From: Bradymonadales bacterium | Lineage (GTDB): Bacteria; Myxococcota_A; Bradymonadia; UBA4248 | Reading direction: 5' to 3' | Assembly (NCBI GenBank): GCA_041656175.1 | Contig: JBBAEA010000002.1 | Coordinates: 3,697 to 67,696, forward strand | DNA length: 64,000 nt | In this document: piece by piece, positions 1 through 64,000 of the stretch | Numbering within the stretch: position 1 is the first letter of the stretch | How the letters are laid out: every line of letters starts with the position of its first letter | Notes under the pieces: model-generated | Database searches by the model: none | Told to the model about the DNA's origin: nothing | Seen by the model: the letters and a program-made list of their open reading frames with translations, nothing else | Made by a program: the position numbers and the translations under genes

Positions 1-2303
1 AGTTCCAAAAGCAGATCTTTACCCGTTTTATCTTTATATGGGCTTGCATCCCCCAACTCTTTTTCAAAGACTTCAATAAATTCGTCAAATTGGTCGATTT
101 GCTTTTGGTATGCTTCTTCGAGTTGTGTCCACATATGCAGTAGGTGGCCATCGCGGTCGCCTCTCCCCAAGTCGGCTCTTGAGGGAACTAATTCAAAGCC
201 ACACAAGGGCGTCATCGCCTTGATCAACGAATCGAAATCCCAGTCTTCATACATCACGCCTACGTCCATGAACTTATCGGCTTGCGCGATCAAAACGTCC
301 TCAAACGCATCCAACAACTCATCCTCAAGCGTATACCCCTCAAGGATACGAAGTCGTAAGCCATATATCGCCTTACGCTGCGCGTTCATTACGTCGTCGT
401 ATTCCAAAACGTTTTTTCGATAGTCGAAATTTCGCCCTTCAACGCGCTTTTGCGCCCCTTCGATTGCACGCGTCACCATTCCCGCTTCAATGGGAACACC
501 CGCTTCCATCCCCATACGCTCCATCATACCCGATAAACGCTCAGCCCCAAATATGCGCATTAAATCATCTTCCAAAGACAGGAAGAAGCGCGAAGCTCCG
601 GGGTCGCCTTGGCGTCCCGCGCGTCCTCGCAACTGATTATCGATGCGGCGCGACTCGTGTCGTTCTGTCCCTAAAATAAACAAGCCCCCCGCTTCAATAA
701 CCTCGCGTTTCTCGTCGGCACACGCTTCTACAAACCTACGCCGCGCCGCAAAAAACTCCTCCCCCTCATCGGTGCCAACTTCCTGGCGCGCCATGAAGCT
801 AGGGTTTCCGCCGAGTAAAATATCAGTACCACGCCCCGCCATATTGGTGGCTATCGTCACCGCGCCCTTGCGCCCCGCTTGCGCGATAATTTCGGCTTCA
901 CGCTTATGATTCTTAGCGTTTAGGACGTTGTGCACAATACCCTTTTTCTCCAAAACCTTCGAAATAACCTCGCTCTTCTCTACGTTCACCGTACCCACTA
1001 GCGCGGGCTGACCCGATTTCTGGCACTCCTCGATTTGCTTCACGATCGCCGCGATCTTTTCGCGCTCCGTCCTATACACCACGTCCTGCAAATCCTTGCG
1101 AACACAGGTTTCATTCGTCGGTATCGAAACGACGTCTAGCTTATAAATCTTTTTGAACTCCTCGGCTTCCGTATCCGCCGTACCCGTCATACCCGCTAGC
1201 TTATCGTACATGCGAAAATAGTTTTGGAAGGTGATCGTCGCCAGTGTCTGGCTCTCGGATTGGATCTCTACCCCTTCCTTTGCCTCGATCGCTTGGTGCA
1301 AACCATCCGACCAACGCCGTCCAGGCATCAAACGCCCCGTAAAATCATCGACAATAATAACCTTACCCCCATCAACCACATAGTTCTGATCGCGTTTATA
1401 CAAGGTATGCGCTTGCAACGCCTTGTTCACATGATGCAAATACTCAATATATTTGGGCTCATAAATATTATCCACCCCCAAGTGCTTCTCGATCTTCTCA
1501 ATCCCCGTTTCGTTGAGCGCCACCGACTGCTGCTTCTCATCCACGCTGTAGTCCTCATCGCGCTTCAAAAACGGCACCATCTTATTAATCGCAAAATAGA
1601 GCTCAAGATCCTGCTCAATCTGCCCCGAAATAATCAACGGCGTTCGCGCCTCATCAATTAATATAGAGTCCACCTCATCGACTATCGCATACGCCAAATC
1701 GCGCTGCACATAGTCCTCAATCCGAAACTTCATATTATCGCGCAGATAATCAAAGCCAAACTCATTATTCGTACCGTAAGTAATATCCGACGCATACGAT
1801 TTATGCCTATCGGCGTTGGGCATATCGGTCAAAATCTTACCCACCGAAAGCCCCAGAAACTTATAAATTTTCCCCATCCAGTCCGCGTCTCGGTCGGCTA
1901 AATAATCGTTCACCGTCACAAGATGCGCCCCCCTACCCAAAAGCGCATTCAAATACAAAGGACAAGTCGCCACCAGCGTCTTACCCTCACCCGTTTTCAT
2001 CTCCGCAATCATCCCCCGATGCAGCACCACCCCACCAATCATCTGCACATCATAATGCCGCATCTCCAGCACACGCTTACTCGCCTCACGCACCACCGCA
2101 AACGCTTCCGGAATCAGACTATCTAACGGCTCTCCATTAGCTAAACGCTCCTTAAAAACCGGCGTTTTCCCCTTCAGCTCATCATCACTTAGCGCCGAAA
2201 TCTCACTCTCCCACGCATTGATTTGAACCACTAGTGGCTGAATCTTACGCATCATTCGCTGATGACTCGTACCAAAAATTCGCTTAATTAAACCGCCAAA
2301 CAT
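1..2303 (-). CDS. secA: Preprotein translocase ATPase SecA; N-terminal ~767 codons, 3' end runs off window start
   Basis: Reverse-strand translation from ATG at 2303 gives [20 protein letters not shown]. Further in is [21 protein letters not shown], the SecA DEVD motor motif. No stop before position 1. Confidence 0.9.
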
Positions 2304-2436
2304 GTCCTGTGCCTCATGCCTCGAAACAAAACTCAACCCTGTGCAGAGCCGAAACAAAGCTGCTAAGTTATAGACACCGACTAGCCGTTGTCAAATATCT
2401 ACACGCAGCTATTTGCAAAAATAAGTTAGCAAGCTC

Positions 2437-2590
2437 TTTTGGGGGGCTCCGCCACCCCTACGCGCGGGCTTCTTCGTAAAATGCACAATTCGCATAAATA
2501 AAATGCGATGTGTGAGCTCAAACCGCTCATCCATCGCATTTTATATGCTCATTGCGCCTTTTACTCAGCGATCCCGCGCTACCCCCCCCT
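2437..2590 (+). repeat. Family-1 structured intergenic element (MITE/REP-like), copy 1a
   Basis: GGGGGG-loop-CCCCCC hairpin, then TACGCGCGGGCTTC, an internal palindrome, and GATCCCGCGCTACCCCCC at the far end. About 90% identical to copy 1j. Confidence 0.8.
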
Positions 2591-2617
2591 TACGCGTTGC
2601 ATGCTTGTCACTTCATA

Positions 2618-3301
2618 TTATTTCACCAAAGTCGATTTTTGCTCAGAGCTAATCACTTCGTCGAATTCACCCAAATCGTCGACGCTACAAACACGAAGCG
2701 ACAATCCGTTCTCGCGACAAAGCGTCATAGCAGTGAGATCCATAACGGCGAGTTTTTGTTCTAGGACTTCATCGAATGAAATTCGGCTAAAGCGTTTTGC
2801 GTTGGGGTTTTTATGGGGATCGCTATCGTATATTCCGTCTACTTTTGTAGCTTTTAGCAGTAAATCTGCCTTTAATTCCAGTGCCCTTAGGGCAGCAGCC
2901 GAATCTGTCGTAAAATAGGGGTTGGAAGTTCCACCAGCTACCAAAACAACCGTACCCGCCGCAAGGTAGTTCCTCGCTTTGCTAATACAGTAATCACTTG
3001 CCATGGAGGGTACAGCACTCATGGCGAGTGCATCTACTCCTGCAATGCGTAGTGCTTCAGCCAAAGCCATAGAGTTTATCACCGTGGCCATCATGCCCAT
3101 TTGATCAGCATAAGAACGATCCCAAGTACTGGCGAATTTTCCACGCATAATGTTGCCACCGCCCGTAACTATCGCCAATTCATGTCCACTTTGGTGAATT
3201 TTTTTAATAAGATTTGCAAAATGGGCTAAGGCTTCTGCATCTAGCCCAAGACCTGTTTTACCACCCAAAACCTCACCACTAAATTTGAGTAAAACACGCA
3301 T
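2618..3301 (-). CDS. pyrH: UMP kinase
   Basis: 227 aa. MRVLLKFSGE..GHELAIVTGGGNI..GTVVLVAGGTSNPYFTTD are typical amino-acid kinase / UMP kinase motifs. Confidence 0.9.
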   Translation of the reverse strand: MRVLLKFSGEVLGGKTGLGLDAEALAHFANLIKKIHQSGHELAIVTGGGNIMRGKFASTWDRSYADQMGMMATVINSMALAEALRIAGVDALAMSAVPSMASDYCISKARNYLAAGTVVLVAGGTSNPYFTTDSAAALRALELKADLLLKATKVDGIYDSDPHKNPNAKRFSRISFDEVLEQKLAVMDLTAMTLCRENGLSLRVCSVDDLGEFDEVISSEQKSTLVK

Positions 3302-3348
3302 TTATATTTTCCTATTCAATCACAGCTTGGTCAAAGCCAATGCAATTT

Positions 3349-4002
3349 TTACGGCACAGTGAAAATGACGCTAGCACCAGCTTGCCAGAGCACCGCTTTG
3401 AATACATCTTTGTTTTCATCGACTATGGAAGCATAAACGTTGACTTCAGGCAACAGCGTAATGCCAGGCGCTAGGCGCAGAGGGAGCCCTAGCATAAGAC
3501 CTGTATAAAATGCAGAACTTCCCCATATTTCTGTGCGTTCATCAGTTTTTGGAACATAAATACCAAGAAACTTCGGTCCAAAGCTGATTCCGACGAAAGG
3601 ATTAATATGGTATTCCATATAAACGGGAAGCTGAAAAGACAGAACGTGTGATGACGGATCATCCATGCCACCGGTACGAACCCATTGGTAGCCTGCCTCT
3701 AGCCCTAGACTTAGATCGAAATTTCCGCGTAAAAGCTGGTATTTGGCACCAATTTGGGCTCCTAAAAAATTGAGCTTTAGTCCAATATCGAAATTATCGG
3801 CAACACCGTAGCGTATGGCTGCCTCGAAGTTGGGATCTGTCGATGCACTAGTATTTTTGCCATCGCCCCCTGCGCCAGACGCGTTGATTGCCCATTGTAT
3901 TTCACCTTTTTCGACAGTAGCAGGCAATTGCATTGTGCTCACTGATGCACAAGCACTGAGAAAAAAGACAAAGAATAAGATAGGGAAGAGAATTCTTTTC
4001 AT
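3349..4002 (-). CDS. Hypothetical lipoprotein, probably outer-membrane associated
   Basis: 217 aa. N-terminal signal with lipobox LSAC. Beta-rich, Gly/Tyr-rich composition. No family recognised. Confidence 0.55.
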   Translation of the reverse strand: MKRILFPILFFVFFLSACASVSTMQLPATVEKGEIQWAINASGAGGDGKNTSASTDPNFEAAIRYGVADNFDIGLKLNFLGAQIGAKYQLLRGNFDLSLGLEAGYQWVRTGGMDDPSSHVLSFQLPVYMEYHINPFVGISFGPKFLGIYVPKTDERTEIWGSSAFYTGLMLGLPLRLAPGITLLPEVNVYASIVDENKDVFKAVLWQAGASVIFTVP

Positions 4003-4058
4003 GATATAAGCTAAATGCCGTTTTATAGTAAAATCGCTTTGCGCAGTGTTCTAGAGTT

Positions 4059-4210
4059 AGGGGGGTAGCGCAAGATCACCCTCATGATCGGTGCCTGAGC
4101 GTATTTTATGCATTGGATGCGCGATATGAGCGCATACAATGCATAAAATCTAACGCGAAGCCACCGATCATGAGGGAAGCTTGCGCGTAGGGGGGATATC
4201 CCCCCACAAA
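4059..4210 (-). repeat. Family-1 structured element, copy 1b (inverted orientation)
   Basis: GGGGGGTAGCGCAAGATCACC...CTTGCGCGTAGGGGGGATATCCCCCCAC. About 34-bp imperfect terminal inverted repeats. Confidence 0.8.
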
Positions 4211-4258
4211 AAAAAACATATACTAAATAACTGGCTCCATTGCGCAAAAAAGCTGCAA

Positions 4259-5368
4259 CTACTTGAATTTAATAAACAATAACAGAGCTAATAAAATAAC
4301 AAGCAGGAACAAAATGGCGGCAATGAGCAGTTTTAATACCTTACCGTGGGAGTTGACAGCAGATTTACTGTGGGCCTCGCTTGGGAGATTTTGGTAGGGC
4401 GAAATGGAGAAGTTCTGGGCAGAACTCGTGGGCGGAGCAGTGTAGGGTGCGGGCGCTTGCGGAATATTAACAGGTGGGGGAGGCGCTTGCTGCGCTTTAG
4501 CCTGTTCGGCGATGGCTTGCCTCCTAGCTAGCTCCTGCTGCTCAGCAATCGAAAGACTGGAAGGCGATGGGTTTGCGGGAGGCATAGGACTGATGGGTGG
4601 CGTAGCGGGTGCAGGCGCTGGTGGAACTTTAGCCATTTGAGGACTGGGGTTGTAAGCAGCCCTAACTTGCGGTGCTTGGCGCGGCGGCTCGAAAGGGTGA
4701 TGTGGGAGCGGTGGCTGTTCGTGGCGAATTTGCGGTTTGGGAGTGGGAACAGATACATGCGGGATAGGCGCGTTTGTGGGAGGCTGTACAGTGGATTTGG
4801 GCGACATCACGGGTGCGTGGCTTTGTGATTCGGGTACGAAATAGTCCACAACAGCCTTGATGTCAGCGGGCATTTGGTAGTTAATGACGCGGGGATCGTC
4901 AATAAAAGCGAAGTAGGACTCTGGAAATTCCTCAAACTCCATCTCCTGCCCATCGTCGCTATAAATACGCGGCGGTTGCACAGGACGCGTTTGGCGCAGC
5001 TCTTCTGTAAAAAGTAAAACCGCTTGCTCCTCGCCTGTATCGGGGTGCGAGTAAGGCGCATAAAAGCTATGAATGAAAGCATCGGAAGCGAAATTCGCAA
5101 CCATATTGGCTTGGTTCACAACAGGTGGCGAGCATTTTAGCAATATGACATGCACACCTAGCGCTAGAATCTGGTTCAACCAATTGACCCAGTCACGTAC
5201 ACCGCAAGAGTTAATGCGCTCAATCTCAGATAATTCAATCAGTAGCAGCCTACCTTGAATTTGTGATAACAAATTAACGAGTAGGTTATCCTCATCTAAA
5301 ATGCCTTGCAATTTTAGGTAAGTGTAACCATTTCCAGCGGTTAGTGTTGGTATAAATTTACGTTGCAT
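4259..5368 (-). CDS. STAS-like N-terminal domain, long Pro-rich linker, C-terminal transmembrane anchor; hypothetical
   Basis: 369 aa. N-terminal ~100 aa resemble an anti-sigma-antagonist STAS fold (GILDEDN..LIELSEIERINSCGVRDW). Then ~200 aa of P/A/Q low complexity. Ends in LLIAAILFLLVILLALLLFIKFK. Confidence 0.5.
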   Translation of the reverse strand: MQRKFIPTLTAGNGYTYLKLQGILDEDNLLVNLLSQIQGRLLLIELSEIERINSCGVRDWVNWLNQILALGVHVILLKCSPPVVNQANMVANFASDAFIHSFYAPYSHPDTGEEQAVLLFTEELRQTRPVQPPRIYSDDGQEMEFEEFPESYFAFIDDPRVINYQMPADIKAVVDYFVPESQSHAPVMSPKSTVQPPTNAPIPHVSVPTPKPQIRHEQPPLPHHPFEPPRQAPQVRAAYNPSPQMAKVPPAPAPATPPISPMPPANPSPSSLSIAEQQELARRQAIAEQAKAQQAPPPPVNIPQAPAPYTAPPTSSAQNFSISPYQNLPSEAHSKSAVNSHGKVLKLLIAAILFLLVILLALLLFIKFK

Positions 5369-5462
5369 GAATAATGTCCCGCGTACATGGTCTGTGTTCG
5401 CAACATCGAAAGAGCCCCCCCCCAGCGAGTCTAACAGGAATTACGAAGTGAAGCAAAATCAA

Positions 5463-6809
5463 TTAGCGTGTGTCCAACCTCGAATTTAGCATTAAGGGTG
5501 GTTGGCCAGTAGAAATAACAACATCGCGCCACAGATCGCTCTCTGGGTCAATGACATTGCGCTCATGCACCGACATGCGTATTGGCACATGTACGTAGCG
5601 GTCGTGGATCATCGAAATGAGCAAACCGCTGCGACCGCTCATCGCGGCGTGCACAGCAGATGCCCCAAGTCGCGCGCAATAAATCGAATCGTTGGGATTT
5701 GCCTTAGAACCACGAATAATATAACTCGGATCGATATATTTTAGGTTTAAGTTGACGCCGTCTCTCTTGGCTAGCTGAATAAATTTTTCTTTTAAAAATA
5801 CACCGATGTCAGAAAGTATTTTATTCCCTGATGCATCAACAAGGTTCGAGGCTTCGAGCAGTTCTTGGCCAGCGCCTTCGGCTACCAAGATAACCGCATG
5901 TTTTCTTCGCTCTAATCGTTTTTTTAGATTGATCCACAAACCGTTCTCGCCTTCAATATCGAAGGGCACCTCGGGAATGAGGACATAGTTTACATCGTTG
6001 GAGGCGAGCGCTGTGTGTGCAGCGATAAAGCCCGATTCGCGCCCCATTACTTTGACTAGCCCTAATCCATTAATCGCCGATACTGCCTCGGTGTGCGCGG
6101 CTTGAACAGCATTGACTGCGTGAGATACAGCAGTTTCAAAACCAAACGATCGTTGTACGAAGCTTAAATCGTTATCGATAGTTTTTGGAACCCCTACGAC
6201 GGCTAATGTTCTGTTTCTGCGTTTTGCTTCCTCGTAGATGGCGAGCGCTCCTCTTTGTGTGCCATCACCGCCGATGGTAAAGAGAATGTTGAGGTTGAGC
6301 TGTTCTATGGTATCAACGATAGCAGAGGTATCTGCGCCACCGCGTGAACTACCGAGTATGCTTCCACCATGCTCATGAATGTAGCTAACAACATCGGGCT
6401 CAAGTCGCATGGGCTCAAAAGCATAATCGTGTAAAAAACCGTTATAACCGAAAGGAATACCTATAATATTTCGCACGCCGTATTGGTACCATAGCGTCAT
6501 AACGATGGATCTAATCACATCATTGAGCCCGGGGCACAGACCACCGCAAGTTACGATTCCAGCACAAACTTTTTTGGGATCAAAAAATATTCGCTCCCTT
6601 GGACCAGCTTTCTCAAGGAGTTGTTTTTGCTGAAATATTTTTGTAATTGGCTCAGCATCCAAAACCGTGTCTATGTTGTAGATGACAGCTTCATCGTCGC
6701 TTACATAGTTGGCAATCATATCGTCTAAGCGATTGGATAGGTGTAGCGGAGACATCAACTTCGCTGGGCCTAACTTGTCGATACTAAAATCCAAGTCGTG
6801 TTTGCACAT
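5463..6809 (-). CDS. pfk: 6-phosphofructokinase (long PFK-A family form, possibly PPi-dependent)
   Basis: 448 aa. GIVTCGGLCPGLNDVIR and FTIGGDGTQRGA are PFK signatures. Confidence 0.85.
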   Translation of the reverse strand: MCKHDLDFSIDKLGPAKLMSPLHLSNRLDDMIANYVSDDEAVIYNIDTVLDAEPITKIFQQKQLLEKAGPRERIFFDPKKVCAGIVTCGGLCPGLNDVIRSIVMTLWYQYGVRNIIGIPFGYNGFLHDYAFEPMRLEPDVVSYIHEHGGSILGSSRGGADTSAIVDTIEQLNLNILFTIGGDGTQRGALAIYEEAKRRNRTLAVVGVPKTIDNDLSFVQRSFGFETAVSHAVNAVQAAHTEAVSAINGLGLVKVMGRESGFIAAHTALASNDVNYVLIPEVPFDIEGENGLWINLKKRLERRKHAVILVAEGAGQELLEASNLVDASGNKILSDIGVFLKEKFIQLAKRDGVNLNLKYIDPSYIIRGSKANPNDSIYCARLGASAVHAAMSGRSGLLISMIHDRYVHVPIRMSVHERNVIDPESDLWRDVVISTGQPPLMLNSRLDTR

Positions 6810-6902
6810 TTTACTTATTATCTTTTTTTCGTGTAGAGATTTTGGCTATATTTTAGAAAACGAGTTTTATGGTAACCACAAAATACGGAATAATTACAAA
6901 AA

Positions 6903-6932
6903 AGCCGCCAATGACGGCGGCCTTTTTGATTG
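6903..6932. terminator. Bidirectional rho-independent terminator hairpin
   Basis: GCCGCC-aatgac-GGCGGC stem, flanked by an A-run on one side and a T-run on the other. Lies between the ends of two minus-strand genes. Confidence 0.5.
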
Positions 6933-6940
6933 TGCTTTTT

Positions 6941-8065
6941 TTAGAATCTAAATCCTGCACCTATACCGCCGCCATCTTCAGTAAAAACAGGAGATATGTA
7001 GAGATCTTTCGCTCCGTAAATGTCTTCGTTCTGTTCTGGTCTAATAAGGAACAGAATAACCGAAACCACGGCAAGCACTGCACCCGACGCATACATTACA
7101 TTAGCAATCATCGCAGCTTTTTCGGCATCATCGCTATATTTTTTTGCATCCAGCTGGCTAGATACAGAACCAAACGTCGCGCCACTCGCCTTATTTTCTT
7201 TAATCGCTTTCTTTACTTTGTCGTCATTTTTCTTGGCATCTAGGCCAAATTTAACACCAACACCAATAGCACCAAGTGCTGCAACACCAATGATGATACC
7301 ACTAATCATTTGCCCTAAGGGTAGGGGATTACTCTCTTCTACGCGACCAGAGCCGAGTAGCGTATCAATAGCTGGCATTTCTTTATTAAAGAGGTTTGCC
7401 AGTGCCGATCCTAAGTCTTTTTCTTGTCTACGTAGTCTTGGTTGCGTATCGAATTGAACGAAGTTCTTATTGGAATTGGTTTTAACTTCAATCAAGTCCA
7501 GCGTAATTCGCGGTCGAGAGGGTTCGTCGTTGTAAAATCGACCAACGATGATGTAATCAGCATTATATTCTTTGGCCATGTCGGTTAGACAGCTTGGTGT
7601 ATCACCGTTGACGCAGTCAAAGCGCGTGTTGCTATCCATAGCGTTGAGATTATCGATAATAGGGAGCGCCACTACAGCGTCCATGTCGTCAAAAAGTTCC
7701 TTGGACATATGATCCACAATGGCGTCACTCAGGCTATCGAGATGCTTTTGTTCAGTGTCACCCACTGGTTCAAAAAACACCATGCTAACGGGTTTTCCGT
7801 TATTTGGCATTGTGAATTCTGGCTTTGTAGGAGCTTCAAGTTCACTGTCTTCGGTGAAGTTAAAAGTGTCCGATGCATCACTGTCCGAAAAATCGAAATC
7901 CTGGGCTACTGTTAGCGGAACAAAGGACGTACAAAAAAACGTCAGAGCCATAACGCTTAGTGCTCTTTTAAAACCATCACGCATACCAAAAGGATTCGAC
8001 ATGTCACCTCCAACCCTATTATTCCACATGCTCTGTATCAAATCACTCACTCTGAAACAAAACAA
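6941..8065 (-). CDS. Hypothetical secreted/membrane protein
   Basis: Long ORF of 374 aa. Hydrophobic signal-like segment, a TM segment near the C-terminus, and a Gly-rich C-terminal tail ending GAGFRF. Start codon uncertain. Confidence 0.5.
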   Translation of the reverse strand: MFCFRVSDLIQSMWNNRVGGDMSNPFGMRDGFKRALSVMALTFFCTSFVPLTVAQDFDFSDSDASDTFNFTEDSELEAPTKPEFTMPNNGKPVSMVFFEPVGDTEQKHLDSLSDAIVDHMSKELFDDMDAVVALPIIDNLNAMDSNTRFDCVNGDTPSCLTDMAKEYNADYIIVGRFYNDEPSRPRITLDLIEVKTNSNKNFVQFDTQPRLRRQEKDLGSALANLFNKEMPAIDTLLGSGRVEESNPLPLGQMISGIIIGVAALGAIGVGVKFGLDAKKNDDKVKKAIKENKASGATFGSVSSQLDAKKYSDDAEKAAMIANVMYASGAVLAVVSVILFLIRPEQNEDIYGAKDLYISPVFTEDGGGIGAGFRF

Positions 8066-8154
8066 AACCGTGCATTAAGCCCAATAAACCCCCAACCCTG
8101 CAACAAACTACTCCCTTTAGCTATAACTTGCAAGAAACCCAAGCTCATTTTTTC

Positions 8155-9258
8155 TTACAACTGCATTGGCATAACGATAAAGTCCATTTTTTTGTTGTCT
8201 AGATCGCGGATTAAGCTGGGATTATCGGTGTCGATAATCTCTATCGAAACGCGGTCTCCATCGATTACTCTCAAAACTTCTTCAATGTATTTCCAGTTAA
8301 ATCCAACCGTGACACCTGAGCCATCGTATTCACACTCAATGGCATCATGCACCTCGCCAGCCTCGGAATCAAAAGCGTGAATTTCCAGCTGCCCGGGGCT
8401 AAGGCTTAAGCGTATGGTACCAACCTTGGCGGTGTAGTTGCTAGCGCGTTTTAGAACTTGACTAAAACTCGACCTATCAACAAGTGCTTTGTGATCTAAG
8501 AATTTTGGAATAACTTTGGTAAAGTCTGGAAACTGTCCTGGAATGAGCTGTATCGATAAAGAAATTTTTGGGCTCAAAACGATCAGTCGCTCTTTTTCTA
8601 TACCCAGTTTTAGCTCTCCACCTTCCATCACGCGATTAATCTCGATAAGACCTTTTCGTGGAATGATCACACCCTTCTCTAGCGCTTCAGGAACGTCGTT
8701 AGTGACATTCATCTTGTTCTCAACCCGCGAAAGCCTGTGACCATCGGTCGATACCATTTGTACGCGACCATCTTTGTGCAGGACGAAGAAAGCGCCGTTG
8801 AAGTCCACACGTGTTTCGTCAGTGGAGATGCTAAATATCGTTTTACTGATCATATTGGAGAGTACAGAGGCATCTATGCTTAGATTATCATCAGCGTTCA
8901 TTGTCGGAAGTGATGGAAAATCATCGACGCTACTGCACATCAAGCGCCCCTTAAAACGTCCAGACTCTAAAATAGCTTGGTTACCTTCAAGGGATATGCT
9001 CAGAGGACCAGATTGCAAAGACTTCACTGTTTCAAATAGTCGTTTTGCTCCCAAAACTATCCGCCCCTCTTCTTCCACCTTAGCATCGCAAGTACTTCGT
9101 ATCGCAAGATCCAAATCAGTACCCAAAACAGTGATGCTGTTCTCACGCGCCTCGATCATGCAGGAAGCCAAAATAGCTAACGTCGTTTTGCTTGAGCAAA
9201 CTCCTTGGATCCTTGCTAACAACTCACTAAATGCGTCTCTGTCTATGCTGAATTTCAT
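8155..9258 (-). CDS. dnaN: DNA polymerase III beta sliding clamp
   Basis: 367 aa. MKFSIDRDAFSELL..TLAILASCMIEA.. through ..FIVMPMQL, clamp family over the full length. Confidence 0.9.
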   Translation of the reverse strand: MKFSIDRDAFSELLARIQGVCSSKTTLAILASCMIEARENSITVLGTDLDLAIRSTCDAKVEEEGRIVLGAKRLFETVKSLQSGPLSISLEGNQAILESGRFKGRLMCSSVDDFPSLPTMNADDNLSIDASVLSNMISKTIFSISTDETRVDFNGAFFVLHKDGRVQMVSTDGHRLSRVENKMNVTNDVPEALEKGVIIPRKGLIEINRVMEGGELKLGIEKERLIVLSPKISLSIQLIPGQFPDFTKVIPKFLDHKALVDRSSFSQVLKRASNYTAKVGTIRLSLSPGQLEIHAFDSEAGEVHDAIECEYDGSGVTVGFNWKYIEEVLRVIDGDRVSIEIIDTDNPSLIRDLDNKKMDFIVMPMQL

Positions 9259-9299
9259 TGGTCATCCTGTTTTCTAAAAGCAAATCCCCCCTCACTTCA

Positions 9300-9560
9300 T
9301 TCTATATCTAACTTATCTTTATAAGTCTATATAAGTTCGTATTAGAATTAGGCCTTGTGGATATCTGTAAAACCACGATAATTGATTGAAAATATTGAAT
9401 AATTCATCCACATCACTTTCAAAATTACTGTGTATTTCCACTGCATAAGTCTGTGCACAACGACATCCCAAGTGAGTGCTCACACTTATCCACTAGCCTA
9501 TCCACAGCTTATAGACAAGTTTTGCACAGATTTAAGCACAGGCAAATTTTAGACCTTTTG
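9300..9560. promoter_or_regulatory. Putative oriC / DnaA-box cluster in AT-rich spacer upstream of dnaN
   Basis: At least four 8/9 matches to TTATCCACA: TGTGGATAT at 9356-9364 (reverse), TCATCCACA at 9404-9412, TTATCCACT at 9486-9494, CTATCCACA at 9497-9505. AT-rich. Gene orientation switches from minus to plus across this gap. Confidence 0.55.
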
Positions 9561-9690
9561 CTCCAGATCTGAGTGACTAGCTTATGGCGTTTACAGTGAC
9601 AAAATTGATCTCATACGATAAACTTAGAGCAACAATGCTCTGTGTGGCTGTTTGGATTTGAGCCACTGAGGCAAGATTTTAGGGTGGGAG

Positions 9691-11391
9691 ATGAATAAAT
9701 CAGCGCTATTGGCAAAATGCCTAGGATTTACGTTGCTATTGTATACAAGTCATGTTTTTGGACAAGATACTATAGATAATAGCGAATTTTGGCCAAAATC
9801 TGTAGAAAATTCTGTGGAAAAAATTTCTTCCGATCCCGACACGCAAGACTCTGTAGAGGCAGTTTATCCATTAGATAAGGATGAGCAAGAAGCGAAAAGC
9901 GTTAAAAACGCGGAAAACGTCATTTACGAATCTGAGGAAAATCCGGCCGATGGAAGGATGCAAGTACAGCTTCGCCCAGATCCGCTAAGTATCGACGACG
10001 AAAGTTCCAAAAATCTAGAAGAAATCGCGCTCTCTGATCCTAAAATCGTCGCTATCGATATGGACGCTATCCAGAATGAAAACAAGAGTCAAAGTGCCAA
10101 AGACTATATCGCCGATAGATTTCGCTTCTCCTCCTATGGACGAGTTCAACCCTCCATTAACCCAGCCACTGGCGAATCTGGCCGCCAGACGCGCTTAGTT
10201 TATCCAAACCCAAGAGTAGACGAGGCATCGTATCTAGAACTGAGTTTAGACTACACACCCTATAGATCTAATGATGGGGTAGAAGTCGATGTCATGACTA
10301 CCATAGCGTTTGGGGGCGAAAAACTCTTCCACTTCGATAGCGATTTTGAAGCAAAAGTCGCGGTGCGTAATCTTTATGTAGAGGCGAGGAACTTATTTTT
10401 TACAGGTACGGTACTGTGGGCTGGTTCGCGAATGTACCGCGGTGATGACATCTATTTGCTCGATTTTTGGCCACTCGATAATCTTAACACCTACGGCGGC
10501 GGTGTCGGCTATAGAGCGAAATCACGAAGCAATATCGATCTGCACTTTGGCGTAAATCGCCTGAATAACGATTATCAGTACCAAGTAGTCGACGTCATTA
10601 ACGAACGTTTCGTCGGGGAGCAAGAAGTAGTGTTCCTAGATAGACAACGTTTTATAGGTTCGCTAAAATTTGAACAACTCTTGGGTGGCGAAGAAATTCC
10701 GCTCTTTAAACTCAAAGCCTATGCAGAATTCCACACCCTAGCTAAGGGTAAACTACTCCTAAAACAGCCAGAAATCGAAAAGGATTTGCCCAACGATAGC
10801 GGTTGGTTATTAGGTTTACAGTTTGGTGTATCTCATTTTTATCGCGATTCCTTCGTCAATCTTTTTGTAAAATACGCTTCAGGCTTAGCGGCCTACGGAG
10901 AGCACGCCATACCCTTTGGCGTGAATAACGACATGCGCGCAAAAAACGCAAAACAATTCCTCCTAGGCTTAAGCGCTGGTCTCGATACCCCATATTTTGG
11001 CGCCATATTTGGCGGCTACTTGCGACATTTCAAAGACGCCGATGCCAATGTCCAAGACTATGACGATGGGTGGGAAGGAGTATGGGATCTGCGACTCTCT
11101 GGCTTTATTGGCAAATACTTTAGCCCCTCCGTAGAGTTTAGCCAACAACTTCGCCGTGCAAACGACGTCAACCCCGTAAGCCTAAAACAAGAACTAGCTC
11201 AAATTTTTAAAATATCTATACTACCTGCAGTGCGTTTTGGTGACGGACTCTTGACAAGACCCGAAATACGCCTAAACTACAGCGTAAGCTTTCTTAATGA
11301 TGCGGCAAAAAATACTTTTGCACCGCGCGATCGACTAAGAAACCGTTCCATTGAGCACTTCCTAGGTTTTGCAGCAGAATGGTGGTTTTAA
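9691..11391 (+). CDS. Putative outer-membrane beta-barrel protein / porin
   Basis: 566 aa. Cleavable signal peptide. Alternating beta-strand pattern. C-terminus ends AEWWF, the aromatic terminal Phe typical of OMPs. Confidence 0.55.
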   Translation: MNKSALLAKCLGFTLLLYTSHVFGQDTIDNSEFWPKSVENSVEKISSDPDTQDSVEAVYPLDKDEQEAKSVKNAENVIYESEENPADGRMQVQLRPDPLSIDDESSKNLEEIALSDPKIVAIDMDAIQNENKSQSAKDYIADRFRFSSYGRVQPSINPATGESGRQTRLVYPNPRVDEASYLELSLDYTPYRSNDGVEVDVMTTIAFGGEKLFHFDSDFEAKVAVRNLYVEARNLFFTGTVLWAGSRMYRGDDIYLLDFWPLDNLNTYGGGVGYRAKSRSNIDLHFGVNRLNNDYQYQVVDVINERFVGEQEVVFLDRQRFIGSLKFEQLLGGEEIPLFKLKAYAEFHTLAKGKLLLKQPEIEKDLPNDSGWLLGLQFGVSHFYRDSFVNLFVKYASGLAAYGEHAIPFGVNNDMRAKNAKQFLLGLSAGLDTPYFGAIFGGYLRHFKDADANVQDYDDGWEGVWDLRLSGFIGKYFSPSVEFSQQLRRANDVNPVSLKQELAQIFKISILPAVRFGDGLLTRPEIRLNYSVSFLNDAAKNTFAPRDRLRNRSIEHFLGFAAEWWF

Positions 11392-11470
11392 CCATAAAAA
11401 TCTCTTTAAAATGAGAACTCAATGCAAAATTTATTCATAAAATTAACGTTCATATATACAATTTGATAAT

Positions 11471-12325
11471 ATGGATTCTATAAATCAGAATAACAACCAA
11501 CGAAGTTTCGATGCCGACGCTGCCTACGAATATCTTCGCCTGCACGGCGATTTGCTTTGCAATGCTAGACTTTCCCATTGGCGCCAAATTAGCGACGACA
11601 ACACGTTTTGGAAAACCTTATCCCAGTTCCAAGCCCCAAGTGGCGGCTTTAAAGGTGGTATCGACCCCGACTACCAGGGAGAAGTTCCCTCTGTGCACTC
11701 CACCATCGAAGCCATGCGCATTATGGTCATGCACAACCAACTTGAAGACCCACACGTGGCAAAAACCCTCGACTTCCTACGCTCATGTGTCCTTAGCGAC
11801 GGCACCTGGCAAGAGCGCGATGAGGTTTTAGCCGACCCACTTTCACCCGCATGGTATAAACCTGCCCAGTTCCGCGTCTACGAAACAGCCAGCATCGCTG
11901 GCTACGGTCTCGAACTTGGCTTCAGCGAGGCATGGGCGCCCGCCGTCCGATACGTGCGCCAAATCTGGACCCAAATGCCACTTGCCGAAACCGCACACCC
12001 CTACTGGGCAACGCTACTACTTTTGGGTCGCAGCACCGCCGACGCCGATATCAGCATCACTTTGGACGCCCTCGATAACCTGCACATGTTTGTGCGAAAG
12101 CACAAAATTGACCCTTACGACTGCTCTACCATCGTCGAAATTCTCGACGGCATAGAAGACCCCAACGTTGACGAAATCCTGTACCGCATCGCACAAATAC
12201 TCGCCCAATCCCAAGACGCTGACGGTGGAATTACCACGCAGTATAGCGAAAAATTGCGCGTACAAGGCACATTTAACGCCCTTTTTGCAGTCGCCATCAT
12301 GGCACAACGGGGAGTTTTGGAGTAA
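11471..12325 (+). CDS. Hypothetical protein with QW/prenyltransferase-like repeats
   Basis: 284 aa. Recurrent Q..(S/D)GG(F/T/I)..(W/Q) motifs: QAPSGGF, SDGTWQE, DADGGITTQY. Weak resemblance to the terpenoid cyclase / prenyltransferase alpha-alpha toroid. Confidence 0.4.
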   Translation: MDSINQNNNQRSFDADAAYEYLRLHGDLLCNARLSHWRQISDDNTFWKTLSQFQAPSGGFKGGIDPDYQGEVPSVHSTIEAMRIMVMHNQLEDPHVAKTLDFLRSCVLSDGTWQERDEVLADPLSPAWYKPAQFRVYETASIAGYGLELGFSEAWAPAVRYVRQIWTQMPLAETAHPYWATLLLLGRSTADADISITLDALDNLHMFVRKHKIDPYDCSTIVEILDGIEDPNVDEILYRIAQILAQSQDADGGITTQYSEKLRVQGTFNALFAVAIMAQRGVLE

Positions 12326-12337
12326 GGAAGTTTTGTC

Positions 12338-12490
12338 TTTGGTGGGGGGCACACTGCCCCCCTACGCGCAAGCTTCCCGCAGCATGCGCCTGCAAGCGCA
12401 AAATTTTGTGCATTGTTTCGCCTATTAGGCGAACCAACGCACAAAATGCGCTTTGCGGCCCCTGCTTTGGGCGATCTTGCGCTACCCCCC
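12338..12490 (+). repeat. Family-1 structured element, copy 1c
   Basis: GTGGGGGGCACACTGCCCCCCTACGCGCAAGCTTCC ... GGGCGATCTTGCGCTACCCCCC. Internal palindrome GCGCAAAATTTTGTGC...GCACAAAATGCGC. Confidence 0.8.
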
Positions 12491-12534
12491 ACTGCTTTGT
12501 TGTTCATTTTCTACAACACTGCTAGCAGCCACAT

Positions 12535-13113
12535 TTGCGGTTTTTTTGTAGTTTTTCCCAAAACCTAGGTTTTGCCTTTATGTATCGCTTAGCTATTATT
12601 TTTGCCTCTTTATTGACGATTTCCTGCACGCGCTACTACAGCCTACCCGATGCACCACCTAAAGAAGAGTGGCAGTCACACGCTATAGAAGAGAGCGAAA
12701 ATCCCCAAGAAGTCACCTTGCGACAATTAGAAGCAAAGCGCGCTTCTATCCAAGTTTACTCCGCTCTCCTATCTAAAGACTGGGATAAAGCTCTTTCTTT
12801 AATGAGTGCTGAAACTGTTGCACTTTTTCGCAGTGCTTCACCAAGCGAAGATCCTAAGCTAACACTGGAGTCTGGGGTTTTAGAATTGCGCGGACAAAGT
12901 ATTCCATTTGACCCCGTTGCAGATATATTTATTACAAACCTTAGCGATATTCGGACCGACTTTGGCGAAGAAGTCGCGGATTCCACCAAAACGAGGCAAA
13001 TCCTATTTGCCGTCGATGGCAACAAAAGAGCGCGGAAAATCGCCATGATAAAAGAGGGCGGAATTTGGGTTCTGCATAGCCCGATGATAAAATCGCCCAT
13101 AATCCAAGAGTAA
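12535..13113 (+). CDS. Hypothetical lipoprotein
   Basis: 192 aa. Signal with lipobox LTISC. Confidence 0.5.
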   Translation: MRFFCSFSQNLGFAFMYRLAIIFASLLTISCTRYYSLPDAPPKEEWQSHAIEESENPQEVTLRQLEAKRASIQVYSALLSKDWDKALSLMSAETVALFRSASPSEDPKLTLESGVLELRGQSIPFDPVADIFITNLSDIRTDFGEEVADSTKTRQILFAVDGNKRARKIAMIKEGGIWVLHSPMIKSPIIQE

Positions 13114-13117
13114 GACA

Positions 13118-13726
13118 GTGCTAGTAGATCGATGCTTATTAACGCAAAAAGACGGCTTGTGGGTGGGGCTTACCGAAAGGCTTGTACGCGTAGGTGAGAA
13201 CTTTCGCTTCCTCGCCTGGCTCTCGGCTATTGTGCTACTTCTTGCGATGATTCGCATCCTCGATATTTCTGTCGCACGTATGGGCGCGCTGGACTACATT
13301 AGTGTGGGAATTCCTGCAATTTTTGCGGTTGTTTTTTTTAAAATTTCTTCGCAGCGGCGCAGAATTCGCGAAATAGCCATTAAAATCGAAAAACCGCGCA
13401 AAGTTTTAGATGAAGATCAAAATTTACTAACGCAGGAGCAGTATTTTTACCTTCCCAAAAAAGACGATGCCCTTGGTTTTGAACAATACGATCGTAACGA
13501 TTGCAGCCACGTTGTCTTTGGCCTTATCGACTACAAACCCGAAAACGAGCGTCGCGGCCTTACACTCGAAGCATACGCGCTCTACTTCGCTAGACATGAT
13601 GGTTCGCCGCTTGTGATCGTCGAGAGCTGCTTTGATAAAATGTCTTGCTATAACTTAGGTCGTCGCATCGCTGCCATCACTTCGCTTCCCATCATTGAGC
13701 TCGGTAAGGGCCAGCCCTTTGCGTAG
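13118..13726 (+). CDS. Hypothetical membrane protein
   Basis: 202 aa. Two predicted TM helices. Start 4 bp after the preceding ORF, so probably co-transcribed. Confidence 0.45.
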   Translation: MLVDRCLLTQKDGLWVGLTERLVRVGENFRFLAWLSAIVLLLAMIRILDISVARMGALDYISVGIPAIFAVVFFKISSQRRRIREIAIKIEKPRKVLDEDQNLLTQEQYFYLPKKDDALGFEQYDRNDCSHVVFGLIDYKPENERRGLTLEAYALYFARHDGSPLVIVESCFDKMSCYNLGRRIAAITSLPIIELGKGQPFA

Positions 13727-13730
13727 CGCG

Positions 13731-14918
13731 CTAAAACGAAGGCAATATCTCCACGCTCATCGCATCGTGAAAGCGTAAACCCAAAGTAGTCACCCTGATT
13801 TCTGAATCACGGCGAGTGATCCAACCGCGATTTTCGCAGCGATGAAGCGCTGTGGGAAGTTCTGGGTAAGGAGGCGCTGTATCATTTATAATAGCATCGA
13901 GATCAAGCGGGAAAACTGTACGCAAACCGAGTATGAGTCGTTCTGCAAGATGGGTTTCGGCTTTGAGTTCCTCAAAAAAATCCAAGCTATTGGTGGGGTT
14001 TTGGAAGTATTGGCGTAAATGAACTTTATTAGCCCATCTATAGAATTTACCGTCTTTTGTATGATTAAAAGAATGGGCACCAGGCCCCAAGCCTAAATAA
14101 GGTACACCAGCCCAACACGATATATTGTGCGCAGAATAATAAGCATCACGGCTGAAACTCGATATTTCATAGCGTTGAAAAGGAAACACATTTTCTTCGA
14201 TAATTTCGAGTTGTTCAAAAATTTCGTTCTCGCCGCTTTTGATCATTTCCCCACGTTTAGCGCGTGTGCCAAAGGCTGTATAGTCCTCGATGCTTAGCTC
14301 GTAAATGGAAAGCTGCTTTGCGGCGCTGATCTCGGCTTGCTCAAGATCGGCTAAGAAACTTTCGCGTGTAGCACTGGCGCAACCGTAGATCAAATCAATG
14401 CTGATATCGTCAAAACGCGCCGCGGCCAGCGTTTTAATGGCAAAATGCGCATCTTCGGGGCTATGGCGCCTACCAAGTGCAGCTAAAGTCTTGGCGTCAA
14501 ACGACTGTATGCCCAGCGACACGCGGTTAAAACCCAAATCTTTCCACGCTTTGGCGCTCTCTTCGTTGACATGCTCTGGGTTTACTTCGATCGTAATTTC
14601 ATCGGCCAATCCAAATCGAGCGCTAAAAGCCGATAGCAAGATCTTTAGCGTTGACGTCTTGAGCAATGACGGCGTTCCGCCACCAAAATATATTGTATGC
14701 AGGCGCCTGTGGCTGAAATCCTTAGCCTTGGCATCAAGCTCATACAAAAGAGCCTCTACGAACTCGTCCTCTGGTATAGGATGAACAACGGTAGAGGCGA
14801 ATGCACAATAGGGACAGCGTTTTACACAAAAAGGAACGTGGACATAGATTCCAAACAAATTTTTACTGGTGTAATCGCTGAGCGTGCGCCCAAAAGGCAA
14901 AGATTGCGCGAAATGCAA
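13731..14918 (-). CDS. hemW: Radical SAM heme chaperone / oxygen-independent coproporphyrinogen oxidase-like protein
   Basis: 395 aa. YVHVPFCVKRCPYCAF is the CxxxCxxC radical-SAM cluster motif. HemN/HemW family length. Confidence 0.8.
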   Translation of the reverse strand: MHFAQSLPFGRTLSDYTSKNLFGIYVHVPFCVKRCPYCAFASTVVHPIPEDEFVEALLYELDAKAKDFSHRRLHTIYFGGGTPSLLKTSTLKILLSAFSARFGLADEITIEVNPEHVNEESAKAWKDLGFNRVSLGIQSFDAKTLAALGRRHSPEDAHFAIKTLAAARFDDISIDLIYGCASATRESFLADLEQAEISAAKQLSIYELSIEDYTAFGTRAKRGEMIKSGENEIFEQLEIIEENVFPFQRYEISSFSRDAYYSAHNISCWAGVPYLGLGPGAHSFNHTKDGKFYRWANKVHLRQYFQNPTNSLDFFEELKAETHLAERLILGLRTVFPLDLDAIINDTAPPYPELPTALHRCENRGWITRRDSEIRVTTLGLRFHDAMSVEILPSF

Positions 14919-14930
14919 AACTACTTAATT

Positions 14931-15085
14931 TTGCCTTCTTTAAACCAAACATGCTTTTTGGCTACGGGATCATATTTTTTGAAGCGTAGTTTGTCGGGCG
15001 TATTCTTTTTATTCTTGGTTGTTGTATAAAAATAACCAGTACCTGCTTCGCTTGTGAGACGAATTTTTTCACGTATAGCTGCCAT
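14931..15085 (-). CDS. rpmG: 50S ribosomal protein L33
   Basis: Manual translation of the minus strand gives [54 protein letters not shown]. Below the 60-aa cutoff of the ORF track. Confidence 0.8.
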
Positions 15086-15113
15086 ATCTTTATCCTTCCA
15101 TTAATAACGGGCG

Positions 15114-15187
15114 TACGCCCAGCAGGATTCGAACCTGCGACCCACGGCTTAGAAGGCCGTTGCTCTGTCCAACTGAGCTATGGGCGC
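15114..15187 (-). tRNA. tRNA-Arg (anticodon TCT)
   Basis: Reverse complement folds as GCGCCCA..AGCTCAGTTGGACAGAGC..ACGGC-CTTCTAA-GCCGT..GGTTCGAATCC..TGGGCGT with a discriminator A. Confidence 0.85.
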
Positions 15188-15193
15188 ATGTGA

Positions 15194-15267
15194 TCGGGGC
15201 GATAGGATTCGAACCTACGGCTTCCTGCTCCCAAAGCAGGCGCGCTACCAGACTGCGCCACGCCCCG
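15194..15267 (-). tRNA. tRNA-Pro (anticodon TGG)
   Basis: Reverse complement reads CGGGGCG..GCGCAGTCTGGTAGCGC..CCTGC-TTTGGGA-GCAGG..GGTTCGAATCC..CGCCCCG-A. Confidence 0.85.
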
Positions 15268-15332
15268 TTAGGTGCGTGCAGCTTTAAACTAAGTGCAAAG
15301 ATTTTGCAAGTTTTTTCTTTTTTTTATGCGAT

Positions 15333-15569
15333 GAGACCTTTGCACGGCTAGAAATTGTGAATTTAATTTTACAAATCCGATACAGTTTTAAACAAAATGA
15401 GACATTTTGTAGAGAAATATACGCTGAAAATGCTAATAAAATAAGGCAGGATGACGATACAATGACATTTTATTCGAAAAGCGCTTAAAAGAGTGTTTTC
15501 TTTGGGGAAGGGGGGAAACATCTTTTCTTTGGCACAAAGAAAAGGGTTTCCCCCCGTGCAAAGCTCTCT
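15333..15569 (+). repeat. Family-3 TIR element (MITE-like), copy 3a
   Basis: Left end GAGACCTTTGCACGG, right end CCGTGCAAAGCTCTC (inverted). Internal GGGGGGAAAC...GTTTCCCCCC hairpin. Confidence 0.75.
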
Positions 15570-15717
15570 AGTTATGTTAAGAGTCAAAAATCTTTCGCGT
15601 CACATGCTGTTTGCTCACACAAAATTATTGGATAAAGCTTAAATACTCGGCTAATATATTGCACGTGGTAAAAGCCTATGCCTTTACTGCTCGAACACGC
15701 ATAAAATAAGGAAAGAC

Positions 15718-17796
15718 ATGAAAAAAATTGCGTTTTATTTATCAATCATGCTTATTGGCGCATTTTCAACGATTAGTTGTAATGATCAAGGTGATAACAA
15801 AAGCTGCGACGACGTTGAGTGTGGAGCTGATGAAATCTGCGAAAAAGGAGAGTGCGTTCCCAATGAAGTAGATCTCTGCAAAGACGTCAGTTGCGATCCT
15901 AACCAGCACTGCGAAAAAGGAGAGTGCGTTCCCAATGAAGTAGATCCCTGCAAAGACGTCAGTTGCAATCCTAATCAGCACTGCGAAAATGGAGAGTGCG
16001 TTCCCAATGAAGTAGATCTTTGTAAAGACGTCAGTTGCGATCCTAACCAGCACTGCGAAAAAGGAGAGTGCGTCGATAATACTGAAAATCCTTGCAAAGA
16101 CGTTAGTTGCGAAAAAGGCCAAAGATGTGTAGGGGGTACGTGCGTCGATAGCTGTACAGGCATTGTTTGTATTGACAATCACATTTGTAAAAACGGTGAG
16201 TGCGTTTTAGATAATGACAAACTTTGTGAGAATGTCACTTGTACGACAGGATTTCATTGTAGTGCGGGCGAGTGCGTAAAGATTGATCCTTGCGATGACG
16301 TATTGTGTGACCCTGGTTTTGTGTGCCAGTTGGGCAACTGCTACGACAAAGCCATCTTCCCTTGTCTCGGTGTAACTTGCCCCGATGATCAGGTCTGCGA
16401 AAGCGGCGTGTGCGTAGTCATAGATGAACACGTTGAATTTGAAGAACCCGTGGGCAATGTTGTACCTAACTGGGATTTTGAAGAGTGGGAGCTTAGTTCG
16501 CCTACTTCATGGCATAGTTTTGGAATAGAGGTCGTTGTTAGTAAAAATACAAGTAATCCAAAATCAAAATTGGCTGCCGTTAACATTAATAATCCGCTCA
16601 AAAATAACGCAAGACTAGAGTCTATCCCATTGACGCTTGATGTAGGGAAGTATTATTGCTCTGCTTGGCTTAAAGGCGAAGGCACGGTTTTATTGGGTGC
16701 ACGCCTATCTGATACCGATAATCCTTCGAAGGGAAAATACAAATATAACTCAGAGACAGTATTAAATGGAAGTGGCCCTTATAAAGAGGTCTTCTTTAAT
16801 TTTACTGTCGATGCGACCATTCAAAAGGTAACGATTCTCATTACCGTAAAGAACACGAGCGGAATGAATGTTAACGTTGATGCCATTTCTTGTGTTCGTG
16901 CCGCTGGAAATTGTGACAACGTAACTTGCAAAGAATGGGAAGAATGCCGAGAATATGATGGTAGCTGTCGACCAAAAATAAGTCGCTGTAATACGGCAGA
17001 TGACTGCAGCGAGTGGCAGACTTGTGACGCCAACCATTATTGTGTACTCGCCGAGGGGCGCTGCAAAAGTACAGTGGATTGTGATGAAAATAGTGATAAG
17101 CCAAAATGTGATGTCAAAACCAAAATTTGTGTTGCTGGCGATCCTTGTGAAGGGGTAACGTGCGACGAGTGGAAAACGTGTCAACGCGCATCTGGCTTGT
17201 GTGTACTCGATGAAAATCGCTGTATTACATCAAAGGATTGCCTCAAAGATAAACCTGCATGCGATGTTACGACGCACACTTGTCAGGACTCTACACACGA
17301 TTGTAACATCTTCCCCAACGGTGGTTTCGAAAAATGGGATGACTATTATATACCGTATCACGGCGATAATTACCTTCCCGATTTTTGGTATGGTTTATTT
17401 GATCATCTATGGGACAATAAATACAACTCGGAAATTGATCCCAAAAATATTAAGCAGTACACGACGTCCGTGCACTCTGGGAATTATGCCATGCAAATCA
17501 TTTTCACAGAGTTTGTAGCAGATCGCTTAGCTTCCGATGAATTTGATATTCCACCAGGTGCGTATACATGCTCTTATTGGGTTCGAGGTAAAGGGACGTT
17601 ACGTCACCGCAGCTATTCTTCAGGTGGCGAATCTCCGTACACGGACTTTTACCAAATTGATACCGATAAGTGGCAACGTGTAGAATTTAATGCGCCTGGC
17701 AATGTTCGAGAATTTAGACTTATCCTGTACGTTAGCCAAACTGATGCGAGTAAAGATCACGTACAGATCGACGACGTTGTCTGCACTAAAAACTAA
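15718..17796 (+). CDS. Secreted lipoprotein with tandem Cys-rich modules and two beta-sandwich (CBM/galactose-binding-like) domains; hypothetical
   Basis: 692 aa. Signal with lipobox ISC. Four or more copies of CKDVSC(D/N)PNQHCE(K/N)GECVPNEVD, followed by further C-x-C modules. Confidence 0.65.
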   Translation: MKKIAFYLSIMLIGAFSTISCNDQGDNKSCDDVECGADEICEKGECVPNEVDLCKDVSCDPNQHCEKGECVPNEVDPCKDVSCNPNQHCENGECVPNEVDLCKDVSCDPNQHCEKGECVDNTENPCKDVSCEKGQRCVGGTCVDSCTGIVCIDNHICKNGECVLDNDKLCENVTCTTGFHCSAGECVKIDPCDDVLCDPGFVCQLGNCYDKAIFPCLGVTCPDDQVCESGVCVVIDEHVEFEEPVGNVVPNWDFEEWELSSPTSWHSFGIEVVVSKNTSNPKSKLAAVNINNPLKNNARLESIPLTLDVGKYYCSAWLKGEGTVLLGARLSDTDNPSKGKYKYNSETVLNGSGPYKEVFFNFTVDATIQKVTILITVKNTSGMNVNVDAISCVRAAGNCDNVTCKEWEECREYDGSCRPKISRCNTADDCSEWQTCDANHYCVLAEGRCKSTVDCDENSDKPKCDVKTKICVAGDPCEGVTCDEWKTCQRASGLCVLDENRCITSKDCLKDKPACDVTTHTCQDSTHDCNIFPNGGFEKWDDYYIPYHGDNYLPDFWYGLFDHLWDNKYNSEIDPKNIKQYTTSVHSGNYAMQIIFTEFVADRLASDEFDIPPGAYTCSYWVRGKGTLRHRSYSSGGESPYTDFYQIDTDKWQRVEFNAPGNVREFRLILYVSQTDASKDHVQIDDVVCTKN
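15805..16080 (+). repeat. In-frame 66-bp tandem repeat (about 4 units) inside the Cys-rich lipoprotein gene
   Basis: gatctctgcaaagacgtcagttgcgatcctaaccagcactgcgaaaaaggagagtgcgttcccaatgaagta recurs with fewer than 5 mismatches. Confidence 0.8.
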
Positions 17797-17807
17797 TTTC
17801 ACGCAAA

Positions 17808-17866
17808 GCCCAACACCTTGATTGCAGCCTTTTACGCTAAGCAACGTGTTGGGCGTTTTTGCATGC
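17808..17866 (+). terminator. Rho-independent terminator
   Basis: GCCCAACAC...GTGTTGGGC stem followed by GTTTTTGC, 10 bp after the stop of the Cys-rich gene. Confidence 0.55.
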
Positions 17867-17917
17867 TTTGTTTGTTAAAAATATTGATTTTTGCTTAACC
17901 AAAGGAAGGGATTGAAA

Positions 17918-19276
17918 ATGCAAGTTATAGTCATCGGTGTTGGATATGTGGGTCTCAATACTGCAGCAGCCCTAGCTTACTTAGGACATGACGTTCTTGG
18001 TATTGATAACGATGCGAAGAAAGTCGCCATGTTACAAAATCGCCGACCACCCATTAGCGAAGAGGGCTTAGAGGAACTTTTGGCTCTCGACCTCAAACTC
18101 AAATTTAGCCAAGAACTCGCCGTTGGCCTTGATAATGCCGACGTCATCTTTATCGCGGTTGGCACGCCATCGCGCGAGGATGGAAGTGCTAATATTGACT
18201 ACGTATACGACGCTGCCCGAGAACTAGGTCAAAAGCTCAAACCCAGTAAAGATCAGTGCATTGTGCTAAAATCCACCGTCCCCATCGGCGTCAATGAGCA
18301 TGTCGAGTCGCTGATACGAAAAGCCGTTGTGGAACGTGGATATGACGATGCCCTGCTGCACTTTGCCTCTAGCCCCGAGTTTTTGCGCGAAGGCAGAGCA
18401 TTGTCGGATACCTTTTACCCCGATCGCATCTTAATCGGCACCGATGATGATTATGCCTTCAATATTTTGGAAAAACTCTACAAACGGATTATTTCACGAG
18501 ATTTCGCGCATCCGTCGTTTTTGGAAGCTCTCAAAGAACTGCCCAATAGCCAAATAATTCGCAGCGATCGCGTGTCAGCTGAAATGATAAAATACGCCTC
18601 AAACGCGTTTTTAGCGCTAAAGATTAGTTTTATCAATGAAATTTCCGTTCTTTGTGAGGCGCTAGGCGCTGATGTGAACGATGTAAGTAAGGGTATGGGC
18701 CTAGATCGACGCATTGCTCCCTACTTCCTTAAAGCTGGTTTAGGCTGGGGTGGTTCTTGCTTCCCCAAAGACACGCTTGCCCTCATGAGTATGGCGGAGG
18801 ATTACGGTATTGAGCTCCCATTGATCGAAGGAGCACGGCGAGTAAATGAAGAACAACTCACGCGTGTGGTGCGCAAGGTGCAGGCTGAATTAAAGACCTT
18901 AGCGGGTAAGAAAATTGCCGTTTTGGGTATCAGTTTTAAGCCTCTAACCGATGATGTACGAAACAGCCCTGCTGTAGATTTGGCCATGCAATTACGCGAT
19001 TTGGGTGCAGACGTTTTTATGCACGATCCCGTTGGTGTGAGCAATGCGCGCGCCGTATACGGCGATACGGGCTTACACTTTTGCGATAGCGTTCAAGAGC
19101 TCTGCACTGACTCCGTTTGCAGCATACTCGCCACCGACTGGAACGAATACCGCAGACTCGATTTTGCCGACTTAGCTAAGCGTACGAAGCAGCCCATTAT
19201 GGTCGATGCGAGAAATTTTTTGGATCGCGACACCGTCGAAGAGAGCGGTTGGTACTACCTCGGGTTTGGGCGCTAA
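17918..19276 (+). CDS. ugd: UDP-glucose 6-dehydrogenase (UDP-glucose/GDP-mannose dehydrogenase family)
   Basis: MQVIVIGVGYVGL Rossmann N-terminus. GLGWGGSCFPKD catalytic Cys motif. About 452 aa from the internal Met. Confidence 0.85.
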   Translation: MQVIVIGVGYVGLNTAAALAYLGHDVLGIDNDAKKVAMLQNRRPPISEEGLEELLALDLKLKFSQELAVGLDNADVIFIAVGTPSREDGSANIDYVYDAARELGQKLKPSKDQCIVLKSTVPIGVNEHVESLIRKAVVERGYDDALLHFASSPEFLREGRALSDTFYPDRILIGTDDDYAFNILEKLYKRIISRDFAHPSFLEALKELPNSQIIRSDRVSAEMIKYASNAFLALKISFINEISVLCEALGADVNDVSKGMGLDRRIAPYFLKAGLGWGGSCFPKDTLALMSMAEDYGIELPLIEGARRVNEEQLTRVVRKVQAELKTLAGKKIAVLGISFKPLTDDVRNSPAVDLAMQLRDLGADVFMHDPVGVSNARAVYGDTGLHFCDSVQELCTDSVCSILATDWNEYRRLDFADLAKRTKQPIMVDARNFLDRDTVEESGWYYLGFGR

Positions 19277-19421
19277 GATTGCTTTGATTTATGGGGGCTA
19301 GCGCCCCACTCAGCATGCTGAACTGATTATTTTATTCGATGATGCCGATGAGCGAACTTTATCGTTGCCCAAGCACAGCGCTCTTTTGGCGCCGTGCTGA
19401 GGAAGAACCTTGCTGCTAGCA

Positions 19422-20806
19422 CTACAGATCCGTGATCCGTCCTAAAAATATCAGCGCCTTGGATTTGGTGTCGACAATGGCAAAGAGGAAGGGTCTATCG
19501 ACAATAAATTTGATGATTTCGCGAGCTTTTTCAATATCGCTCTTAGCGGTTCGCGGTTTATTGAGCACAACGGCGGTGGCCGCCGCCGCTTCGGCGCCAG
19601 CTTCATCAATTTCGACAAAGGCTTTATGAAAGATGTTACTGATGTAGAGCTCTTTTTTTCCAGTCATGCCGCTAAAAATCGGCGGCAGCATCCGAGAATG
19701 CCAATAGTGCGCCAAGTGTCTCAAGCATTCCTTTGCCATCAACCTTCAATTCTTGGCGAAACTTTGGCAAAGCCAGTTTCACGAAGCGCATTTGCTTCCT
19801 ATTGAGCATCATGCGGAAGTCTTCAGCCTTTAGCTCATCTTCGAGGTTTGCGAGTGCATAGCCCTCATTCGGTAGAACAAGCAACATGGACAGTGGAGAA
19901 TTCTTGTAGTAAAGGGTAAGTGCCTTGTAGTTCCTCCCAATAAAGACTTCCATGTTGTCGAGCCTGTGCATGGTCGGAACCTTTTTTTTGTTGCGCAGAC
20001 CTTTGAAGCTCTCGTTGCGGGTCTCTGACTTCTTAAACGGTATCTCCCACGGTGCTTTGAGGTAGATCGCGTTGACCAAAACCATGCGTGTGTATTCATC
20101 AATACTTCCGCTAGGCAAGAGACCTTGGATTTTGTTACTCGTCTTTTCGGCCACCCAACGATTGATCTTTTGGCGACTAGGCTCTGGGGCAGCTTCGAAA
20201 TCAAGGGGTTCAATGGCGATGCGGTAGTTTGCTTTGAGTCCCTCCATGAATTCAGGCAAAAAGGAGTAGCGTTTGGCGGGATAAATCTTATTGGCAATGC
20301 GCAGCAGAACCCCCTTAGCGGGTGCATCAAAGATACTTTTTTCAATCTGGAGACTAAGCGCATCCCTGTTGGCGCTATCCCGCTCAAAACCCATGGTTGT
20401 TAAGCAGTTCTGCGCGTGTCTCTCCCCGAGCTCCCGTAATCGTCATGCCCATGGCACGCTCAAAGGAATAGGGCGAGAAGACGACATTTTTCCCTGCGGG
20501 AAAAGTCTTAAGCGCTTGCCAAGCAAAGCGATTATTGGCATCAACCCACTCATCGATAGAGCCATCAAGCAAATGAGCTTCAGCCGAAGGCTCCTCAACA
20601 GCCTGCTGAGCTACGTCGTCTTTGTCTTTTTCCTCTACTTCTTCTTTTACTTCGTCTTTGGCTGCTCCCTGTGCAGAATCAATGGAATTATTGCCGGTTG
20701 CAGGCTGTTCTGCCTTGGGTTGGCAGGCAAAAAACCATAGAGAACACAAAAGGGATAAGCACAAAATGAAATAGTATCGCTGCATATTCACTCCTAAAGC
20801 TAGCAC
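19422..20806 (-). pseudogene. Serpin (serine protease inhibitor) lipoprotein gene split into three overlapping frames by two frameshifts
   Basis: ORFs 20384..20806, 19672..20394 and 19422..19742 together give a full serpin. There is a signal/lipobox N-terminus, the hinge EIDEAGAEAAAATAV and the C-terminus FLFAIVD...LFLGRITDL. Frame breaks lie at a T4 run (~20390) and a T5 run (~19693). Confidence 0.6.
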
Positions 20807-20928
20807 ACAAAACCGTCGATTAATGATCGCCTATTGATTGCGTTGTAGTCCAGTAGTAACGCCTTAGCCAAATTGTCGATTGGGATGGCGCATTTAGCGA
20901 CGTGTTTTGCACTTATGGCTTCCAGCTT

Positions 20929-21076
20929 TGGGGGTAGCGCGGGATCGCTGAGCAAAAGACGCTACAAGCGCACAAAATGCGATGGATGCGCGATTAGCAA
21001 ATACATCGCATTTTGTATTGCGCTTGTTGTCGAATTTTGCGAAGAAGCCCGCGCGTAGGGGGCTGCGCCCCCACAA
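20929..21076 (-). repeat. Family-1 structured element, copy 1d (inverted)
   Basis: GGGGGTAGCGCGGGATCGCTGAGC...CGCGCGTAGGGGGCTGCGCCCCCAC. Confidence 0.8.
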
Positions 21077-21204
21077 AAAAATGAAAATGATGCCACCGCT
21101 AATTTCTATTGTAGCAAAACCTTGTACAAGGGCTAAGGATTTCATACAATCGTGGTGTTTTTCGGATGCCGTGGAGGCGTTCTGCTATACAATATAATGA
21201 GGTC

Positions 21205-22332
21205 AAGATGGCTGGACTTTCGCTTAAAAAGATCGTGAAGCGCTATGGGAATCAGGAACCTACGCTGCGGGGGATTGATTTAGAGATTCGTGATGGGGAG
21301 TTTTTGGTGCTGGTAGGGCCGAGTGGTTGTGGCAAGTCGACGCTGCTGCGTACGATTGCGGGGCTGGAGTCGATTACGGATGGGGAGCTGCGGATTGGGG
21401 AGCGCGTGGTCAATCAGGTTGCGCCTAAGGATCGCGATATTGCGATGGTGTTTCAGAGCTATGCGCTGTATCCGCATATGACAATTCGGCGCAATATGAG
21501 TTTTGGCTTGGAGGTGCGGCGCGAACCGAAGGAAAAGATTGAGGCGCTTGTGAATGATGCCGCGCAGATGCTGGGCTTGGTGGAGCATTTGGACAAGTTG
21601 CCCAAGATGCTTTCGGGGGGGCAGCGACAGCGAGTGGCGATGGGACGGGCGATTGTGCGCCGGCCAAAAGCGTTTCTTTTTGATGAGCCCTTGAGCAATC
21701 TTGATGCGGCGCTGCGAACGCAAATGCGCGTTGAAATTAGGCGCTTGCATCGCAAGCTTAAAACGACAATTATTTACGTAACGCATGATCAAATCGAGGC
21801 GATGACGCTGGCGGATCGTATCGCGGTTTTGGAGGGGGGGCATTTGCAGCAGGTGGGAACGCCGCTTGAGCTATTTTTAACGCCAAATAATAAGTTCGTT
21901 GCGGGTTTCATTGGAAGCCCGGCGATGAATTTTGTGCCAGCGACGGTTTTTGTTAAAGAGCAACGCGCCTTTGTTCGTATCAATGCGAAGTCTTCTATTG
22001 AACTCGGGGAATCTGTAGCGAGCAAGGTCGAGGATGATCAAGATGTTATTTTGGGCATTCGCCCGCAAGATGTGGTGTTGGGCAACGAAACGCACCCTGT
22101 AAATTTGTATGTCAAGGTCGATGTTGTTGAAACTCTAGGTTGGGAGAGCCATGTGCACTTTAGGCTAGGGGATGCGCCGTTTTTGGCGGTGCTGGAGGCG
22201 CAGTCGGCCGCAGCGTTTAAGGTCGATGAGGAGATTGGTCTGCACGTCCCGACTTCGGCGGTTCACTTGTTTAACACCGAAACCCACGTCGCGATTGCTC
22301 ATGGAGACGTGGCTGAGCCAGAGGATGCGTAA
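21205..22332 (+). CDS. Sugar ABC transporter ATP-binding protein (MalK/UgpC type)
   Basis: Walker A GPSGCGKST. LSGGQRQR signature. Walker B LFDEPLSNLD. C-terminal TOBE-like regulatory domain. Confidence 0.85.
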   Translation, partial: KMAGLSLKKIVKRYGNQEPTLRGIDLEIRDGEFLVLVGPSGCGKSTLLRTIAGLESITDGELRIGERVVNQVAPKDRDIAMVFQSYALYPHMTIRRNMSFGLEVRREPKEKIEALVNDAAQMLGLVEHLDKLPKMLSGGQRQRVAMGRAIVRRPKAFLFDEPLSNLDAALRTQMRVEIRRLHRKLKTTIIYVTHDQIEAMTLADRIAVLEGGHLQQVGTPLELFLTPNNKFVAGFIGSPAMNFVPATVFVKEQRAFVRINAKSSIELGESVASKVEDDQDVILGIRPQDVVLGNETHPVNLYVKVDVVETLGWESHVHFRLGDAPFLAVLEAQSAAAFKVDEEIGLHVPTSAVHLFNTETHVAIAHGDVAEPEDA

Positions 22333-22376
22333 AGCGTCTTATTCGTTGGATGCTCATGTAACTTTTACACCAAGGA

Positions 22377-24956
22377 GTGATAATGACGAGTAAACGATAC
22401 GCATTATTTGAATTTGCCCCATCGTTTCGCGTGGGTACTTCGATATTTTTGATATGGCTGTTTAGCCTTTGTTTTGGATTTTTTGGCTGCGACGCAGCTA
22501 CGCCAGAGCCAGGCGAGGAACAGGGCGAGGATTTGCAGCGCGTGAGTGCGAAGGGGGCGGCCGATGTGACACTTTGGCACGCCTACCGCGGCGACGAACA
22601 GCTTGCGCTTGATGGCGCTGTTGAAGAGTTCCGAAAACTGCACCCCACATGGAAAATCGACGTTTTACCAGTCGCTGATGAGTCCTATGCCAATAAGCTC
22701 TTTACGGCGATTCCGCGGGGAAGCGGGCCCGACGTGTTTATTGCCGCCCATGACAATATTGGCTCCTGGGCCAACAACCAAATCATTGCCGATGTCGACG
22801 CGTATTTTGGCGCCGATGAACGCAAACTCTTCCACCCCCTAACGGTAGATGCGCTGCTCTATCAGCGAGAGTTGACGACGGCTGAGCGCGAACAACGAGG
22901 GCAAAAACTCGATGAAGAGCGCATTTATGCCATGCCTTTGGCCTATAAGAGCCCTGTACTATTTTACAATAAAGATCTTGTTTCTACGCCACCAAGCGAT
23001 ACGAACGAGCTTTACGCGATCATGCAAAAGCTCACCGATACGGTGTCGCAGCGCTACGGCTTTGTGTATGAGAACACGAATCTCTTCTTTCACGCGGCGT
23101 GGTTAAACGGTTTTGGTGGCACCTTATTTAATGAGGCGGGCAATGTCGAGATTGCCACCGAAAACAACGCGGCGAGCTTTGAGTTCGCGGCTAAACTCAA
23201 CGCGTACATGCCCGCTGGCGTGGATGGTGCGCGAATAGGTAAGCTCTTTAATGATGGCACGGCTGCGATGGTTATTAGTGGTCCGTGGTTTATGGCGGAA
23301 CTGCGAGAAGATCTCAACTACGGTGTAGCGACGATGCCGCTCATCAACGAGTCTGGAAACTTTGCTGCACCCTTTGTAACGGCTGAGGGAATATTTTTAT
23401 CAAAATACGCCAAAGACAAAAAATCGACGGAGCAAATTCAAAAATCTGTCGAGCTCATGCAATTTATCGCGAAAGATTCTGCGTATCGCCGACTAATCGA
23501 CGGCAAGCAGATGGTTGCCTACCTCGACGCCTACGAGCAACTCAAAGGCGATAACGACGAAAAGGCCGCTTTCATGAAAAGCGTGGCACCGACGTTTTTG
23601 GCACAGCTTGAGCATGCCTACCCCACAAGTTCTCGCCCTGAGATGGGTTCGTTGTGGGCTAGCATGCGCCAGGCGCTGCAAAAATCTTTGTTCGGCGGAC
23701 CCTCGGGCGAAACGCCATATTGGTTGTTTTTGCTCATTTCGGTCTTTGTAGCCGCTCTACTTCTTTTGTCTAAGGCGACAAACCCGAGTCTAAACACCAA
23801 GCGAAGTCAACAATTATACGTTGCGGGTTCTATCCTATCGTTTGTGGCGCTCATTCCCATTATTTGGCGCATCGCGTCTATTCAAGGAGTGAACCGCCAG
23901 GTCGAACCGATGAAGGCGTTGATGGAAGCGCAAAATCGTTTCTTGCAACTCAAAGCGCCAGCGATGGAGGCGGCAAACCCTGGTCCCTTCCTGGCCGTCG
24001 TTTGCGGAATTTTGCTCATCATCATGATCCTCAGCATCAAAGCGTATAAGCGCCACAAGGCCAAAAACATCGAATACACGGATAACAAAGTGGCGGCTGC
24101 TTTCGTGGCACCAGCCATCATCGGCATGATCGTTTTGGTTATTACGCCCTTTACCGTGGGTGCTGCGCTATCCTTTTTTAGCTACCAAAACGGCGAGTTT
24201 ATTTTCGTGGGTGCCCAAAACTTCGTGCGGCTATTTTCGACGCAACAGGCATCATTTACAGATTCGCTCTCGTTTTACTTCACGCTTGTGGTTACCGTTT
24301 TGTGGACGGTGGTGAACGTTTCATTGCACGTTTGCTTCGGTATTATATTGGCACTGCTACTACGCGATCCTTGGCTGAAACTCAAAGGGATGTACCGTGT
24401 ATTATTCATCATTCCGTGGGCAATGCCGAACTATATTACGGCGCTTATTTGGCGCGGCATGTTTGATACGTCGTTTGGCGCTATCAACGGAATTTTAGTT
24501 TCGCTTGGCCTAAACCGCGTCGAGTGGTTTAACGAGTTTTTAACCTCGTTTTCTGCCAACCTTATTACCAACACTTGGCTGGGCTTCCCCTTCATGATGG
24601 TGGTAACGTTGGGCGCGCTACAAGCGATCCCCCGAGATCTCGAAGATGCCGCCTCCGTCGACGGTGCAAACGCCATACAGCGCTTCCGAAACGTCACCTT
24701 CCCGCTGCTCAAACCAGCGCTTATGCCCGCGGTTATTTTGGGCTCGGTTTGGACCTTCAACGCCTTTAACATCATTTACTTAGTGAGCATGGGAAACCCC
24801 GATGGCTCAACCGAAATATTGGTTTCCGAGGCGTATAAGTGGGCCTTTGAGCGCCAGTTCCAATACGGTTACGCTGCCGCCTACGCCATGGTCGTATTCT
24901 TTATCCTAGTCGTATACTCTAAGTTGACGCAACTCGTTTTGGAGGACAAACAATGA
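22377..24956 (+). CDS. Fusion protein: periplasmic sugar-binding lipoprotein (SBP family 1, MalE-like) joined to a MalF-type ABC permease
   Basis: 859 aa. Lipobox FFGC. About 440 aa of SBP fold (WHAY..DVFIAAHDNIGSW). Then 6 or more TM segments carrying the EAA loop EDAASVDGANAIQRFRNVTFP. Confidence 0.75.
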   Translation: MIMTSKRYALFEFAPSFRVGTSIFLIWLFSLCFGFFGCDAATPEPGEEQGEDLQRVSAKGAADVTLWHAYRGDEQLALDGAVEEFRKLHPTWKIDVLPVADESYANKLFTAIPRGSGPDVFIAAHDNIGSWANNQIIADVDAYFGADERKLFHPLTVDALLYQRELTTAEREQRGQKLDEERIYAMPLAYKSPVLFYNKDLVSTPPSDTNELYAIMQKLTDTVSQRYGFVYENTNLFFHAAWLNGFGGTLFNEAGNVEIATENNAASFEFAAKLNAYMPAGVDGARIGKLFNDGTAAMVISGPWFMAELREDLNYGVATMPLINESGNFAAPFVTAEGIFLSKYAKDKKSTEQIQKSVELMQFIAKDSAYRRLIDGKQMVAYLDAYEQLKGDNDEKAAFMKSVAPTFLAQLEHAYPTSSRPEMGSLWASMRQALQKSLFGGPSGETPYWLFLLISVFVAALLLLSKATNPSLNTKRSQQLYVAGSILSFVALIPIIWRIASIQGVNRQVEPMKALMEAQNRFLQLKAPAMEAANPGPFLAVVCGILLIIMILSIKAYKRHKAKNIEYTDNKVAAAFVAPAIIGMIVLVITPFTVGAALSFFSYQNGEFIFVGAQNFVRLFSTQQASFTDSLSFYFTLVVTVLWTVVNVSLHVCFGIILALLLRDPWLKLKGMYRVLFIIPWAMPNYITALIWRGMFDTSFGAINGILVSLGLNRVEWFNEFLTSFSANLITNTWLGFPFMMVVTLGALQAIPRDLEDAASVDGANAIQRFRNVTFPLLKPALMPAVILGSVWTFNAFNIIYLVSMGNPDGSTEILVSEAYKWAFERQFQYGYAAAYAMVVFFILVVYSKLTQLVLEDKQ

Positions 24957-25855
24957 GTAAAGCCAGCAAAAAACAATGGGTAGACCGCCCAGTGAGCATC
25001 AGTCGTGGGCGCGCCATGCTCAAAGGTGGCTTAACACACTTGGCGCTCAGCATTGCCGCCTTCATCGTCATTTACCCCGTACTCTGGGTCGTCAAAATGG
25101 CGCTCACCCCAAACCGCGAGGCAGGGCTCGATCCCAACCCCTTTATCGACCCTAGCAAAGCATCACTAGAAAACTTCGAGTACGTCCTTTTCCGAACGGA
25201 TGTCGCTGGAAACTCACTTTTCGCGCACCAACTTTTTAATTCTATTGTCATCGCCGCATTAACTACCATTATCGGCGTTGTCTTAGCCTGCACCGCCGCA
25301 TACGGCTTTAGTCGCCTCAAATTCATTGGCCGCGAAGTTGGCCTCCAAGGCTTCCTCGTCACGCAAATGTTCCCAGGCGTAGTCATGGCCATCCCTCTCT
25401 ACATCCTACTGGGCAAACTCGGCCTGCTCAACTCCATCGTCGGCCTTGTACTCGTCTACTCCGTTTCGGCGCTCCCTTTCTGCGTCTGGAACCTTAAGGG
25501 CTATTTCGACACCATACCCAAAGAACTCGAAGAAGCCGCCATTGTCGACGGCGCCTCGCGACTCAAAATCTTTACCACCATCGTCTTGCCCCTCGCGCGC
25601 CCCGCTATCGCCATCACCGCCCTATTCTCCTTCATGACCGCGTGGAACGAATTTATCCTCGCCGCAACCCTCATGAACAAAGAACTCGCCTACACCCTGC
25701 CCGTCGCCCTCAAACAATTCGTCGGCGCCCAGTCCGCCGACTACGGCTACTTCGCCGCGGGTGCCATACTCGTATCCATCCCCATCATGGCGCTGTTCTT
25801 TGCCTTGCAAAAAAACTTGGTCGGTGGCCTTACTGCCGGCGGCGTCAAAGGTTAA
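24953..25855 (+). CDS. Sugar ABC transporter permease (MalG/UgpE type)
   Basis: 300 aa. EAA motif EEAAIVDGASRLKIFTTIVLP. Overlaps the upstream gene by 4 bp. Confidence 0.85.
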   Translation: MSKASKKQWVDRPVSISRGRAMLKGGLTHLALSIAAFIVIYPVLWVVKMALTPNREAGLDPNPFIDPSKASLENFEYVLFRTDVAGNSLFAHQLFNSIVIAALTTIIGVVLACTAAYGFSRLKFIGREVGLQGFLVTQMFPGVVMAIPLYILLGKLGLLNSIVGLVLVYSVSALPFCVWNLKGYFDTIPKELEEAAIVDGASRLKIFTTIVLPLARPAIAITALFSFMTAWNEFILAATLMNKELAYTLPVALKQFVGAQSADYGYFAAGAILVSIPIMALFFALQKNLVGGLTAGGVKG

Positions 25856-25877
25856 GCCGCGTATTTTTTTGATTTCC

Positions 25878-26031
25878 TTGTGGGGGGCTAAAGCCCCCCT
25901 ACGCGCGGGCTTCTTCGCAAAATTCGACAATTCGCGCATCATTTTGTGCAACGTTTCGACTATTCGTCGAACCATTGCACAAAATGCGCTCATTGCGCCT
26001 TTTGCTCAGCGATCCCGCGCTACCCCCCCCC
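25878..26031 (+). repeat. Family-1 structured element, copy 1e
   Basis: TTGTGGGGGGCTAAAGCCCCCCTACGCGCGGGCTTCTTCG ... GATCCCGCGCTACCCCCCCC. Confidence 0.8.
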
Positions 26032-26087
26032 AGCTTTAACGCAAAACACCATGCTCCCCCATGCAAAGCGTGAGACCTTTGCACGGC

Positions 26088-26500
26088 CTTTCGTGTTTTT
26101 CGTGGTAAAAATGCTGTTCGTGGCATTCGTGGTTCATAATTTAAAGACACGAAAGGCACGGAAGACCATAACAAATCAAGCTGGTTCTGAAAGAATAAAA
26201 AATCTTCTCGTGTGTTTTCGAGTTTTTCGTGGTTCATAATTTAAAGACACGAAAGGCACGAAAGACCATAACAAATCAAGCTGGTTCTGTAAGAATAAAA
26301 AACTTTTCGTGTGTTTTCGTGTTTTTCGTGGTTCAAAATTTAAAGACACGAAAGGCACGAAAGACCATAACAAATCAAGCTGGTTCTGTAAGAATAAAAA
26401 ACTTTTCGTGTGTTTTCGTGTTTTTCGTGGCAAAAAAATCTTTTCGTGTGTTTTCGTGTTTTTCGTGGTAAAAAAGCTTTCGTGGTAAAAAATCTGTTCG
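26088..26500 (+). repeat. Tandem array A: 3 units of about 100 bp plus 2-3 units of about 38 bp. Each long unit is an imperfect hairpin built from CACGAAA/TTTCGTG heptamers
   Basis: Unit starts at 26126, 26226 and 26325 are near-identical. TTTCGTGG(C/T)AAAAAA recurs. Directly preceded by an orphan family-3 left TIR, GAGACCTTTGCACGGC at 26072-26087. Confidence 0.85.
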
Positions 26501-26632
26501 CGCTTATAAACATAAGGTTATGATGGAAAAAATACGAAGCCTTGCTTCTACCTTCAAAATTTGTCACCACGCCCCTGCTCTCATAAACTTTGCATCAACG
26601 GCGCTTATGGGTGTTAGCGCGTTTCAGGGAGG

Positions 26633-27130
26633 ATGGAAATGCAAGGTCTTCGGGTTGTATTTGTTGCCATTGATAGCATTATCTCGATGGATGAAAAGTT
26701 TGGGAAGTGGCGCATAAATAAAGAGTTAATACAATCTTTGCGCTACCAATCACGTTTTGGTTACGCTGTCGTTGCGCTTTTTTCGCCGCGTATGCATGGA
26801 TTGTTACTCGAGGATGCAGCGGAGTGCGAGGAAGCGCTAAACTATTTGCAGCTTGTACTTAAATCGGCACGCTGCCCCGCGTTTACAGAGAATATTGTTC
26901 TTGATGAAGAACATAGCCCTGAGAATTTGCGCTCGTTCATGGCCTTACACCGCGTAAACACCGAAGGTTCAATGCTTTTTGGCGCTCCCGAATACGAAGC
27001 ACTCGCCAAAGCCCTAGACCTTGCCTATGGAACAGCCAAAGATACGCCAAAGAAAGCGCTTAGCCGCCCCTCCTTTAGGCAAGCGCTTGTACAGCGGTTG
27101 CAAACTGCCCTACATGCGATATGCTTATAA
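26633..27130 (+). CDS. Hypothetical protein
   Basis: 165-aa ORF. No recognisable family. Start ambiguous: the overlapping ORF at 26520 is probably spurious. Confidence 0.35.
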   Translation: MEMQGLRVVFVAIDSIISMDEKFGKWRINKELIQSLRYQSRFGYAVVALFSPRMHGLLLEDAAECEEALNYLQLVLKSARCPAFTENIVLDEEHSPENLRSFMALHRVNTEGSMLFGAPEYEALAKALDLAYGTAKDTPKKALSRPSFRQALVQRLQTALHAICL

Positions 27131-27229
27131 CTAGCGTCCTGAGTGACAAATCGGTGACGTTGTACAAAAAATACCTAGTCTAAGAATCTAGCTTTAGCTT
27201 GCTCTGAACAATGTGAAAATTGCACAATT

Positions 27230-27384
27230 GTAGGGGCTGGTTTCAAAGCTGCCCTTGTTTAAAACAACGAAAGTCAGGCTTGTTTTCAAAATAAAAGTCA
27301 ATAAAATCAATGCCCTACACACAAAAACGGGTTCCAAGGGCGCTAGCCTTTGGACGGGGTTTGGGGCGGTAGCCCCAATAATCA
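27230..27384 (+). repeat. Family-4 element, copy 4a: GC hairpin followed by a conserved 3' module
   Basis: GTAGGGGCTGGTTTCAAAGCTGCCCTTG...AATAAAATCAATGC...GGGTTCCAAGGGCGCTAGCCTTTGGACGGGGTTTGGGGCGGTAGCCCCAATAATCA. About 80% identical to copy 4b. Confidence 0.7.
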
Positions 27385-27458
27385 GAGTTTCCTTAGGGGA
27401 GCTAGCGTTGTACAATGATGAAAGAGTAAAGCCAAGAAAGAGTCATTAAGTTATTAGC

Positions 27459-29264
27459 ATGAAGAATGTTCATTTACGATCGCAGCGCGTCGCTCTGCTA
27501 AAACGAAAAAAAGAGCAGCGTCGCCTACTCACTTTGCAGCAAGATATCGCTTGGTCTAATGTCGAAAATGCGTCGGACTACGAGGACGCGCCTAACGATA
27601 GTTACGTTTTGCTTGAGCGACTCAGTGCCGAAAAATTTAAAGTTTTACGCCTTGCTAAACCTGGTAGTGTCTTACACGAAGTGTACGCTATAGCCGAGAA
27701 GAACGCGTTAGATTTTTCTTTTCCCGAAAAAGTTGAAGACGAACTTGCGGCGATTTTATCGCAGCCAACGTCCTTCGATAGACTGAGCGATTACAGCCAC
27801 CTCCCCTTTGTGACAATAGACGGCGAAGGGACGATGGACTTGGATCAGGCTTTGTATGTGGAGCGGGCAAAGGATAGTGACTATAAAATCGAGAACGATT
27901 GTGTTTACGTCGTGTGGTATGCCATCGCGGATCCATCGCATTTTATTCGTTATGGCTCCGCGCTGTATGAAGAAGCACTGCAACGCGGTGCAAGCATATA
28001 TTTCGCAGGTTTTAGCGCGCCAATGCTTCCAAGGGCGCTATCTACGGGTTTGATTTCGCTTAATGAAGGCGTCGATAGGCGCGCGCTACTCTTTATTATG
28101 CAGATCAATGAAGAGGGAAAATGCATAAAAACAGAATTGCTTCGCTCTAAAATTCGTAGTGTCGCTAAATTATCGAACGAAGAAGTCTCGCAATACTACA
28201 AATCTCCGCAGAATCATCGTTTAGCAAAACAGAGCTTTACGCCCAGTTTACTAGCGTTTAAAGAGGTAGCGCTCTTGCGGGTTAAAGAGGCAAGAACGCG
28301 TAACGTCGTGCACTTTAACCGCGTTAGCCTAGATGTTTCTCTGGATGTTGACCGTGATCGCTTCGTTTTAGGTTTTGATGAGCGTGATGAAGTATCATTA
28401 TATAATGAGCAACTTTCGCTGCTCTGCAACATGGAAGGCGCAAAGTTTCTCCTCCAACAACAATCTCGCGATCCCGACATACTCGCCATCTTCAGGAACC
28501 ACGAAGCGCCGAGTCAAGAGAGTTTGCTTGAATTAGAGCAGAGCATTGCGGCGCTTTGCGACGTTCACCAGCTTAGCGACGTTTGGCGCTGGGAACGCAC
28601 GAAGCAAAGCTTGTCCGATTACCTCGATGCACTGCCTAATTCCACCACTAAACATGAGCGCTACTATCGTTTGCGCCAAGCCATTGAGCGACAAATTCTG
28701 ATGATGCAGCGCCGTAGCGTGTTTTCGCCTGCTGCTGGCCTGCATTCTGCGCTGGGTGTAAATCCTTATGCCAGATTTTCGGCGCCTATGCGCGAGATCG
28801 TGGGTATTTTCACGCACAGAGAGGCGATAGAAGGGCTACATATTAGTCCGTATGGGCTTAGCATCGAAGAAAATTCAAAGCTAAGGACGCGTGTTATCGA
28901 AGCTGCAAACCGTGCCAAGGACAAGCAAAGTCGCATATCTAAGGCCATCGATAGCGCGGCGATCGCGCGTGCGATTAGCCGCGACTACAAGATCCCAAAA
29001 GCGCAGCGCCCCGTTCGCGTGGGCACGATTATGGGAATGAAGTCAAGCGCGCTTTACGTCCGGCTAGACTCCCCCCCGATTGAGCTTAAAGTCTACATTA
29101 AAGACATCATCGAAGAGCAGAAACAAAATTATATACTCAACGAGGCTAAAACTGTGCTACAGAGCGAGGATGGGCGCGTTCGCTACGTTGTTGGCCAATC
29201 CATTGGGCTACGCGTTCATAGCTATAACGCCAAGAAAAACAAGTGGTCGGTGCTTCCCGCGTAA
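27459..29264 (+). CDS. rnb: RNB-domain 3'-5' exoribonuclease (RNase II/R family)
   Basis: 601 aa. PFVTIDGEGTMDLDQALYVE matches the RNB active-site region (TIDP.DA.DFDDA type). Confidence 0.7.
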   Translation: MKNVHLRSQRVALLKRKKEQRRLLTLQQDIAWSNVENASDYEDAPNDSYVLLERLSAEKFKVLRLAKPGSVLHEVYAIAEKNALDFSFPEKVEDELAAILSQPTSFDRLSDYSHLPFVTIDGEGTMDLDQALYVERAKDSDYKIENDCVYVVWYAIADPSHFIRYGSALYEEALQRGASIYFAGFSAPMLPRALSTGLISLNEGVDRRALLFIMQINEEGKCIKTELLRSKIRSVAKLSNEEVSQYYKSPQNHRLAKQSFTPSLLAFKEVALLRVKEARTRNVVHFNRVSLDVSLDVDRDRFVLGFDERDEVSLYNEQLSLLCNMEGAKFLLQQQSRDPDILAIFRNHEAPSQESLLELEQSIAALCDVHQLSDVWRWERTKQSLSDYLDALPNSTTKHERYYRLRQAIERQILMMQRRSVFSPAAGLHSALGVNPYARFSAPMREIVGIFTHREAIEGLHISPYGLSIEENSKLRTRVIEAANRAKDKQSRISKAIDSAAIARAISRDYKIPKAQRPVRVGTIMGMKSSALYVRLDSPPIELKVYIKDIIEEQKQNYILNEAKTVLQSEDGRVRYVVGQSIGLRVHSYNAKKNKWSVLPA

Positions 29265-29367
29265 GCGTCACAATAGCCAAGTTCCAGCGCAATGCCTGCT
29301 TTGGCCGTGCAAAATATAGTATGGCTGCTTCTACGCGTTTTTGGCTTAAAAAAGTAACTGGCCCGTT

Positions 29368-30795
29368 TTAGGAAAGCAATCGGTGTCCCATCTCGAAGAT
29401 GGGGCCACCACCAAAAATGAGCAAACAGTCATTAGCTTGGAGAATAGCCGCGAGGTGCTCTTCGAGTGCGCGCATGCTCGGAAAAGCATAAGCGTCGCGA
29501 CCAAGCGCTTGAATTTTAAGGGCGAGCGCATCGGAGCTGATGCCCTCGACGTGGGCTTCACCAGCGGGGTCAAGCGGGGCGAGTGCGATATGATCGGCGA
29601 GCGCGAGACTTTGGGCGAGTTCATGCCAGTGGTGGGTGCAAAGACTGTAGCGGTAGGGCTGAAATACAGCGATGACGCGTTGTTCGTACTGTTTTTGCCA
29701 AAGTATGTCGTTTTTGATGGACGTGGGGTGGCTAGCGTAGTCGGTGACCAAGGAGATTTGCCGTGCGTCGTTGCGGCTGTGTTGGCAGCGGTCGATGAGG
29801 CCGGGGTAGTGGGCAAGTGCGCTAGTGATGTGTTGGGGGGCGATACCGAGGAGCTTGGCTAAGCTCGCCGCGGCGAAAAGATTGTAAGCATTGGAGAGGC
29901 CGCCAAGGGCGGGTCGGATAGGGATTTGCGCGTCGCGGGCTTGTAGCCGAAAGTCAATGAGCCCGCTGGGTTTTAGCTCTTTGTGGCTAGCAGTGAAATC
30001 CCAGTCGATAGGCTCAGTGGATCCTTTATGAGACCAAATGGCTAAGTAGAGATGGGGGGATTTGGGGATTTGTTTAAGCAGATCTGCGGCGCCAACCCCG
30101 TCATATTGAAATAATATTCGAGTTCCGTGCGCAAGACAGTTTTTTATGAGTTCTGCGAAACTATCCACGATTTTTTGGAGGCTGCCATAAACGTTGAGAT
30201 GATCGGCTTCGATGTTGTTGATGAGTAGGTAGCTGGGGCGATGCAACTCGTGGGTTCTGTCGGATTCGTCAACTTCGACAATGAGGTATTCGGCGTTTTG
30301 TACGTAGCGTGCAGCTCTGGGTTCGCCCTTGATAGGAGCGCCTAAGATGTAGGAAGTACGTAGCTTTGCGCTTTGGCATATGGCGAGTATTGCGCCCGCG
30401 GTGGTGCCCTTACCGTGGGTTCCGCAAACGGCGATGGAGCAGGGGTGGGCTTGAGTAATTTTGGCTAGAAAGTGTCCGCGTTTGATGGCGATTCCGCGTC
30501 TTTGTGCTTCGGCGCGTTCGGGGTTTTGCACAGGGATGGCGCTGGAATAGATCACACAGTCGGCGTCTCCCAAGTTCTCGGCCACTTGCGTTGTGTAGAC
30601 GCGGGCGCCTGCTTCTCGAAGCTCTGCAAGCGCTTCGCCATCGCGGCAGTCGCTTCCGCGTACGTCGTAGCCCGCCTCTAACATGTAGCGCGCTAGGCTC
30701 GACATCCCAGCGCCAGCGATACCTATAAAATGAAGGCGCTGTGGAATATCGCTACTGATATTACGGTTTTCTTGCATCTTCTCGCAATTCCTCAA
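29368..30795 (-). CDS. murC: Mur ligase, UDP-N-acetylmuramate--L-alanine ligase (MurC/Mpl family)
   Basis: 475 aa. HFIGIAGAGMSSLARYMLEAGYDVRGSD N-terminal Rossmann. GTHGKGTT P-loop. Start overlaps the 3' end of the upstream gene; an internal Met at 30777 is possible. Confidence 0.7.
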   Translation of the reverse strand: MRNCEKMQENRNISSDIPQRLHFIGIAGAGMSSLARYMLEAGYDVRGSDCRDGEALAELREAGARVYTTQVAENLGDADCVIYSSAIPVQNPERAEAQRRGIAIKRGHFLAKITQAHPCSIAVCGTHGKGTTAGAILAICQSAKLRTSYILGAPIKGEPRAARYVQNAEYLIVEVDESDRTHELHRPSYLLINNIEADHLNVYGSLQKIVDSFAELIKNCLAHGTRILFQYDGVGAADLLKQIPKSPHLYLAIWSHKGSTEPIDWDFTASHKELKPSGLIDFRLQARDAQIPIRPALGGLSNAYNLFAAASLAKLLGIAPQHITSALAHYPGLIDRCQHSRNDARQISLVTDYASHPTSIKNDILWQKQYEQRVIAVFQPYRYSLCTHHWHELAQSLALADHIALAPLDPAGEAHVEGISSDALALKIQALGRDAYAFPSMRALEEHLAAILQANDCLLIFGGGPIFEMGHRLLS

Positions 30796-32338
30796 GTTTA
30801 AATCGCTCCACCTTCCGGATCAGGTTACGTCGGCTAATGCCCAGCTCGACTGCTGTTTTGGTTTTGTTCCAATGGTTGCGCTCTAAAGAATTGAAAATCA
30901 TGGTCTTTTCAATGTTTTCGAGGGTGTCGGGCATGTTGACTTCGTGGTCCATATTTCGTAGCTGCTCAGAAACCATGTCTTGAGCGATCGCGGTGCTCTC
31001 TCGCATACTATAAGGTCTCGCTATACGCGGACTAACAACGCTAAGGGGAATTTCGCTATCGATGGGCGACAAAACCACTATGCGTTCAACTTCGTTTTCG
31101 AGCTCTCGAACGTTACCAGGCCAATCGTATTGTACAAGGGCACGCATCGCTTCTTTTGAAATTTTCTTTGGCTTGTAGCCGTTTTCGTGGCATTTTTTCT
31201 CAATAAAATGCTGTATTAACGCAACAATGTCGTCGCGGCGCTCTGCTAGCGATGGCACACGCAGCGTAATAACATTTATCCTATAATAAAGGTCGCGCCT
31301 GAAACTGCCGTTTTCGACCATTTCATCGAGGTTCTTGTTGGTAGCCGCGATAATCCGCACATCCACTCGTCTTGTCACGGAATCGCCAACGGGCACGAAG
31401 GTTCCCTCTTGCAAAACACGCAGTAACTTCACCTGCAAAGCCGCCGACATATCGCCTATTTCGTCCAAAAAGAAGCTTCCCTTATCGGCGACCTCAAATA
31501 GCCCGGGCTTATCGATGTAGGCGCCAGTGAAGGCGCCGCGTTTGTGGCCAAATAGCTCTGAATCGAGTAGCGAATCGTTGAGTGCCGAGCAGTTTTGTAT
31601 AACAAAGGGCGCGTTTGCTCGCGGGCCATTATAGTGGATAGCGCGCGCGACGAGTTCCTTGCCCACGCCCGGGGGACCCAAAATTAAGACCGACGACTCG
31701 CTTTGGACGACTTTATCGAGCGTTTTGAACAATTGTTTTATGGGGGCACTGCCACCGATGATGTGAGAGTAATCGTATTTTGTTTCGGGTTTTTCTATTT
31801 CGGGAGCAGGTTTTTCGCCTAAATGCTGTGCCGCGCTTTGTGCGATTTGTGCCAATAATTCTCCAGCGATTTGGGCTTCGCGGGGCTGTAAACGTACAGT
31901 TTCACGAAATCCATGAGAAACCAGCGTTCTGTTGAGCCCGAGCTCTTTGCCTCGCTCAAAAACGCAGCTTTCTTCCTCGATTCCCGCATTATGCGATAGG
32001 AAACCAGAGGCAAAAATCGCGCCCACGACTTCTTTGCCGACGATGACGGGTGCGGCGAGCCCGCGCAGACCAGCGTGACACTCCAAAAACACAAAAGCTG
32101 CTGCCTCCTTGCTCAAGTCCTCGAACCACTCCGCGTAACTCAGCGCGCACGAACGCGAGTCGCTACGGCTCAAAAACGCATCGCACAACGGCTTATCAAC
32201 CGCTTGCTGCTCGCCTAAATACGTCACCAAACCACGCGGCCCCAAAATCCCCACCCACACGTTGAGTTGTTTTCGTAAAATTTCGGCCAAACGTTCTACC
32301 GTTGGCAAATTCGCTATTTCGTACCAATTAATCATCAA
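30761..32338 (-). CDS. Sigma-54-dependent transcriptional activator (sensor domain, AAA+, HTH)
   Basis: 525 aa. GPPGVGKE Walker A. GAFTGA sigma-54 contact motif. DWPGNVRELEN. C-terminal Fis-type HTH. Confidence 0.85.
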   Translation of the reverse strand: MMINWYEIANLPTVERLAEILRKQLNVWVGILGPRGLVTYLGEQQAVDKPLCDAFLSRSDSRSCALSYAEWFEDLSKEAAAFVFLECHAGLRGLAAPVIVGKEVVGAIFASGFLSHNAGIEEESCVFERGKELGLNRTLVSHGFRETVRLQPREAQIAGELLAQIAQSAAQHLGEKPAPEIEKPETKYDYSHIIGGSAPIKQLFKTLDKVVQSESSVLILGPPGVGKELVARAIHYNGPRANAPFVIQNCSALNDSLLDSELFGHKRGAFTGAYIDKPGLFEVADKGSFFLDEIGDMSAALQVKLLRVLQEGTFVPVGDSVTRRVDVRIIAATNKNLDEMVENGSFRRDLYYRINVITLRVPSLAERRDDIVALIQHFIEKKCHENGYKPKKISKEAMRALVQYDWPGNVRELENEVERIVVLSPIDSEIPLSVVSPRIARPYSMRESTAIAQDMVSEQLRNMDHEVNMPDTLENIEKTMIFNSLERNHWNKTKTAVELGISRRNLIRKVERFKLEELREDARKP

Positions 32339-32442
32339 AGTGTCTGCTAAATGGGCATAAACGAGTGAAATTATCTATAAATATAAATTTTGTTCGGTTG
32401 TTGCTTTAATAGTACGCCGACTGTTAAAGAGAATTTCCTTTT

Positions 32443-32596
32443 TTGTGGGCGGGGGAAGTGTCCCCCCTCGCCAAAGCCTCCTCACAAAATACAGCAGCGA
32501 GCGCTTTATAAAATGCGGTGTTTTAGCTATTCGCTAAACCACCGCATTTTATGCGTTCGCTGTGCCTTTTCTTCGGGGGTCTTTGGCTCCCCCCTC
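32443..32596 (+). repeat. Family-1 structured element, copy 1f (degenerate)
   Basis: TTTTGTGGGCGGGGGAAGTGTCCCCCCTCGCC...GGGGGTCTTTGGCTCCCCCCTC. Internal palindrome AAAATGCGGTG...CACCGCATTTT. Confidence 0.6.
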
Positions 32597-32772
32597 TAAA
32601 TTTTCGGTATGGCCACAACAAGTTTCACCGCGATGGGCGTCTTGCGCAAGTTTGGCAAAGCGCTCTTGCTGAGCACTGGCTATGCTAACATAACAACCGC
32701 GTGATTGCATGTGGATTCTAGGAGTGCGCTTATATGCGCGAAGGACTCAGCAAGGACAGCCGAGTATTCGAA

Positions 32773-32860
32773 AAATCAATAAAATCAAGGCACTATACAG
32801 AAAATAGCGTTTAAAGACGACAGCCCTTAGCTGGGCGTGGTGCAGCGCCCCAATAAATTA
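32773..32860 (+). repeat. Family-4 element, 3' module only (copy 4d)
   Basis: AATAAAATCAAGGCA...CAGCCCTTAGCTGGGCGTGGTGCAGCGCCCCAATAAAT. Confidence 0.5.
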
Positions 32861-33003
32861 GAGCTTCCTTTGCCTATTGAGGATTTGCGCTTGTCGATAT
32901 TTTTTCTGCGGCGCTTTACAAACTGTGATTATTGTAAAAACGTCCAAAAACTATGTATAGCTGTTGTTACCGCGTGTTTGCGGTTGCTTACCCGGAGTTT
33001 TGA

Positions 33004-34017
33004 ATGCCAGAGAAATACTACCAACTTCCCTACGACTACGAGCCTTTGCTTGATTTACGCCAAACGCAGGTTGCCATAAAATTTGTCAAAGATGCTTTTG
33101 AGCGAGAGTTGGCTCAAGCGCTCAATTTGAGTCGTGTCACGGCGCCGTTATTCGTGACGCCATCGAGCGGCTTAAACGATGAACTCAGCGGCGTGGAGCG
33201 ACCTGTAAGCTTTGCAGCCGCATCGTGTAGTGAAGAACTAGAAATAGTTCATTCATTAGCGAAGTGGAAGCGCATGGCGCTTGCGCGATACGGCTTTACA
33301 GCGGGGGAGGGTTTGTATACGGATATGAACGCGATACGTCGCGATGAATATTGTGATAGCCTGCACTCGATCTACGTCGATCAATGGGATTGGGAGCGGG
33401 TGATGCTCGAGGATGAACGCAATTTTGCCTACCTCCTCGATACGGTTGAGCGCATTTACGCGGCTATCAAGTCGATAGAGTGGTTAGTGCGTAGCCGCTT
33501 TCCAGTGATTAAACCGAGCTTACCCGATAATATATTTTTTATTACTTCGCAGGATCTCCTCAATCGTTACCCCGATAAGACGCCTAAGCAGCGCGAAGCG
33601 ACAATTGCCGAGACTTACGGCGCGGTATTTATCATTGGGATTGGGGGGAAGCTGAGTAACAATGAGCCCCACGACTTGCGCGCCCCAGACTATGACGATT
33701 GGACCTTAAACGGTGATATTATTCTATGGAACGATGTCTTGAATTGTGCGTTCGAACTAAGTAGTATGGGCATACGTGTAGATCCACCCGCTCTGCGTAG
33801 GCAGTTAGATCTTGTCAATGGTAAGAGCCGTGAGAATCTACCCTTTCATAAGTCTTTGCTTCAAGGGGAGCTGCCCTTAACCATCGGTGGTGGTATTGGG
33901 CAGTCGCGGCTTTGTATGCAATTATTAAAGAAGGCCCATATCGGCGAGGTGCAAGTGAGCCATTGGCCAAAACGTGTTTTGGAAGAGTGCCAGAGTTATG
34001 GCATTGAGCTACTATAG
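33004..34017 (+). CDS. asnA: Aspartate--ammonia ligase (asparagine synthetase A)
   Basis: 337 aa. Class-II aaRS-like AsnA fold: ..SIYVDQWDWERV.., ..LTIGGGIGQSRLCM... Confidence 0.85.
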   Translation: MPEKYYQLPYDYEPLLDLRQTQVAIKFVKDAFERELAQALNLSRVTAPLFVTPSSGLNDELSGVERPVSFAAASCSEELEIVHSLAKWKRMALARYGFTAGEGLYTDMNAIRRDEYCDSLHSIYVDQWDWERVMLEDERNFAYLLDTVERIYAAIKSIEWLVRSRFPVIKPSLPDNIFFITSQDLLNRYPDKTPKQREATIAETYGAVFIIGIGGKLSNNEPHDLRAPDYDDWTLNGDIILWNDVLNCAFELSSMGIRVDPPALRRQLDLVNGKSRENLPFHKSLLQGELPLTIGGGIGQSRLCMQLLKKAHIGEVQVSHWPKRVLEECQSYGIELL

Positions 34018-34097
34018 TTTTGGTAGCATTTGAGAATCTAGCGATCGTTGTTTTTTGACACGCTGAGATCAGAATGGAGTAAACTGAGGAGAATTTT

Positions 34098-34739
34098 ATG
34101 GGAAAACGATTATTTATCCTTTTTGTAGCATCACTACTCGTTTTTGCAGGCTTAGGCCTCGCCCATGCGCCAGAGGCGAAAGCCGACACGAGTAAGACAG
34201 GCTTCGATTTGCTGCTCGGCATTGGTATGCAGTTTTGTACAGACGATGATGATAAGTGTAATACGAGCGAGAGCTTAAGCGCTGTGGGAGGACTTAGCGC
34301 TGGCTACACCTTCGAGTTGCACCCCATGTTTGCCATTGGGCCGTTTTTTGACCTTGATATGGGCGGCCTAGATGGCAAAGGCGTGGACAGATCCTTTACG
34401 ATGCAGGCCAATCTTATGCTAAAAGCTTTCGTTCGTCCCACGTATTTCGACTTTTGGCTGGGGCTAGGCGTGGGCTTTGCGCATTATCAACAAACCGTTG
34501 AGTTTTTAAACAGCGAAGTTACGGCCAAATGGAATGGTGGTTCGCTAAAAGTTAGCATCGGTGCAACGTATTTTTTACCAATGATGAGCAATATTGGTGT
34601 TGGCATTGACTATGCGTATATTCACAACTACAGCGGGAAGGAGTCTGGAGATTGGGATGGTTATACCATAGAAAGCAACAAGAAGGTCGACTACATTGGA
34701 ATTTCGCAGTTTAAGTTCCACGTGCGATTGAACTTTTAA
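34098..34739 (+). CDS. Small outer-membrane beta-barrel protein (OmpW/OmpA-barrel-like)
   Basis: 213 aa. Signal peptide. Alternating amphipathic strands. C-terminal ...FKFHVRLNF. Confidence 0.5.
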   Translation: MGKRLFILFVASLLVFAGLGLAHAPEAKADTSKTGFDLLLGIGMQFCTDDDDKCNTSESLSAVGGLSAGYTFELHPMFAIGPFFDLDMGGLDGKGVDRSFTMQANLMLKAFVRPTYFDFWLGLGVGFAHYQQTVEFLNSEVTAKWNGGSLKVSIGATYFLPMMSNIGVGIDYAYIHNYSGKESGDWDGYTIESNKKVDYIGISQFKFHVRLNF

Positions 34740-34839
34740 GTGAAGCATTTTGGCGTTATGGGGTGTTGTGCTGAGATGGGGACTTTTTGTTTTCTGAACA
34801 ATATCCGATAATTTGTGTTGTGATTTTGGCGGGGGCAGC

Positions 34840-34968
34840 TTTGAAAGCTGCCCCTTTCTTTATTAACGCCAAAAATTAGACGGGGCGTCGCGGGGTGTCC
34901 CCGCGGAGGGGGTAGTGGCAAACCCGCGCACAGCGCGGGGTTGACACGTAGGGGGAAACTTCCCCCAC
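34840..34968 (+). repeat. Composite fragment: family-4 hairpin (GGGGGCAGCTTTGAAAGCTGCCCC) followed by a miniature family-1-like terminus
   Basis: GGGGGTAGTGGCAAACCCGCGCACAGCGCGGGG...CGTAGGGGGAAACTTCCCCCAC resembles reverse-orientation family-1 ends. Confidence 0.5.
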
Positions 34969-35206
34969 CAAAGAAAAAGACAGCTATATCGAATCAATCA
35001 GCGTATGCCCAGGGCTTGGATGCCGCCATTTTTTAGGGCTATCATGCGCAGTATGGCTAGGCACGGGCTTGCATATTTTTGGCGGATGCTGTTGTTGAGT
35101 GACGCAATAGTTGAAAGAACGATAAATTTCATGATTTGGCATCTTTTATTCTTGTAATTTGCTGCTACTATAAAGCGTGGGGGTGGAAGAATTTGGTAGA
35201 GAGCAA

Positions 35207-36883
35207 ATGAGAAATAATATTTATTACATTTTCATGCTGTTATCGCTAGTGCTTTTGGCGTGTGGTGAAGCGGGTTATTACCCTCAACAACCATCATTTG
35301 ATTGTATGAGCGACGGCGATTGTGGCGATTCGATGCGCTGTTTGGCCAACCGCTGTGTCGATAGCATCGGTTCTGGCGAAGGCACAGTAAAGCCCGTGGA
35401 ACTGGCGCTGCGCATCACTTTGGCAGATAGCCCAGCGTCCACTTATATTAAAAGAAGTTCTTTTGTAGCAGGCGAAGCACTAGAAGACATTTATGTACCT
35501 GAGCCAGTACCCGTAAGTGTTAGCGTGTTTTATAAGGACAAAGCCATAGAAGGCTACGCTGTTTTGTCGCAAAACAGCAATATTGAAGCGGTGAGTTTTG
35601 CGCAAACGGTGGCCTTAGGTAGTGCGGATATGAACTTAGATTCGCGCAAATCTGTATTACCAGGTGTTTATACCATTAGTGTTTATCCGAATAATAGTGC
35701 ATTAAGGCTTCAAATGCCCACGGTTGTATTTAATAATATTTATATCGATCAATCGCGTAAATCTGTTGAACTCGTGATTGGCGATCGCGAAAAAGAAGAG
35801 CAGATGCTTCGCTTGCGAGGCGACGTATTCGCCGATTTTGATGTGCTAGGCGATATGAAAGTAGAATTAAAAGCCTCTCACCGTGGCTCACAGGCGAGTT
35901 CTGCGACTTACCGTTTGAACAAGTCGATGTTAAAGGAAGGTTACGATATTTTGCTTCCGCCGCAACAGAAGGGGGAGGAACGTGTTTATGACGTGAATGC
36001 AAAATATTATCTTGGCGATCACCTCGTTGTAACAGAACGACTTAGTACGGAAACGGTGCTCGTTTCAACTCCAGCATCGGAAGAATGGGAGGAGATAGAA
36101 GGCCGTAGCTTTAACTTATCAAAGCTTTCTAAAATGAGTTACCCCATTCGCGTTGTTTCGGACAATGGCAAAAGCGTAAAGAATGCCGTTATTACTGTTG
36201 ATGCTGTGTCGAAAGATAAAGAGCATCTCATTAAGTTTTCGGCCTCTGCCATGGAGCAGAGCGACGCTAGCGGGCGCGCCAAGATCGATCTTCCAGTCTT
36301 TGGGGAAGACTACCTTATCGACTACCATTTTACCGTAGCATTTGAGAACCAAGATGAATATGCCTCTACTCAAGTAGTCGTTGAAAATGGCTTGCCTAAG
36401 GAACTTGAAATTGTAGTTGGCTACAAAAAAGAGCTCAAAGGCATAGTTTATGGACGCGATAATGACAGCGTAGTGGCGAATGCGCGCGTCATCGCGAGCC
36501 CGCTTAAAAACGCGCTTGGCCGCCTAGAAGCATACACTGATGAAAAGGGCGAGTTTTCGCTTCGCGTGCATGATTCTGAGTATGATGTTTCGATAGTGCC
36601 ACCAGCGAATTCTTCTTATCCCCCAGGCTTCTTTCGCATGAACAGCGGCAGCGCCGTTGATGGGACGGTGGCGCTTATTCTTGGAAAATCAAGTCTCGTA
36701 TTTGGACACTGCTTTAAGCACGATGGCACTACACTTACCAATGCGCAGATTGACGTCTTTCTTATCGAAGATGAGCAGATAGGTGTACTAACGACGACTG
36801 CCACCGACGATGATGGAATGTATAGGGCGTATATACCGCTGATGGATAGTATTATGCCGTCAGTCATGCTTCGCCATTATTAA
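35207..36883 (+). CDS. Hypothetical lipoprotein, beta-rich; possible carboxypeptidase-regulatory-like repeats
   Basis: Signal with lipobox LLACG at the internal Met. A CxxxxCGxxxRC knot near the N-terminus. About 558 aa. Confidence 0.5.
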   Translation: MRNNIYYIFMLLSLVLLACGEAGYYPQQPSFDCMSDGDCGDSMRCLANRCVDSIGSGEGTVKPVELALRITLADSPASTYIKRSSFVAGEALEDIYVPEPVPVSVSVFYKDKAIEGYAVLSQNSNIEAVSFAQTVALGSADMNLDSRKSVLPGVYTISVYPNNSALRLQMPTVVFNNIYIDQSRKSVELVIGDREKEEQMLRLRGDVFADFDVLGDMKVELKASHRGSQASSATYRLNKSMLKEGYDILLPPQQKGEERVYDVNAKYYLGDHLVVTERLSTETVLVSTPASEEWEEIEGRSFNLSKLSKMSYPIRVVSDNGKSVKNAVITVDAVSKDKEHLIKFSASAMEQSDASGRAKIDLPVFGEDYLIDYHFTVAFENQDEYASTQVVVENGLPKELEIVVGYKKELKGIVYGRDNDSVVANARVIASPLKNALGRLEAYTDEKGEFSLRVHDSEYDVSIVPPANSSYPPGFFRMNSGSAVDGTVALILGKSSLVFGHCFKHDGTTLTNAQIDVFLIEDEQIGVLTTTATDDDGMYRAYIPLMDSIMPSVMLRHY

Positions 36884-36928
36884 TACGTTGATGGGCAATT
36901 TTGTACTATTTCGTCGTAAACAGTACTT

Positions 36929-37110
36929 AAGGACGCTCTGATCAACACAAAAACCGTAGGGGCAGGTTTCAAACCTTCCCTTGCTTAAAGCAAGGAAAAT
37001 CAGGCGAACGTTTAAAATAAAGCCAATAAAATCAAGGCAGTATGCAAACAAAGGGTTCTAAGGTCGCTAGCCCTTAGCGGGGTTTGGGGCGGAGCCCCAA
37101 AAATAAATCA
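36929..37110 (+). repeat. Family-4 element, copy 4b, including the upstream TTAAGGAnnCTCTGA motif
   Basis: TTAAGGACGCTCTGATCAACAC..GTAGGGGCAGGTTTCAAACCTTCCCTTG...GGGTTCTAAGGTCGCTAGCCCTTAGCGGGGTTTGGGGCGGAGCCCCAAAAATAAATCA. Confidence 0.7.
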
Positions 37111-37127
37111 GAACTTTCCTCAAAAAC

Positions 37128-38795
37128 ATGCTAAAATTTCTAGCTTGCTATTTTTTGTCGCAAATGAGAAAATACCATCAAGCTTGTAGCTGGGTTAGGC
37201 GAGCATTTGCTTGTGGGTGCATGAGCTGGTTCTTACTTGGCACGACTACGCTAACGCTGAGCGCTTGTAAAAGAGATGTTTTTATAGGCGATAGCACGAC
37301 ACAGGATGGAAAGTCTATGCAGAGATTGCGAAAAGCAGCTTTGGCTGGCACTTGGTATACTGCTAATCCCAAATCCTTGCGAAAATCTATTGTTCAATAT
37401 TTAGAAGAAGCGCAGCCCAAGCGCATTGGCTTTGAGCAGAACCCCTTGGCTCTTGTTATACCGCATGCTGGGCATCAGTGGTCTGGCTCTACTGCAGCCA
37501 GTGCCTACGTCAATATTCCCAAAGCCAACGAAATTCGCCGCGTTTTTATATTGTCTCCAAACCATCGCATGCCAGTTCGTGGAGTGGTGACGGATCGTGT
37601 CGACGCGTTCTCGACACCGCTTGGGGATGTGCCTGTAGACAGTGCGCTCATCAATGATTGGTTGGAGCGCGACTTGATAGGCGAGAGCTCGCAAGCGCAC
37701 CGTCAAGAGCACGCTATCGAAATCCAGTTGCCCTTTCTACAAACGATATTGGAAGACTTCAGCATTGTTCCTCTCATTGTGGGACAGCTCGATAAAGATG
37801 AATTATTAAAATTTAGCAGGGCATTAAAAGAGAGTCTAAAACCCAACGATTTACTCGTCATATCGAGTGATTTTCTGCACTACGGCGAGGGATTTGGATA
37901 CGTTCCTTTTGGAGCACCAGTCATCGAAAATATTCGCCAATACGATATGGCCACTTTTGAGGCGATAAGCGCGTTAGATGTTCATGTTTTTGAAGAGCAT
38001 ATCTTAAAAGAGCCGCACTGCGCATGCGGTTCGAACTCGCTGTGGGTGCTTAGCGCAGTTTTTCAAGACAGCAAGAGCGTAGTTGTTAAGCTCGACTACA
38101 ACACATCCGCCATGATCTCGGGCGAAGACGACATGTCGGTCTCCTACATGGCACTAGCCGTGGTTCCCAAAACTTCTATTAAGGCTGATATTCAGTCTTC
38201 AACGGAGCATAATAAAATGATAAGCCAGAATCCATTGCAGCCAAATGAAACCATTCAAGCACTAAAACTGGCGCGCATAGCCTTGAACGCAGGGGTGGCT
38301 GCGGGTGAGAGCACAGATTTTGACCTCGACGCCATAAAGGCAGCTGAATTAGACTTAAGCCCTGTCTTTAAGGAAGAATACGGCGTCTTTGTTACACTTA
38401 AGCAAAACGACGAGCTACGTGGTTGCATTGGCAATATCTTGCCCTACGCCAATTTGGCGCGTTCTATCTGGGGAAGGGCGCAGGATGCTGCGTTGGGCGA
38501 CCCTCGTTTTGAAGATGTGCAGCCCGAGGAATTGGCGCATATATCTCTAGAGATATCAGTGCTAACGCGTCCGCAAAAAGTCACTAGCTTCGAAGATATT
38601 GTTATTGGGAAGCACGGCATTATTCTAAAAAAGCAAGGCAGAACCTCGGTCTTTTTACCGCAAGTAGCGCCTGAGCAAGGTTGGACGTTGGAGCAAACCC
38701 TAGGTGCTTTAGCGCAAAAAGCGGGCTTCTCTTCTAACGCGTGGCGAAGTGATACGCAGCTCGAAGTCTTTGAAGCGCAAGTATTCTCGGAGTAA
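37128..38795 (+). CDS. Fusion of a MEMO1-family domain (AmmeMemoRadiSam system protein B) with a C-terminal AMMECR1 domain (protein A)
   Basis: 555 aa. LALVIPHAGHQWSGSTAASAY..ILSPNH is Memo-like. The C-terminal GVFVTLKQNDELRGCIGNILP is the AMMECR1 signature. A likely signal or lipoprotein start sits at the internal Met near 37221. Confidence 0.75.
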   Translation: MLKFLACYFLSQMRKYHQACSWVRRAFACGCMSWFLLGTTTLTLSACKRDVFIGDSTTQDGKSMQRLRKAALAGTWYTANPKSLRKSIVQYLEEAQPKRIGFEQNPLALVIPHAGHQWSGSTAASAYVNIPKANEIRRVFILSPNHRMPVRGVVTDRVDAFSTPLGDVPVDSALINDWLERDLIGESSQAHRQEHAIEIQLPFLQTILEDFSIVPLIVGQLDKDELLKFSRALKESLKPNDLLVISSDFLHYGEGFGYVPFGAPVIENIRQYDMATFEAISALDVHVFEEHILKEPHCACGSNSLWVLSAVFQDSKSVVVKLDYNTSAMISGEDDMSVSYMALAVVPKTSIKADIQSSTEHNKMISQNPLQPNETIQALKLARIALNAGVAAGESTDFDLDAIKAAELDLSPVFKEEYGVFVTLKQNDELRGCIGNILPYANLARSIWGRAQDAALGDPRFEDVQPEELAHISLEISVLTRPQKVTSFEDIVIGKHGIILKKQGRTSVFLPQVAPEQGWTLEQTLGALAQKAGFSSNAWRSDTQLEVFEAQVFSE

Positions 38796-38824
38796 GTTGC
38801 GCGCGAACGCGTTCATTGATGGCA

Positions 38825-39221
38825 CTTTCGTGTCTTTAAATTTTTAACCACGAAAGCCACGAAAACACACGAAAAGTTTTTTATTCTTAGATGTCCAGCT
38901 TGATATGTAATAATCTTTCGTGCCTTTTGTGTCTTTAAATTTTTAACCACGAAAGCCACGAAAACACACGAAAAGTTTTTTATTCTTAGATGTCCAGCTT
39001 GATATGTAATAATCTTTCGTGTATTTCGTGGCAAAAAAAAAGCTTTCGAGCCTTTCGTGTATTTCGTGGCAAAAAAAAGCTTTCGAGCCTTTCGTGTATT
39101 TCGTGGTAAAAAAGCTTTCGAGCCTTTTGTGTATTTCGTGGCAAAAAAAGCTTTCGCGCCTTTCGTGTATTTCGTGGTAAAAAAGCTTTCGAGCCTTTTG
39201 TGTATTTCGTGGCAAAAAAAG
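38825..39221 (-). repeat. Tandem array B: 2 units of about 100 bp plus 6 units of about 37 bp. Reverse-complement, diverged relative of array A
   Basis: Units at 38835 and 38934 are near-identical. Then six copies of CGTGTATTTCGTGG(C/T)AAAAAAAGCTTTCGAGCCTTT. About 85% identical to the array-A unit on the opposite strand. Confidence 0.85.
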
Positions 39222-39224
39222 GCC

Positions 39225-40787
39225 TTATTGATTTAAAGAGTGCAACGCTTTTTTTGCCATATCGACGATTTCGATCGACTGTGATTCTTTGCTGTCTTCA
39301 TCGATGGCGGAAACTTCCAAAATTCCGTTGACATCGATTTTGAAGCTCACTTTGATTTTCGGGATCATACGTGGGGCTGGGCGGATGCCGCTCAACTCAA
39401 AGGCTCCCAAAAACGTGTTCTCCTCGCAGCGCTTACCCTCGCCTTGGTAAACCGATATGACGACGCTCGATTGATTGTCGCGGTTTGTGGTAAAATGGCG
39501 ATGCACGCGGTGAGGAACTTTAGTGTTTTTGGGGATTAGCGGTACAAAGACCGAGTTTGCCGCCTCGATCCCAAGGGTAAGCGGTGTGATATCGAGCAGC
39601 AGAAGATCGCTTTGTGGCGTAGCCAAGCTCATCGCCTGTATCGCAGCGCCAATACCGACCACCTCGTCTGGGTTCATGCTCGTGTTCAGCGGCTTTGAGA
39701 GCCACTTTTGCACCATTTCGCGAATGAGCGGCATACGCGTCATTCCGCCGACCATAATGAGCTCATCCAGATCCTTGATCCGTAGCCCCGCGTCGCGCAA
39801 CACGCGCTCGCAGATCCTTAAAGAGCGCTCCACGAGCGGCAAGCACAAGTTCTCGAAATGCGAGCGGTAAACGACTTCCGAAATTCCAAGATTCTCGTTG
39901 ATATTTGGCGATATTCGCGGCAGCTTGATTTCAGTGTGTTCGTTTTGAGATAGCTGAATTTTGGCGTATTCCGCCGCATCGACTATACGCTGCATCGCCA
40001 TCTGATCGAGCGAAAGATCGATGCCGTGCTCTGATTTGAAGTTCTTGATTAACCAATCGGCTAGTATTTGGTTAAAGTCGTTGCCACCAAGAAAAGTGTC
40101 GCCGCCAGTGCCAATGACGTTGAACAGCCCCTCGCTGATTTCGAGCACCGAAACGTCGAAGGTACCACCGCCAAAATCGTAAACCGCCACGCGCTGATTT
40201 TTCTCTGAGCCAAAGCCGTAAGCAAGCGCCGCGGCAGTGGGTTCATTGATGAGGCGCAGAACCTCTAAACCTGCGAGTTCCGCAGCCTCTTTGGTGGCGG
40301 TTCGCTGGACGTTATCAAAGTGCGCTGGTACCGAAATAACGGCTTGCTTAACCTCGCAGCCAAGGGCATACTCGGACATTCTTTTGACTTTTTTAAGTAC
40401 AGCGGCGCTTACTTCCACAGGGCTTATACGTTGCCCACCGATTTCACAAAGAGGCATGCCATCGGGATCCGCGACGACGCTGTAGCTGATATATGGCAAG
40501 GTTTTTTGTACGTTGTCGGAGGAGAATTTTTGCCCAAGTAAACGCTTGGACGAGTGTACCGAAAGGTAGGGTTGCGTCGCCATCTGCGCTTTTGCCAAGT
40601 GCCCCACGAAAAACCGCCCTTCGCGATTCAAGGACATCACCGAGGGCATGGTGGAGTGACCTGTCTCATCGAGTATTATTTGTACCGCGCCGCCCTTTAC
40701 GACGGCAGCGCAAGTGTTTGATGTACCTAAATCAATACCGAGTACGGGCATGCAACTCCTGTTTACTAACAAGGGGCTAAAATTCAA
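39225..40787 (-). CDS. Hsp70-family ATPase with shortened substrate-binding domain (DnaK/HscC-like paralogue)
   Basis: 520 aa. [31 protein letters not shown]. No long C-terminal lid or EEVD region. The start could be the internal Met at 40751. Confidence 0.75.
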
Positions 40788-40796
40788 AAACTAAAG

Positions 40797-41032
40797 CCTT
40801 TGCAAGGCTAGTAATAATGAATTTTATTTTATAAATTCTATACAGTTTAAAACAAAATGAGACATTTTGTAGAGAAGCATAAGTTAATAGTGCTAATCAT
40901 ATAAGACAGGTAGAAGATAGAATGACATTTTATTTGAAAATTGCTTAAAAGAGTGTTTTTTTTGGGGAGGGGGGGCGAGGGGAAGCTTTTTGCTTTTGCA
41001 AAAAGAAAAAAGCTTCCCCCCGCGCAAAGCTC
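40797..41032 (+). repeat. Family-3 TIR element, copy 3b
   Basis: CCTTTGCAAGGCTAG...ACAAAATGAGACATTTTGTAGAGAA...GCTTAAAAGAGTG...GGAAGCTTTTTGCTTTTGCAAAAAGAAAAAAGCTTCC...GCGCAAAGCTC. Confidence 0.7.
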
Positions 41033-41092
41033 AAAAACTGGCAATTTCCCAAAAAACGACTGTGCGCCTTAAAACTCTACAGCGCAAAACGC

Positions 41093-42526
41093 CTATTTTT
41101 TAAAGAGTTTGTCAAAAAGACCGCCCTTCTTAGGCGTCGGATTTTCTACGGGAATATTGCCCAAAGAGCGCACATTCTGCCGTTTTGGGAGCTCTGCATC
41201 GTTTAATTTGATATCATCCAAAAACGAGCGACGCTGCGTTTCTGGCGCATCCTTCGTTGACAAGGCGGCTTGAAGTTGAATTTTGGGCGACTCGCGACTT
41301 TCAGCGCTGTCTTTCGCCTGCGTTCCCTCGCCTGCCAGCAACGCGGCATCAGGCTCTGCCTCTTCTACTTCACGCTCTTTCGGCTCAGCGCTTACGCTGT
41401 CCTCGATTTTTCCCAATAGTTCCGAGATGCTTTCGCGCGTTTCAGTTTGCTCGGGTGTCGGCTGCACAGAATCTTGCTCTTGCTTATCCTCATCGCGTTG
41501 CATCTGCTGCAGGAGTTCTTGCATTTGTTGAGAGCTGTCATCCTCTCCACCATGCGAGGGGTCCACCATTCCAAGTAGCGTTGGTTCTTGAGCTATATCG
41601 AGTTCCGCCGAATCGCTAAGCCCTAACAAGGAAACACCCCTCACTTCCTCCGAAACACGCTTCACGCTGAGCAACGACTCGCTAGTTTCGTCCTCCCCTA
41701 GGAGTTGGTCACTGTTGGGGTCAATATTCGGCGCTGCCAACACAGCCGCCGCGGGTTCGTCATCATCGTTTATCACCGCACTCTCAATATCCGAGCGCAA
41801 TTCCTCGTTCGCACTCACAAGTGCCGCCAAATAGTCTTTGCTCGCGTTTGCCTCAAGATCCCGCGGTTCTTCATAAACCCCGCTTACCTCAAAGCCAGCC
41901 CCCACGCCAAGATTCTCGCCGCTGGAGCGCGTCGCCGATAGCTCTGGCGCAGCCAGCCCCACACCAGCGAACAAATCATCTAGACCCGCGTCAATATCGG
42001 TCTCACCGAAGAGATCAAAACCCAAAGAATCGCCAGCCTTCGCCTCTACAATGTGCAACTTAGGTTTATCCTGCGTCGCTTCAGAAGCCGCAGTATCAGT
42101 CGCTTGGGAGGAGGATTGCGCCGTTTCAGTCGCCTCGGCAGCCTCCATCGCTGGCGGTGTCGAGTCGCGCTCTGTTAAACCGCCGCGCTGCTTATGCTCC
42201 TGGATTTCCTTGGCCTTTAAGACCGCATCGACCACTTCCTTAAAGGGCCGATTAATCCGATTAAGCGAGAGTAGCATCCCCGACATCTGCGAAGACGGCC
42301 CCCCCACAAACGGAATCTCCTTGCGCACGACGCCCTCGCCGATATACACCTGCGAATCATCGGCGAGTCGGAACTCAAAATGCACCTCGGTTCCAATGGG
42401 TCGCGTCGAACGCGTACGGATAAACAGCCCAGCACGACTAATCAGCGGCGCAATTCCCTCAATAAACGCCTCCTGCGTCGTATACTTAAGTGTCGCCTTA
42501 ATCATCGCAATACGGTTCGCATCCAC
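41093..42526 (-). CDS. PilZ-like domain protein with long acidic low-complexity C-terminal region
   Basis: 477 aa. N-terminal ISRAGLFIRT...LADDSQVYIGEGVV resembles myxobacterial PilZ/TIGR02266-type domains. The rest is a D/E/S/A-rich disordered region. Confidence 0.45.
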   Translation of the reverse strand: MDANRIAMIKATLKYTTQEAFIEGIAPLISRAGLFIRTRSTRPIGTEVHFEFRLADDSQVYIGEGVVRKEIPFVGGPSSQMSGMLLSLNRINRPFKEVVDAVLKAKEIQEHKQRGGLTERDSTPPAMEAAEATETAQSSSQATDTAASEATQDKPKLHIVEAKAGDSLGFDLFGETDIDAGLDDLFAGVGLAAPELSATRSSGENLGVGAGFEVSGVYEEPRDLEANASKDYLAALVSANEELRSDIESAVINDDDEPAAAVLAAPNIDPNSDQLLGEDETSESLLSVKRVSEEVRGVSLLGLSDSAELDIAQEPTLLGMVDPSHGGEDDSSQQMQELLQQMQRDEDKQEQDSVQPTPEQTETRESISELLGKIEDSVSAEPKEREVEEAEPDAALLAGEGTQAKDSAESRESPKIQLQAALSTKDAPETQRRSFLDDIKLNDAELPKRQNVRSLGNIPVENPTPKKGGLFDKLFKK

Positions 42527-42635
42527 TGTTCACCTCACAAAATAGCATTGCCCCCGCGTCCACGCATATTTATAGCACATTCCTTTGCTCAAGCAATATT
42601 ATGTAGCTTTTGGCATTTAAAAGCCTTTTCTTTTT

Positions 42636-42781
42636 TTGTGGGGGAGCGCCCCCTACGCGCGGGCTTCCTCGTAAATATCACAATTCGCGCCTTATTTTGT
42701 GCGCTGTATCGGCTATTCGCCAACCCAGCGCACAAAATGCGCTCATGGTGCTATTTCCTCGGCGATCCCGCGCTACCCCCC
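42636..42781 (+). repeat. Family-1 structured element, copy 1g
   Basis: TTTGTGGGGGAGCGCCCCCTACGCGCGGGCTTCCTCG...GGCGATCCCGCGCTACCCCCC. Followed by TTAAGGAAACTCTGATATATG and an inverted family-4 terminal fragment at 42803-42835. Confidence 0.8.
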
Positions 42782-42902
42782 TGCGCCCTTAAGGAAACTC
42801 TGATATATGGGGGCTACCGCCCAAAACCCCGCTTCGTTTTGTGGGGCGCTGCTAAGGCTATCGCCCTTAGAACCCTTTTTTTGTGTAGCGTCTTGAATTT
42901 CT

Positions 42903-45041
42903 CTAGCTCATCAAAACGCGAACAGAATCGGCTTCCACGGTTATTCTTAGCCCTTTCTCGCTGTGCGCTTCATCGATGTCGACGAAGTCCTGTGGAGAGT
43001 CGAGTGCGGTGTTAATGATGCTCTTCCACGTCCTGCGAGGAATCTCGAAAGACAGTGGCTCTCGCCACGCATTCATGGCGATATAGAAACGATGCTCTCG
43101 CGGGCCAGCCAATAGTTCGCATGCTAGGCTGTGGGAGTGCGCGCTCCAATCGGGTTTGCCCATCGAAACGCCATGCCAAATAATACCAGCTTGTGTTCTC
43201 AGAGCCGTTTGCGTAGCGACAAAGGGATCGGCGAATTCAGTACGCTTTAGCGCTGGATGTTTTGCGCGAAGCTTGATAAGCAGTCGCATAAAACGCAGCA
43301 TTTCTTCGCCATTTTCGTTGTATGTCCAGTCTATCCAGCCTACAGGGTTATCTTGGCAGAACGCGTTGTTGTTGCCGCCTTGACTTCGCCAATACTCATC
43401 ACCGCCCAAGATCATCGGCGTTCCCCGTGAGATGAAAAGCGTGGTTAACAAATTTTTTGCGCGCTGCTTTCGGCGGCGCTCTAGCGCTTCATCCCCTGGC
43501 CCCTCAACGCCCATATTATCGCTAAAGTTTTGCTCCGAGCCATCACGATTTTGCTCTCCATTACGTTCGTTGTGCTTTTTATTGTAGGAGCAAAGGTCTC
43601 GCAGGGTAAAACCGTCGTGAGCCGTTACAAAGTTTACACTTTGGGATGCATTTTGTTTTGTGCCAAATAAGTCACGGCTACCACCAATACGTAGAGCCAA
43701 GTCCTTTACCGTGTCGTTATCGGAACGCCAAAATCGGCGCAAATCATCGCGAAAGCGCCCATTCCACTCTGCCCAGTCCACTGGGAAACGCCCGACTTTG
43801 TACATGCCAGCGGCGTCCCAAGATTCGGCAATGAGCTTGCAGCCTCGTAAGATCGGGTCGGCTGCAATATCGTTGAGTAAACCAAGTTGAGGATCCGAAA
43901 TCCACTCCCCTTCGTGGGAGCGCCCCAAAATAGTAGCTAGGTCAAAACGAAAACCGTCTACTCGCATCTCGACTAGCCAAAATCGTAGGCAATCAATGAT
44001 AAGCTGTTTCATAACGGGATGGTTACAATTCATGGTATTGCCGCAACCCGTATAGTTCTCGTATCGCTTGTTCTTATCAAGCATGTAATAAACGGAGTTA
44101 TCTAGCCCGCGGTACGCGATGGTAGGACCGTGTTCGTTTCCTTCTCCCGAATGATTAAAGACGACGTCAAGAATGACTTCGATTTTTGCTTCGTGAAAAC
44201 GCTGTACCATTTCGCGAAATTCACGCGGACCCTGTGTAGGATCGGGATCTGACACGTAACTGTGGTGCGGGGCAAAAAAGCCGATAGTCGCATAGCCCCA
44301 GTAGTTGCGGTTGCGCTCACCAGTGACAGGGTCGACCAAATTTGGCGGTTCCCATTCGTTAAACTGTGCAACAGGCAAAAGTTCGATGGCTGTAATGCCA
44401 AGCGACTTTAAATGCGGGATTCGATCGCAAAGCCCCGCAAATGTTCCAGGCAACTTTGATAACGACGAAGGATGTGCCGTCATTCCCTTCACATGGCACT
44501 CGTAAATAACCGAGTCCTCCAAGCTATGTTTAGGTCTAGCGGTTTCCCCCCATGCAAACGAAAGCGGTTTCAAGGCTATGGACTTTGCGGTAACGCCCGC
44601 GCTCCAATACGGTGAAAATGAGCGTTCTCGCAGGGAGGAATCGCGATCGTAGCCATAAATCGCGTCCGAAAATACATTGTAGCGTCCGACGTATGCGCGA
44701 GAATAAGGGTCGGCCAACAATTTATTGACGTTAAATCGATGTCCGTGCCGTGGCATATACGGCCCGTCTAGACGAATGCCGTATAACTGACCCGCCCGAA
44801 CGCCTTCGACAAAAATATGCCAAATATCTCCAGTTCTATGAAGATCTGAGTCTAGGACATGCGTCCTATATGGCATCTCATCTTCGGCGTTGCGAAACAA
44901 GTCTATGTATGCAGCCGTTGCATTACGCGAGTAAAACGCAAAGTTAACTCCCTCATCGCTCACCGTTGCGCCGAAGGGTAAGGGGTGTCCTATCGATCTA
45001 TACATCGCGTGCTTTCCAAGTACGCCGGCTGCTAAAAGCAA
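42903..45041 (-). CDS. glgX: Glycogen debranching enzyme (isoamylase, GH13)
   Basis: 712 aa. N-terminal CBM48 region (GATVSDEGVNFAFYS). GH13 catalytic regions (GFRFDLA, ..VTAHDGFTLRD..). Confidence 0.85.
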   Translation of the reverse strand: MLLAAGVLGKHAMYRSIGHPLPFGATVSDEGVNFAFYSRNATAAYIDLFRNAEDEMPYRTHVLDSDLHRTGDIWHIFVEGVRAGQLYGIRLDGPYMPRHGHRFNVNKLLADPYSRAYVGRYNVFSDAIYGYDRDSSLRERSFSPYWSAGVTAKSIALKPLSFAWGETARPKHSLEDSVIYECHVKGMTAHPSSLSKLPGTFAGLCDRIPHLKSLGITAIELLPVAQFNEWEPPNLVDPVTGERNRNYWGYATIGFFAPHHSYVSDPDPTQGPREFREMVQRFHEAKIEVILDVVFNHSGEGNEHGPTIAYRGLDNSVYYMLDKNKRYENYTGCGNTMNCNHPVMKQLIIDCLRFWLVEMRVDGFRFDLATILGRSHEGEWISDPQLGLLNDIAADPILRGCKLIAESWDAAGMYKVGRFPVDWAEWNGRFRDDLRRFWRSDNDTVKDLALRIGGSRDLFGTKQNASQSVNFVTAHDGFTLRDLCSYNKKHNERNGEQNRDGSEQNFSDNMGVEGPGDEALERRRKQRAKNLLTTLFISRGTPMILGGDEYWRSQGGNNNAFCQDNPVGWIDWTYNENGEEMLRFMRLLIKLRAKHPALKRTEFADPFVATQTALRTQAGIIWHGVSMGKPDWSAHSHSLACELLAGPREHRFYIAMNAWREPLSFEIPRRTWKSIINTALDSPQDFVDIDEAHSEKGLRITVEADSVRVLMS

Positions 45042-45044
45042 AAG

Positions 45045-45117
45045 TGGCTAGGGACGGAATTGAACCGCCGACACGAGGATTTTCAGTCCTCTGCTCTACC
45101 TACTGAGCTACCTAGCC
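45045..45117 (-). tRNA. tRNA-Phe (anticodon GAA), copy 1
   Basis: Reverse complement reads GGCTAGG-TA-GCTCAGTAGGTAGAGC-A-GAGGA-CTGAAAA-TCCTC-GTGTC-GGCGG-TTCAATT-CCGTC-CCTAGCC-A. Confidence 0.85.
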
Positions 45118-45132
45118 CTAGGGCGAAACAAA

Positions 45133-45205
45133 TGGCTAGGGACGGAATTGAACCGCCGACACGAGGATTTTCAGTCCTCTGCTCTACCTACTGAGCTACC
45201 TAGCC
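45133..45205 (-). tRNA. tRNA-Phe (anticodon GAA), copy 2
   Basis: Identical 73-nt sequence 88 bp downstream of copy 1. Confidence 0.85.
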
Positions 45206-45351
45206 ACAAAACGCTCTCACAATAAAGAGCGCAGCCACTTACTACGCGAAGTCAGCACGCGTGTCAAGGAATTTCATTTCTCACTGAAAAGTATGAAGAA
45301 CTTATACCTAAGTCGTAAAATTATCCCGTATTTGGCTGTTCTTAAACGCTA

Positions 45352-45430
45352 TAAGGAGACTCTGATGATTGCAAAATTAGTAGGGGCAGGTTTCAAACCT
45401 GCCCTTGATTAAAACAACGAAAGTCAGCTG
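45352..45430 (+). repeat. Family-4 element, 5' part only (copy 4c). The hairpin likely serves as terminator for the ALDH gene
   Basis: ATAAGGAGACTCTGATGATTGCAAAATTAGTAGGGGCAGGTTTCAAACCTGCCCTTGATTAAAACAACGAAAGTCAG. Confidence 0.6.
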
Positions 45431-45441
45431 CAAGAGCAAAG

Positions 45442-46821
45442 CTAAATAATGCGCTTCATCCACTTTAACCATCCCTTTTGGTAGGGGGGATAGCGCAAAG
45501 ATAGATCCATTTTTGTGGAGTTGTGCAGTACCGCCTTGAGGTGACTAAAACCGTCAAAGCTGTACTTTCCGTGGCTAAGCCCCATACCGCTGTTGCCTAC
45601 ACCGCCAAAGGGCAAATTGATGTTGGCAAGATGCATCAAGGAGTCGTTAATGCACATGCCGCCAGTACTCAGTGTTTGCACCATGCGTTTTCGTAAGTCT
45701 TTGTTTTTACTATACAAATAAGATGCTAATGGCTCTGGGTTCTTCGCAATTTCAGCAAAAATCTCATCTTCACTCGAAACGCTGAATATAGGCAATATGG
45801 GGCCAAAAATCTCGTCTGTACGCAAACGGGAGTCGGGCACAATATTGTCAAGCACAGTAGGTGCGATGTAACGGCAGTGCTCGTCGGCTTGCCCACCGAT
45901 GACGATATCGCCGTCCCCAAGCATGTCATGAAGTCTATCGAAATGCCGTTCATTAATGATGCGCGCATAGTCCGCAGATTCTTCGGGGTTCTCGCCGTAA
46001 AGCGCTACGATTTGTCGGCGTATAGCATCGAGTAACGCATGATGTTCGCTTTTTTTGACCAGCACATAGTCGGGCGCAATGCAAGTTTGGCCAGCGTTGG
46101 TAAATTTAGCCCACACAATACGTCTAGCGCTCACCTCCATATCGGCGCAGTCCCAAACGACGCAGGGCGATTTACCACCGAGTTCCAAAGTACAAGGCGT
46201 GAGATGCTCTGCGGCTGCTCGCGCGATGTGTTTAGCCGTTGCCGTGCTACCCGTAAAAAAGATGTAGTCAAAGCGCTCTTTAAGCAGTTCTTGGGTTTCC
46301 TCGGGTCCACCCTCTACGATGGCAAAGCAACGCGGGTCGAGGTATTTTGGCAAAGTTTCGACTAAAAGTTGGCTAACATTCGGTGCAAATTCGGAGGGTT
46401 TAAGCACAAAAGTGTTACCCGCTGCGACTGCCGATAATATGGGGCCAAGCGTAAGCAAAAGGGGGTAGTTCCACGGGCTTATAACGAGTACCACGCCTCG
46501 CGGAATGGGCTGTACATAGGATTTGGCTAAAAAAACGGGCAAAGGCGAGCTTGTTTTACGCGGCTTCATCCATGATTTAAGGCGCTTAAGGGCGTGGTCG
46601 AGTTCCATACGCACAAAACCAATCTCTGAGAGCCAAGCCTCGTTATAGGGTTTTCGCAAGTCACCCATCAAGGCGCTTGCCATAGCTTCCTCTTCTTTTT
46701 CGATCATTTCGCGCAAGGCCAAGAGCTGCGAGCGGCGCCATTCGTAGCTTAGCGTATGGCCAGCTTCAAAATAGTCGCGTAAATTTTTTACTTTCTCTTT
46801 ACTATTCATCGTATTTCTCAA
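45442..46821 (-). CDS. NAD(P)-dependent aldehyde dehydrogenase (class-3-like)
   Basis: 459 aa. ELGGKSPCVV catalytic region. EEIFGPILPIF. TGSTATAKHI. Confidence 0.85.
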   Translation of the reverse strand: MRNTMNSKEKVKNLRDYFEAGHTLSYEWRRSQLLALREMIEKEEEAMASALMGDLRKPYNEAWLSEIGFVRMELDHALKRLKSWMKPRKTSSPLPVFLAKSYVQPIPRGVVLVISPWNYPLLLTLGPILSAVAAGNTFVLKPSEFAPNVSQLLVETLPKYLDPRCFAIVEGGPEETQELLKERFDYIFFTGSTATAKHIARAAAEHLTPCTLELGGKSPCVVWDCADMEVSARRIVWAKFTNAGQTCIAPDYVLVKKSEHHALLDAIRRQIVALYGENPEESADYARIINERHFDRLHDMLGDGDIVIGGQADEHCRYIAPTVLDNIVPDSRLRTDEIFGPILPIFSVSSEDEIFAEIAKNPEPLASYLYSKNKDLRKRMVQTLSTGGMCINDSLMHLANINLPFGGVGNSGMGLSHGKYSFDGFSHLKAVLHNSTKMDLSLRYPPYQKGWLKWMKRII

Positions 46822-47755
46822 AAACCGCAGATTCCTGCAGACGATAGCCGTTTACAAAACTGTTAGCGTCCATCCACGCTTTGCCCTCGGGTTTCAAGGC
46901 GCGCACGCCCAAAACGCCGTTTTGGCATGCAATGCGGATAGCGCGCTGCTCTTTATCGTAGCCTAAAAAGCTGCCGGCTGCAGCATTGTGCACATAGTCT
47001 TCGCTGTAAACCTCAGATAGTGTAAGGCGTTTGCCGCCAAAGCGCACAAAAGCCGATGGCCAGGGTGAAAGACCTCGTATGGTACAGGATATTTGTCTTG
47101 CGTCTTGCAAAAAATGGATGGCGCCCATTTGCTTTGTGAGCATTGGCGCAACGCTAGGCTCGCCGCGTTGTGGCTCTGCTTCGAGTTTTCCCTCGGCGAT
47201 TTCGGCGATATGATCGACTAAAATCTGCGCCGACAACACACTGAGTTTGTCATGCATGCTTTGTGCCGTGTCGTTATCAGCGATGGGGAGGCTTCGCCTT
47301 GCATACACAGGTCCCGTGTCCATTCCCGCGTCCATGCGCATAAGGCAAACCCCAGTTTCGTGCTCGCCGTTGATGATGCTCCATGCGATGGGGGCGGCGC
47401 CGCGGTATTTGGGCAACAACGAAGCATGCAGGTTGAGCGGCGCAATTTTAGGTATGGCCAAAAAACTGGGACGCAGAATTTTGCCATACGCAATGGTTAC
47501 AAAAAAATCTGGCGCCAGATCGCTAAGAGCTTCGCGCATTTCTGCTGTATTGAGTTTTACGGGGCTATAGACCTGTAAACCGCGTTCTAGCGCCGCCGCC
47601 TTCACGGCGCAAGCCTTCATGCGACGCCCACGCCCTTGCTCCTTATCGGCCTGAGTAACAACGGCTCGCAGATCTATGCGCTCATCATCGCAGAGGCGCT
47701 CTAGCGTTGGCAATGCGTACTCGGGGCTGCCCATAAAAACTACTGAATATCGCAT
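46802..47755 (-). CDS. fmt: Methionyl-tRNA formyltransferase
   Basis: 317 aa. MRYSVVFMGSPEYALPTLERL.. N-terminus. NLHASLLPKYRGAAPI formyltransferase core. Confidence 0.85.
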   Translation of the reverse strand: MRYSVVFMGSPEYALPTLERLCDDERIDLRAVVTQADKEQGRGRRMKACAVKAAALERGLQVYSPVKLNTAEMREALSDLAPDFFVTIAYGKILRPSFLAIPKIAPLNLHASLLPKYRGAAPIAWSIINGEHETGVCLMRMDAGMDTGPVYARRSLPIADNDTAQSMHDKLSVLSAQILVDHIAEIAEGKLEAEPQRGEPSVAPMLTKQMGAIHFLQDARQISCTIRGLSPWPSAFVRFGGKRLTLSEVYSEDYVHNAAAGSFLGYDKEQRAIRIACQNGVLGVRALKPEGKAWMDANSFVNGYRLQESAVFEKYDE

Positions 47756-47865
47756 CTAAACCATTGTCTCCTTGTGTTTGATTTCGGCGTTTTGTGCGGC
47801 AAAACTCTTGAGTTAACGCGCTTTATTCGGCATTTATTGAAAAAACACTTCCTTTTGCGTTGCTC

Positions 47866-49854
47866 TTACATTACTTCTAAACACTCTATACCAAGAAGCG
47901 TTAATCCGTTTCGCAAAACGCTACCGCAGGCATCTACAAGTCGCAGTCGAGCTTCGCGAAGTTCGGCGTCTTCGCAAGTGAGTATGGGGTGTCCCGCCCT
48001 ATCGGTAAAGATGAAGGCAAAGCCCTTACAAAGGTTAAAGAGGTATTCCGCAAGTTTTGAGGGGTCCCGCGCGTCGCACGCCCACTGCAGTGCAGCTTTA
48101 TACTGCGCAAGTTGCAGCAGGATTTTTCGCTCTTGCGGCGACTTGAGGGAAGCCAAAACATCTTTTGAAAAGCCTTCGTCAGCTTCGTACTTAGCTTTTC
48201 GTAAAATCGAGCGCGTTCTTGCGTAGTTCATGAGGCAATATGCACCCGTGCGACCTTGCAGATCGATGGATTTTTCGGGGTTAAATTCCATCCAAGAGCT
48301 CGGAGTAACGTCCAGTAAATAATAGCGAATAGCGGCTAGTGCGATGACTTGGGCGCGTCTCTCCAACTCGGCTTCGTCGGCGTCAACGTAGTATTCACGA
48401 TCCGATTTCTCGTCCATCAGTGCTTTGACCATTTCTTTGATCTCTACAATCAGGTTGTCGGTATCAACCACGGTGCCCTCACGACTCTTCATTCTACCCG
48501 TAGGTAGCGTCACCATGCCGTAGGAGAGGTGCTCAAAGCGGTCTTTAAGATCTTCGCGTAGGTCTTCTAAAATTCCAAATAAAACCCTAAAATGATGGTT
48601 TTGTTCGTCAGCAACCACATAAATCATGTGATCATACGAAAATTCGTCAAATCTGGCTAATGCTGTGCCGATGTCTTGAGTCATGTATACGGTAGTACCG
48701 TTAGCCCGAAGCAGGATTTTGTCGCCTTCTAGTTTCATGCGGCTAAGGTCGTAGGCGACAGCATTATCGGGCAGTTGGTGAAAGATCTTTCGCTCCAAGC
48801 CGTCCAGTACGATGTCTTTGCCCAGTTTGTAGGTTTCACTTTCGTAGTAAATTTTATCAAAGCCTAGGCCGAGTACATCGTAAGTTTGCATAAAGCCACT
48901 GATAACCCAATCGTTAAGTTGTTTGGATAATCGGCGTACTTCGGGGTCGCCTTCTTCCCACTTTACGAGTAGTTCAGTGGCGCGTCGTCCTAGTTCGCTT
49001 TCTGTGTTGAAGTACTTGTCTTTGTAGTTCGCTTTAAAGCTGTCGCGCAAGTCGGCGGGGGCTTTGCCTTTGCGCTTATTTTCGGCTTTTTGGTAGTAGG
49101 CATCATATTGTTTCTTAGCGCGTTGAGCGTCTGGTCCTTCTAGCCACGCGTCGTAGGCTTTGGCACCGCTTTCGGAGGCTAGCCATGCGTCGTATTCTGC
49201 TTGAAACTCTTGCTCAAAGCGTACGTAGTAATCGCCGATAAAGTGGTCCCCCTTGGTATGGGTGCTCTCGGGGGTTGCGTCGTTTGCGAAGCGTTGGTAG
49301 CTCAAAATCGATTTACAGATGTGTATACCGCGATCATTAATGATGTTAACGCGTTTTACATCGTAGCCGCAAGCACTGAGTATGCGTGAGACGGACTCGC
49401 CGATGACGTTATTGCGCAAGTGACCCAAGTGCTGAGGTTTGTTAGTGTTGGGGCCAGAAAACTCGACAACTACGCGTTCGTTATTGGCCGCTTTCGTGCC
49501 ATAACAGTCTTTAGCCTCGAGTATTTCGCCCACAACGGCTTTAGACAATAAGTCGGTTCTGTACTGCATATTGACGTAGGGGCCAGCGGATTCTACCCAG
49601 TCTAAGTACGGAGAGTCAGATAGCATTTGTGCAAGTTTCGCGGCGATGGCGACGGGGTTATTCTTCTCTTTTGGCTCTAAGTTTTGCAGTTTCCCGCGCA
49701 AGCAAAAGCATGCAAAAGCTACGTCTCCTTCGGAGGTGTCTGGTACAGGGGAGAGCGAAAGATTTTGTGCGAGCTCTTGGGGCGCGCCTAAGGAAAGGGT
49801 TGCCGCGCTTAACGCGGACATTAATTCTGATTGGAGGGCGTCGAAGCTGTGCAT
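47866..49854 (-). CDS. argS: Arginine--tRNA ligase (long form)
   Basis: 662 aa. Class-I HIGH-region NKPQHLGHLRN. C-terminal DALS anticodon-binding domain, with insertions. Confidence 0.8.
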   Translation of the reverse strand: MHSFDALQSELMSALSAATLSLGAPQELAQNLSLSPVPDTSEGDVAFACFCLRGKLQNLEPKEKNNPVAIAAKLAQMLSDSPYLDWVESAGPYVNMQYRTDLLSKAVVGEILEAKDCYGTKAANNERVVVEFSGPNTNKPQHLGHLRNNVIGESVSRILSACGYDVKRVNIINDRGIHICKSILSYQRFANDATPESTHTKGDHFIGDYYVRFEQEFQAEYDAWLASESGAKAYDAWLEGPDAQRAKKQYDAYYQKAENKRKGKAPADLRDSFKANYKDKYFNTESELGRRATELLVKWEEGDPEVRRLSKQLNDWVISGFMQTYDVLGLGFDKIYYESETYKLGKDIVLDGLERKIFHQLPDNAVAYDLSRMKLEGDKILLRANGTTVYMTQDIGTALARFDEFSYDHMIYVVADEQNHHFRVLFGILEDLREDLKDRFEHLSYGMVTLPTGRMKSREGTVVDTDNLIVEIKEMVKALMDEKSDREYYVDADEAELERRAQVIALAAIRYYLLDVTPSSWMEFNPEKSIDLQGRTGAYCLMNYARTRSILRKAKYEADEGFSKDVLASLKSPQERKILLQLAQYKAALQWACDARDPSKLAEYLFNLCKGFAFIFTDRAGHPILTCEDAELREARLRLVDACGSVLRNGLTLLGIECLEVM

Positions 49855-49883
49855 GGTGCTACTTTAGTTTATGCGAATAAATT

Positions 49884-50036
49884 GAGGGGGAGCGCAAGAT
49901 CACCCAAAAAAGTCGCCTATTGCCGCACGCTGTGCGAAGGCCGAGCGTATAGCGAGGACTTTGCACGGCGTAAAGCGGCAATTGGCGAATTTTGAGGGAA
50001 GCTTGCGCGCGGGGGAGTAATCCCCCGCCTTCCCCA
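49884..50036 (-). repeat. Family-1 structured element, copy 1h (inverted)
   Basis: GAGGGGGAGCGCAAGATCACC...GAGGGAAGCTTGCGCGCGGGGGAGTAATCCCCCGCC. Confidence 0.8.
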
Positions 50037-50123
50037 AAAAGAATTTGAAATTTAAGCTCGCTGGTCGCACGAGCGGCCTAATGCTTAAGACTTTTTGGCC
50101 GCGTAATCAATAGCTGCGACGAT

Positions 50124-51035
50124 TTAGTTGAGCACGCAGGCTTTTCCGAATTGGTAGGCGTCGATGTATTCGCGCTCGGGGGCGAGGTGCTTTTCGAGCC
50201 TTTTGAGGATGCGGCTTTCGAGTTGGCGAGCGCGTTCGCGGCTGATGGAAAAGACGTTGCCGAGCTCTTGTAAGGTTAGCGGAGACTCACTGTTCATGCG
50301 AAGTTGCCAGATTTGGGAGTCGCGGCCTGTGAGTTTTTGTTCAAATTCTTCGAGGCTAGCTTTGATGCGGTTTGCGGCAAATTGTTGGTCAATAAGCTCT
50401 TCGGCGCTGTCGTCGTGGGAGGCGATGGAATCAATAACGCAGTTATCGCTATCTTCGCCGCCGATGGGCGCAAAGAGCGAAAGTTCGTGGTTGCCGAGGC
50501 GTTGTTGCATTTCGGTAATTTCGTTCTCGCGTACGCCAAGGGACTGGGCGAGTGCGGCGGTGGTGGGGGTTTTGCCGGCTTGGCGGAATTTTTGCTCTTC
50601 TTTGTGTAAGTTGTAGAAGAGTTTGCGCTGGTTTTGCGTGGCGCCGATTTTGACGAGCCGGTGGTTATCCATCAGGAACTTGAGGATGTAGGCACGGATC
50701 CAGAATTGGGCGTAGGTGGAGAGTCGGATGTTTTTACTGACGTCGAATTTTTCGACAGCAAAGAGCAAGCCAACGTTTCCTTCTTGAATGAGGTCAAGAA
50801 GTTGGGCGTTTTGGCTTTGGTAGTCGCGGGCGATTTTAACAACCAAGCGAAGATTAGCGTTGATGAGGCGTTTTTTGGAGATCTCGTCGCCGCTTTGTGC
50901 TGCGCGTGTTAGTGCGTATTCCTCTTCGCGCGTGAGCACTTGATAGCTTTTGATGCTATCGAGGTATTGTTGCAGGGATGTCGTTGCGACTTGTCGTTTG
51001 TAGTTGTTTGTGCGCTTTTGCAGCGAGTATTTCAT
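50124..51035 (-). CDS. rpoH: RNA polymerase sigma-32 (heat-shock sigma factor)
   Basis: 303 aa. Sigma-70 regions 2-4. RpoH box ATQNQRKLFYNLHKE. Confidence 0.75.
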   Translation of the reverse strand: MKYSLQKRTNNYKRQVATTSLQQYLDSIKSYQVLTREEEYALTRAAQSGDEISKKRLINANLRLVVKIARDYQSQNAQLLDLIQEGNVGLLFAVEKFDVSKNIRLSTYAQFWIRAYILKFLMDNHRLVKIGATQNQRKLFYNLHKEEQKFRQAGKTPTTAALAQSLGVRENEITEMQQRLGNHELSLFAPIGGEDSDNCVIDSIASHDDSAEELIDQQFAANRIKASLEEFEQKLTGRDSQIWQLRMNSESPLTLQELGNVFSISRERARQLESRILKRLEKHLAPEREYIDAYQFGKACVLN

Positions 51036-51206
51036 ATTAAGCCCTCAGCTCGATGTGGCTTCGATGATCTAAGCACAATCACTTGTTGTGCGCTTTGGAA
51101 GCAATTATTGCCGTGAAGGTTTTAGGCACTCATGCGCCCACATCTACACGGCTCATATACTATACGAACGAGAGTCTCTTTTGGATCGGCTCTTGCGTAA
51201 AATACT

Positions 51207-52745
51207 TTAAAAGAACCTAATCAGGGGGAAGATACCTATTGCCTCTAAGGTGAAAACAATAATATAGAGAATGACAATACCAACGCCGACTATAATGAAT
51301 AGGAATTTGGGATCGGAATTTGCTTTTTTGAGCAAGGCTTTTGCGTCTTTATTGGAGGAACTGGTACTTTCGGCGAGCTCGGCGCCAAGGGAATCAGGCT
51401 CGTTAGTGGCGCTTTGCTTGATTTTTGCGCTGTTTGCAAGAACGCTCGCGGGGGTATCAATACTGGTAATAAGGAGCAAGTCCTCGTAGATTTCAGCCGA
51501 TGTTGCGTAGCGCTCTTGGGGTAATTTGGCTGCTGCCTTTCGCAGTAGTGCTGCTAAGGCTGTATTGTTCCATGACTTGGGTAGTTCCAGCTCATTGTAG
51601 GACTGCTTGTAGGCGATATCAAAGAGGCTAGTGCCTTCAAAGGCGGGTTTTCCGAGAAGCATTTCGTAAAAGATGAGCGCGAAAGCGTAAACGTCGACGT
51701 TTGGGCTGAGCACTTCGTTTCGGAGTTGTTCAGGTGCCATGTATTGCGGAGAGCCGTAGACTTTGTCGGTGCTCATGGTGATGTCATGGGCGGTGAATGC
51801 GCTTTCAGCGCTCATACATTTTGAGAGGCCAAAGTCGAGTATTGTTACGAGGTCTTCGTATCCCTCTTTGGAGCTGAGGATAATGTTGGCGGGTTTAAGA
51901 TCACGGTGAACAATGTCGCACTTGTGTGCTTCGCGTAGTCCCTTGAGAATTTGCAGAGCGATTTTGCGCGCTGTTAGGAACGGTATACGCCCTTGCTCAA
52001 GTCGCTTTTCCAGAGTTTCGCCATCGAGCAGCTGCATTGTCATCCAAAGTGCGCCATCACTGCGTTTACCAAAGTGGTAGAGCCGCACAATGTTGGGGTG
52101 TTCAAGTCGTGAAACCAGATCGACTTCGCGCTCAAAGCGTTTTTGTATAGAGTCGACCTCGTTCTCGGCTTCAGGGAGTATCATTTTGAGCGCTTCGTCG
52201 CGGCCAAGATTGAGGTTTTTAACTTTAAATACCGCACCAAAGCCGCCTTTTCCCAGCATTGACAAAATGCGGTAGTGCTCAAAGTTATCGCCAAAGGTGG
52301 GAAGCTGATAGTCACGATCTTCCCAGCCCGATGAATTTAGGAGCTGGATTGTCATCTCCGCGCCACTTTGCTTTGGCGCGTGTTTAGGCGCGCCATCAAG
52401 TTTAATGGTCATCTCCGCGCTATTTTGCTTTGGCGCGTGTTTAGGTGCGCCATCAAGTTGAATGGTCATCTCCCCGCTATTTTGCTTTGGCGCGTGTTTA
52501 GGCGCACCATCAAGTTTAATGGTCATCTCCCCGCTACTTTGCTTTGGCGCGTGTTTAGGCGCACCATCAAGTTTAATGGTCATCTCCCCGCTACTTTGCT
52601 TGGGCACATAGTCATGTACAAGATCCTGCTCCGTTGTTGTATCATCAGCATGAGCTTCTGTGTTGTGGGAGCTAACAACAGCATCATGAGTCTCAATGGT
52701 ATGGGGGCCGCTATTTATTTCACTTTGTTCATAATCGTTATGCAT
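51207..52745 (-). CDS. Ser/Thr protein kinase (Hanks type) with N-terminal 20-aa tandem repeats and a C-terminal TM anchor
   Basis: 512 aa. GKGGFGAVFKVK. HRDLKPANIIL. DFGLSK. Five copies of APKHAPKQ(S/N)SGEMTI(K/Q)LDG. Confidence 0.8.
   Translation of the reverse strand: MHNDYEQSEINSGPHTIETHDAVVSSHNTEAHADDTTTEQDLVHDYVPKQSSGEMTIKLDGAPKHAPKQSSGEMTIKLDGAPKHAPKQNSGEMTIQLDGAPKHAPKQNSAEMTIKLDGAPKHAPKQSGAEMTIQLLNSSGWEDRDYQLPTFGDNFEHYRILSMLGKGGFGAVFKVKNLNLGRDEALKMILPEAENEVDSIQKRFEREVDLVSRLEHPNIVRLYHFGKRSDGALWMTMQLLDGETLEKRLEQGRIPFLTARKIALQILKGLREAHKCDIVHRDLKPANIILSSKEGYEDLVTILDFGLSKCMSAESAFTAHDITMSTDKVYGSPQYMAPEQLRNEVLSPNVDVYAFALIFYEMLLGKPAFEGTSLFDIAYKQSYNELELPKSWNNTALAALLRKAAAKLPQERYATSAEIYEDLLLITSIDTPASVLANSAKIKQSATNEPDSLGAELAESTSSSNKDAKALLKKANSDPKFLFIIVGVGIVILYIIVFTLEAIGIFPLIRFF
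52345..52610 (-). repeat. 60-bp in-frame tandem repeat (about 4.5 units) within the kinase gene
   Basis: gctttggcgcgtgtttaggcgcaccatcaagtttaatggtcatctccccgctactttgct recurs. Confidence 0.8.
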
Positions 52746-52965
52746 TTACTCACCATTTATGCCTTTACATCAAATACTTAGAGCCAGTGTTCCTAAGAGA
52801 CACGTATCCTGTACAACGAAATATATAACATTATATCGCGCCACTTTCCAGTTGTGAGAAAGAGCAAGCGCTAAGACTACGTTGATTTAATGCGAAAACA
52901 ATCAAAAAAAACTAACGAAAGAAAGGATGGCTATCCTAGCTAGTTTGAACTCGGTCAAAAAATCG

Positions 52966-53062
52966 AAAAATACTTTTCTTAGCAAGTTTGATGCGGGTTC
53001 CAGTTTCAAAGAACAAAATACTTGTCTTAGCAAGTTTGATGCGGGTTCCAGTTTCAAAGAAC
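52966..53062 (+). repeat. 51-bp tandem duplication (2 copies) abutting the left end of MITE 3c
   Basis: CTTAGCAAGTTTGATGCGGGTTCCAGTTTCAAAGAAC occurs twice. Confidence 0.7.
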
Positions 53063-53388
53063 GAGACCTTTGCACGGCTAGAAATAACGAATTTAATTTT
53101 ACAAATTCGATACAGCCTTAAACAAAATGAGACATTTTGTAGAGAGATATAAGCTAAAATGCTAATAAAATAAGGCAAGGCGAAGGTAAAATGACGTTTT
53201 ATTCGAAAAGCGCTTAAAAGAGTGCTTTCTTTTTAGTGCCACAGCCGTCCAGGCTGTGGCCGCTTCGCGCGCGGCCTCAGCCGCGACCAATCGCTGACAT
53301 CCATGTCGCGATTGAAGGGGAGGGGGGTACGGGGGGAACCTTTTTTCTTTTGCAAAAAGAAAAAAGGTTCCCCCCGCGCAAAGCTCTC
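53063..53388 (+). repeat. Family-3 TIR element, copy 3c, with a 100-bp internal insertion
   Basis: GAGACCTTTGCACGGCTAGAAATAACGAATTTAATTTTACAAAT......GGAACCTTTTTTCTTTTGCAAAAAGAAAAAAGGTTCC..GCGCAAAGCTCTC. Extra GC-rich hairpin GCCACAGCCGTCCAGGCTGTGGC. Confidence 0.75.
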
Positions 53389-53391
53389 AAG

Positions 53392-54609
53392 CTAATCCTC
53401 GGACAATAAGCCCAGGTTCGCCAATAGCACCAACAGCGTTGCTTTAGGCGCAAAGTCGGCGGCATGTAAGCAAATTTGCTCGATCCCCAAATCCATCGCA
53501 AAGACCTCGTTTAACCGCAAATCTTCTATTTCGGTGCAAAGCGCTTGTAGGGCAGCAGCGATGTCGTGTAACTGCGTTGTTAACTCGTCCCAAAACGAGT
53601 GCAGTGTTCCCAAACGCGCCCGCAGAGCGCTGCGATCCTCGTATTCTAAGCTGATGGGGCTATTCTTCCCGAGCGCAATCCCGTCGCCGAGCAGGCGCTG
53701 GTGGACGCTGCGTTGGTGGATCTCTTTGGGGAGTCGGTGTTGTACCAAGCGGTCTACATCGATTTGAACGGCTTCGATTTGGACAAGTTCACTGAGTTTT
53801 CGGCTCAAAAATACGATTAAGCCCAAGACCGCTGGAGGCGATAAACTCTGGCTAGCACTTGTATATAAGCGCACGGAGTCGATGCTGCTCGCAATATCGT
53901 AGCGGCGGCGCGCTGCGCTAAGCCATGCGTAGGCTTCGCTAAGCGCGATTAAGCCATCCTCGGTCCCCGAAATAATGACGTCAGACTCCCCACCTACAGC
54001 GCCTAAAACCTCACTCAAACAGCGATGCGCCTGGGAAGAACCCGCACCCGAACTCAAGCGCTGTATGATTAAATCCACGGAGTTCAAATACGCCAAACCC
54101 TCCACCGCATAAAGGCTCTTAGCCAACTCTTCCCCCGACATCCTCGCCGCCCCCGACAACTCCACCATGAGCAACTCTAAGCGCAACCCCTCGTCTTTGC
54201 ACAAAAACAAGCGCTCATCGGGGACTTTGTCCAAGCAGACACCGCAAGGCAAATCAAGTAATGACGCCATTTCCTTACACGCCTCGAATAGCTCCATGTC
54301 GCCTAGCGCAAAAAGCGCGCTCAATCCCACCGTACTCCCATCGCCCAAAGATTCTTGCACAAAGCTTTGGTAATCGCGTTCATCCTCGAAAATCTTCTGC
54401 TCTAGTACCAAGCCCACATTGCGCAGCTCCGCTACCCTATCGTCGCGAAGCCAAGGCGCGCACTCCCGCGTCGAAAGCACCATCACGCGCCCTTCAGGCC
54501 AAGCCTCGTAGAGGTAGGACTCCAAATCCTCCACAATCCCCACACCCATACGACACTTCGTACAAAGCCGCAGCCCACTGCGCCGCTCAAGTTCCCTACA
54601 AAATGACAT
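53392..54609 (-). CDS. Hypothetical protein (N-terminal CxxC pair)
   Basis: 405-aa ORF with good coding composition. No family recognised. Confidence 0.4.
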   Translation of the reverse strand: MSFCRELERRSGLRLCTKCRMGVGIVEDLESYLYEAWPEGRVMVLSTRECAPWLRDDRVAELRNVGLVLEQKIFEDERDYQSFVQESLGDGSTVGLSALFALGDMELFEACKEMASLLDLPCGVCLDKVPDERLFLCKDEGLRLELLMVELSGAARMSGEELAKSLYAVEGLAYLNSVDLIIQRLSSGAGSSQAHRCLSEVLGAVGGESDVIISGTEDGLIALSEAYAWLSAARRRYDIASSIDSVRLYTSASQSLSPPAVLGLIVFLSRKLSELVQIEAVQIDVDRLVQHRLPKEIHQRSVHQRLLGDGIALGKNSPISLEYEDRSALRARLGTLHSFWDELTTQLHDIAAALQALCTEIEDLRLNEVFAMDLGIEQICLHAADFAPKATLLVLLANLGLLSED

Positions 54610-54647
54610 CAGCTACTCCTTTGCGCAAAAACTTCCCTTAAAGTGGG

Positions 54648-54680
54648 CAAAAAAAAACCGTCATTGACATGACGGTTCCA
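54648..54680 (-). terminator. Rho-independent terminator downstream of dfx
   Basis: On the minus strand: AACCGTCATGTCAATGACGGTT stem followed by T9. Confidence 0.6.
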
Positions 54681-54694
54681 AATCGCTCTAACAG

Positions 54695-55075
54695 CTACTC
54701 TGTCGACTTCCACAAACCGTGCAAGTTGCAATAAGCATACGCCGCTACCAACTCTTCGTCCACAAGCGCGAACTCAACAATCGGCTGCTCGCCGGCGACT
54801 AAATTCTTGCGATGCCCGCCCTTTGAAGTCTGTATATAAACCCATTCGATCAAGTGCTCTGGAATCATTGGGTGCAAAATACTGCCCACTTCAACGCGGA
54901 TCTTCCCATCTACTCTTTTGACGACAGGGATGTGTTTTTCGTTGCTTGCATCAACAGTATTCTCGGCTAAGACTTCCATGTTTTCGCCACAGCATACCAG
55001 CGGTACGCCAGCATTGTTGATTAGGCCGACTAAGTTTCCACAGTGTTTACAGAGGCAAAAGGTCATTTTTGTCAT
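54695..55075 (-). CDS. dfx: Desulfoferrodoxin (superoxide reductase, 2Fe class)
   Basis: N-terminal desulforedoxin CxxC...CC (FCLCKHCGNLVGL...VCCGENM). C-terminal SOR domain (HIPVV, HPMIPEHLIEWVY, YCNLHGLWKS). Confidence 0.8.
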   Translation of the reverse strand: MTKMTFCLCKHCGNLVGLINNAGVPLVCCGENMEVLAENTVDASNEKHIPVVKRVDGKIRVEVGSILHPMIPEHLIEWVYIQTSKGGHRKNLVAGEQPIVEFALVDEELVAAYAYCNLHGLWKSTE

Positions 55076-55274
55076 ATTAACTCCCATAAAAGTGACGCAC
55101 AGCAAAGTTCGCTGCTCAAATATAGTGCGCGAAAAATTAAATTATTTCAAGCGTTCGTATAAAGATCTTGTGGATTCCGACCTTCATAAATTAAAAAGAC
55201 AGCGTTCTTTTAAAAGTAGACATTCTCCCAAGCAAAGTTCCCCGTGCAAAGCTTTCCAGTTTTTGTATTTTTTT

Positions 55275-55423
55275 TGTGGGGGGCTATTGCCCCCCTACGC
55301 GCAAGCTGCCCGCAAAATTCGGCAAGAGCCGCTGTATTTAATGCGCCGTTCACGCTAATCGCGTGACCAGCGCATTAAATGCGTCTCTAGCCGAATTTTG
55401 CGGGTGATCTTGCGCTACCCCCC
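55275..55423 (+). repeat. Family-1 structured element, copy 1i
   Basis: TTTTTGTGGGGGGCTATTGCCCCCCTACGCGCAAGCTGCC...GGGTGATCTTGCGCTACCCCCC. Internal palindrome TTTAATGCGC...GCGCATTAAAT. Confidence 0.8.
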
Positions 55424-55450
55424 AGACCGCAACTAAACCAATAACAGCAA

Positions 55451-58400
55451 TCAACTCTCGATTACACGCGCATGACCACAACTCACCGAAATGACATCCA
55501 ACAAATGCTCCAAAATACGGCGAGGATTCCCACCCTCCATCGCCCACAAATTGGGATCGTTAACAATACCCGTCTTTTTATCCGTGCGAACCGAAAAACG
55601 ATCCAAAACCCACTCAATCGCCGATTTCCCGTTCACAATAAAATCATGCGCCACATCGGGGATACCGCTGATGGTAATAAACCCGTTATAAATAATGATC
55701 GACTTATCAAGCGCCTTCCCCTTCTTTGCGAAAACCATCTTCTCCACCCGATACGAAACCCCCTCAAACTCACCTTCAAGCTTTATCCCGAACTCGCGGT
55801 AATCTGGGACTTTCCGCATCGTGTGCAAATCGATTAACGCCGCACCGCGTGCCGATAAACGCGAAAATTCCGAATAATCTGCGGGCAAATCAATCCGCGG
55901 CAAACTCTTCTTCAGCTCCACCTTATACCGCTTTTGATACCCCAGATCCCACAATTGCCCATAAACAAAATCAAAGATAGCTCGCTTCCCCACCTTCACC
56001 CCATAAAGCTTCTCCGCCTCAGCCACAATCCAGTCACTTACCCCGTCACGCCGCCTGCAAACCGAATTTTCTGCAAATAACCCCCCCGAATTTTCTTCAT
56101 ACCAATACAAGGGGAAACATTGTGCTCCCGCTTCCATCAAATTTAAATCAGGAACTTTATCAACGACAAATGCCGAAAAATCCTTTTTTGCCCCCAAACC
56201 AGTCACACAAATCAATAAATTCTCGCTATCCGCCTCTGGAAAAAACGCAGGCTGGCGATATACCCTTTCATTATATTTAGATGTAAAATATAGATATTGA
56301 GGTACAAAAGGGCGATAAATACTTTCATAAACCCTATTATCTTCAAAAACATCAGCTTCTTTAGCAGTTTTAGCTTTTCTTTCTAAACGCTTCATCAAAC
56401 TGGTTGTCCAACTGATTTTTGTTAAATCATAATCCACAAAATCTTGGATTTTAATAGTGATTTTACCCTTTTTTGCCTCTCTATAACGAGAGACTTCATT
56501 ATTATAAAAATCGATCATTCCTAACAATCGTTCCTTCAAAGATTCTTGACTGAAATCATAAACCCAAGCATCGCGATTTGTTTTAACTCCACAACTATGC
56601 GCTGCGAAAAAACTTCCCTTGCCATCGCCGAATTTTTTGGCGTTTTCGAGCGGAATCATCGTCTCGAAAGTTTCATCGCGCTGGTTGATCCAATCGTGAT
56701 ATTGATTGGGTTGTAGTGCCTCACCCCAATCAATACCTTGAACGCTTTGTGCCGTTTTGATGCGTTCTAATTTATCTTCGCGACTCAAATAATCGCCGAT
56801 ATCGTGATAATATATTTGTGCTTTGCCGTCATAGTTGGGATCTTTTACCAATAAACAAATCGCTATGGGCGTACGAGAGCCTGAGTCAAAAACATTACCA
56901 GCCTCCTTTTTACGTAATACACCACTTGTATAAGCATTTCCTCTTAAATTATAACAATAAACCGCACTGAATTCCTCTTCTAAGCACGCCCTAAAACCGT
57001 CAAAAGCCAGATTATCGATCCAACTCCCATTGCTAATAAAAGCCACAATCCCCCCATTTTCCTCATCCAAGCGATCACTCGCCCAACGAAAAGCCTTCAC
57101 ATAACTATCGTATAAGGAGTTTTTATTTGTAGCCGTCGATTTTTTTGCGTAAGTTTCATCGATCCGCGCTTCTAATTGTTTATAACTCGCGTTTTGCGCG
57201 TTGTCGTTGGCGCTTTTTTGCCCGATTGAATAGGGTGGATTCCCTAAAATCACCATCAGCGGCTGCTTTTGCTGCTCAACAACGCGCTGCGAATTATCCG
57301 GAAAAAACGCGGTAAAAACGTTATTTCTTTCGCCCAACTCAAAACTATCCGTCAAACAGATGCCGTCAAACGAAAATGTCGAATTTTCCACGGTCTCCCC
57401 CTCATCTATGCCGCGCGCTTTCATCTGCCAGCGCAAAGAATTTTCTATATTCACCGCCGCAATATAATACGCCAACAATAATATTTCGTTTGCGTGCAGC
57501 TCCCCGTGATATTTACGCAATAGATCCTCATCGTTAATCAATCCGCATTCCAACAAGCGCGCCATAAAAGTGCCCGTCCCCGTAAACGGATCGAGTACGT
57601 GAACCCCCTCATCGCTCAAATGACGCCCAAAATACTTTTGCAACAAAAAATCCGTCGAATGCAGAATAAAATCCGCAATTTCAATCGGTGTGTACACGAT
57701 CCCGAGCTTTTCCACCGTCAGCGGAAACGCCAACTTAAAAAACGTTTCATACAATTCGGTAATAATCTTTTGCCGTCCCTCGGAACTTTGCACCCCGCGT
57801 ACGCGATCAGCAACCGATGTATAAAATCCCTGCATCGCTCGCGTTCCCTCTGCAAAATCCGAAACCTTTTGCATCTCATCGATGATCCTTCGCATCGAAC
57901 GCGAAATAGGGTTATTATCTTCAAAGCTTCCGTCATCAAAAAGTGCGTTAAAGATCGGCCCCGTGATCAGGTGCTGCGCCAACATCTCCACAACTTCCTC
58001 TTTCGAAAGCGCGTTGTTGATATTCGCACGCAATTCTTGGTGGAATACGCTAAACCTTTTACGAATTCCCGCATTTTCCTCGACCAATGCAGCGATTTGC
58101 GTGATATTATTTTGTACAATCGTCCCCACATCTCCCGCCCAGTCTTCCCAATAACGCCGTGAACCCACGCGCTGCACAAGTTTGGCGTAGATCAAACCCT
58201 GTGTTTCCTGGATAAAATTCAGATCTAACTGAATACCATCAACAAGAATTCTACTATCCTCAAAATCTGCATCACTACGGTCACTCGCAGCACCCGACTC
58301 ACCGATAACAGCCCCAGTTTTTCCAACTTTCTGCTGTTTCAACGCCAGCTGCTGAACCTTGATTTCAAACCGCTCATCGTGCGCACGAAGGGCGCGAAGT

Positions 58401-60478
58401 ACGGACCAAACGGTTTTATAATCTTCGCTGTTATTAAGGGCTTCCTCCGCGTTGGCTCCAGCTTTAAGTACAACGGGAATAATAATGTAGCCGTACTTCT
58501 TAGCCTCGGCTTTGCGCATCACGCGCCCCACCGATTGCACGATATCGATCTGCGAATTCTTCGGGCTCAAAAACAACACTGCATCTAAGCTGGGAACATC
58601 GACTCCCTCGCTCAAACAGCGAACATTGCTCAATATCCGACACTCTGCCCCGTCACGTGGAACGCTTTTGAGCCAGTGTAAGCTCTCATCGCGCTGCATC
58701 GCCGACATCTTCCCGTCCACGTGCGCACAATTGGGATATACCGACATCGAACGCATCTCATTTTCCCACAAGAACACTTCGTTTGCATCACTTTCTGCAC
58801 CATCAAGAGCATCAGTATCGATATCTGCCGTATTTTCCGACATCAAGCAGCCGATCATATTAAGCTCGCTCTCAATACGCTTCGAGTTTGCAATGCTATG
58901 CGTAAAGGCAACCGCTGTACGCATCGGCTCGGGATCAACCTTCTCCAACTCATCGCTATCATCACGCGAAATCTTATTAAGCGCCGATACGCAGGCAACC
59001 AGCTTTGCCGCGCTGGTAACTTCCAAACGATCCGAACTCTCTTTCTCATCAAGAATCCGCCGTATCTGCACCGGTAAATCATCAGTAATCGTAAAGACCA
59101 GCACCCGATAGTCGCTTAAAAGCCCCAACTGCACCGCTTTTCCGAAACTAAGGCTATAAAAAACATCGCCATACAACGCCACATCATCCATCGAACACAG
59201 AACGACATCCTCGCCGCGCGCCCGATCCTTGGCATCCTCCCCGTAAAGCCGCGGCGTCGCCGTCATATACAAACGCCGTTTCGCCAAAATTTGCGTGTTG
59301 TAATGCACCTTTACAAACGACGAAATGTCATCAGACCCATCGTGAACACCAGTAGTTCGATGCGCCTCATCCGAAATCACCAAATCAAACGACAAATCCG
59401 CTCCCGACTCCGCACTCGCCAAAGCTTGCCCCTCGATCACCGCATCTATCGATTGATACGTACTAAATACAACGTTAAGACGCTTCAGCGCATGAGAACC
59501 GCTATTCTCCTCGCCGAATAGGCAGCCGCTCGCCCTAAACTCCGAGCCTTCATTCTTGGCCGTATCCCGCGCTTCTAAACATTCTAAAAACCACTTCGCA
59601 ATATCCGCAGGATTCGTATTGGCGGGTTCTGCCAAATCAACGACACTCGTAAAAGTATCATCGTCGACATTAGACCGCTTTTTACTACTCACTTTGGAGT
59701 CCGAGCAAACACAAAGCGGGCGCATACTCGTATTTTTATGATCAAGCCAACTCCCCAGGCTTTGCCCCAGTAGCGCAATCGATGGAACCAAAAACAAGAC
59801 AAAATCCCCGTCTTCACACAGATCCTCGGCTATCCGAAGCGACGTAAATGTCTTACCCGTACCGCACGCCATAATCATACGACCGCGATCATTACTCGAA
59901 TAATGCGACCGCGCCGCCTCCAACGCTTCCAGCTGATGCGCTCGCAAGGTAAACGGCTCATATTGCGCTTGAGAACCGACAAACCCCGCCACGAGCTTTT
60001 CCCAATCTACTGGGCTCTCCCTCAAGGTCGATAAGCTGATCCGCGTTACCGGCGGCTGATGTTGCCGAATCATTGCTTCGGCATTTGCGCCCCATTTGTC
60101 GGTTGTCGATATCCATAAAGCCCGAGTAAAAACGCAGCTATTGCCCGCTTCATCTAAAAACGTCTTAGCCGTCATCGATAAAAAACTGTCGATATTCGCC
60201 TTGTTTACCGAGTGCGCCGCAGCGTAACATTTACATTGCACGGCCCAATATTCCCCATCCTTCGTTTTCGCCACCAAATCAATACCCAAATCCTTCCCGC
60301 CCCCCGCAAAACTCTCGCGAAGCGGAAATTCCCCCCACAAATACACCTCCTCCAACTGATCGGCATAACGCGGTTCCGTTAACAGATATCGCTGACTTAA
60401 GCGCTCAAAACTATCACCGATCCGACGTTTTCCGCCTGCTGTCCGAAAAATATCCAGTACTTCATCTATTGTTAACAT
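55451..60478 (-). CDS. Single-polypeptide restriction-modification enzyme: Mrr-like nuclease, SF2 helicase-type ATPase, N6-adenine methyltransferase, C-terminal target-recognition region (Type ISP-like)
   Basis: 1675 aa. N-terminal GGKDLGIDLVAKTKDGEYWAVQCKCY is a PD-(D/E)xK Mrr core. Walker A MACGTGKT. DEAH box VISDEAHRTTG. YMTATP and QSVGRVMRK helicase motifs. MTase motif I VLDPFTGTGTF and motif IV ILGNPPY. Confidence 0.8.
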   Translation of the reverse strand: MLTIDEVLDIFRTAGGKRRIGDSFERLSQRYLLTEPRYADQLEEVYLWGEFPLRESFAGGGKDLGIDLVAKTKDGEYWAVQCKCYAAAHSVNKANIDSFLSMTAKTFLDEAGNSCVFTRALWISTTDKWGANAEAMIRQHQPPVTRISLSTLRESPVDWEKLVAGFVGSQAQYEPFTLRAHQLEALEAARSHYSSNDRGRMIMACGTGKTFTSLRIAEDLCEDGDFVLFLVPSIALLGQSLGSWLDHKNTSMRPLCVCSDSKVSSKKRSNVDDDTFTSVVDLAEPANTNPADIAKWFLECLEARDTAKNEGSEFRASGCLFGEENSGSHALKRLNVVFSTYQSIDAVIEGQALASAESGADLSFDLVISDEAHRTTGVHDGSDDISSFVKVHYNTQILAKRRLYMTATPRLYGEDAKDRARGEDVVLCSMDDVALYGDVFYSLSFGKAVQLGLLSDYRVLVFTITDDLPVQIRRILDEKESSDRLEVTSAAKLVACVSALNKISRDDSDELEKVDPEPMRTAVAFTHSIANSKRIESELNMIGCLMSENTADIDTDALDGAESDANEVFLWENEMRSMSVYPNCAHVDGKMSAMQRDESLHWLKSVPRDGAECRILSNVRCLSEGVDVPSLDAVLFLSPKNSQIDIVQSVGRVMRKAEAKKYGYIIIPVVLKAGANAEEALNNSEDYKTVWSVLRALRAHDERFEIKVQQLALKQQKVGKTGAVIGESGAASDRSDADFEDSRILVDGIQLDLNFIQETQGLIYAKLVQRVGSRRYWEDWAGDVGTIVQNNITQIAALVEENAGIRKRFSVFHQELRANINNALSKEEVVEMLAQHLITGPIFNALFDDGSFEDNNPISRSMRRIIDEMQKVSDFAEGTRAMQGFYTSVADRVRGVQSSEGRQKIITELYETFFKLAFPLTVEKLGIVYTPIEIADFILHSTDFLLQKYFGRHLSDEGVHVLDPFTGTGTFMARLLECGLINDEDLLRKYHGELHANEILLLAYYIAAVNIENSLRWQMKARGIDEGETVENSTFSFDGICLTDSFELGERNNVFTAFFPDNSQRVVEQQKQPLMVILGNPPYSIGQKSANDNAQNASYKQLEARIDETYAKKSTATNKNSLYDSYVKAFRWASDRLDEENGGIVAFISNGSWIDNLAFDGFRACLEEEFSAVYCYNLRGNAYTSGVLRKKEAGNVFDSGSRTPIAICLLVKDPNYDGKAQIYYHDIGDYLSREDKLERIKTAQSVQGIDWGEALQPNQYHDWINQRDETFETMIPLENAKKFGDGKGSFFAAHSCGVKTNRDAWVYDFSQESLKERLLGMIDFYNNEVSRYREAKKGKITIKIQDFVDYDLTKISWTTSLMKRLERKAKTAKEADVFEDNRVYESIYRPFVPQYLYFTSKYNERVYRQPAFFPEADSENLLICVTGLGAKKDFSAFVVDKVPDLNLMEAGAQCFPLYWYEENSGGLFAENSVCRRRDGVSDWIVAEAEKLYGVKVGKRAIFDFVYGQLWDLGYQKRYKVELKKSLPRIDLPADYSEFSRLSARGAALIDLHTMRKVPDYREFGIKLEGEFEGVSYRVEKMVFAKKGKALDKSIIIYNGFITISGIPDVAHDFIVNGKSAIEWVLDRFSVRTDKKTGIVNDPNLWAMEGGNPRRILEHLLDVISVSCGHARVIES

Positions 60479-60655
60479 CTCGCTTGCCCTTTCTTATCCA
60501 AAACATGCCCATCGACCCGTTCGACATCAATCGGATACCATCAAACTAGCGTACTCTCAATATTGGCTAACTGATAAAATGAAGCAAGAAAGCTCAATAG
60601 CTCAGAGCATCCTTAGGGAAACTCTGAAATATTCGATATTTATGACTTTTGCTCT

Positions 60656-60809
60656 TGTGGGGGGCTATTGCCCCCCTACGCGCGGGCTTCCTCGTAAAAT
60701 GCGACAATTCGCATAAATAAAATGCGATGTATTCGCTCAAACCGCTCATTCATCGCATTTTATGTGCTCATTGCGCATTTTCCTCGGCGATCCCGCGCTA
60801 CCCCCCCCC
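60656..60809 (+). repeat. Family-1 structured element, copy 1j
   Basis: CTTGTGGGGGGCTATTGCCCCCCTACGCGCGGGCTTCCTCG...GGCGATCCCGCGCTACCCCCCCCC. About 90% identical to copy 1a. Confidence 0.8.
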
Positions 60810-60965
60810 AGCGTTTCACGCGAAAGAAAATGTGCACAGTCTCTCCCTATTCTCTTCATTCCTATAAGATTGACGCCCGTTGCTAAGCTCTTTATACTTT
60901 TGTTACATCTTTTCGCGTTGCCAGATCGCGGCGCAATGTTTTTTGTTCAACCTAGGAGTTTGTCT

Positions 60966-62519
60966 ATGATTCTTCGAAGCACCGTCATTGAAAATCGCTA
61001 TTTTGATTCAGTTTTTCTCATGAGCTTAGCCGCGGAGCTTAAGAAGATGGGCGGCGTACTGGACGCCTCCGCGCTTATGGGAACAGATAGTAACAAGGAT
61101 TTACTCAAGGATAGTGGGCTTTTGGATGATATCGCGAAATCCGCGGCTCCCAATGACCTTATTTTAAGCGTCAAAATCGAGAATGAATCGCAGTATCCCT
61201 CCATAAAAGAGCGCATCGACAAATTTTTGGCAGGCGAGGACGATGCTGCGCCGAAGAAGAGGTCGGGGCGCGGGGAGCAAGTGGCGCATACTATTGAGGA
61301 GGGTTTAGATATTTTGGAGGATGCAAATCTACTCCATATCTCGATCCCTGGGCCTTTTGTGTATAACGAGGCGTTGCGCGCCATCGATAAGGGGCTAAAT
61401 CTCTTTATCTTCTCCGATAACGTTTCGATCGAAGAGGAGCGCATCATTAAAGAAGAGGCTAAAAAACGGGATCTCCTCGTCATGGGTCCCGACTGCGGAA
61501 CCGCCATCATCAACGGCGTTGGCCTTGGTTTTGCAAACGTCGTCCCCCGCGGCCCACTCGCCGTTATCGGCGCGTCGGGAACGGGGATACAGGAAATAAC
61601 ATGCTTGGCCGCGCAACGCGGCATTGGAATCGCTCAGGCCATCGGTTTGGGGGGACGCGACCTTCGCAAAGAAATTGGCGCCATATCGATGTTGCAAGCC
61701 CTCGATATGATCGAAACGCAAAGCGAAGTTAAGGTGATTTGTTTGGTCTCAAAACCTGCACACCCCGATAGTATGGCCAAAATCATGGCTCGCGCTGAAC
61801 GCATGAATCTGCCGATCATAGCCTGTTTCCTCGGTGCGAGCACAGAAATCGCGCATCCCAAAAACGTTCACATCGCCACTCGCCTTGATGAAGCTGTCGA
61901 TATGGTGGAAGCCGTACTACGCGGTGAAACCCCAAAGAGAAGCGATAAGGCCATCATTAGCGAAACATGCTTGGCTAAGCTCCAAGAGCGAAAGGCGAAA
62001 CTGCCCGCTACGCGCAAAAACATTAAGGGGCTGTTTAGCGGCGGTACTCTTTGCGACGAAGCGCTGTATATGGCTAAGTCCTTGAAACTCGAAAAGATCC
62101 AAAGCAACCTTGTCGCAGATAGCGATCCCATGGCTATTATTAATGATGGGCAAAACGCAAACCTATTCCTCGACATGGGGGACGACAAGTTTACGCGCGG
62201 ACGCCCACACCCCATGATCGAGTTTGGCTATCGCATGGAGCGAGTACGCGCTGAAGCCGCAAGAGCAGAGACCGCCGTTATTTTACTCGATCTCGTTATA
62301 GGCTATGGTTCGCACAAAGATCCGCTTGCAGCACTGCTGCCCGTTATCGAGGAGTTCAACAAGGACAGCGATCCCGTCTTCGTACTCTCGATCACGGGGA
62401 CAGCGCAAGATCCGCAAAACCTTGAGCAGATTAAAACGCAAGTGAAAGCCGCTGGCGCGTGGATTGCAAAGAGTAACGCGCAGGCCGCTGCGATGGCCAT
62501 CGAGTTTGTGAAGCGCTAG
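60966..62519 (+). CDS. fdrA: FdrA-family protein (succinyl-CoA-synthetase-alpha-like / acyl-CoA synthetase FdrA)
   Basis: MILRSTVIENRYFDSVFLMSLAAELKK resembles the FdrA N-terminus. Internal CoA-binding and ligase-CoA domains: GIQEITCLAAQRGIGIAQAIGLGGRD. About 517 aa from this start. Confidence 0.75.
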   Translation: MILRSTVIENRYFDSVFLMSLAAELKKMGGVLDASALMGTDSNKDLLKDSGLLDDIAKSAAPNDLILSVKIENESQYPSIKERIDKFLAGEDDAAPKKRSGRGEQVAHTIEEGLDILEDANLLHISIPGPFVYNEALRAIDKGLNLFIFSDNVSIEEERIIKEEAKKRDLLVMGPDCGTAIINGVGLGFANVVPRGPLAVIGASGTGIQEITCLAAQRGIGIAQAIGLGGRDLRKEIGAISMLQALDMIETQSEVKVICLVSKPAHPDSMAKIMARAERMNLPIIACFLGASTEIAHPKNVHIATRLDEAVDMVEAVLRGETPKRSDKAIISETCLAKLQERKAKLPATRKNIKGLFSGGTLCDEALYMAKSLKLEKIQSNLVADSDPMAIINDGQNANLFLDMGDDKFTRGRPHPMIEFGYRMERVRAEAARAETAVILLDLVIGYGSHKDPLAALLPVIEEFNKDSDPVFVLSITGTAQDPQNLEQIKTQVKAAGAWIAKSNAQAAAMAIEFVKR

Positions 62520-62524
62520 GCACT

Positions 62525-62676
62525 GAGGGGGAGCGCAAGATCACCTGAGGAATTCGCTTAGTTACGCACACTGTGCATAAGTCGAGCGTATAGCGAGAAT
62601 TTTGCACAGTGTATCGCGGAACTTAGCGAATAATGAGGGAAGCTTGCGCGGGGGGGAGACTTCCCCCCTCCCCAAA
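62525..62676 (-). repeat. Family-1 structured element, copy 1k (inverted)
   Basis: GAGGGGGAGCGCAAGATCACC...GAGGGAAGCTTGCGCGGGGGGGAGACTTCCCCCCTCC. Confidence 0.8.
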
Positions 62677-62732
62677 AAATAGCCATAATATTTGGAACAA
62701 TGTTTTTAACCATTTTGAATGTGAGCATAAAT

Positions 62733-64000
62733 ATGACGAATCCCTTACTTGGCAATGATAAATTATCTGTTATTAACATGGGTCTGCCCTCTTTCGCCGA
62801 ATCGCTCGCCGAACAAGGCGCCGCCGTCACACAGCTACAATGGAAGCCCGCAGCCGACGCAAAACCCGAGCTTCTCAGCGTACTCGCGCGCATAAACCGC
62901 GCTGGCAAAGAGCTGTCTGCGCTTCAAGAAAAAATCGAAGCCGCCAACAAGCAAGCCGTGGAGCGCTTGAACGAAGCGCAAGCGATTTGGACCGACGTGC
63001 AGCCCGCGCGTGACGTCGTTAAAGGTTTTCACGACAATTTGATTCTGCACGCAGGCCCGCCCATCGCCTGGGAAAAGATGTGTGGCCCCATGCAAGGTGC
63101 CATAGCGGGCGCCCTTATTTATGAAGGGAAAGCCAAAACTTTCGAGGAAGCATGCGTACTTGCCGAGAGCGGTAAGATTGAGTTCGCACCATGCCATCAC
63201 TACCAAATGGTGGGACCCATGGCTGGCGTGGTATCGCCTTCGATGTGGGTTTCGGTGGTACATAACCCCACACACGGGAATTACGCCTACTGCACACTCA
63301 ACGAAGGATTGGGCAAAGTTTTGCGCTTCGGCGCCTACGATGAAGAAGTTATGACGCGGCTCAAGTGGATGGAAAAAGTGCTGGCGCCCGCCTTGTCAAA
63401 GGCCGTAAAACACGCGGGCGGCATCAATATTAAAGCGCTCATCGCGCAGGCGCTGCAGATGGGCGATGAATTGCACAACCGCAATAACGCGGGAACGTCG
63501 CTCTTGCTGCGAGAGCTGCACACGCATCTGTGCAAATGCGGGCTAAGCCTTGAAGTCGTCGAAGAAGTCTACGCTTTTATCAACGCTAATAACCACTTCT
63601 TCCTTAATTTCTCGATGCCCGCGGGTAAAGTTGCAGCCGATGCCATTAAGGGCATTGAGTACTCCACCATTATGTGCGCAATGTGCCGAAACGGCGTCGA
63701 AATTGGCATACGTGTTGCAGGCACAGGGGATCGCTGGTACACCACGCAATCTGGTATTCCGAAGGGTTTGTATTTTGGCGGCTACTCCGAAGCCGACGCC
63801 AACCGCGATCTCGGGGATTCCACGATCTGCGAAACTGCGGGTTTTGGCGGTTTTGCCATGGCTACTGCACCGGCCATCGTCAAGTTCACGGGGGGAGACG
63901 CCGAAATGGCCTTGCGCATCACGAACGAAATGTACGACATTTGCTACGCCCGACACCGCGACTATCAAATGCCTATACTCGATTTTGCAGGCACACCGCT
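62733..64000 (+). CDS. DUF1116-family protein (YlbE-like, usual FdrA partner); 3' end beyond window
   Basis: ATG at 62733 with an open frame to the window end: MTNPLLGNDKLSVINMGLPSFAESLAEQGAAV... Not in the ORF track because no stop lies within the window. Confidence 0.65.
   Translation, partial: MTNPLLGNDKLSVINMGLPSFAESLAEQGAAVTQLQWKPAADAKPELLSVLARINRAGKELSALQEKIEAANKQAVERLNEAQAIWTDVQPARDVVKGFHDNLILHAGPPIAWEKMCGPMQGAIAGALIYEGKAKTFEEACVLAESGKIEFAPCHHYQMVGPMAGVVSPSMWVSVVHNPTHGNYAYCTLNEGLGKVLRFGAYDEEVMTRLKWMEKVLAPALSKAVKHAGGINIKALIAQALQMGDELHNRNNAGTSLLLRELHTHLCKCGLSLEVVEEVYAFINANNHFFLNFSMPAGKVAADAIKGIEYSTIMCAMCRNGVEIGIRVAGTGDRWYTTQSGIPKGLYFGGYSEADANRDLGDSTICETAGFGGFAMATAPAIVKFTGGDAEMALRITNEMYDICYARHRDYQMPILDFAGTP

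Follow-up and report, generated by a model that had tools for sequence, protein, structure and literature searches.

In the survey by Di Nocera et al. (2013, PMC3733652), GTAG REPs are defined by a GTAG motif and a stem of 5-13 bp. A 5-bp REP is a substrate of the Marinomonas enzyme, and TnpA(REP) cleaves REPs strand-specifically on single strands (PMC8266576). For REPINs, compensatory hairpin changes and a 5' tail able to pair with the 3' end have been described (PMC3116915), and a host function therefore does not follow from compensatory change alone. Family 1, the repeat described here, is a real dispersed repeat and a new family of this known REP/REPIN kind of small hairpin-forming repeats. 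Its source is a Bradymonadales MAG, of which a window of 64 kb (the whole stretch of DNA analysed) contains 11 full copies of 141-148 bp, typically ~145 bp, as located by an nhmmer profile search. Seven lie on the plus and four on the minus strand, at a spacing of about one per 5.8 kb. This agrees with the first-pass annotation, which had listed eleven full copies and a miniature, roughly one per 6 kb, with six or seven in one orientation. Its claim that all copies are intergenic is likewise borne out by the gene calls, ORFs over the copies being spurious calls. The copies and the 59-nt miniature, which belongs to a second family (Family B), are as follows:

2441..2587, plus strand: Family 1 copy (nhmmer E=3e-37; fold z=-9.7), flanked by the minus-strand genes secA (at its 5' end) and a pyrH-like kinase gene (at its 3' end)
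4060..4205, minus strand: Family 1 copy (E=2e-34; z=-12.5), in a co-directional minus-strand pair, a 217-aa OMP beta-barrel gene and a 369-aa gene
12344..12490, plus strand: Family 1 copy (E=2.5e-35; z=-8.6), its head beginning 19 nt past the stop of a 284-aa gene (11471-12325, plus)
20930..21072, minus strand: Family 1 copy (E=9e-40; z=-8.4), in the divergent spacer of a serpin gene (minus) and a malK-like ABC ATPase gene (plus)
25882..26028, plus strand: Family 1 copy (E=1e-41; z=-9.2), 27 nt past the stop of an ABC permease gene (24953-25855, plus)
32451..32594, plus strand: Family 1 copy of divergent sequence (E=4e-22; z=-11.2), in the divergent spacer of a sigma-54 activator gene (minus) and asnA (plus); its end variants are compensated in the alignment (GCCAAAG/CTTTGGC)
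34908..34966, minus strand: 59-nt miniature, Family B member by sequence and fold
42641..42781, plus strand: Family 1 copy (E=3e-32; z=-6.3), flanked by two minus-strand genes, a 477-aa gene and an isoamylase-like gene
49886..50026, minus strand: Family 1 copy of divergent sequence (E=7e-21; z=-8.5), in the spacer of a sigma-70 factor gene and argS
55278..55423, plus strand: Family 1 copy (E=2e-37; z=-12.7), its tail 28 nt from the 3' end of a 1675-aa gene (minus)
60659..60806, plus strand: Family 1 copy (E=6e-41; z=-10.0), in the divergent spacer of the 1675-aa gene (minus) and a CoA-ligase-like gene (plus; Pfam)
62527..62668, minus strand: Family 1 copy of divergent sequence (E=8.5e-18; z=-8.0), immediately past the stop (62519) of the CoA-ligase-like gene

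Family 1 is not restricted to the window, a possibility that the first-pass annotation had raised: 1.0 Mb of related metagenome contigs hold 153 further full copies, in at least 4 organisms. Among these is the nearest relative found (71% ArgRS identity), where the sigma/argS spacer also contains a copy (locus L181, 9676-9823); the spacer is thus occupied in both species and its flanks are no longer alignable. On GC-rich contigs the stems are GC-rich and the ends are still conserved. From shuffles, the diagnostic end motifs would be expected 0.00 and 0.16 times, whereas the observed counts are 5 and 10; the other sequences resembling the tail motif, at 19293 and 45485, bear no relation to the family. 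No two of the 160 cores are identical, and very recent bursts are therefore not apparent. Metagenome assemblies break at the copies: same-species Logan contigs terminate within copy 12344..12490, and the contig of another MAG begins at window position 26177, ~150 nt beyond copy 25882..26028, within the adjoining tandem repeat. Strains that are 99-100% identical share the same copies, and neither empty sites nor insertion polymorphism are seen among them, so that dispersal is the only pointer to mobility. No plasmid or viral-contig match to the family was found. Family 1 fills the intergenic gaps of an uncultured predatory bacterium (Bradymonadales, Myxococcota) and belongs, on present reading, to one lineage of uncultured Bradymonadales. 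Integron attC sites were considered and rejected, as the copies are scattered among housekeeping genes in either orientation, not arrayed one per cassette in a single orientation, and the window contains no integrase gene.

Every copy consists of a small G/loop/C hairpin (mostly G5-6/C5-6) and a ~125-nt hairpin. The first-pass annotation had described a G6-loop-C6 opening throughout; the hairpin is indeed present in all copies, but its G and C runs are 4-7 long, with a stem of 5-7 bp and a loop of 2-9 nt. The reverse complement of the orientation used in that annotation, here called the GTAG strand, reads G5-6, then GTA/G-[~125-nt imperfect hairpin], then GTA/G-[G5-6/loop/C5-6 hairpin], 1-5 variable nt and an A-rich tract. 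GTAG therefore stands at the 5' foot of both hairpins, which bears out the proposed resemblance to REP elements and matches the published definition (PMC3733652). On the annotated strand, the head C-run is followed by TAC in 125/159 copies, equivalent to GTAG and a G-run on the other strand, and variants of the motif include GAAG and GCG, among others. The tail is GCGCTAC5-6 in 8/11 window copies, so that GTA/G precedes the long hairpin. Both motifs read in the same direction (C6-TAC at the head, GCG-CTAC-C5 at the tail). Conservation is found at the ends, in the apical GCTATTCGC region of the long hairpin and in an asymmetric internal loop at its foot (AAGCTTCC opposite GGYGATC); the ~40 bp between the conserved parts are changeable provided that Watson-Crick pairing is kept. 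The central palindromes, previously called perfect, are near-perfect with conserved bulges. End motifs said to be fixed in every copy hold in 8/11; those of copies 32451, 49886 and 62527 vary (e.g., CTCGCCAAAGCC...TCTTTGGCTCCCCCC), and these variants are themselves compensated.

The two ends are imperfect inverted repeats of each other, TA(C)GCGCRRG(C/A)T(T)C, and are strongly unequal, an extra hairpin and a T-tract being found on one side only. On the annotated strand the left flank is T-rich, with a T-tract, then mostly TTTTGT (36/159) and a variable spacer; the right flank shows no conservation. The repeat is bordered by TA on either side, and no target-site duplication of >=3 bp exceeds a shuffled-pair null (128 boundary offsets, 159 copies). 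Family B, with ~40 relatives of the miniature at metagenome loci, has the frame of Family 1 (T-tract, G5-AAGTTT-C5, TAC, ..., TA-C5) but encloses a 33-nt hairpin where Family 1 has the 125-nt one. One frame enclosing different bodies is as expected if a machinery reads the ends. The head variant GAAG/TGCCA of Family 1 is consistent with a guide and cleavage-site model, but Family B heads with GGAG or GCAG retain the same flank.

All 11 window copies form a small 5' hairpin and a long one (z-scores -6.3 to -12.7; none of 200 shuffles folds as well), so the suggested folding check supports the structure. In the Family 1 alignment, 94.8% of the paired cells are complementary, compared with 34-45% when the partners are slid. 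Double changes are seen at 30/36 pairs, filling 893 cells (109-252 in the slid controls), and the covariation score is 0.457 (0.06-0.12 in controls); 0/500 shuffles reach these values. Even nearest-neighbour copies differ by 62 compensated doubles where ~2-6 are expected, and their divergence is 0.046 per site at paired and 0.114 at unpaired sites. The earlier proposal that pairing is maintained by compensatory substitution is therefore upheld. The substitutions are almost purely Watson-Crick: A-T to T-A swaps are numerous, G.U intermediates very few, and one-sided changes almost absent except at three outer pairs. Such a pattern points to a folded single DNA strand rather than to a classical structured RNA, so that, of the two targets of selection first suggested (RNA or cruciform structure), RNA is not supported. 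The two strands are not equivalent. With DNA parameters the GTAG strand is ~6.5 kcal/mol more stable in 158/159 copies, and with RNA parameters it is the more stable in 147/159, regardless of the direction of transcription.

One alternative is a structured RNA selected by the host, in which copies would be transcribed as terminators, mRNA 3'-end stabilisers or small RNAs and RNA structure would be selected locus by locus. The strong covariation, stems more conserved than loops, and the retention of a copy in the sigma/argS spacer of two species with non-aligning flanks would all suit such a role, and co-option of REPs for these functions is known (PMC3733652). When a gene points at the head, moreover, the head lies a median of 29-36 nt after the stop codon. 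Against this, copies are not tied to gene 3' ends, their usual location according to the first-pass annotation: 3/11 window copies lie in divergent spacers, as do 35/134 copies overall (26%), and such spacers have no 3' ends, which counts against a terminator role. Relative to co-directional genes the orientation is 45 vs 35. A T-run is missing after both hairpins, whichever strand is read; the T-tract is located upstream of the head hairpin and appears on the opposite strand as an A-tract following it. A terminator scan leaves the main hairpins unflagged, and true terminators in the window differ in appearance. An intrinsic terminator is thus rejected, contrary to the role first proposed, and nothing was found in favour of mRNA stabilisation. 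The Rfam scan of the window, another check proposed at the outset, detects only four tRNAs at threshold, the best match on a Family 1 copy being a generic hairpin match (26.3 bits, threshold 100). The near absence of G.U intermediates and a better-folding strand set by the element, not by transcription, also speak against RNA, and we consider this explanation unlikely.

Ranking after it, and doubtful, is a classical MITE, derived by deletion from a DDE-transposase IS and recognised in double-stranded DNA through its terminal inverted repeats. The imperfect inverted repeat at the ends, a size and intergenic dispersal typical of MITEs, and TA on both sides, as in IS630/mariner-type elements, agree with this origin. 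A TA duplication, however, would imply an empty target G5-loop-C5-TA-C5, and no empty copy occurs in 1.1 Mb; longer duplications (>=3 bp) are absent from the 159 copies. The strongly unequal ends, with their one-sided hairpin and T-tract, are at odds with such an element, ~1.1 Mb of related loci yielded neither an IS nor a multi-copy transposase ORF, and the pairing constraint spans the entire interior, which a double-strand TIR mechanism does not need. The least probable alternative as a complete account is a mutational by-product, in which template switching or repair copies one arm onto the other and pairing is kept without structural selection. Quasi-palindromes are known to be corrected by template switching in E. 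coli, and Watson-Crick-only changes, frequent transversion swaps, almost no intermediates and compensated doubles that distinguish even near-identical copies are what it would leave behind. Symmetric copying would, however, erase the bulges, the internal loop and the head/tail asymmetry, all of which persist in 150 copies; it would not give one better-folding strand in 158/159 copies, and it leaves dispersal and conserved ends unexplained. It more probably contributes to the main explanation than replaces it.

Family 1 is most likely a passenger mobile element and not a terminator. Our preferred reading, with a probability of roughly 55%, is a non-autonomous REP/REPIN-like palindromic element moved as folded ssDNA by a Y1 (RAYT-type) transposase. 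One strand would be recognised in folded single-stranded form and then cut and joined in trans by a putative HUH/Y1 tyrosine transposase of the RAYT / IS200-IS605 type, and spreading would continue only for lineages whose strand still folds. Spread of foldable strands only would explain why the changes are compensatory and Watson-Crick, why the strands differ, why no target-site duplication is seen and why the ends are unequal, and template switching within the quasi-palindrome may contribute to arm-to-arm correction. The strand-specific fold stability fits strand-specific ssDNA recognition as for TnpA(REP) and IS200/IS605 (PMC8266576). Gene calls and Pfam reveal no Y1/RAYT gene or any other transposase in the window, and ~1.1 Mb of related DNA, a sample that probably covers the related genomes incompletely, yields no multi-copy ORF family, no phmmer match to E. 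coli RayT and no HUH..Y regex match. The tandem rather than inverted GTAG units and a length far beyond that of a REP count against this reading, as does the alternation of adjacent copies (only 14/83 neighbouring pairs have the same orientation), which is the reverse of a regional bias and is not predicted by IS200/IS605-type lagging-strand targeting.

ERIC/IRU and Correia (NEMIS) repeats are likewise imperfect palindromes of 100-150 bp that lie between genes in either orientation and are often transcribed together with them. Their sequences are unrelated and their hosts are Enterobacteria and Neisseria; in addition, Correia elements possess 26-bp TIRs and a TA duplication, whereas no duplication is found for Family 1. 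The ends of IS200/IS605 and the PATEs resemble Family 1 in having subterminal hairpins, no classical terminal inverted repeats, no target-site duplication and one conserved flank, and the IS200/IS605 mechanism is strand-specific on ssDNA. Family 1 differs in that only a T-rich tract with a variable spacer, and no defined 4-5 nt target, could be made out, in alternating where a single replication-linked bias is expected, and in that no tnpA or tnpB gene is seen. Also comparable are the composite REP plus stem-loop repeats and the self-complementary TIR repeats of Pseudomonas and Stenotrophomonas, located beside RAYT/TIRYT genes, which join a degenerate GTAG to an unrelated stem-loop and reach hundreds of copies, some self-complementary; they share no sequence with Family 1 and are defined by adjacency to a Y1 transposase gene (PMC3733652).

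REPINs are ~100-nt hairpin-forming units with conserved ends and a less conserved, compensated spacer (PMC3116915), and like Family 1 they form populations of diverged, non-identical copies. The 5' tail of their putative intermediate is complementary to the 3' end; in Family 1 the 5' G-run matches the 3' C-run. In contrast, a REPIN comprises two inverted REPs, whereas the GTAG motifs of Family 1 point in the same direction and the arms of its long hairpin are not REP copies. According to Di Nocera et al. (2013, PMC3733652), GTAG REPs and BIMEs have GTAG directly 5' of a G+C-rich stem-loop, are extragenic and abundant, form subfamilies that differ by complementary stem changes and have variable loops, and build mosaics in which they are modules alongside other stem-loops; the terms "delta" and "Myxococc" (the host phylum is Myxococcota) are absent from the running text of that survey. 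REPs measure 20-40 nt there, against 141-148 nt for the Family 1 unit, which also has a T/A-rich tract flanking one end. A RAYT gene, which in a REPtron is flanked by the repeats, is seen neither in the window nor in ~1.1 Mb of related loci. By itself the head hairpin has the stem size of a REP, yet it always occurs together with body and tail. Family 1 joins two tandem GTAG hairpins of very unequal size, an arrangement called rare in the same survey.

Family 1, an intergenic repeat of about 145 bp, is represented in the window by 11 full copies of 141-148 bp each (about one per 5.8 kb), located with a search profile built from 7 copies. Seven of them point one way and four the other. Counts in the window of the two end motifs given in the first-pass annotation are 5 and 10, where shuffled sequence would be expected to yield 0.00 and 0.16.

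Full copies of Family 1 in the window
2441-2587, plus strand: Family 1 copy (profile search)
4060-4205, minus strand: Family 1 copy (profile search)
12344-12490, plus strand: Family 1 copy (profile search)
20930-21072, minus strand: Family 1 copy between divergent genes (profile search)
25882-26028, plus strand: Family 1 copy (profile search)
32451-32594, plus strand: Family 1 copy with variant ends, between divergent genes (profile search, alignment)
42641-42781, plus strand: Family 1 copy (profile search)
49886-50026, minus strand: Family 1 copy with variant ends (profile search, alignment)
55278-55423, plus strand: Family 1 copy (profile search)
60659-60806, plus strand: Family 1 copy between divergent genes (profile search)
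62527-62668, minus strand: Family 1 copy with variant ends (profile search, alignment)

In the alignment, a small G5-6/loop/C5-6 hairpin (the head) is followed by TACGCGCRRGCTTC, a variable centre and the tail, GATCYYGCGCTAC5-6. The first-pass annotation had ascribed these ends to every copy; the layout stands, its universality does not, as 8/11 copies carry the quoted ends and copies 32451, 49886 and 62527 have variants that are themselves compensated (e.g., GCCAAAG with CTTTGGC). Each copy folds into the small hairpin and one long hairpin of ~125 nt (z-scores -6.3 to -12.7; 0/200 shuffles fold as well). The tail motif also has near-matches at 19293 and 45485, neither of them related to Family 1. 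The reported 60-bp miniature was located at 34908-34966 on the minus strand and is a member of a second family, Family B, which places a 33-nt hairpin inside the frame of Family 1 (T-tract, G5-AAGTTT-C5, TAC, ..., TA-C5). Its locus runs to about 34880, where a GCGGGG-ACA-CCCCGC hairpin comes next, and about 40 Family B copies occur in related metagenome loci. JGI, ENA, NCBI and Logan assemblies contain the locus of the window itself, 99-100% identical.

The element had been called abundant, and the description extends beyond the window and its genome, with 153 further full copies in metagenome stretches. Retrieval by a 27-position two-ended pattern returned 113 stretches (1.0 Mb in total), nearly all from JGI sample Ga0265293 and a few from Ga0187788 and PDWJ01; they hold 173 matches, including the 153 full copies (80 plus, 73 minus). 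All 160 cores, window counted in, differ in sequence, with a mean pairwise identity of 65% and a median identity to the nearest neighbour of 90%. In the PDWJ01 copies the stems are G+C-rich, yet the ends and the apical loop are the same as elsewhere. The 17-mer GATCYYGCGCTACCCCC, too short for a 596-Gb genome collection, gave only chance matches there, in G+C-rich genomes. The viral contigs and plasmids searched contain no Family 1 match, Rfam returned nothing relevant at gathering or E-value thresholds, and no DUS/USS uptake-sequence motifs were found.

The nearest relative by ArgRS (Logan SRR25909830, 71% identity) keeps the gene order kinase, sigma factor, argS, fmt, aldehyde dehydrogenase and carries 2 copies in 17 kb; three relatives at ~63% ArgRS identity carry none (22 kb searched in each). 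Family 1 is therefore common to a subclade. Two of the ~63% relatives have one G5-loop-C5 hairpin each, at L182 19846-19861 in AT-rich surroundings and at L184 7891-7906 adjoined by a T-run and a G-run; these are possibly remote relatives of the head module. Copies of Family 1 also fragment short-read MAG assemblies in this Bradymonadales lineage: two Logan contigs terminate within copy 12344-12490 (window 12384), and the contig of another MAG begins at 26177, ~150 nt beyond copy 25882-26028 and inside the neighbouring tandem repeat, breaks of the type that multi-copy repeats cause.

That substitutions preserve pairing, as proposed from the window copies, is correct and strongly so. RNAalifold predicts 36 pairs from a MAFFT alignment of 150 copies not fitted to any structure, and 30 of these show changes on both sides. 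Standard pairs are formed in 94.8% of cells (34-45% when partners are slid by 1-3 columns), 893 cells are changed on both sides (slid, 109-252) and the covariation score is 0.457 (slid, 0.06-0.12); for each of the three measures, 0/500 shuffles attain the observed value. Between nearest neighbours at least 85% identical there are 62 compensated Watson-Crick doubles, against about 2-6 by chance, alongside 71 single changes that break a pair and 30 that switch between Watson-Crick and wobble. Divergence per site in this comparison is 0.046 at paired and 0.114 at unpaired positions.

The same claim had attributed this conservation to selection on RNA or cruciform structure, and here the data point elsewhere. 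Variable pairs are almost purely Watson-Crick, with A-T to T-A and G-C to C-G swaps common and one-sided (G.U) states near zero except at three outer pairs. The reverse complement of the originally reported orientation (the GTAG strand) is more stable by 6.5 kcal/mol with DNA parameters in 158/159 copies, and more stable with RNA parameters in 147/159; the gap comes from the long hairpin and not the head. Near-pure Watson-Crick pairing and one better-folding strand argue against a structured RNA of the classical type as well as a symmetric duplex or cruciform. Template switching inside the quasi-palindrome probably contributes to the matching of the arms, but it leaves the conserved bulges and the strand bias without explanation.

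The GTAG strand reads G5-6, GTA-G with the long hairpin, GTA-G with G5-6/loop/C5-6, 1-5 variable nt and an A-rich tract, so that GTAG stands at the 5′ foot of both hairpins. GTAG beside a G+C-rich stem of 5-13 bp is the defining mark of the large GTAG class of REP elements (PMC3733652), and REP-associated Y1 transposases read GTAG strand-specifically on single-stranded DNA (PMC8266576). In the originally reported orientation, the left flank has a T-rich tract (60-75% T at -12 to -4), after which come 1-5 variable bases, TTTTGT being the commonest form; the right flank is unconserved, and no target-site duplication of at least 3 bp was found at any of 128 boundary offsets. The head hairpin is never found alone: other G5-loop-C5 hairpins with an upstream T-tract belong to further Family 1 variants or to Family B. 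Between near-identical copies the head loop is far more variable than the body, and the head variant TGGCA-G6...C6-TTC occurs as a unit on different bodies in 7/7 cases. One reading is that this head is a module able to reassort among bodies. A covariation of guide and cleavage site, as shown for the Marinomonas enzyme (PMC8266576), is a second and weak reading, because Family B heads with TCC or TGC retain the usual flank.

We favour, at a probability of about 0.55, a RAYT-type mechanism, in which Family 1 would be non-autonomous and a Y1/HUH transposase would act on it in the form of folded single-stranded DNA. The proposal rests on copies dispersed in either orientation, ends that are conserved and unequal, an interior constrained to pair along its whole length, the preference for one strand, the GTAG at the foot of each hairpin, the lack of duplication and an end frame common to two bodies. 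Much more certain than this mechanism is the assignment of Family 1, broadly, to dispersed repeats of the REP/MITE kind. No transposase occurs among the called genes of the window, and ~1.1 Mb of related DNA, a partial sample, yielded no multi-copy ORF family, no match to E. coli RayT by phmmer and no match to a HUH..Y regular expression. RAYTs are usually single-copy, so that such a sample could easily miss one. Empty sites did not emerge from orthologues: strains at 99-100% identity carry identical copies, and the spacers of the 71% ArgRS relative do not align, its second copy not being syntenic. A retroposon reading of the T/A tract was rejected, the tract being impure and accompanied by no duplication; the integron attC reading was rejected for lack of arrays and integrase; and the tail-to-tail pairs are not composite transposons, since the cargo between them consists of ordinary genes (GNAT-, SpoU- and KsgA-like by eye from translations).

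As the first-pass annotation stated, the window copies are intergenic (11/11 between called genes); three of them (20930, 32451, 60659) lie in divergent spacers. With a crude gene caller, 134 copies scored in the frame of the element fall between co-directional genes read head-to-tail (45) or tail-to-head (35), in divergent spacers (35) and in convergent spacers (19). Genes pointing at the head have a median distance of 29-36 nt from stop codon to head. The suggested terminator role fails on anatomy and placement: there is no T-run 3′ of either hairpin on either strand, the main hairpins are not flagged in a terminator scan, and copies occur in both orientations and in divergent spacers. The same scan detects a genuine bidirectional terminator at 6897-6928. 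An ordinary intrinsic terminator is readable at about 54650-54690 on the minus strand; both are canonical (G+C stem, then T-run) and illustrate the form of genuine terminators in the host, in contrast to Family 1. Nothing was found in support of the suggested mRNA-stabiliser role, and a contribution of the copies to RNA stability is at best conceivable.

Adjacent copies alternate in orientation, 69/83 pairs being opposite and 14/83 the same (window and loci L068-L180); pairs within 3 kb comprise 19 tail-to-tail, 8 head-to-head and no genuine direct pair. Local hopping does not explain this, neighbours being no more similar than random pairs, nor does transcription direction, which copy orientation does not track. 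The sigma/argS spacer carries a copy in two species (ArgRS 71% identical) with flanks that do not align; the copies may descend from an old orthologous insertion, or their shared position may be coincidental (chance roughly 0.2). Alternation and the shared spacer lend a small probability to a host-level role. It is unlikely that the copies are more than passengers and that the host retains them as structural DNA or RNA modules with strand specificity, such as boundary or topology elements. If true, this reading would account for the alternating neighbours, the heads ~30 nt past stop codons, the 160 non-identical copies that all still fold and the copy shared across 71% ArgRS identity.

Family 1 and at least four other repeat families occupy much of the intergenic space in this Bradymonadales lineage. 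A dispersed repeat of ~245 bp (window 15320-15570 and 40797-41032) matches about 17 Ga0265293 stretches at 78-93% identity, and another of ~330 bp (53060-53391) has at least 10 relatives there at 82-93%. Tandem arrays of a ~100-bp unit (26117-26437 and 38825-39221) vary in copy number among same-species strains and are present in many related loci. A 78-nt element composed of four small hairpins, met outside the window, sits within Family 1 copies (L122 10041-10118; L148 3453-3528; L163 3412-3487 and 146-218; L171 600-672), at two different insertion positions and in both orientations; 7/9 of its matches lie inside Family 1, which suggests that it targets these copies. Among the genes, dnaN (8155-9258, minus strand) has no adjacent dnaA, its upstream neighbour being a LamB-like porin gene.

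Repeats of the REP/REPIN type have been studied mostly in Gammaproteobacteria, and a literature search on Bradymonadales repeats and on RAYT in Myxococcota found nothing relevant. The Bradymonadales copies would widen the known range of long-lived intragenomic sequence populations, and, numbering 160 with no two alike, with ~40 pairs free to covary, a clear strand bias and an end frame in common, they form a clean data set for asking which substrate features a single-strand transposase reads. Compared with known systems, Family 1 has none of the target-site duplication of a DDE-type MITE and lies outside the definition of an intrinsic terminator. It shares the tag and the abundance of GTAG REPs and, in its head hairpin, their stem, but not their size. 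A REPIN consists of two inverted REPs, which Family 1 does not; the likeness lies in a compensated spacer and a 5′ tail complementary to the 3′ end (PMC3116915), the counterpart here being the G-run at one end that matches the C-run at the other. Family 1 is filed within the REP/REPIN kind as a new family, its tandem-hairpin build being unusual, and a role as RAYT substrate is proposed for it.

Follow-up and report, generated by a model that had tools for sequence, protein, structure and literature searches.

A probable replication origin beside dnaN, with no dnaA nearby, in an uncultured Bradymonadales bacterium

Background

In Bacillus subtilis, the basal unwinding system of the replication origin (oriC incC) is made up of DnaA boxes 6 and 7, a GGCC motif, a series of DnaA-trios and an AT-rich 27-mer. 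The element reads TTATCCACA AATCCACA GGCC CTACTATTACTTCTACTA as given in the supplement to Pelliciari et al. (2021, PMC8287927). A GC-rich motif of 4-5 bp, which is GGCC in B. subtilis, lies between the unwinding-proximal box and the trios, and a perfect 3'-GAT-5' trio corresponds to 5'-CTA-3' on the complementary strand (Jaworski et al. 2021, PMC8235120).

Origins located at dnaN and away from dnaA have also been described. In Sorangium cellulosum the origin was predicted in the gap between a kinase gene and dnaN 'rather than the dnaA gene', with the usual inversion of GC skew reportedly missing (PMC2650636). Based on Ori-Finder/DoriC predictions, a dnaN-side origin away from dnaA has been described as universal in cyanobacteria (PMC2650636), and in vitro the DnaA protein of Synechococcus elongatus was able to unwind the cognate scaffold of box and trios (PMC8287927). 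A dnaN-linked origin with dnaA elsewhere is therefore a type of arrangement already known from cyanobacteria and other myxobacteria. In Escherichia coli, oriC lies between mnmG and mioC, about 42 kb from dnaA. This origin, which is separated from dnaA, was given a weak score for the trio module (PMC8287927).

Here we analyse a 64-kb stretch of DNA (64,000 nucleotides, hereafter the window) from a Bradymonadales bacterium. An original prediction for this stretch had proposed a probable replication origin beside dnaN, and had offered three explanations for the missing dnaA gene: that dnaA lies elsewhere, that the origin has been rearranged, or that the DnaA boxes only autoregulate dnaN.

Results and discussion

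DnaA boxes in the gap between dnaN and a porin gene

The intergenic gap upstream of dnaN has a GC content of 38.0%, against 48.2% for the whole window, in agreement with the AT-rich gap of about 430 bp that had been predicted there. Its right-hand neighbour, predicted to encode an outer-membrane protein, is assigned by Pfam to the LamB-type porins and sits at the place that dnaA occupies in close relatives. The features of the gap and its flanking genes are as follows.

8155-9258, minus strand: dnaN (DNA polymerase III beta clamp), 367 aa (TIGR00663, E=2e-79)
9259-9690: intergenic gap of 432 bp between dnaN (minus strand) and the LamB-type porin gene (plus strand)
9300-9339: AT-rich stretch of 40 bp with 22.5% GC, the proposed DNA unwinding element; 70% conserved with relative L004
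9340-9351: four DnaA-trios; the minus strand reads CTA ATT CTA ATA
9352-9355, minus strand: GC-rich spacer from the proximal box to the trios, AGGC, part of GGCC; the GGCC motif is that of B. subtilis
9356-9364, minus strand: proximal DnaA box ATATCCACA, one mismatch, oriented toward the trios and dnaN
9365-9373, minus strand: weak tandem half-site GTTTTACAG ahead of the proximal box, degenerate (three mismatches)
9404-9412, plus strand: DnaA box TCATCCACA, one mismatch; the L004 counterpart is TTATTCACA
9452-9460, minus strand: weak DnaA box TTGTGCACA, two mismatches; the L004 counterpart is a perfect TTATCCACA
9486-9540, plus strand: phased array of five head-to-tail DnaA boxes with starts at 9486, 9498, 9509, 9520 and 9532
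9691-11391, plus strand: LamB-type outer-membrane porin gene, 566 aa (Pfam PF02264, E=3e-28)

Boxes were scored against the E. coli-type consensus TTATCCACA. Four of them carry exactly one mismatch (9356-9364 on the minus strand; 9404-9412, 9486-9494 and 9498-9506 on the plus strand), which bears out the claim of at least four such boxes, and another four carry two mismatches (9452 on the minus strand; 9509, 9520 and 9532 on the plus strand). Eight boxes with at most two mismatches thus fall within 185 bp, where the window-wide density would give about 1.4 per 432 bp. In 100 first-order Markov replicates of the window, no more than two one-mismatch boxes were found within 160 bp, compared with the four observed. 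The boxes cluster in this intergenic region beyond chance, and the region adjoins a replication gene, dnaN, both of which are expected of an oriC.

The five boxes of the phased array read, in order, TTATCCACT, CTATCCACA, TTATAGACA, TTTTGCACA and TTAAGCACA. They are spaced by 12, 11, 11 and 12 bp, or about one helical turn, and a five-box phased array is also present in L004. We read it as a putative DnaA-oligomerisation array. E. coli oriC likewise has a phased head-to-tail box array with a spacing of about 11 bp, and it too stands apart from dnaA after an ancestral rearrangement. However, it does not adjoin dnaN and it relies on 13-mer repeats and IHF.

An oriented unwinding module next to dnaN

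Read on the dnaN strand, the dnaN-proximal part of the cluster is GTTTTACAG ATATCCACA AGGC CTA ATT CTA ATA, followed by 40 bp of 22.5% GC, the dnaN ribosome-binding site and the ATG. The start of the proximal box is 106 bp from the dnaN start codon. On the plus strand, 9340-9351 reads 3'-GAT TAA GAT TAT-5', and this is the strand predicted to receive a DnaA filament. The AT-rich element that is expected to flank the boxes of an oriC lies directly after the trios, and GC content over 9000-9900 is lowest in the 50 bp at 9300-9349.

The published pattern for basal unwinding elements (a box with at most two mismatches, a spacer of at most 16 bp and at least three DnaA-trios of correct polarity; PMC8287927) is present in the gap. 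However, this pattern is permissive, with 45 matches in the window against 32 expected, and therefore carries no weight. A more stringent pattern, consisting of a box with at most one mismatch, a spacer of at most 6 bp and at least four trios including at least two CTA, has a single match in the 64 kb, which is the module in the gap, and occurs in 0 of 100 simulations.

The module resembles the B. subtilis system in both order and polarity. The two share tandem proximal boxes, a GGCC-type spacer, CTA-type trios on the box strand, an AT-rich stretch and then dnaN, and in both there are further distal boxes upstream. In contrast to B. subtilis, dnaA is not the upstream neighbour in the window, and no second box region flanking dnaA is found within the 64 kb. 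In the window, the tandem box pair has a degenerate upstream member (three mismatches), and there are four trios, two of them perfect, rather than the six of B. subtilis.

Several intergenic DnaA boxes away from dnaA, as in the window, are also found in the six non-origin clusters of B. subtilis and in datA and DARS of E. coli. To our knowledge, none of these has been described with an oriented module of box, GC spacer, trios and AT-rich DNA; the window differs from the non-origin clusters, as described, in having one. A consensus scan, which is weak evidence, found no sigma-70-like dnaN promoter inside the gap. The combination that would mark a regulated promoter or non-origin cluster, namely boxes without an unwinding module together with an identifiable promoter, is not what the gap contains. 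An Rfam search of the gap gave no match.

Conservation against a relative with the same layout

The relative L004 has a DnaN protein 75% identical to that of the window and shares the porin-dnaN layout. The dnaN-side 287 bp of the gap (9259-9545) are 62% identical between the two, whereas the porin-side 145 bp (9546-9690) are 32% identical, which is the random level. The best-conserved segment is 9300-9373, which carries the AT-rich stretch, the trios and the proximal box, with 70-74% identity. Box positions are kept between the window and L004 even where the box sequences differ. At four-fold sites of dnaN itself, identity is only 27%, meaning that synonymous sites are saturated. That 9259-9545 has kept 62% identity despite this saturation argues that it is functional non-coding DNA under purifying selection.

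The position of dnaA in the window and in relatives

No dnaA was found in the 64-kb window by tblastn with two DnaA proteins of the clade (best E=0.58), which leaves a dnaA-free span of 9 kb to the left and 54 kb to the right of the gap. The claim that the canonical dnaA is missing therefore holds within the 64 kb. A search with a clade DnaA protein for the organism's own dnaA gave no match that could be traced back to JGI sample 3300060803 or to either of the two Logan runs with this dnaN; a second, better box cluster may lie beside that gene. Several candidate proteins were rejected. P0158 (L009/L010) comes from a 59%-GC organism; P0153, P0277 and P0280 come from other samples, with P0277 and P0280 showing a divergent dnaN-dnaA layout; and P0278 is a mis-clustered fragment of 44 aa. 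A DnaN-only scan of GTDB genomes revealed no close relatives, and the species is without a representative there. An exact 57-mer from the start of the window is missing from the metagenome_contigs collection, though it is present in the JGI contig (L001), and sample 3300060803 is therefore not in that collection.

The flanks of dnaN in relatives were examined over 8 kb on each side where the contig allows, and they show three layouts. In the canonical layout, dnaA and dnaN lie in tandem; this is seen at most loci of Myxococcota and other former Deltaproteobacteria, as well as at L014. In a second layout, dnaA and dnaN are divergent and separated by a spacer of 0.7-2.6 kb. This arrangement characterises the clade closest to the window (L007, L008, L011, L012, L013 and L021; 48-51% DnaN identity) and is also found at L093 and L095-L098, which were reached via their DnaA proteins. 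Finally, dnaA is missing from the 8 kb examined upstream of dnaN in an uncultured Bradymonadales bacterium (L017), a Persicimonas sp. (L018), a Lujinxingia vulgaris MAG (L019) and an 'uncultured proteobacterium' (L020). Downstream of dnaN, the flanks cover 8 kb for L017 and L019 and about 4 kb for L018. The arrangement with an origin at dnaN and dnaA unlinked is thus also present in L004 and, within the flanks examined, in L019, L017 and L018.

A module of tandem boxes, GC spacer and trios, aimed at dnaN, is located 100-370 bp upstream of dnaN in all three layouts. Representative modules are listed here.

L014 (tandem layout): TTATCCAC ATATCCACA GGGT TTA CTA TTA
L008 (divergent layout): TTATCCACA TACCCACA GCCC CTA TTT CTA
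L007 and L005: TTATCCAGA AATCCACA GGA CTG ATG ATG ATG ATG
L012 (divergent layout): AATACACA GAC ATG ATA ATG ATA ATG ATA
L019 (no nearby dnaA): TTATCCAC ATATTCACA GGCC CTA CTA GTA CTA
L017 and L018 (no nearby dnaA): CTTTCCACA TTTTCACA CCCC CTA CTA CGA CTA CTT

Judged by its position, the window module is the homologue of the classical origin in the dnaA-dnaN spacer, and dnaA is the moving part.

Some relatives carry an additional type of element. In most of the divergent loci (L007, L012 and L021), one or two head-to-head pairs of perfect boxes, TTATCCACA-N5-TGTGGATAA, lie on the dnaA side of the spacer, away from dnaN. Such pairs are also present in L005 and L016, whose contigs end upstream of dnaN. 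They are located at 145-167 in L005 and at 9136-9158 and 9322-9344 in L007, and where there are two pairs these are about 160-190 bp apart. Neither the window nor L004 has head-to-head pairs of perfect boxes, which suggests that the rearrangement breakpoint lies inside the ancestral dnaA-dnaN spacer; dnaA may have carried a portion of the ancestral origin away with it.

At one divergent locus, L011 (5447-8000), the box cluster is 1.5-2 kb upstream of dnaN and adjoins the divergent dnaA. The spacer, of about 2.5 kb, is unusually long, perhaps owing to an insertion, in which case it would further mark this spacer as a rearrangement hot spot.

Comparison with Sorangium and cyanobacteria

As in Sorangium and in cyanobacteria, an oriC-like box cluster precedes dnaN in the intergenic gap of the window, and dnaA is unlinked. 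Sorangium, a member of the same phylum, was likewise reported to lack the usual GC-skew inversion. The neighbouring gene differs, being a LamB-type porin gene rather than the kinase gene of Sorangium, and so does the box consensus, which is the E. coli-type TTATCCACA in the window, TTATCCCCC in Sorangium and TTTTCCACA in cyanobacteria.

Gene context, strand bias and GC skew

To the left of dnaN, and all on the minus strand, are genes for a signal-peptide protein, pfk, two hypothetical or outer-membrane proteins, pyrH and secA. The strand-bias switch cited in the original prediction is present insofar as the minus strand carries all seven genes from secA to dnaN and the plus strand the four genes that follow on the right; however, it amounts only to a local divergent gene pair. 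To the right of these four genes the strands are about even (approximately 23 kb plus and 26 kb minus, estimated from the list of open reading frames), and orientation is mixed beyond 13.7 kb, with a minus-strand run of about 21 kb at 39-60 kb. A switch this local makes for a weak strand-bias argument for an origin.

The GC skew of the window is similarly unhelpful. Raw cumulative skew has a shallow, noisy local minimum near 12-14 kb rather than at 9.4 kb, with only 9 kb of sequence to the left of the gap. Skew at four-fold sites, computed separately for each gene strand and each side of the gap, gave no replication signal in the 64-kb window. To the right of the gap, the coding-strand skew is -0.16 for plus-strand genes and -0.08 for minus-strand genes; to the left it is +0.07, only because of secA. 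Coding-strand skew at four-fold sites spans +0.5 to -0.7 among individual genes, independent of strand and position, and the genes at 3-2357, 21166-22332 and 55451-60478 differ strongly from those at 11471-12325, 24953-25855 and 50124-51035. GC skew is therefore uninformative in this window, because gene-specific codon skew swamps any replication signal.

The last gene of the first group (55451-60478, minus strand) encodes a Type ISP restriction-modification enzyme, a single polypeptide of 1675 aa that combines Mrr-like nuclease, ResIII helicase, coupler, methylase and Type_ISP_C domains. Unlike most of its neighbours, the gene has a coding strand that is strongly G-rich at four-fold sites (+0.47).

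The replicon carries the core genes secA, pyrH, pfk, dnaN, argS and fmt, an Hsp70-family gene and a Mur ligase gene. We rejected a plasmid or secondary replicon, as the window has core housekeeping genes. The other genes that often mark origins (gyrB, recF, parAB, mnmG and rnpA) were not found in the window, and a parS search of the window gave one match with three mismatches, which is chance level. A 374-aa gene downstream of dnaN was considered as a divergent recF and rejected for having no similarity to recF; its product looks like a secreted or membrane protein. The DnaN protein is 100% identical to that of an NCBI 'Bradymonadia bacterium' MAG and to that of JGI metagenome 3300060803, with the JGI contig showing 6 differences from the window over 19,258 positions.

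Several further features of the window were recorded. Besides the LamB porin gene, genes of a maltodextrin- or glycogen-utilisation type encode a CBM_4_9 protein, a MalK-like ATPase, an 859-aa fusion of solute-binding protein and permease, a second permease and an isoamylase-type debranching enzyme; together they are scattered over 9691-11391, 15718-17796, 21166-25855 and 42903-45041. A bacterial serpin gene at 19672-20806 (minus strand) is split over two overlapping open reading frames, of which 20384-20806 corresponds to positions 2-51 of the serpin profile and 19672-20394 to positions 76-295; the gene is frameshifted, a pseudogene or misassembled. Two copies of tRNA-Phe(GAA) lie in tandem at 45044-45206 (minus strand) with 14 bp between them, and tRNA-Arg(TCT) and tRNA-Pro(TGG) are side by side at 15113-15267.

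Interpretation and alternative explanations

We consider it probable, at roughly 75%, that 9259-9545 is oriC, or at least its unwinding half, kept at dnaN when dnaA became separated. This reading builds on box and trio elements whose order, orientation, non-random occurrence, conservation and positional homology are observed in the comparisons above. The proposal of a probable origin beside dnaN is supported in particular by the oriented unwinding module, by its positional homology to the dnaA-dnaN spacer and by purifying selection. Among the three explanations offered for the missing gene, that dnaA lies elsewhere is the best supported, with the origin staying at dnaN. That the boxes only autoregulate dnaN is less likely because an unwinding module is present.

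A broader form of this last idea is that the gap holds a DnaA-controlled dnaN promoter or a DnaA-titrating cluster, akin to the non-origin clusters of B. subtilis or to datA of E. coli, and that the true origin left with dnaA. We regard this as unlikely, though several observations agree with it: dnaA is not in the window, there is no skew switch, and the head-to-head box pairs found on the dnaA side in relatives are missing. Non-origin clusters of DnaA boxes are documented in B. subtilis (PMC3245932), and at three dnaN loci from the GTDB scan that have no nearby dnaA (L015, L030 and L080) there is no box cluster at dnaN, so the link between origin and dnaN is not obligatory. However, a regulatory site needs no oriented module of box, GGCC, trios and AT-rich DNA, and the one in the gap is unique in the window and without a counterpart in any of the 100 simulations. 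The trio and AT-rich part is moreover the best conserved (70-74%), the module is positionally homologous to that of the relatives' dnaA-dnaN spacer, and the consensus scan found no sigma-70-like promoter from which dnaN could be regulated within the gap. Still less can be said for a chance pile-up of box-like 9-mers, unrelated to any DnaA function, in an AT-rich promoter region, an explanation to which we give almost no probability. AT-rich sequence does somewhat favour box-like words, and all four good boxes have a mismatch; but none of the 100 simulations reaches even three boxes in 160 bp, box positions are kept in L004 despite saturated synonymous sites, and box clusters are found at the same place in many relatives. 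The simulations and the conservation in L004 effectively refute this explanation.

It is also conceivable, but highly improbable in our estimate, that the window retains just the unwinding half, on the dnaN side, of a bipartite origin while a dnaA-side half, located elsewhere, is still needed, either through looping or as a DnaA reservoir. The single spacer of the relatives does contain two distinct box groups, head-to-head pairs on the dnaA side and a head-to-tail array with the module on the dnaN side, and the dnaN-side group stands alone in the window and L004. Distal boxes of B. subtilis act via a DNA loop, at several hundred bp too, but they are dispensable once DnaA is raised (PMC6669920). 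In addition, the search for this organism's dnaA gave no locus, and the five-box phased array of the window could itself be the distal subregion. As for the ancestor, we attach little credence to the speculation that its origin was bipartite, with head-to-head pairs on the dnaA side and the phased array and unwinding module on the dnaN side, and was cut in two by the rearrangement, such that one origin half and dnaA with its own box pairs, now far apart, cooperate or the organism runs on half an origin.

Under the preferred reading of an oriC kept at dnaN, initiation can be modelled on the basal unwinding systems of B. subtilis and Helicobacter pylori, by analogy with which DnaA would bind the gap, unwind it and fire replication there. 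DnaA would fill the five-box array (9486-9540) along with the scattered boxes at 9404 and 9452. The DnaA molecule on the proximal box (9356-9364) would then nucleate a filament of ATP-DnaA that passes over the GGCC spacer onto the plus-strand trios at 9340-9351. By stretching the plus strand, this filament would melt the 22%-GC stretch at 9300-9339, where the helicase could load and bidirectional forks could be established, one of which would run straight into dnaN.

Conclusion

The origin proposed here leaves knowledge of initiation itself unchanged. A split ancestral origin, if true, would be a natural experiment on what share of a bacterial origin is dispensable. For an uncultured lineage of the class Bradymonadia, a well-supported origin call helps to orient MAG assemblies and to make growth-rate estimates from read depth (peak-to-trough ratio). 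Across the Myxococcota group compared, the unwinding module travels with dnaN, while dnaA may be tandem, divergent or unlinked. This comparison supports the dnaN-proximal unwinding module as the conserved core of the origin.

Follow-up and report, generated by a model that had tools for sequence, protein, structure and literature searches.

A putative MITE family with 5-bp target-site duplications and a modular interior in an uncultured Bradymonadales genome

Introduction

What kind of element is the short, hairpin-rich repeat that recurs across a 64-kb stretch of Bradymonadales DNA (the window), and how did it spread? MITEs are non-coding, non-autonomous DNA transposons. The repeat is small and encodes no transposase, ends sharply in terminal inverted repeats (TIRs), is flanked by duplications of constant length and occurs in many dispersed copies, the hallmarks of a MITE. 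With a probability of roughly 85%, the family is best read as a MITE moved by a transposase acting in trans, as the earlier note on this DNA had proposed from the letters of the window. The evidence for this reading is the presence of duplications at the TIR boundaries, at least 81 sharp-ended copies and the nesting of copies within one another.

Copies and remnants in the window

One repeat occurs three times in the window: these copies, and no others, match an nhmmer profile derived from 45 copies across the genome (E-values 3e-79 to 2e-66). All three had been recognized before; the limits given then stand for copy 3 and are revised here for copies 1 and 2. The copies and related features are as follows.

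15333..15568, plus strand: putative MITE copy 1, 236 bp, a short form without one G-run
15333-15347 and 15554-15568: left and right TIRs of copy 1
15392-15410: core palindrome of copy 1
15510-15555: terminal hairpin of copy 1
19317..19366, minus strand: fragment of sister repeat family X, roughly 50 bp
26072..26086, plus strand: solitary left TIR, GAGACCTTTGCACGG
40793..41034, plus strand: putative MITE copy 2, 242 bp
40788..40792 and 41035..41039: left and right target-site duplication of copy 2, AAACT, 5 bp, read directly from the sequence
52967..53062, plus strand: tandem duplication of the left flank of copy 3, 48-bp unit x2.0
53063..53388, plus strand: putative MITE copy 3, 326 bp, the long form
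53063-53077 and 53374-53388: left and right TIRs of copy 3 (the right GAGAGCTTTGCGCGG on the minus strand)
53235..53317, plus strand: 83-bp GC-rich module (68% GC) of three consecutive hairpins (z = -7.1), which defines the long form
53330-53376: terminal hairpin of copy 3
55242..55256, minus strand: solitary right-TIR-like remnant, GAAAGCTTTGCACGG, one mismatch

Copy 1 lies between a tRNA-Pro gene (15194-15267, minus) and an ORF on the plus strand (15718-17796) and is 97% identical to the family consensus. Copy 2 separates the start of an Hsp70-like gene (39225-40787, minus) from a PilZ-like gene (41093-42526, minus); it is an old, diverged copy with 83% identity to the consensus. Both of its termini are mutated (AAAGCCTTTGCAAGG ... 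CCGCGCAAAGCTCAA), so the left end described as common to all three copies is not intact in this one. Its AAACT duplication has the geometry of the duplications seen genome-wide. At copy 3, 3 bp separate the right end from the stop codon of an ORF on the minus strand (53392-54609). The direct duplication reported before it is real, with a unit of 48 bp rather than 51 bp, and the last 22 bp of this duplication (..TTTCAAAGAAC) also form the left flank of two further copies in the genome (L016, L070).

Isolated ends accompany the full copies. The solitary left TIR at 26072 directly adjoins a TTTCGTG-type tandem array that extends to about 26505, an arrangement already noticed before and now found at a second locus (L060:3601); the opposite end of the array yielded no right TIR. 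The remnant at 55242 is preceded by CCCC, like genuine right ends. A degenerate pattern for the terminus, GAGASCTTTGCNCNG, matches the window seven times at up to one mismatch, against 0.15 matches expected. A 25-nt pattern with 0.00 expected matches belongs to sister family X, not to the MITE family. A conserved left flank on seven copies was considered as a gene start and rejected, as it contains no conserved ORF and is part of the sister repeat.

Termini and target-site duplications

The TIR is 15 bp long, as proposed. Its left version, GAGACCTTTGCACGG, and its right version, GAGAGCTTTGCACGG, agree at 14 of 15 positions. The single mismatch is fixed at position 5 (C/G), so that GAGAC.. opens the left TIR and GAGAG.. 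the right one. The right end lies 2 bp beyond the point first drawn (...CCGTGCAAAGCTCTC). Across 45 full copies the flanks diverge exactly at GAGACC... and ...GCTCTC, and the similarity between the two ends ceases past 15 bp, the next 23 positions matching at only 8.

Target-site duplications, which the earlier note had suggested seeking beside each copy, are present at copy 2 and absent from copies 1 and 3 (flanks GCGAT / TAGTT and AGAAC / AAGCT, respectively). Genome-wide, 23 of 47 candidate end pairs carry a perfect 5-bp duplication at the TIR boundaries, whereas offsets of ±1-3 bp yield 0-4. The duplicated sequences are 77% A+T against a background of 52%, and a few copies show apparent 6-bp duplications. 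About half of all copies, the two in the window included, have no intact duplication. These duplications are direct footprints of transposition.

The GAGAsCTTTGC... terminus caps at least three unrelated interiors, namely this MITE, the sister family and the tandem-array element, as a transposase-recognition site common to them would predict. A trans-acting transposase, presumably of the DDE type, would recognize the 15-bp termini (GAGACCTTTGCACGG left, GAGAGCTTTGCACGG right) and join the element to a target cut with a 5-bp stagger, with AT-rich intergenic DNA preferred; repair of the stagger would then leave the 5-bp direct duplication.

Copy number and genome of origin

Metagenome Ga0265293 contains 78 further occurrences of a 21-nt core of the element, spread over 72 contigs, which brings the exact-core copies to at least 81, with sharp ends, in addition to variants. 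Three proteins encoded on these contigs, ClpB, a PcrA-like helicase and NAD kinase, are exactly MFA5624535.1, MFA5623997.1 and MFA5624534.1 of the 'Bradymonadales bacterium' MAG; the window proteins MFA5623524.1 and MFA5623527.1 fall in the same accession series. Because of the exact protein matches, the Ga0265293 contigs are assigned to the MAG that contains the window; an origin in another organism, which would have meant independent insertion sites, was considered and set aside on this ground. The family thus numbers roughly 90 or more copies in one uncultured Bradymonadales genome.

The copies are largely intergenic, 42 of 45 having no overlap with an ORF of at least 150 aa. Some are inserted in other copies (L026, L045), and partial duplications of the left end with a common 5-mer occur at two loci (L067, L070). 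Many Ga0265293 contigs terminate within a copy, and short-read assemblies of the same species (L091-L093) break inside window copy 3.

Beyond this lineage the family leaves no trace in the collections searched. The core has no exact match in GTDB species-representative genomes (one genome per species), neither the core nor the 23-nt left end matches IMG/VR, and a distant blastn search of plasmids with the 245-bp sequence is likewise empty. A full-text literature search for the TIR string returns only unrelated mitochondrial primers, and a search pairing MITEs with Bradymonadales returns no paper. The kind of element is ordinary; this MITE family is undescribed.

Internal architecture

The element typically measures about 245 bp; variants of about 202 bp and about 325 bp occur, and full copies span 202-350 bp. 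Copies are on average 94% identical to the consensus. By eye, the consensus contains only 8-codon and 15-codon reading frames. Its interior includes a mini-ORF with a Shine-Dalgarno-like sequence. A core palindrome, ACAAAATG-AGA-CATTTTGT, folds as DNA with z = -5.4, and a long hairpin directly inside the right TIR reaches z = -6.2 in one and -8.3 in the other of two copies tested, which bears out the conserved core and right-end hairpin described before. The palindrome, the mini-ORF and the terminal hairpin may derive from the terminal regions of a parent insertion sequence.

Copy 3 owes its extra length to a GC-rich hairpin segment, as had been observed, yet this 83-bp module, which may or may not have arisen by insertion, is not peculiar to one copy. 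It recurs in 13 of 45 full copies and also in the sister family, always at a TTTCTT/GGGG junction, and has no TIRs or duplication of its own. Sister family X, found elsewhere in the genome, has its right half and a TIR-like left end in common with the MITE. With 7 of 79 columns variable, against 77 of 244 in the host sequence, the module is markedly better conserved than the element that carries it.

Once amplified to roughly 90 copies or more within a single Bradymonadales genome, the family would have diversified through point mutation, precise removal of the terminal hairpin, acquisition or loss of the 83-bp module and extensive exchange of segments between copies.

The search for a parent transposase and for empty sites

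An insertion sequence with matching ends, the source of transposase envisaged in the earlier note, was not found in about 736 kb of this genome (the window plus about 672 kb). The same sequence contains no ORF-bearing element bounded by the TIR and no multicopy transposase-like protein. TIR pairs 0.6-4 kb apart enclose only ORFs that appear housekeeping-like from their translations, the accompanying Pfam scan having covered the window ORFs and one paralogue family. The sole multicopy protein family at these loci was considered and set aside, as it consists of FGE-sulfatase/EGF paralogues rather than a transposase. A generic search for an inverted repeat, a duplication and an ORF together reveals nothing IS-like, and Pfam and NCBIfam scans of the window ORFs find no transposase.

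The presence/absence polymorphism that might have been expected between related strains is not seen either, since every conspecific assembly examined (99.3-99.8% identical) carries copies 2 and 3. In the nearest other relative (71% ArgS identity), 22 kb of sequence show nothing significantly similar to the element, and both sites are rearranged. A search for homologues of p405 finds one relative only, at 54% identity. No clean empty site was obtained from the conspecific strains, the 54% relative or the 71% relative. Coverage this partial, both for the insertion sequence and for the polymorphism, is insufficient to refute mobility. The family is probably quiet at present.

Given at least three unrelated interiors capped by one terminus and no cognate insertion sequence in about 736 kb, the terminus might be the site of an uncatalogued transposase or of a single-copy domesticated one. 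A joint reading adds, separately, that the 83-bp module is an independently selected functional unit, a structured RNA or protein-binding platform that rides on MITEs and is not neutral filler. Taken as a whole, this joint reading is unlikely.

Relation to known elements and alternative readings

Like the prokaryotic MITEs described to date, among them Correia/NEMIS of Neisseria, MITEAba12 of Acinetobacter and the Coxiella MITEs (PMC10969869, PMC6382973, PMC5896051), the element is small, non-coding, multicopy and intergenic, has TIRs and duplications, contains stable internal secondary structure and would depend on a transposase supplied in trans. Duplication lengths differ, at 5 bp here, TA for Correia and 9 bp for MITEAba12. 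The sequence is unrelated to anything in the collections searched, and some 90 or more copies is high for a bacterium. BrickBuilt, a minisatellite-containing MITE of Porphyromonas gingivalis (PMC4596501), similarly joins a terminus to a tandem array and is strictly intergenic. This likeness concerns the sister array element (window 26072 onward, L060:3601), not the three window copies; the array unit is unrelated in length and sequence, and only one TIR is visible here.

Among insertion sequences, IS1634 produces AT-rich duplications of 5-6 bp (PMC2266710), and IS1634, ISH3 and the relatives of IS701 resemble the MITE in making a duplication of about 5 bp, about half a helical turn, in AT-rich tracts. 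Their end consensus sequences, C-----YT for IS1634, CRGT for ISH3 and ---YACT-Y--YR for IS701 (PMC2266710), do not fit GAGACCTTTGCACGG, leaving duplication length as the sole point of agreement. Both TIRs of the MITE family open with GAGA. No IS family among those compared, those of the ISfinder tables included, is known to combine GAGA... termini with a 5-bp duplication.

Tn3-family terminal repeats start with GGGG, and the ends here, compared by eye, begin with GAGA. This difference bears on the possibility that the element is a Tn3-family-derived miniature element (TIME), moved replicatively by a Tn3-type transposase. TIMEs shown by experiment to be mobile measure 262 bp, insert in AT-rich targets with 5-bp (sometimes 6-bp) duplications and give rise to mosaic and composite derivatives (PMC4133298). 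The repeat described here is of similar length (about 245 bp, close to the ~250 bp of TIMEs), duplicates AT-rich targets of 5 bp (in a few cases apparently 6 bp), shows strong mosaicism among copies and forms inverted pairs that flank genes (L013, L055). However, TIME and Tn3 terminal repeats are about 38 bp long and homologous across the family (PMC4133298), whereas similarity here ends at 15 bp, and about 736 kb of the genome shows no Tn3-type transposase or resolvase. A Tn3 origin is distinctly unlikely.

The repeat might instead serve primarily a function in cis or as RNA, for instance as a terminator or promoter cassette, an sRNA gene or a protein-binding site, and have been dispersed for its usefulness, its transposon-like ends being incidental. 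Well-conserved internal segments fit such a role, including AATGACATTTTATTCGAAAAG, which reaches 98% column identity and lies outside the search seed, as do the stable hairpins and the compensatory differences between two hairpin types. Copy 3 also contains a terminator-like stem followed by a T-run (53207-53228), and the left ends of all three window copies point at the start of a minus-strand gene. That orientation is not maintained genome-wide, where copies show no bias relative to neighboring genes (19 vs 15). Terminator-like matches are not clearly more numerous than in shuffled controls, neither copy tested contains a sigma-70-like promoter that passes the scan, and no Rfam family reaches its gathering score; only tRNAs pass in the window, and copy 3 gives only sub-threshold miRNA-hairpin matches, which are noise. 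A promoter or terminator cassette was dropped for its lack of orientation bias and of promoter-like matches. Inversion of a loop (GGCAC/GTGCC) and precise excision of a hairpin, both seen among copies, suggest behavior at the level of DNA over RNA, and duplications at the exact ends record transposition, not selection. Dispersal for function is therefore very improbable as an account of the family, and individual copies may have been exapted.

An origin as a REP/BIME-type or IS200/IS605-type palindromic element spread by a tyrosine (Y1/RAYT) transposase, a protein looked for at the loci analyzed, is extremely improbable: the repeat is rich in hairpins, and the 83-bp module, three GC-rich palindromes at a fixed junction without repeats or duplication of its own, has the look of such an insertion, but the whole element has TIRs and duplications, so the idea applies at most to the module. 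Y1-transposase elements (IS200/IS605, REP/RAYT), as far as we are aware, make no target duplication on insertion and have no terminal inverted repeats. Even for the module, the surrounding sequence is homologous and shared between the two host families, and a module common to both explains the data as well as a Y1-type insertion does.

Significance

Read as a MITE family, the copies account for the recurrent break points in short-read assemblies of this uncultured Bradymonadales lineage, and they offer a ready marker for strain typing. They also flag about 90 intergenic sites at which a hairpin-rich, structured element lies beside the start or end of a gene, with chaperone, kinase and tRNA genes as examples in the window. 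Should the transposase prove to belong to a new family, the known range of bacterial transposition systems would grow; in other respects this is a mobile-element finding of an ordinary kind. The family marks a large MITE expansion in a Bradymonadales lineage, with a modular, recombining architecture.

Copies and termini of the repeat family

The repeat belongs to a genuine MITE family of high copy number. The family is new in sequence and ordinary in kind. Direct reading and alignment bear out the earlier note's proposal of one family with three copies in the window, and all three share the same orientation.

MITE copies in the window (regions read and aligned)
15333-15568, + strand, copy 1
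40793-41034, + strand, copy 2
53063-53388, + strand, copy 3

A profile built from 45 genome-wide copies recovers exactly these three in the window (E = 3e-79, 3e-76, and 2e-66); the remaining matches there are terminal hairpin self-matches on the reverse strand and nothing else. Identity to the MITE consensus averages 94% across the family (range 82-98%), and the window copies stand at 97% (copy 1), 90.5%, and 83% (copy 2). The right end had been placed too far in: the element actually finishes ...GCTCTC, 2 bp past the motif quoted earlier, so the termini match cleanly as inverted repeats over 15 bp, apart from a single fixed mismatch (GAGACCTTTGCACGG / GAGAGCTTTGCACGG). The left end described as common to the three copies does not extend to copy 2, whose termini are mutated (AAAG... 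/ ...TCAA). The direct duplication reported ahead of copy 3 is present, its size corrected to two units of 48 bp (52967-53062).

Anatomy of the element

Boundaries are sharp across the 45 full copies, the sequences before GAGACC and those after GCTCTC being unrelated. The left part of the element comprises, in order, the left terminal inverted repeat (TIR), an AT-rich stretch, a palindrome with an 8-bp stem, an A-rich stretch, and AATGACATTTTATTCGAAAAG; the right part comprises a small stem with a T-run after it, G-runs, a ~20-bp hairpin, and the right TIR. Both the core palindrome (ACAAAATG-AGA-CATTTTGT) and the long hairpin beside the right end had been recognized in the earlier note. The very conserved AATGACATTTTATTCGAAAAG (98% column identity) opens an 8-codon frame and is preceded by a GGTGA motif.

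Copies fall into a main length class of ~245 bp, a ~202-bp class exactly missing the terminal hairpin from G-run through C-run, and a ~325-bp class with an additional 83-bp module. The terminal hairpin has two main sequence types that differ on both arms and keep pairing in each, and in a few copies its loop is inverted (GGCAC vs GTGCC). The inverted loops and precise hairpin deletions point to palindrome behaviour at the DNA level.

Footprints of transposition

With the ends set at GAGA... / ...TCTC, identical 5-mers flank 23 of 47 candidate end pairs, and perfect flank matches fall to 0-4 once one flank is moved by 1-3 bp. These 5-bp target-site duplications (TSDs) are rich in A+T (77% in 22 oriented TSDs vs 52% for the whole sequence). 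Copy 2 is flanked by AAACT (40788-40792 and 41035-41039) despite its age and damaged termini; the flanks of copies 1 and 3 carry no TSD. One copy-in-copy insertion is found in each of two loci (L026 and L045), and two others (L067 and L070) have the same 5-mer at solitary termini and partial left-end duplications. Nearly all copies (42/45) avoid overlap with any ORF of at least 150 aa, with no orientation preference relative to neighbouring genes (19 vs 15 on the left side, 23 vs 18 on the right). Together, TSDs, AT-rich targets, nesting, and gene avoidance are defining MITE features.

Among the 22 copies with intact TSDs (L002-L070 and window copy 2), in element orientation, A stands 2 nt upstream of the TSD in 19 and T stands 4 nt upstream in 15. 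This upstream A/T preference has no mirror image on the opposite side of the MITE. Several copies lie no more than 10 bp from an ORF end.

The search for a transposase

Across ~736 kb of genome, no ORF-bearing element is bounded by the MITE terminus, no IS-like structure emerges from a generic inverted-repeat search, and no transposase-like protein is multicopy, the sole multicopy family being FGE-sulfatase/EGF paralogues. GAG-type ends are known in IS5-group and ISAzo13 elements, which make duplications of 2-4 bp. Published end consensus patterns for IS701, ISH3, and IS1634, IS families with roughly 5-bp duplications, are not matched by the MITE termini (PMC2266710). The Tn3-derived TIMEs are otherwise nearest to the MITE family in size, duplication length, AT-rich targets, and mosaicism, but their ~38-bp repeats are unlike the MITE termini (PMC4133298).

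The 83-bp module

The GC-rich segment of copy 3 (83 bp, 53235-53317) had been read as a nested insertion in one copy; the segment exists but is not peculiar to copy 3, occurring in 13 of 45 full copies, always at the junction CTTTCTT / GGGGA. It sits at the equivalent junction in sister family X, a second repeat family (L052, L055, and L062), and also adjoins another copy in L038. The module folds into three hairpins in series (z = -7.1) and has neither inverted ends nor a TSD of its own. Pairwise identity is 98.5% within it vs 91.8% in the remainder of the MITE (98.3% vs 95.7% in the most homogeneous subgroup), and 7/79 columns vary vs 77/244 in the remainder, where G/C columns are more variable still (37/92).

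The family is strongly mosaic, with nearly every combination of left type, middle type, module, hairpin type, and right-TIR variant, so presence of the module does not mark a clade. A module that recently arose or is under selection, and that spread among copies by recombination, fits these patterns.

Related families and composite structures

Sister family X contains the entire MITE right half (T-run, optional module, G-run, hairpin, C-run, GCGCAAA) and a TIR-like left end, GAGAsCTTTGCTCTG; its interior differs from the MITE (CTCAGCATTTTCGTAAACGAG ... CATCGAATAAAATAATCAGTTCAGC ...).

Sister family X
L052 2064-2146, locus
L055 6551-6633, locus
L062 3861-3943, locus
Window 19317-19366, fragment

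A composite of the MITE and sister family X houses seven MITE copies. Diverged MITE left halves precede several genes, ClpB in L066 among them and others in L022, L030, and L050, indicating older waves of the family. The solitary left terminus noticed earlier ahead of a tandem array is indeed there (26072-26086), and a MITE-type terminus lies straight against a TTTCGTG-type array both at window 26072 and at L060:3601.

TTTCGTG/CACGAAA-rich arrays occupy window 26087-26505, beginning right at the solitary terminus, and 38825-39248, with periods of ~36-38 bp and 99 bp. The second seems strain-variable in length, since calls of the neighbouring Memo/AMMECR1 gene differ (492 vs 524 aa) among conspecific strains. 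Elsewhere, inverted MITE pairs bracket one gene, an FGE-sulfatase/EGF paralogue or an 818-aa ORF (L013, 6233-6479 with 9611-9784; L055, 6875-7119 with 9796-9979), in a composite-transposon layout. The bracketed sulfatase is a member of the sole multicopy protein family found in the loci.

Copy number and distribution among genomes

An exact 21-nt core has zero matches in GTDB contigs (one genome per species) and zero in IMG/VR. Metagenome contigs yield 78 matches in 72 stretches, all from the single sample Ga0265293 and many at contig ends. The Ga0265293 loci have repeats in common with the window and no orthologous genes. A first impression that they represent another organism was overturned by exact protein look-ups: ClpB, a PcrA-like helicase, and NAD kinase of L066 and L030 are MFA5624535.1, MFA5623997.1, and MFA5624534.1 from a 'Bradymonadales bacterium' MAG, and the window's proteins fall in the same NCBI accession series. 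The loci are thus the rest of the window's own genome. The family numbers at least 81 exact-core copies, with variant-core copies additional, and short-read assemblies made for this species from further samples (L091-L093) break within copy 3, consistent with a high-copy repeat.

Each of four conspecific assemblies (identity 99.3-99.8% across 5-15 kb) has copies 2 and 3, and the family gives no sign of current activity. When relatives were sought by protein in a 5.8-billion-protein collection, the only closer ones were contigs L099 (71% ArgS identity) and L098 (54%-identical p405 homologue), both from sample SRR25909830. The MITE is not detectably present in their 22 kb, since blastn returns only chance-level matches (10-15 bp, E >=2.2). 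They provided no clean empty site because the orthologous junctions are rearranged.

Genomic setting of the window

The window comes from a housekeeping part of the chromosome (GC ~48%) and encodes DnaN, phosphofructokinase, ArgS, Fmt, GlgX, a MurC-like protein, an RpoH-like sigma factor, an Hsp70-like protein, a Ser/Thr kinase, maltose ABC transporter components, a Type ISP restriction enzyme, and four tRNAs; no transposase is among the genes of its 64 kb. Identical NCBI proteins are named 'MAG: ... [Bradymonadales bacterium]', and the nearest ArgS relatives (62-71% identity) belong to MAGs of uncultured Myxococcota, many of them recovered from ruminant guts. Many other intergenic repeat families crowd the window, among them one of approximately 165 bp with a GGGGGG-N4-CCCCCC hairpin followed by TACGCGCGGGCTTC.

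Apparent copies of the ~165-bp repeat in the window (both strands among the family)
2440-2596
4049-4220
12328-12500
20926-21088
25863-26031
34858-35016
42616-42831
49876-50040
55256-55427
60612-60809
62523-62688

The relative with 71% ArgS identity (L098 and L099) also has repeats related to this family, which is therefore older than the MITE. Such repeats (55273-55331 and 60654-60712) lie on either side of the Type ISP restriction-modification gene (1675 aa, 55451-60478). In the relative L098 the genes that flank it, FdrA and desulfoferrodoxin, adjoin without that gene between them, which suggests that the defence gene was inserted.

The Ser/Thr kinase ORF (51207-52745) contains a 57-bp tandem repeat (4.5 units, 52351-52605, 94% matches) whose period is a multiple of three, and conspecific assemblies call the kinase at 512 aa or, with one unit fewer, 493 aa. 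A minus-strand serpin-domain ORF (19672-20394, 240 aa) covers only profile positions 76-295 of 370 and is overlapped by a second minus-strand ORF (20384-20806); the region 19672-20806 may hold a serpin gene that has been split or frameshifted. A tandem tRNA-Phe(GAA) pair, 99% identical to each other, lies at 45044-45206; at the equivalent site, flanked by the aldehyde dehydrogenase and GlgX genes, the 71%-ArgS relative has a CTP-transferase-like gene (201 aa).

Mode of mobilization

The points of most interest are the transposase itself, the single terminus that several repeat families have in common, and the 83-bp hairpin module with its unusual degree of conservation. Trans-mobilization of the MITE through its 15-bp termini, by a predicted transposase that would cut the target with a 5-bp stagger at insertion, is well supported by the footprints.

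What the first reader, a model, noticed from the sequence alone, without database searches (positions are those of the whole stretch)
19422..20806. Bacterial serpin lipoprotein gene interrupted by two single-base frameshifts at T homopolymers
Three overlapping ORFs in different frames reconstruct a complete serpin. It has a signal and lipobox, a core and the reactive-centre-loop hinge EIDEAGAEAAAATAV. The C-terminus reads FLFAIVD..LFLGRITDL. The frame changes map to a T4 run near 20390 and a T5 run near 19693. This is either a recent pseudogene, a pair of homopolymer sequencing errors, or slippage-based phase variation. Serpins are uncommon in bacteria and often horizontally acquired.
Basis: partly seen in the sequence, partly recalled or inferred. 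Interest (0 to 1): 0.55.

Follow-up and report, generated by a model that had tools for sequence, protein, structure and literature searches.

The report
Decaying serpin pseudogene in Bradymonadales
This is a real but broken gene for a lipid-anchored protease inhibitor (serpin) in an uncultured predatory-type bacterium: it carries two genuine one-base insertions, not sequencing errors, and is an ordinary young pseudogene.

Summary
The three minus-strand ORFs at 19422-20806 do rebuild a complete serpin. After removing two bases it matches Pfam Serpin end to end (E 2.9e-95), with a lipoprotein signal and an inhibitory-type hinge.

The organism is an uncultured Bradymonadales (Myxococcota) MAG.

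- **Lesion A** is not in the T4 run. It is an extra C at 20399. A 99.5%-identical strain and an ~85%-identical relative both lack it and read LLK(T/S)MGFE in frame.

Sequencing error is excluded. Identical lesions appear in four records built by different assemblers, longer runs in the gene (A8, A7) are in frame, and the window shows no indels against short-read contigs over 18 kb.

Phase variation finds no support: the run is T5 in all six records covering it, and no intact allele is on record.

The decay is stepwise. Lesion B is shared by all strains, lesion A occurs in one sublineage, and the relative keeps only the first 191 codons.

The best reading is a recent pseudogene. A low-level +1 "shifty stop" rescue cannot be excluded but lacks stimulators and conservation. 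Interest is low.

The parts
19422..20785 (-). Whole serpin lipoprotein pseudogene, from ATG 20785-20783 to TAG 19424-19422. It is 1364 nt, or 1362 nt (453 codons) once the two extra bases are removed.
   Evidence: the repaired translation matches PF00079 at positions 2-369/370, E 2.9e-95; it aligns end to end with intact 423-447-aa homologues.
20791..20795 (-). Shine-Dalgarno-like AGGAG, 5 nt upstream of the ATG. It makes ATG 20785 the likely real start rather than the mechanical GTG at 20806.
   Evidence: Direct reading. Conserved in L004 and L007. All gene callers start the 133-aa fragment at this ATG.
20723..20785 (-). Signal peptide with lipobox (MQRYYFILCLSLLCSLWFFA|C, Cys21).
   Evidence: Pattern match. 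The Cys sits where seven of the eight aligned homologues have their [AGS]-C.
20561..20722 (-). Low-complexity acidic linker between the lipid anchor and the serpin core. It contains a 24-bp (8-codon, EKDKDDVA) tandem-duplication polymorphism at about 20609-20632.
   Evidence: L004 carries an extra in-frame 24-bp copy. L007 has a different in-frame length.
20399..20399 (-). Lesion A: a derived single-base insertion (extra C). CTT AAA ACC ATG GGT TTT GAG becomes CTT AAC AAC CAT GGG TTT TGA.
   Evidence: L004 (99.5% identical) and L007 (about 85% identical) both lack this C and read LLKTMGFE / LLKSMGFE in frame.
20384..20389 (-). T4 run (20389-20386) plus the premature TGA (20386-20384) where the frame shifted by lesion A terminates. 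This is not the mutated site. It is also a coincidental UUU_UGA 'shifty stop' arrangement.
   Evidence: The same GGTTTTGAG is present and in frame in L004 and L007.
19674..19678 (-). Lesion B: a T5 run with one T too many. GCC GAT TTT TAG CGG replaces GCC GAT TTT AGC GGC (ADFSG).
   Evidence: The conserved ADFSGMTG motif lies in homologues on both sides of the shift. T5 is present in every record covering the site.
19672..19674 (-). Premature TAG created by lesion B. It forms the UUU_UAG_C arrangement.
19506..19604 (-). Reactive-centre loop. The hinge is E394-A-G-A-E-A-A-A-A-T-A-V, followed by VLNKPRTAKSDIEKAREIIKF. The loop carries 4-6 more residues than the eight aligned homologues on its C-terminal side. 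By position counting from the hinge, P1 is near K-P-R.
   Evidence: Alignments (invariant E394, G396, E398, A399-A402, T403). The P1 assignment is an inference from counting.
20803..20836 (-). Hypervariable patch immediately upstream of the RBS. It has 10 substitutions and 1 indel in 34 nt between two strains that show no substitution anywhere in the 1.36-kb gene body.
   Evidence: L007 differs again in this patch.
20930..21062 (.). Copy of a dispersed intergenic repeat family, located in the serpin/ABC divergent intergenic region.
   Evidence: I4, I7, I8. A member of the same repeat group follows the truncated serpin in L007 at 4631-4774.

Best explanation
The locus is a recently inactivated gene (a pseudogene) for a lipoprotein-type, probably inhibitory, serpin. 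It sits in an uncultured Bradymonadales (Myxococcota) lineage.

**What is shown**
- A T was inserted into a TTTT run inside the conserved ADFSG motif. This creates an immediate TAG at codon 371 and cuts off the reactive-centre loop and strands s1C/s4B/s5B. Without these a serpin cannot fold or inhibit.
- In the sublineage that includes the window, a C was also inserted at codon 129. Translation now stops after 133 residues.
- In a related contig the 3' 60% of the gene has been lost altogether.

**What is inferred**
- The order of events: lesion B came before lesion A.
- The original function: a surface or periplasm-anchored inhibitor of trypsin-like serine proteases.
- Decay is recent. The three reading-frame segments still have no internal stops, and every family-invariant residue is kept.
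For: 1. **The lesions are real.**
   - The two-lesion sequence is identical in the window, ENA ERZ27247346 (megahit), NCBI GCA_964449095.1 and Logan SRR8449813.
   - The window has zero indels against these records over about 18 kb.
2. **The decay is stepwise.**
   - JGI 3300060803 and Logan SRR31066172 carry lesion B only, giving 378-aa and 89/81-aa products.
   - L004 and L007 both lack the extra C at 20399, so lesion A is derived.
3. **A related contig has independently lost most of the gene.** L007 keeps only codons 1-191 (77% aa identity). It then continues into unrelated sequence, with different flanking genes.
4. **No intact allele is on record.**
   - The 90%-identity clusters of the fragments contain only fragments among about 15 billion proteins.
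   - In the exhaustive search of 1.84 billion representatives, the only hit above 44% identity is the fragment itself.
5. **Constraint is relaxed only here.**
   - Over 21 kb of window versus L004 there are 7 indel events. Three are in or next to the serpin and four are in an intergenic repeat array. None is in another gene.
   - In the neighbouring SBP-permease fusion gene, the run of substitutions at 22643-22727 is spaced in multiples of three.
   - dN/dS between the window and L007 is 0.47.
6. **The rest of the window looks normal.**
   - The other adjacent ORF pairs I scanned against Pfam that had matches are separate, complete genes. Three of the eight ORFs scanned had no match.
   - ORFs cover 84% of the window.
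Against: - The gene is otherwise perfectly preserved. There are no extra stops, and all invariant serpin columns are kept. This is also what a still-used, recoded gene would look like.
- Both premature stops follow UUU_U. A +1 slip at each would restore the serpin frame downstream: exactly at lesion B, and with KT replaced by NNH at lesion A.
- No outgroup covers the C-terminal part, so T4 as the ancestral state at lesion B rests only on alignment with relatives of 44% identity or less.
- All records are consensus assemblies, so minority intact alleles would be invisible.
- L007 could in principle be a chimeric contig.
- dN/dS of 0.47 is elevated but not neutral, and I could not calibrate it against other genes of the same species pair.
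Confidence: 0.85

Rival explanations
1. Translational rescue by +1 ribosomal frameshifting at 'shifty stops'. Peptidyl-tRNA-Phe on UUU re-pairs with the overlapping UUU when the A site holds a slowly decoded stop. This would happen at GAU_UUU_UAG_C (lesion B) and, in the window strain, also at GGG_UUU_UGA_G. Some full-length serpin would still be made, either as a programmed device or as adventitious leakiness.
For: - Both sites have the exact P-site UUU_U plus 0-frame stop geometry. The +1 product reads ...ADF-SGMTG... at lesion B and ...HGF-ERDS... at lesion A.
- The downstream frames are fully open and keep every invariant residue.
- Shifty stops are a documented shift-prone arrangement (PMC3082878; PMC5009743).
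Against: - The geometry follows automatically from the ancestral sequence. TTT AGC plus one T gives TTT TAG. GGT TTT GAG is already present in frame in L004 and L007.
- There is no Shine-Dalgarno-like stimulator within a few nucleotides upstream of either site (direct reading).
- Rfam finds nothing in the region.
- Unstimulated shifty stops give about 2% or less in E. coli; that figure is for CCC_UGA (PMC3082878). Two in series would give well under 0.1%.
- Lesion A is not conserved even between 99.5%-identical strains.
- Every homologue listed is an ordinary single serpin ORF or a multi-domain protein. None shows the 3-piece fragmentation seen here.
- A related contig has discarded most of the gene.
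Confidence: 0.07
2. Phase variation: slipped-strand mispairing at the T run reversibly switches the serpin ON (T4) and OFF (T5) within populations.
For: Lesion B lies in a mononucleotide run, and a change of one unit restores the frame.
Against: - The tract has only 5 units. Known contingency tracts are usually 7-8 or more (my own knowledge).
- The tract is T5 in all six records covering it, drawn from at least two strain types.
- No ON-length protein exists in the 15-billion-protein collection.
- Longer runs in the same gene (A8 at 19989-19982, A7 at 19659-19653) do not vary.
- Lesion A is not in a tract, so the window strain would stay OFF regardless.
Confidence: 0.03
3. Assembly or sequencing artefact: the gene is intact in the cell and the two extra bases are homopolymer errors.
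For: One of the two sites is a short homopolymer. The window's own sequencing platform is unknown.
Against: - The identical sequence was recovered by separate assemblies and pipelines: megahit k141 contigs, an NCBI TPA MAG and Logan contigs.
- Lesion A is not in a homopolymer. It also segregates cleanly between two strain types, together with a linked 24-bp indel.
- There are no other indels between the window and the short-read contigs.
- The A8 and A7 runs are in frame.
Confidence: 0.02

Closest known systems
Intact Bradymonadales serpins P0001 / P0002 (NCBI 'MAG: serpin family protein [Bradymonadales bacterium]', 433 and 435 aa)
   Same: - Same order-level taxon.
- Same architecture: signal peptide with lipobox Cys, a variable linker, then a full serpin core.
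- Shared local motifs (FSPYSFERA.GMT, ARGETRA..L..(L/M)GF, FIVD.PFLFAIV).
   Different: - Only 41-44% identical.
- They are uninterrupted ORFs.
- The window gene has two frameshifts and a longer C-terminal side of the reactive-centre loop.
Miropin of Tannerella forsythia, a bacterial serpin described as a surface lipoprotein
   Same: A bacterial serpin carrying a lipoprotein-type signal. I recall miropin's lipoprotein status from memory and did not re-read the papers listed. Same Pfam family.
   Different: - It comes from a different phylum (Bacteroidota).
- It is functional and biochemically characterised.
- Homology to the window gene is only family-level; PDB serpin hits, including 5ncs at E 4e-40, appear. 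That 5ncs is miropin is from my memory and was not verified here.
- The present gene is broken.
prfB (release factor 2) programmed +1 frameshift, CUU_UGA_C with an upstream Shine-Dalgarno stimulator
   Same: The geometry is the same: a slippery P-site codon ending in UU, followed by U of an in-frame stop, with the +1 frame encoding the rest of the protein.
   Different: - There is no SD-like stimulator.
- The site is not conserved among relatives, and one of the two sites is only a strain-level polymorphism.
- There is no autoregulatory logic for a serpin.
Homopolymer contingency loci (phase-variable surface-protein genes of Neisseria, Haemophilus, Campylobacter)
   Same: A surface-protein gene whose frame depends on the length of a mononucleotide run.
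   Different: - The run has only 5 units.
- No length polymorphism is observed.
- A second lesion lies outside any tract.

Membership tests
Serpin superfamily (Pfam PF00079) | Full-length match to the serpin fold profile | tested here: met
   The repaired translation scores 320 bits, E 2.9e-95, over model positions 2-369/370. The best PDB hits are MENT 2dut (3e-64) and SERPINB3 (1e-63).
Serpin superfamily (Pfam PF00079) | Inhibitory-type hinge: Glu at P17, Gly at P15, small residues at P12-P9 | tested here: met
   E394, G396, E398, A399-A402 and T403 fall in invariant columns. P14 is Ala instead of the usual Thr/Ser.
Serpin superfamily (Pfam PF00079) | A single uninterrupted ORF able to yield the whole fold, including the RCL and C-terminal strands | tested here: not met
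   There are two +1 insertions. Stops occur after codon 133 and at codon 371. The same holds in three other records.
Serpin superfamily (Pfam PF00079) | Protease-inhibitory activity | not testable with these tools
   This needs biochemistry on a repaired, expressed protein.
Bacterial lipoprotein (lipobox / signal peptidase II substrate) | N-terminal basic residue, a hydrophobic stretch, then [LIVMF..]-[..]-[AGS]-Cys | tested here: met
   A regex of PROSITE PS51257 type (written from memory) matches residues 1-21 with Cys21. Seven of the eight aligned homologues carry the Cys at the aligned position. No dedicated predictor such as LipoP or SignalP was available.
Pseudogene (non-functional gene relic) | Frame-disrupting lesions that are real, i.e. 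reproducible in independent data | tested here: met
Pseudogene (non-functional gene relic) | Further independent inactivating events in close relatives | tested here: met
   Lesion A occurs in one sublineage only. The L007 copy is truncated after codon 191.
Pseudogene (non-functional gene relic) | Relaxed selection compared with neighbouring genes | tested here: inconclusive
   dN/dS is 0.47 against L007, but I could not calibrate it. The only within-gene indels in 21 kb of strain comparison are in the serpin, which is supportive.
Programmed +1 ribosomal frameshifting (prfB-like shifty stop) | Slippery P-site codon followed by a 0-frame stop, with the +1 frame continuing the protein | tested here: met
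   GAU_UUU_UAG_C and GGG_UUU_UGA_G.
Programmed +1 ribosomal frameshifting (prfB-like shifty stop) | Stimulatory element, such as an SD-like sequence about 3 nt upstream | tested here: not met
   No GGAGG/AGGA-like sequence lies within 15 nt upstream of either site (direct reading). Rfam finds nothing.
Programmed +1 ribosomal frameshifting (prfB-like shifty stop) | Conservation of the frameshift site across diverged orthologues | tested here: not met
   Site A is absent from L004 and L007. For site B, only strains of 99.5% identity or more cover it. Every more distant homologue listed is a single serpin ORF or a multi-domain protein, not a fragmented copy.
Phase-variable homopolymer locus | Long tract with length polymorphism among strains or reads | tested here: not met
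   The tract is T5 and invariant in all six records covering it. Read-level data are not available.

The most novel reading that the evidence does not exclude
The UUU_UAG stop created by the T insertion acts as a natural 'shifty stop'. In strains carrying only this lesion (the L004 type), a few percent of ribosomes slip +1 and still make a full-length lipoprotein serpin. On this reading the gene is a down-tuned, translationally leaky allele rather than a dead one. The second lesion in the window strain then marks its final loss.
Probability: 0.07. Interest if true: 0.4.

Novelty: new member of a known kind. Interest (0 to 1): 0.13.

Why it matters
The result has little wider significance.

- **Annotation.** The three (or two) 'serpin family protein' entries deposited for these MAGs are fragments of one pseudogene and should be annotated as such.
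- **Biology.** The locus documents stepwise loss of a lipoprotein serpin within one uncultured Bradymonadales lineage.
- **Method.** It is a caution about inferring lesion sites from ORF overlaps. The place where two ORFs overlap is where the shifted frame happens to stop, not necessarily where the mutation lies.

Only if the leaky +1 frameshift reading were true would the locus add a natural example of an indel compensated by a shifty stop.

Tried and rejected
- **Serpin scan of genome contigs.** Using the repaired serpin, 43 pattern matches were found but none was confirmed. No species representative carries a close orthologue.
- **Synteny search.** I queried the neighbouring 857-aa SBP-permease fusion protein and obtained 80 loci, mostly labelled Myxococcota or related (at most 68% identity). 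None has a serpin within 10 kb. The locus context is therefore not conserved, and this gave no outgroup for lesion B.
- **Metagenome scan.** It gave one close relative, L007, which is truncated, plus serpins of only 35-39% identity.
- **First exact look-up.** The ABC ATPase from the mechanical ORF start failed. It worked from the true start.
- **Rfam.** The gathering-threshold scan of the whole window found only four tRNAs. The permissive scan of 19200-21300 found nothing.
- **Promoter and terminator scan.** Counts were at chance level, and no sigma-70-like site lies upstream of the serpin.
- **Literature.** No paper mentions both Bradymonadales and serpin.
- **Composition-based test for horizontal transfer.** The serpin's GC and GC3 are indistinguishable from those of its neighbours.
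- **T3 repair of lesion A.** I rejected my own first repair, which shortened T4 to T3 and gave NNHGFE, once the L004 and L007 comparison showed the extra base is the C at 20399.

Full report
**1. What is in the sequence**

On the minus strand of 19422-20806 there are three overlapping ORFs in three different frames: 140 aa, 240 aa and 106 aa. Reading the strand directly and translating all frames shows two frame changes.
- The first ORF ends at ...ELLNNHGF-TGA (stop at 20386-20384).
- The second ORF ends at ...AFSDAAADF-TAG (stop at 19674-19672).
- The third ORF runs to ...FLGRITDL-TAG (stop at 19424-19422).

Removing one base at each junction gives a single ORF of 453 codons.
- It starts at ATG 20785, which has an AGGAG 5 nt upstream. 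This is the start used by all gene callers for the 133-aa fragment. The GTG at 20806 is only the mechanical ORF start.
- The repaired protein matches Pfam Serpin (PF00079) over model positions 2-369 of 370, with 320 bits and E 2.9e-95.
- It aligns over 355-372 residues with solved serpins: MENT 2dut at 3e-64 and SERPINB3 2zv6 at 1e-63.
- It aligns end to end with intact bacterial serpins of 423-447 aa and keeps every column that is invariant among them. These include the hinge E394-x-G396-x-E398-AAAA-T403 and D429-x-PF-x-F.
- Residues 1-21 (MQRYYFILCLSLLCSLWFFAC) fit a lipoprotein signal/lipobox pattern. The Cys sits where seven of the eight aligned homologues have their [AGS]-C.

**2. Where the lesions really are**

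Lesion B sits inside the conserved ADFSGMTG motif.
- The D (GAT) is read in the middle frame, and the S-G (AGC GGC) in the last frame.
- The five T's at 19678-19674 lie between them where three are needed, so the extra base is within this T5 run.

Lesion A is not in the T4 run.
- A 99.5%-identical strain (L004, JGI 3300060803) differs from the window by lacking one C at 20399. It reads CTT AAA ACC ATG GGT TTT GAG = LKTMGFE in frame.
- A more distant relative (L007, about 85% nt identity) has the same frame and reads LKSMGFEK.
- The window's CTTAA[C]AACC therefore carries a derived single-C insertion at a non-homopolymer position.
- The T4 run (20389-20386) is only where the shifted frame hits its first stop.

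**3. Source organism and independent copies**

Exact look-ups of neighbouring proteins and of the fragments found the same locus in several public records.
- The sources name the fragments 'MAG: serpin family protein [Bradymonadales bacterium]' and '[Bradymonadia bacterium]'.
- The two-lesion form is identical in the window, ENA ERZ27247346 (a megahit contig), NCBI GCA_964449095.1 and a Logan contig of SRR8449813.
- A one-lesion form, with T5 only and a linked 24-bp in-frame duplication in the acidic linker, is found in JGI 3300060803 and Logan SRR31066172.
- I could not check whether some of these records derive from the same physical sample. They are, however, separate assemblies made by different pipelines.

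**4. Sequencing error is excluded**

- The window shows no indels against the short-read contigs over about 18 kb.
- Lesion A is not in a homopolymer.
- The much longer runs within the same gene are all in frame: A8 at 19989-19982, A7 at 19659-19653, plus T6 and A6.
- Five of the eight adjacent ORFs I scanned against Pfam are separate, complete genes (Mur ligase, sigma-54 activator, aldehyde dehydrogenase, formyltransferase, isoamylase). The other three had no Pfam match.
- ORFs cover 84% of the window.

**5. Phase variation finds no support**

- The tract has only five units.
- It is T5 in every record covering it, across both strain types.
- The 90%-identity clusters containing the fragments hold only fragments, out of about 15 billion proteins.
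- In the exhaustive search of 1.84 billion representatives, the only hit above 44% identity to the middle fragment is the fragment itself.
- No ON allele is therefore on record. Minority alleles within samples cannot be excluded without reads.

**6. Evidence for progressive decay**

- Lesion B is shared by all strains. Lesion A is confined to one sublineage.
- The related contig L007 keeps only codons 1-191 (77% aa identity).
  - It then runs into unrelated sequence and a dispersed repeat.
  - Its neighbours are different: metH upstream, and a 420-aa ORF and a 203-aa ORF downstream that look by eye like trigger factor and ClpP (not scanned against any family library).
- dN/dS between the window lineage and L007 over 187 codons is 0.47. 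This is high for a bacterial gene, but I could not calibrate it against other genes of the same pair.
- In a 21-kb comparison of the window with L004 there are 44 substitutions and 7 indel events.
  - Three indels are in or just upstream of the serpin. Four are in an intergenic repeat array. None is in any other gene.
  - In the neighbouring SBP-permease fusion gene, the run of substitutions at 22643-22727 is spaced in multiples of three.
- A 34-nt patch just upstream of the serpin RBS (20803-20836) carries 10 substitutions and one indel between the two strains, while the 1.36-kb gene body has no substitution at all.

**7. The recoding rival**

Both premature stops are preceded by UUU with a fourth U: GAU_UUU_UAG_C and GGG_UUU_UGA_G. 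This is the geometry of a 'shifty stop', as defined in PMC3082878 and reviewed in PMC5009743. A +1 slip would yield the native sequence at lesion B, and NNHGF-ERDS in place of KTMGF-ERDS at lesion A.

I rate this low, for five reasons.
- The geometry is an automatic by-product of the ancestral sequence. TTT AGC plus one T gives TTT TAG. GGT TTT GAG is present in frame in L004 and L007.
- Neither site has an SD-like stimulator (direct reading). Rfam finds nothing.
- Unstimulated shifty stops are reported at about 2% or less in E. coli, for CCC_UGA (PMC3082878). Two in series would give negligible product.
- Every more distant homologue listed is an ordinary single serpin ORF or a multi-domain protein.
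- A related contig has lost most of the gene.

A low, adventitious level of full-length product in one-lesion strains remains possible.

**8. Context and origin**

- The serpin lies between a UDP-glucose 6-dehydrogenase gene and a divergently transcribed sugar-type ABC transporter operon.
- None of 80 loci (mostly labelled Myxococcota or related) around the homologous ABC fusion gene has a serpin within 10 kb. The position is therefore lineage-specific.
- Serpin GC (0.481) and GC3 (0.529) equal the window's gene means of 0.492 and 0.518.
- The nearest intact relatives are Bradymonadales serpins at 44% identity.
- There is thus no compositional sign of recent foreign origin.

**9. Verdict**

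One of the two lesions was mis-located. This is a new but ordinary example of a known kind, a frameshifted bacterial serpin gene in decay, and interest is low.

Noticed in passing
window 26089-26484 and 38826-39211: Two intergenic arrays are densely packed with the heptamer TTTCGTG/CACGAAA, 18 copies each. The window holds 45 copies against 12.6 +/- 3.2 expected. The arrays are built of 99-nt and 35-38-nt tandem units. They are partly inverted copies of each other (190 nt, 86% complementary) and bracket a 12.4-kb gene block. Strain L004 has 18-nt and 64-nt indels in the first array. They could be iteron-like protein-binding arrays or the boundaries of a mobile or invertible segment.
   Followed up: partly
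window 2485-2589, 12382-12506, 20930-21062, 25895-26044, 42673-42797, 49883-50026, 55278-55424, 60704-60808, 62524-62667; L007 4631-4774: A family of dispersed intergenic repeats of about 105-145 nt (62-92% identity) occurs in both orientations. One copy sits in the serpin/ABC intergenic region. Another lies about 70 nt after the point where the serpin homology breaks off in L007. This suggests repeat-mediated rearrangement (an inference).
   Followed up: partly
window 15337-15573, 40797-41039, 53067-53393: A second dispersed repeat of about 180-240 nt ends in a G-run/C-run hairpin (GGGGGGAA...TTCCCCCC) and lies downstream of genes. It is also present in L007 (6992-7309, 89% identity). It looks like a REP/MITE-like or terminator-bearing element.
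   Followed up: no
window 20803-20836: A 34-nt patch immediately upstream of the serpin ribosome-binding site carries 10 substitutions and 1 indel between two strains that are otherwise 99.5% identical. Those strains have no substitution in the adjacent 1.36-kb gene. L007 differs again in the same patch. It may be a recombination patch or a decaying promoter-proximal region.
   Followed up: partly
window 15837-16112, within the 692-aa gene at 15718-17796: A coding 72-nt (24-aa, Cys-rich) tandem repeat of 3.8 copies lies in a protein with a faint CBM_4_9 match. Copy number differs between assemblies (692 vs 668 aa), and most window-versus-ENA mismatches fall here.
   Followed up: no
window 52342-52626, within the gene at 51207-52745 (minus strand): A 57-nt tandem repeat of 4.5 copies (94% matches) lies near the 5' end of a 512-aa ORF.
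   Followed up: no
window 22383-24956: An 857-aa protein fuses an extracellular solute-binding domain (SBP_bac_1/8) to an ABC permease domain (BPD_transp_1). Hundreds of MAG and genome contigs, mostly labelled Myxococcota or deltaproteobacteria, hold homologues at 52-68% identity over their best-matching segment.
   Followed up: partly
window 45045-45205 and 15114-15267: There are two pairs of adjacent tRNA genes. The pair at 45045-45117 and 45133-45205 is a near-perfect 88-nt tandem duplication.
   Followed up: no
window 12535-13113 and 13118-13726: Two adjacent same-strand ORFs without Pfam matches (192 or 177 aa, and 202 aa) lie 4 nt apart in different frames. I did not test whether they are one split gene. 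They are called identically in L004 and L005.
   Followed up: no
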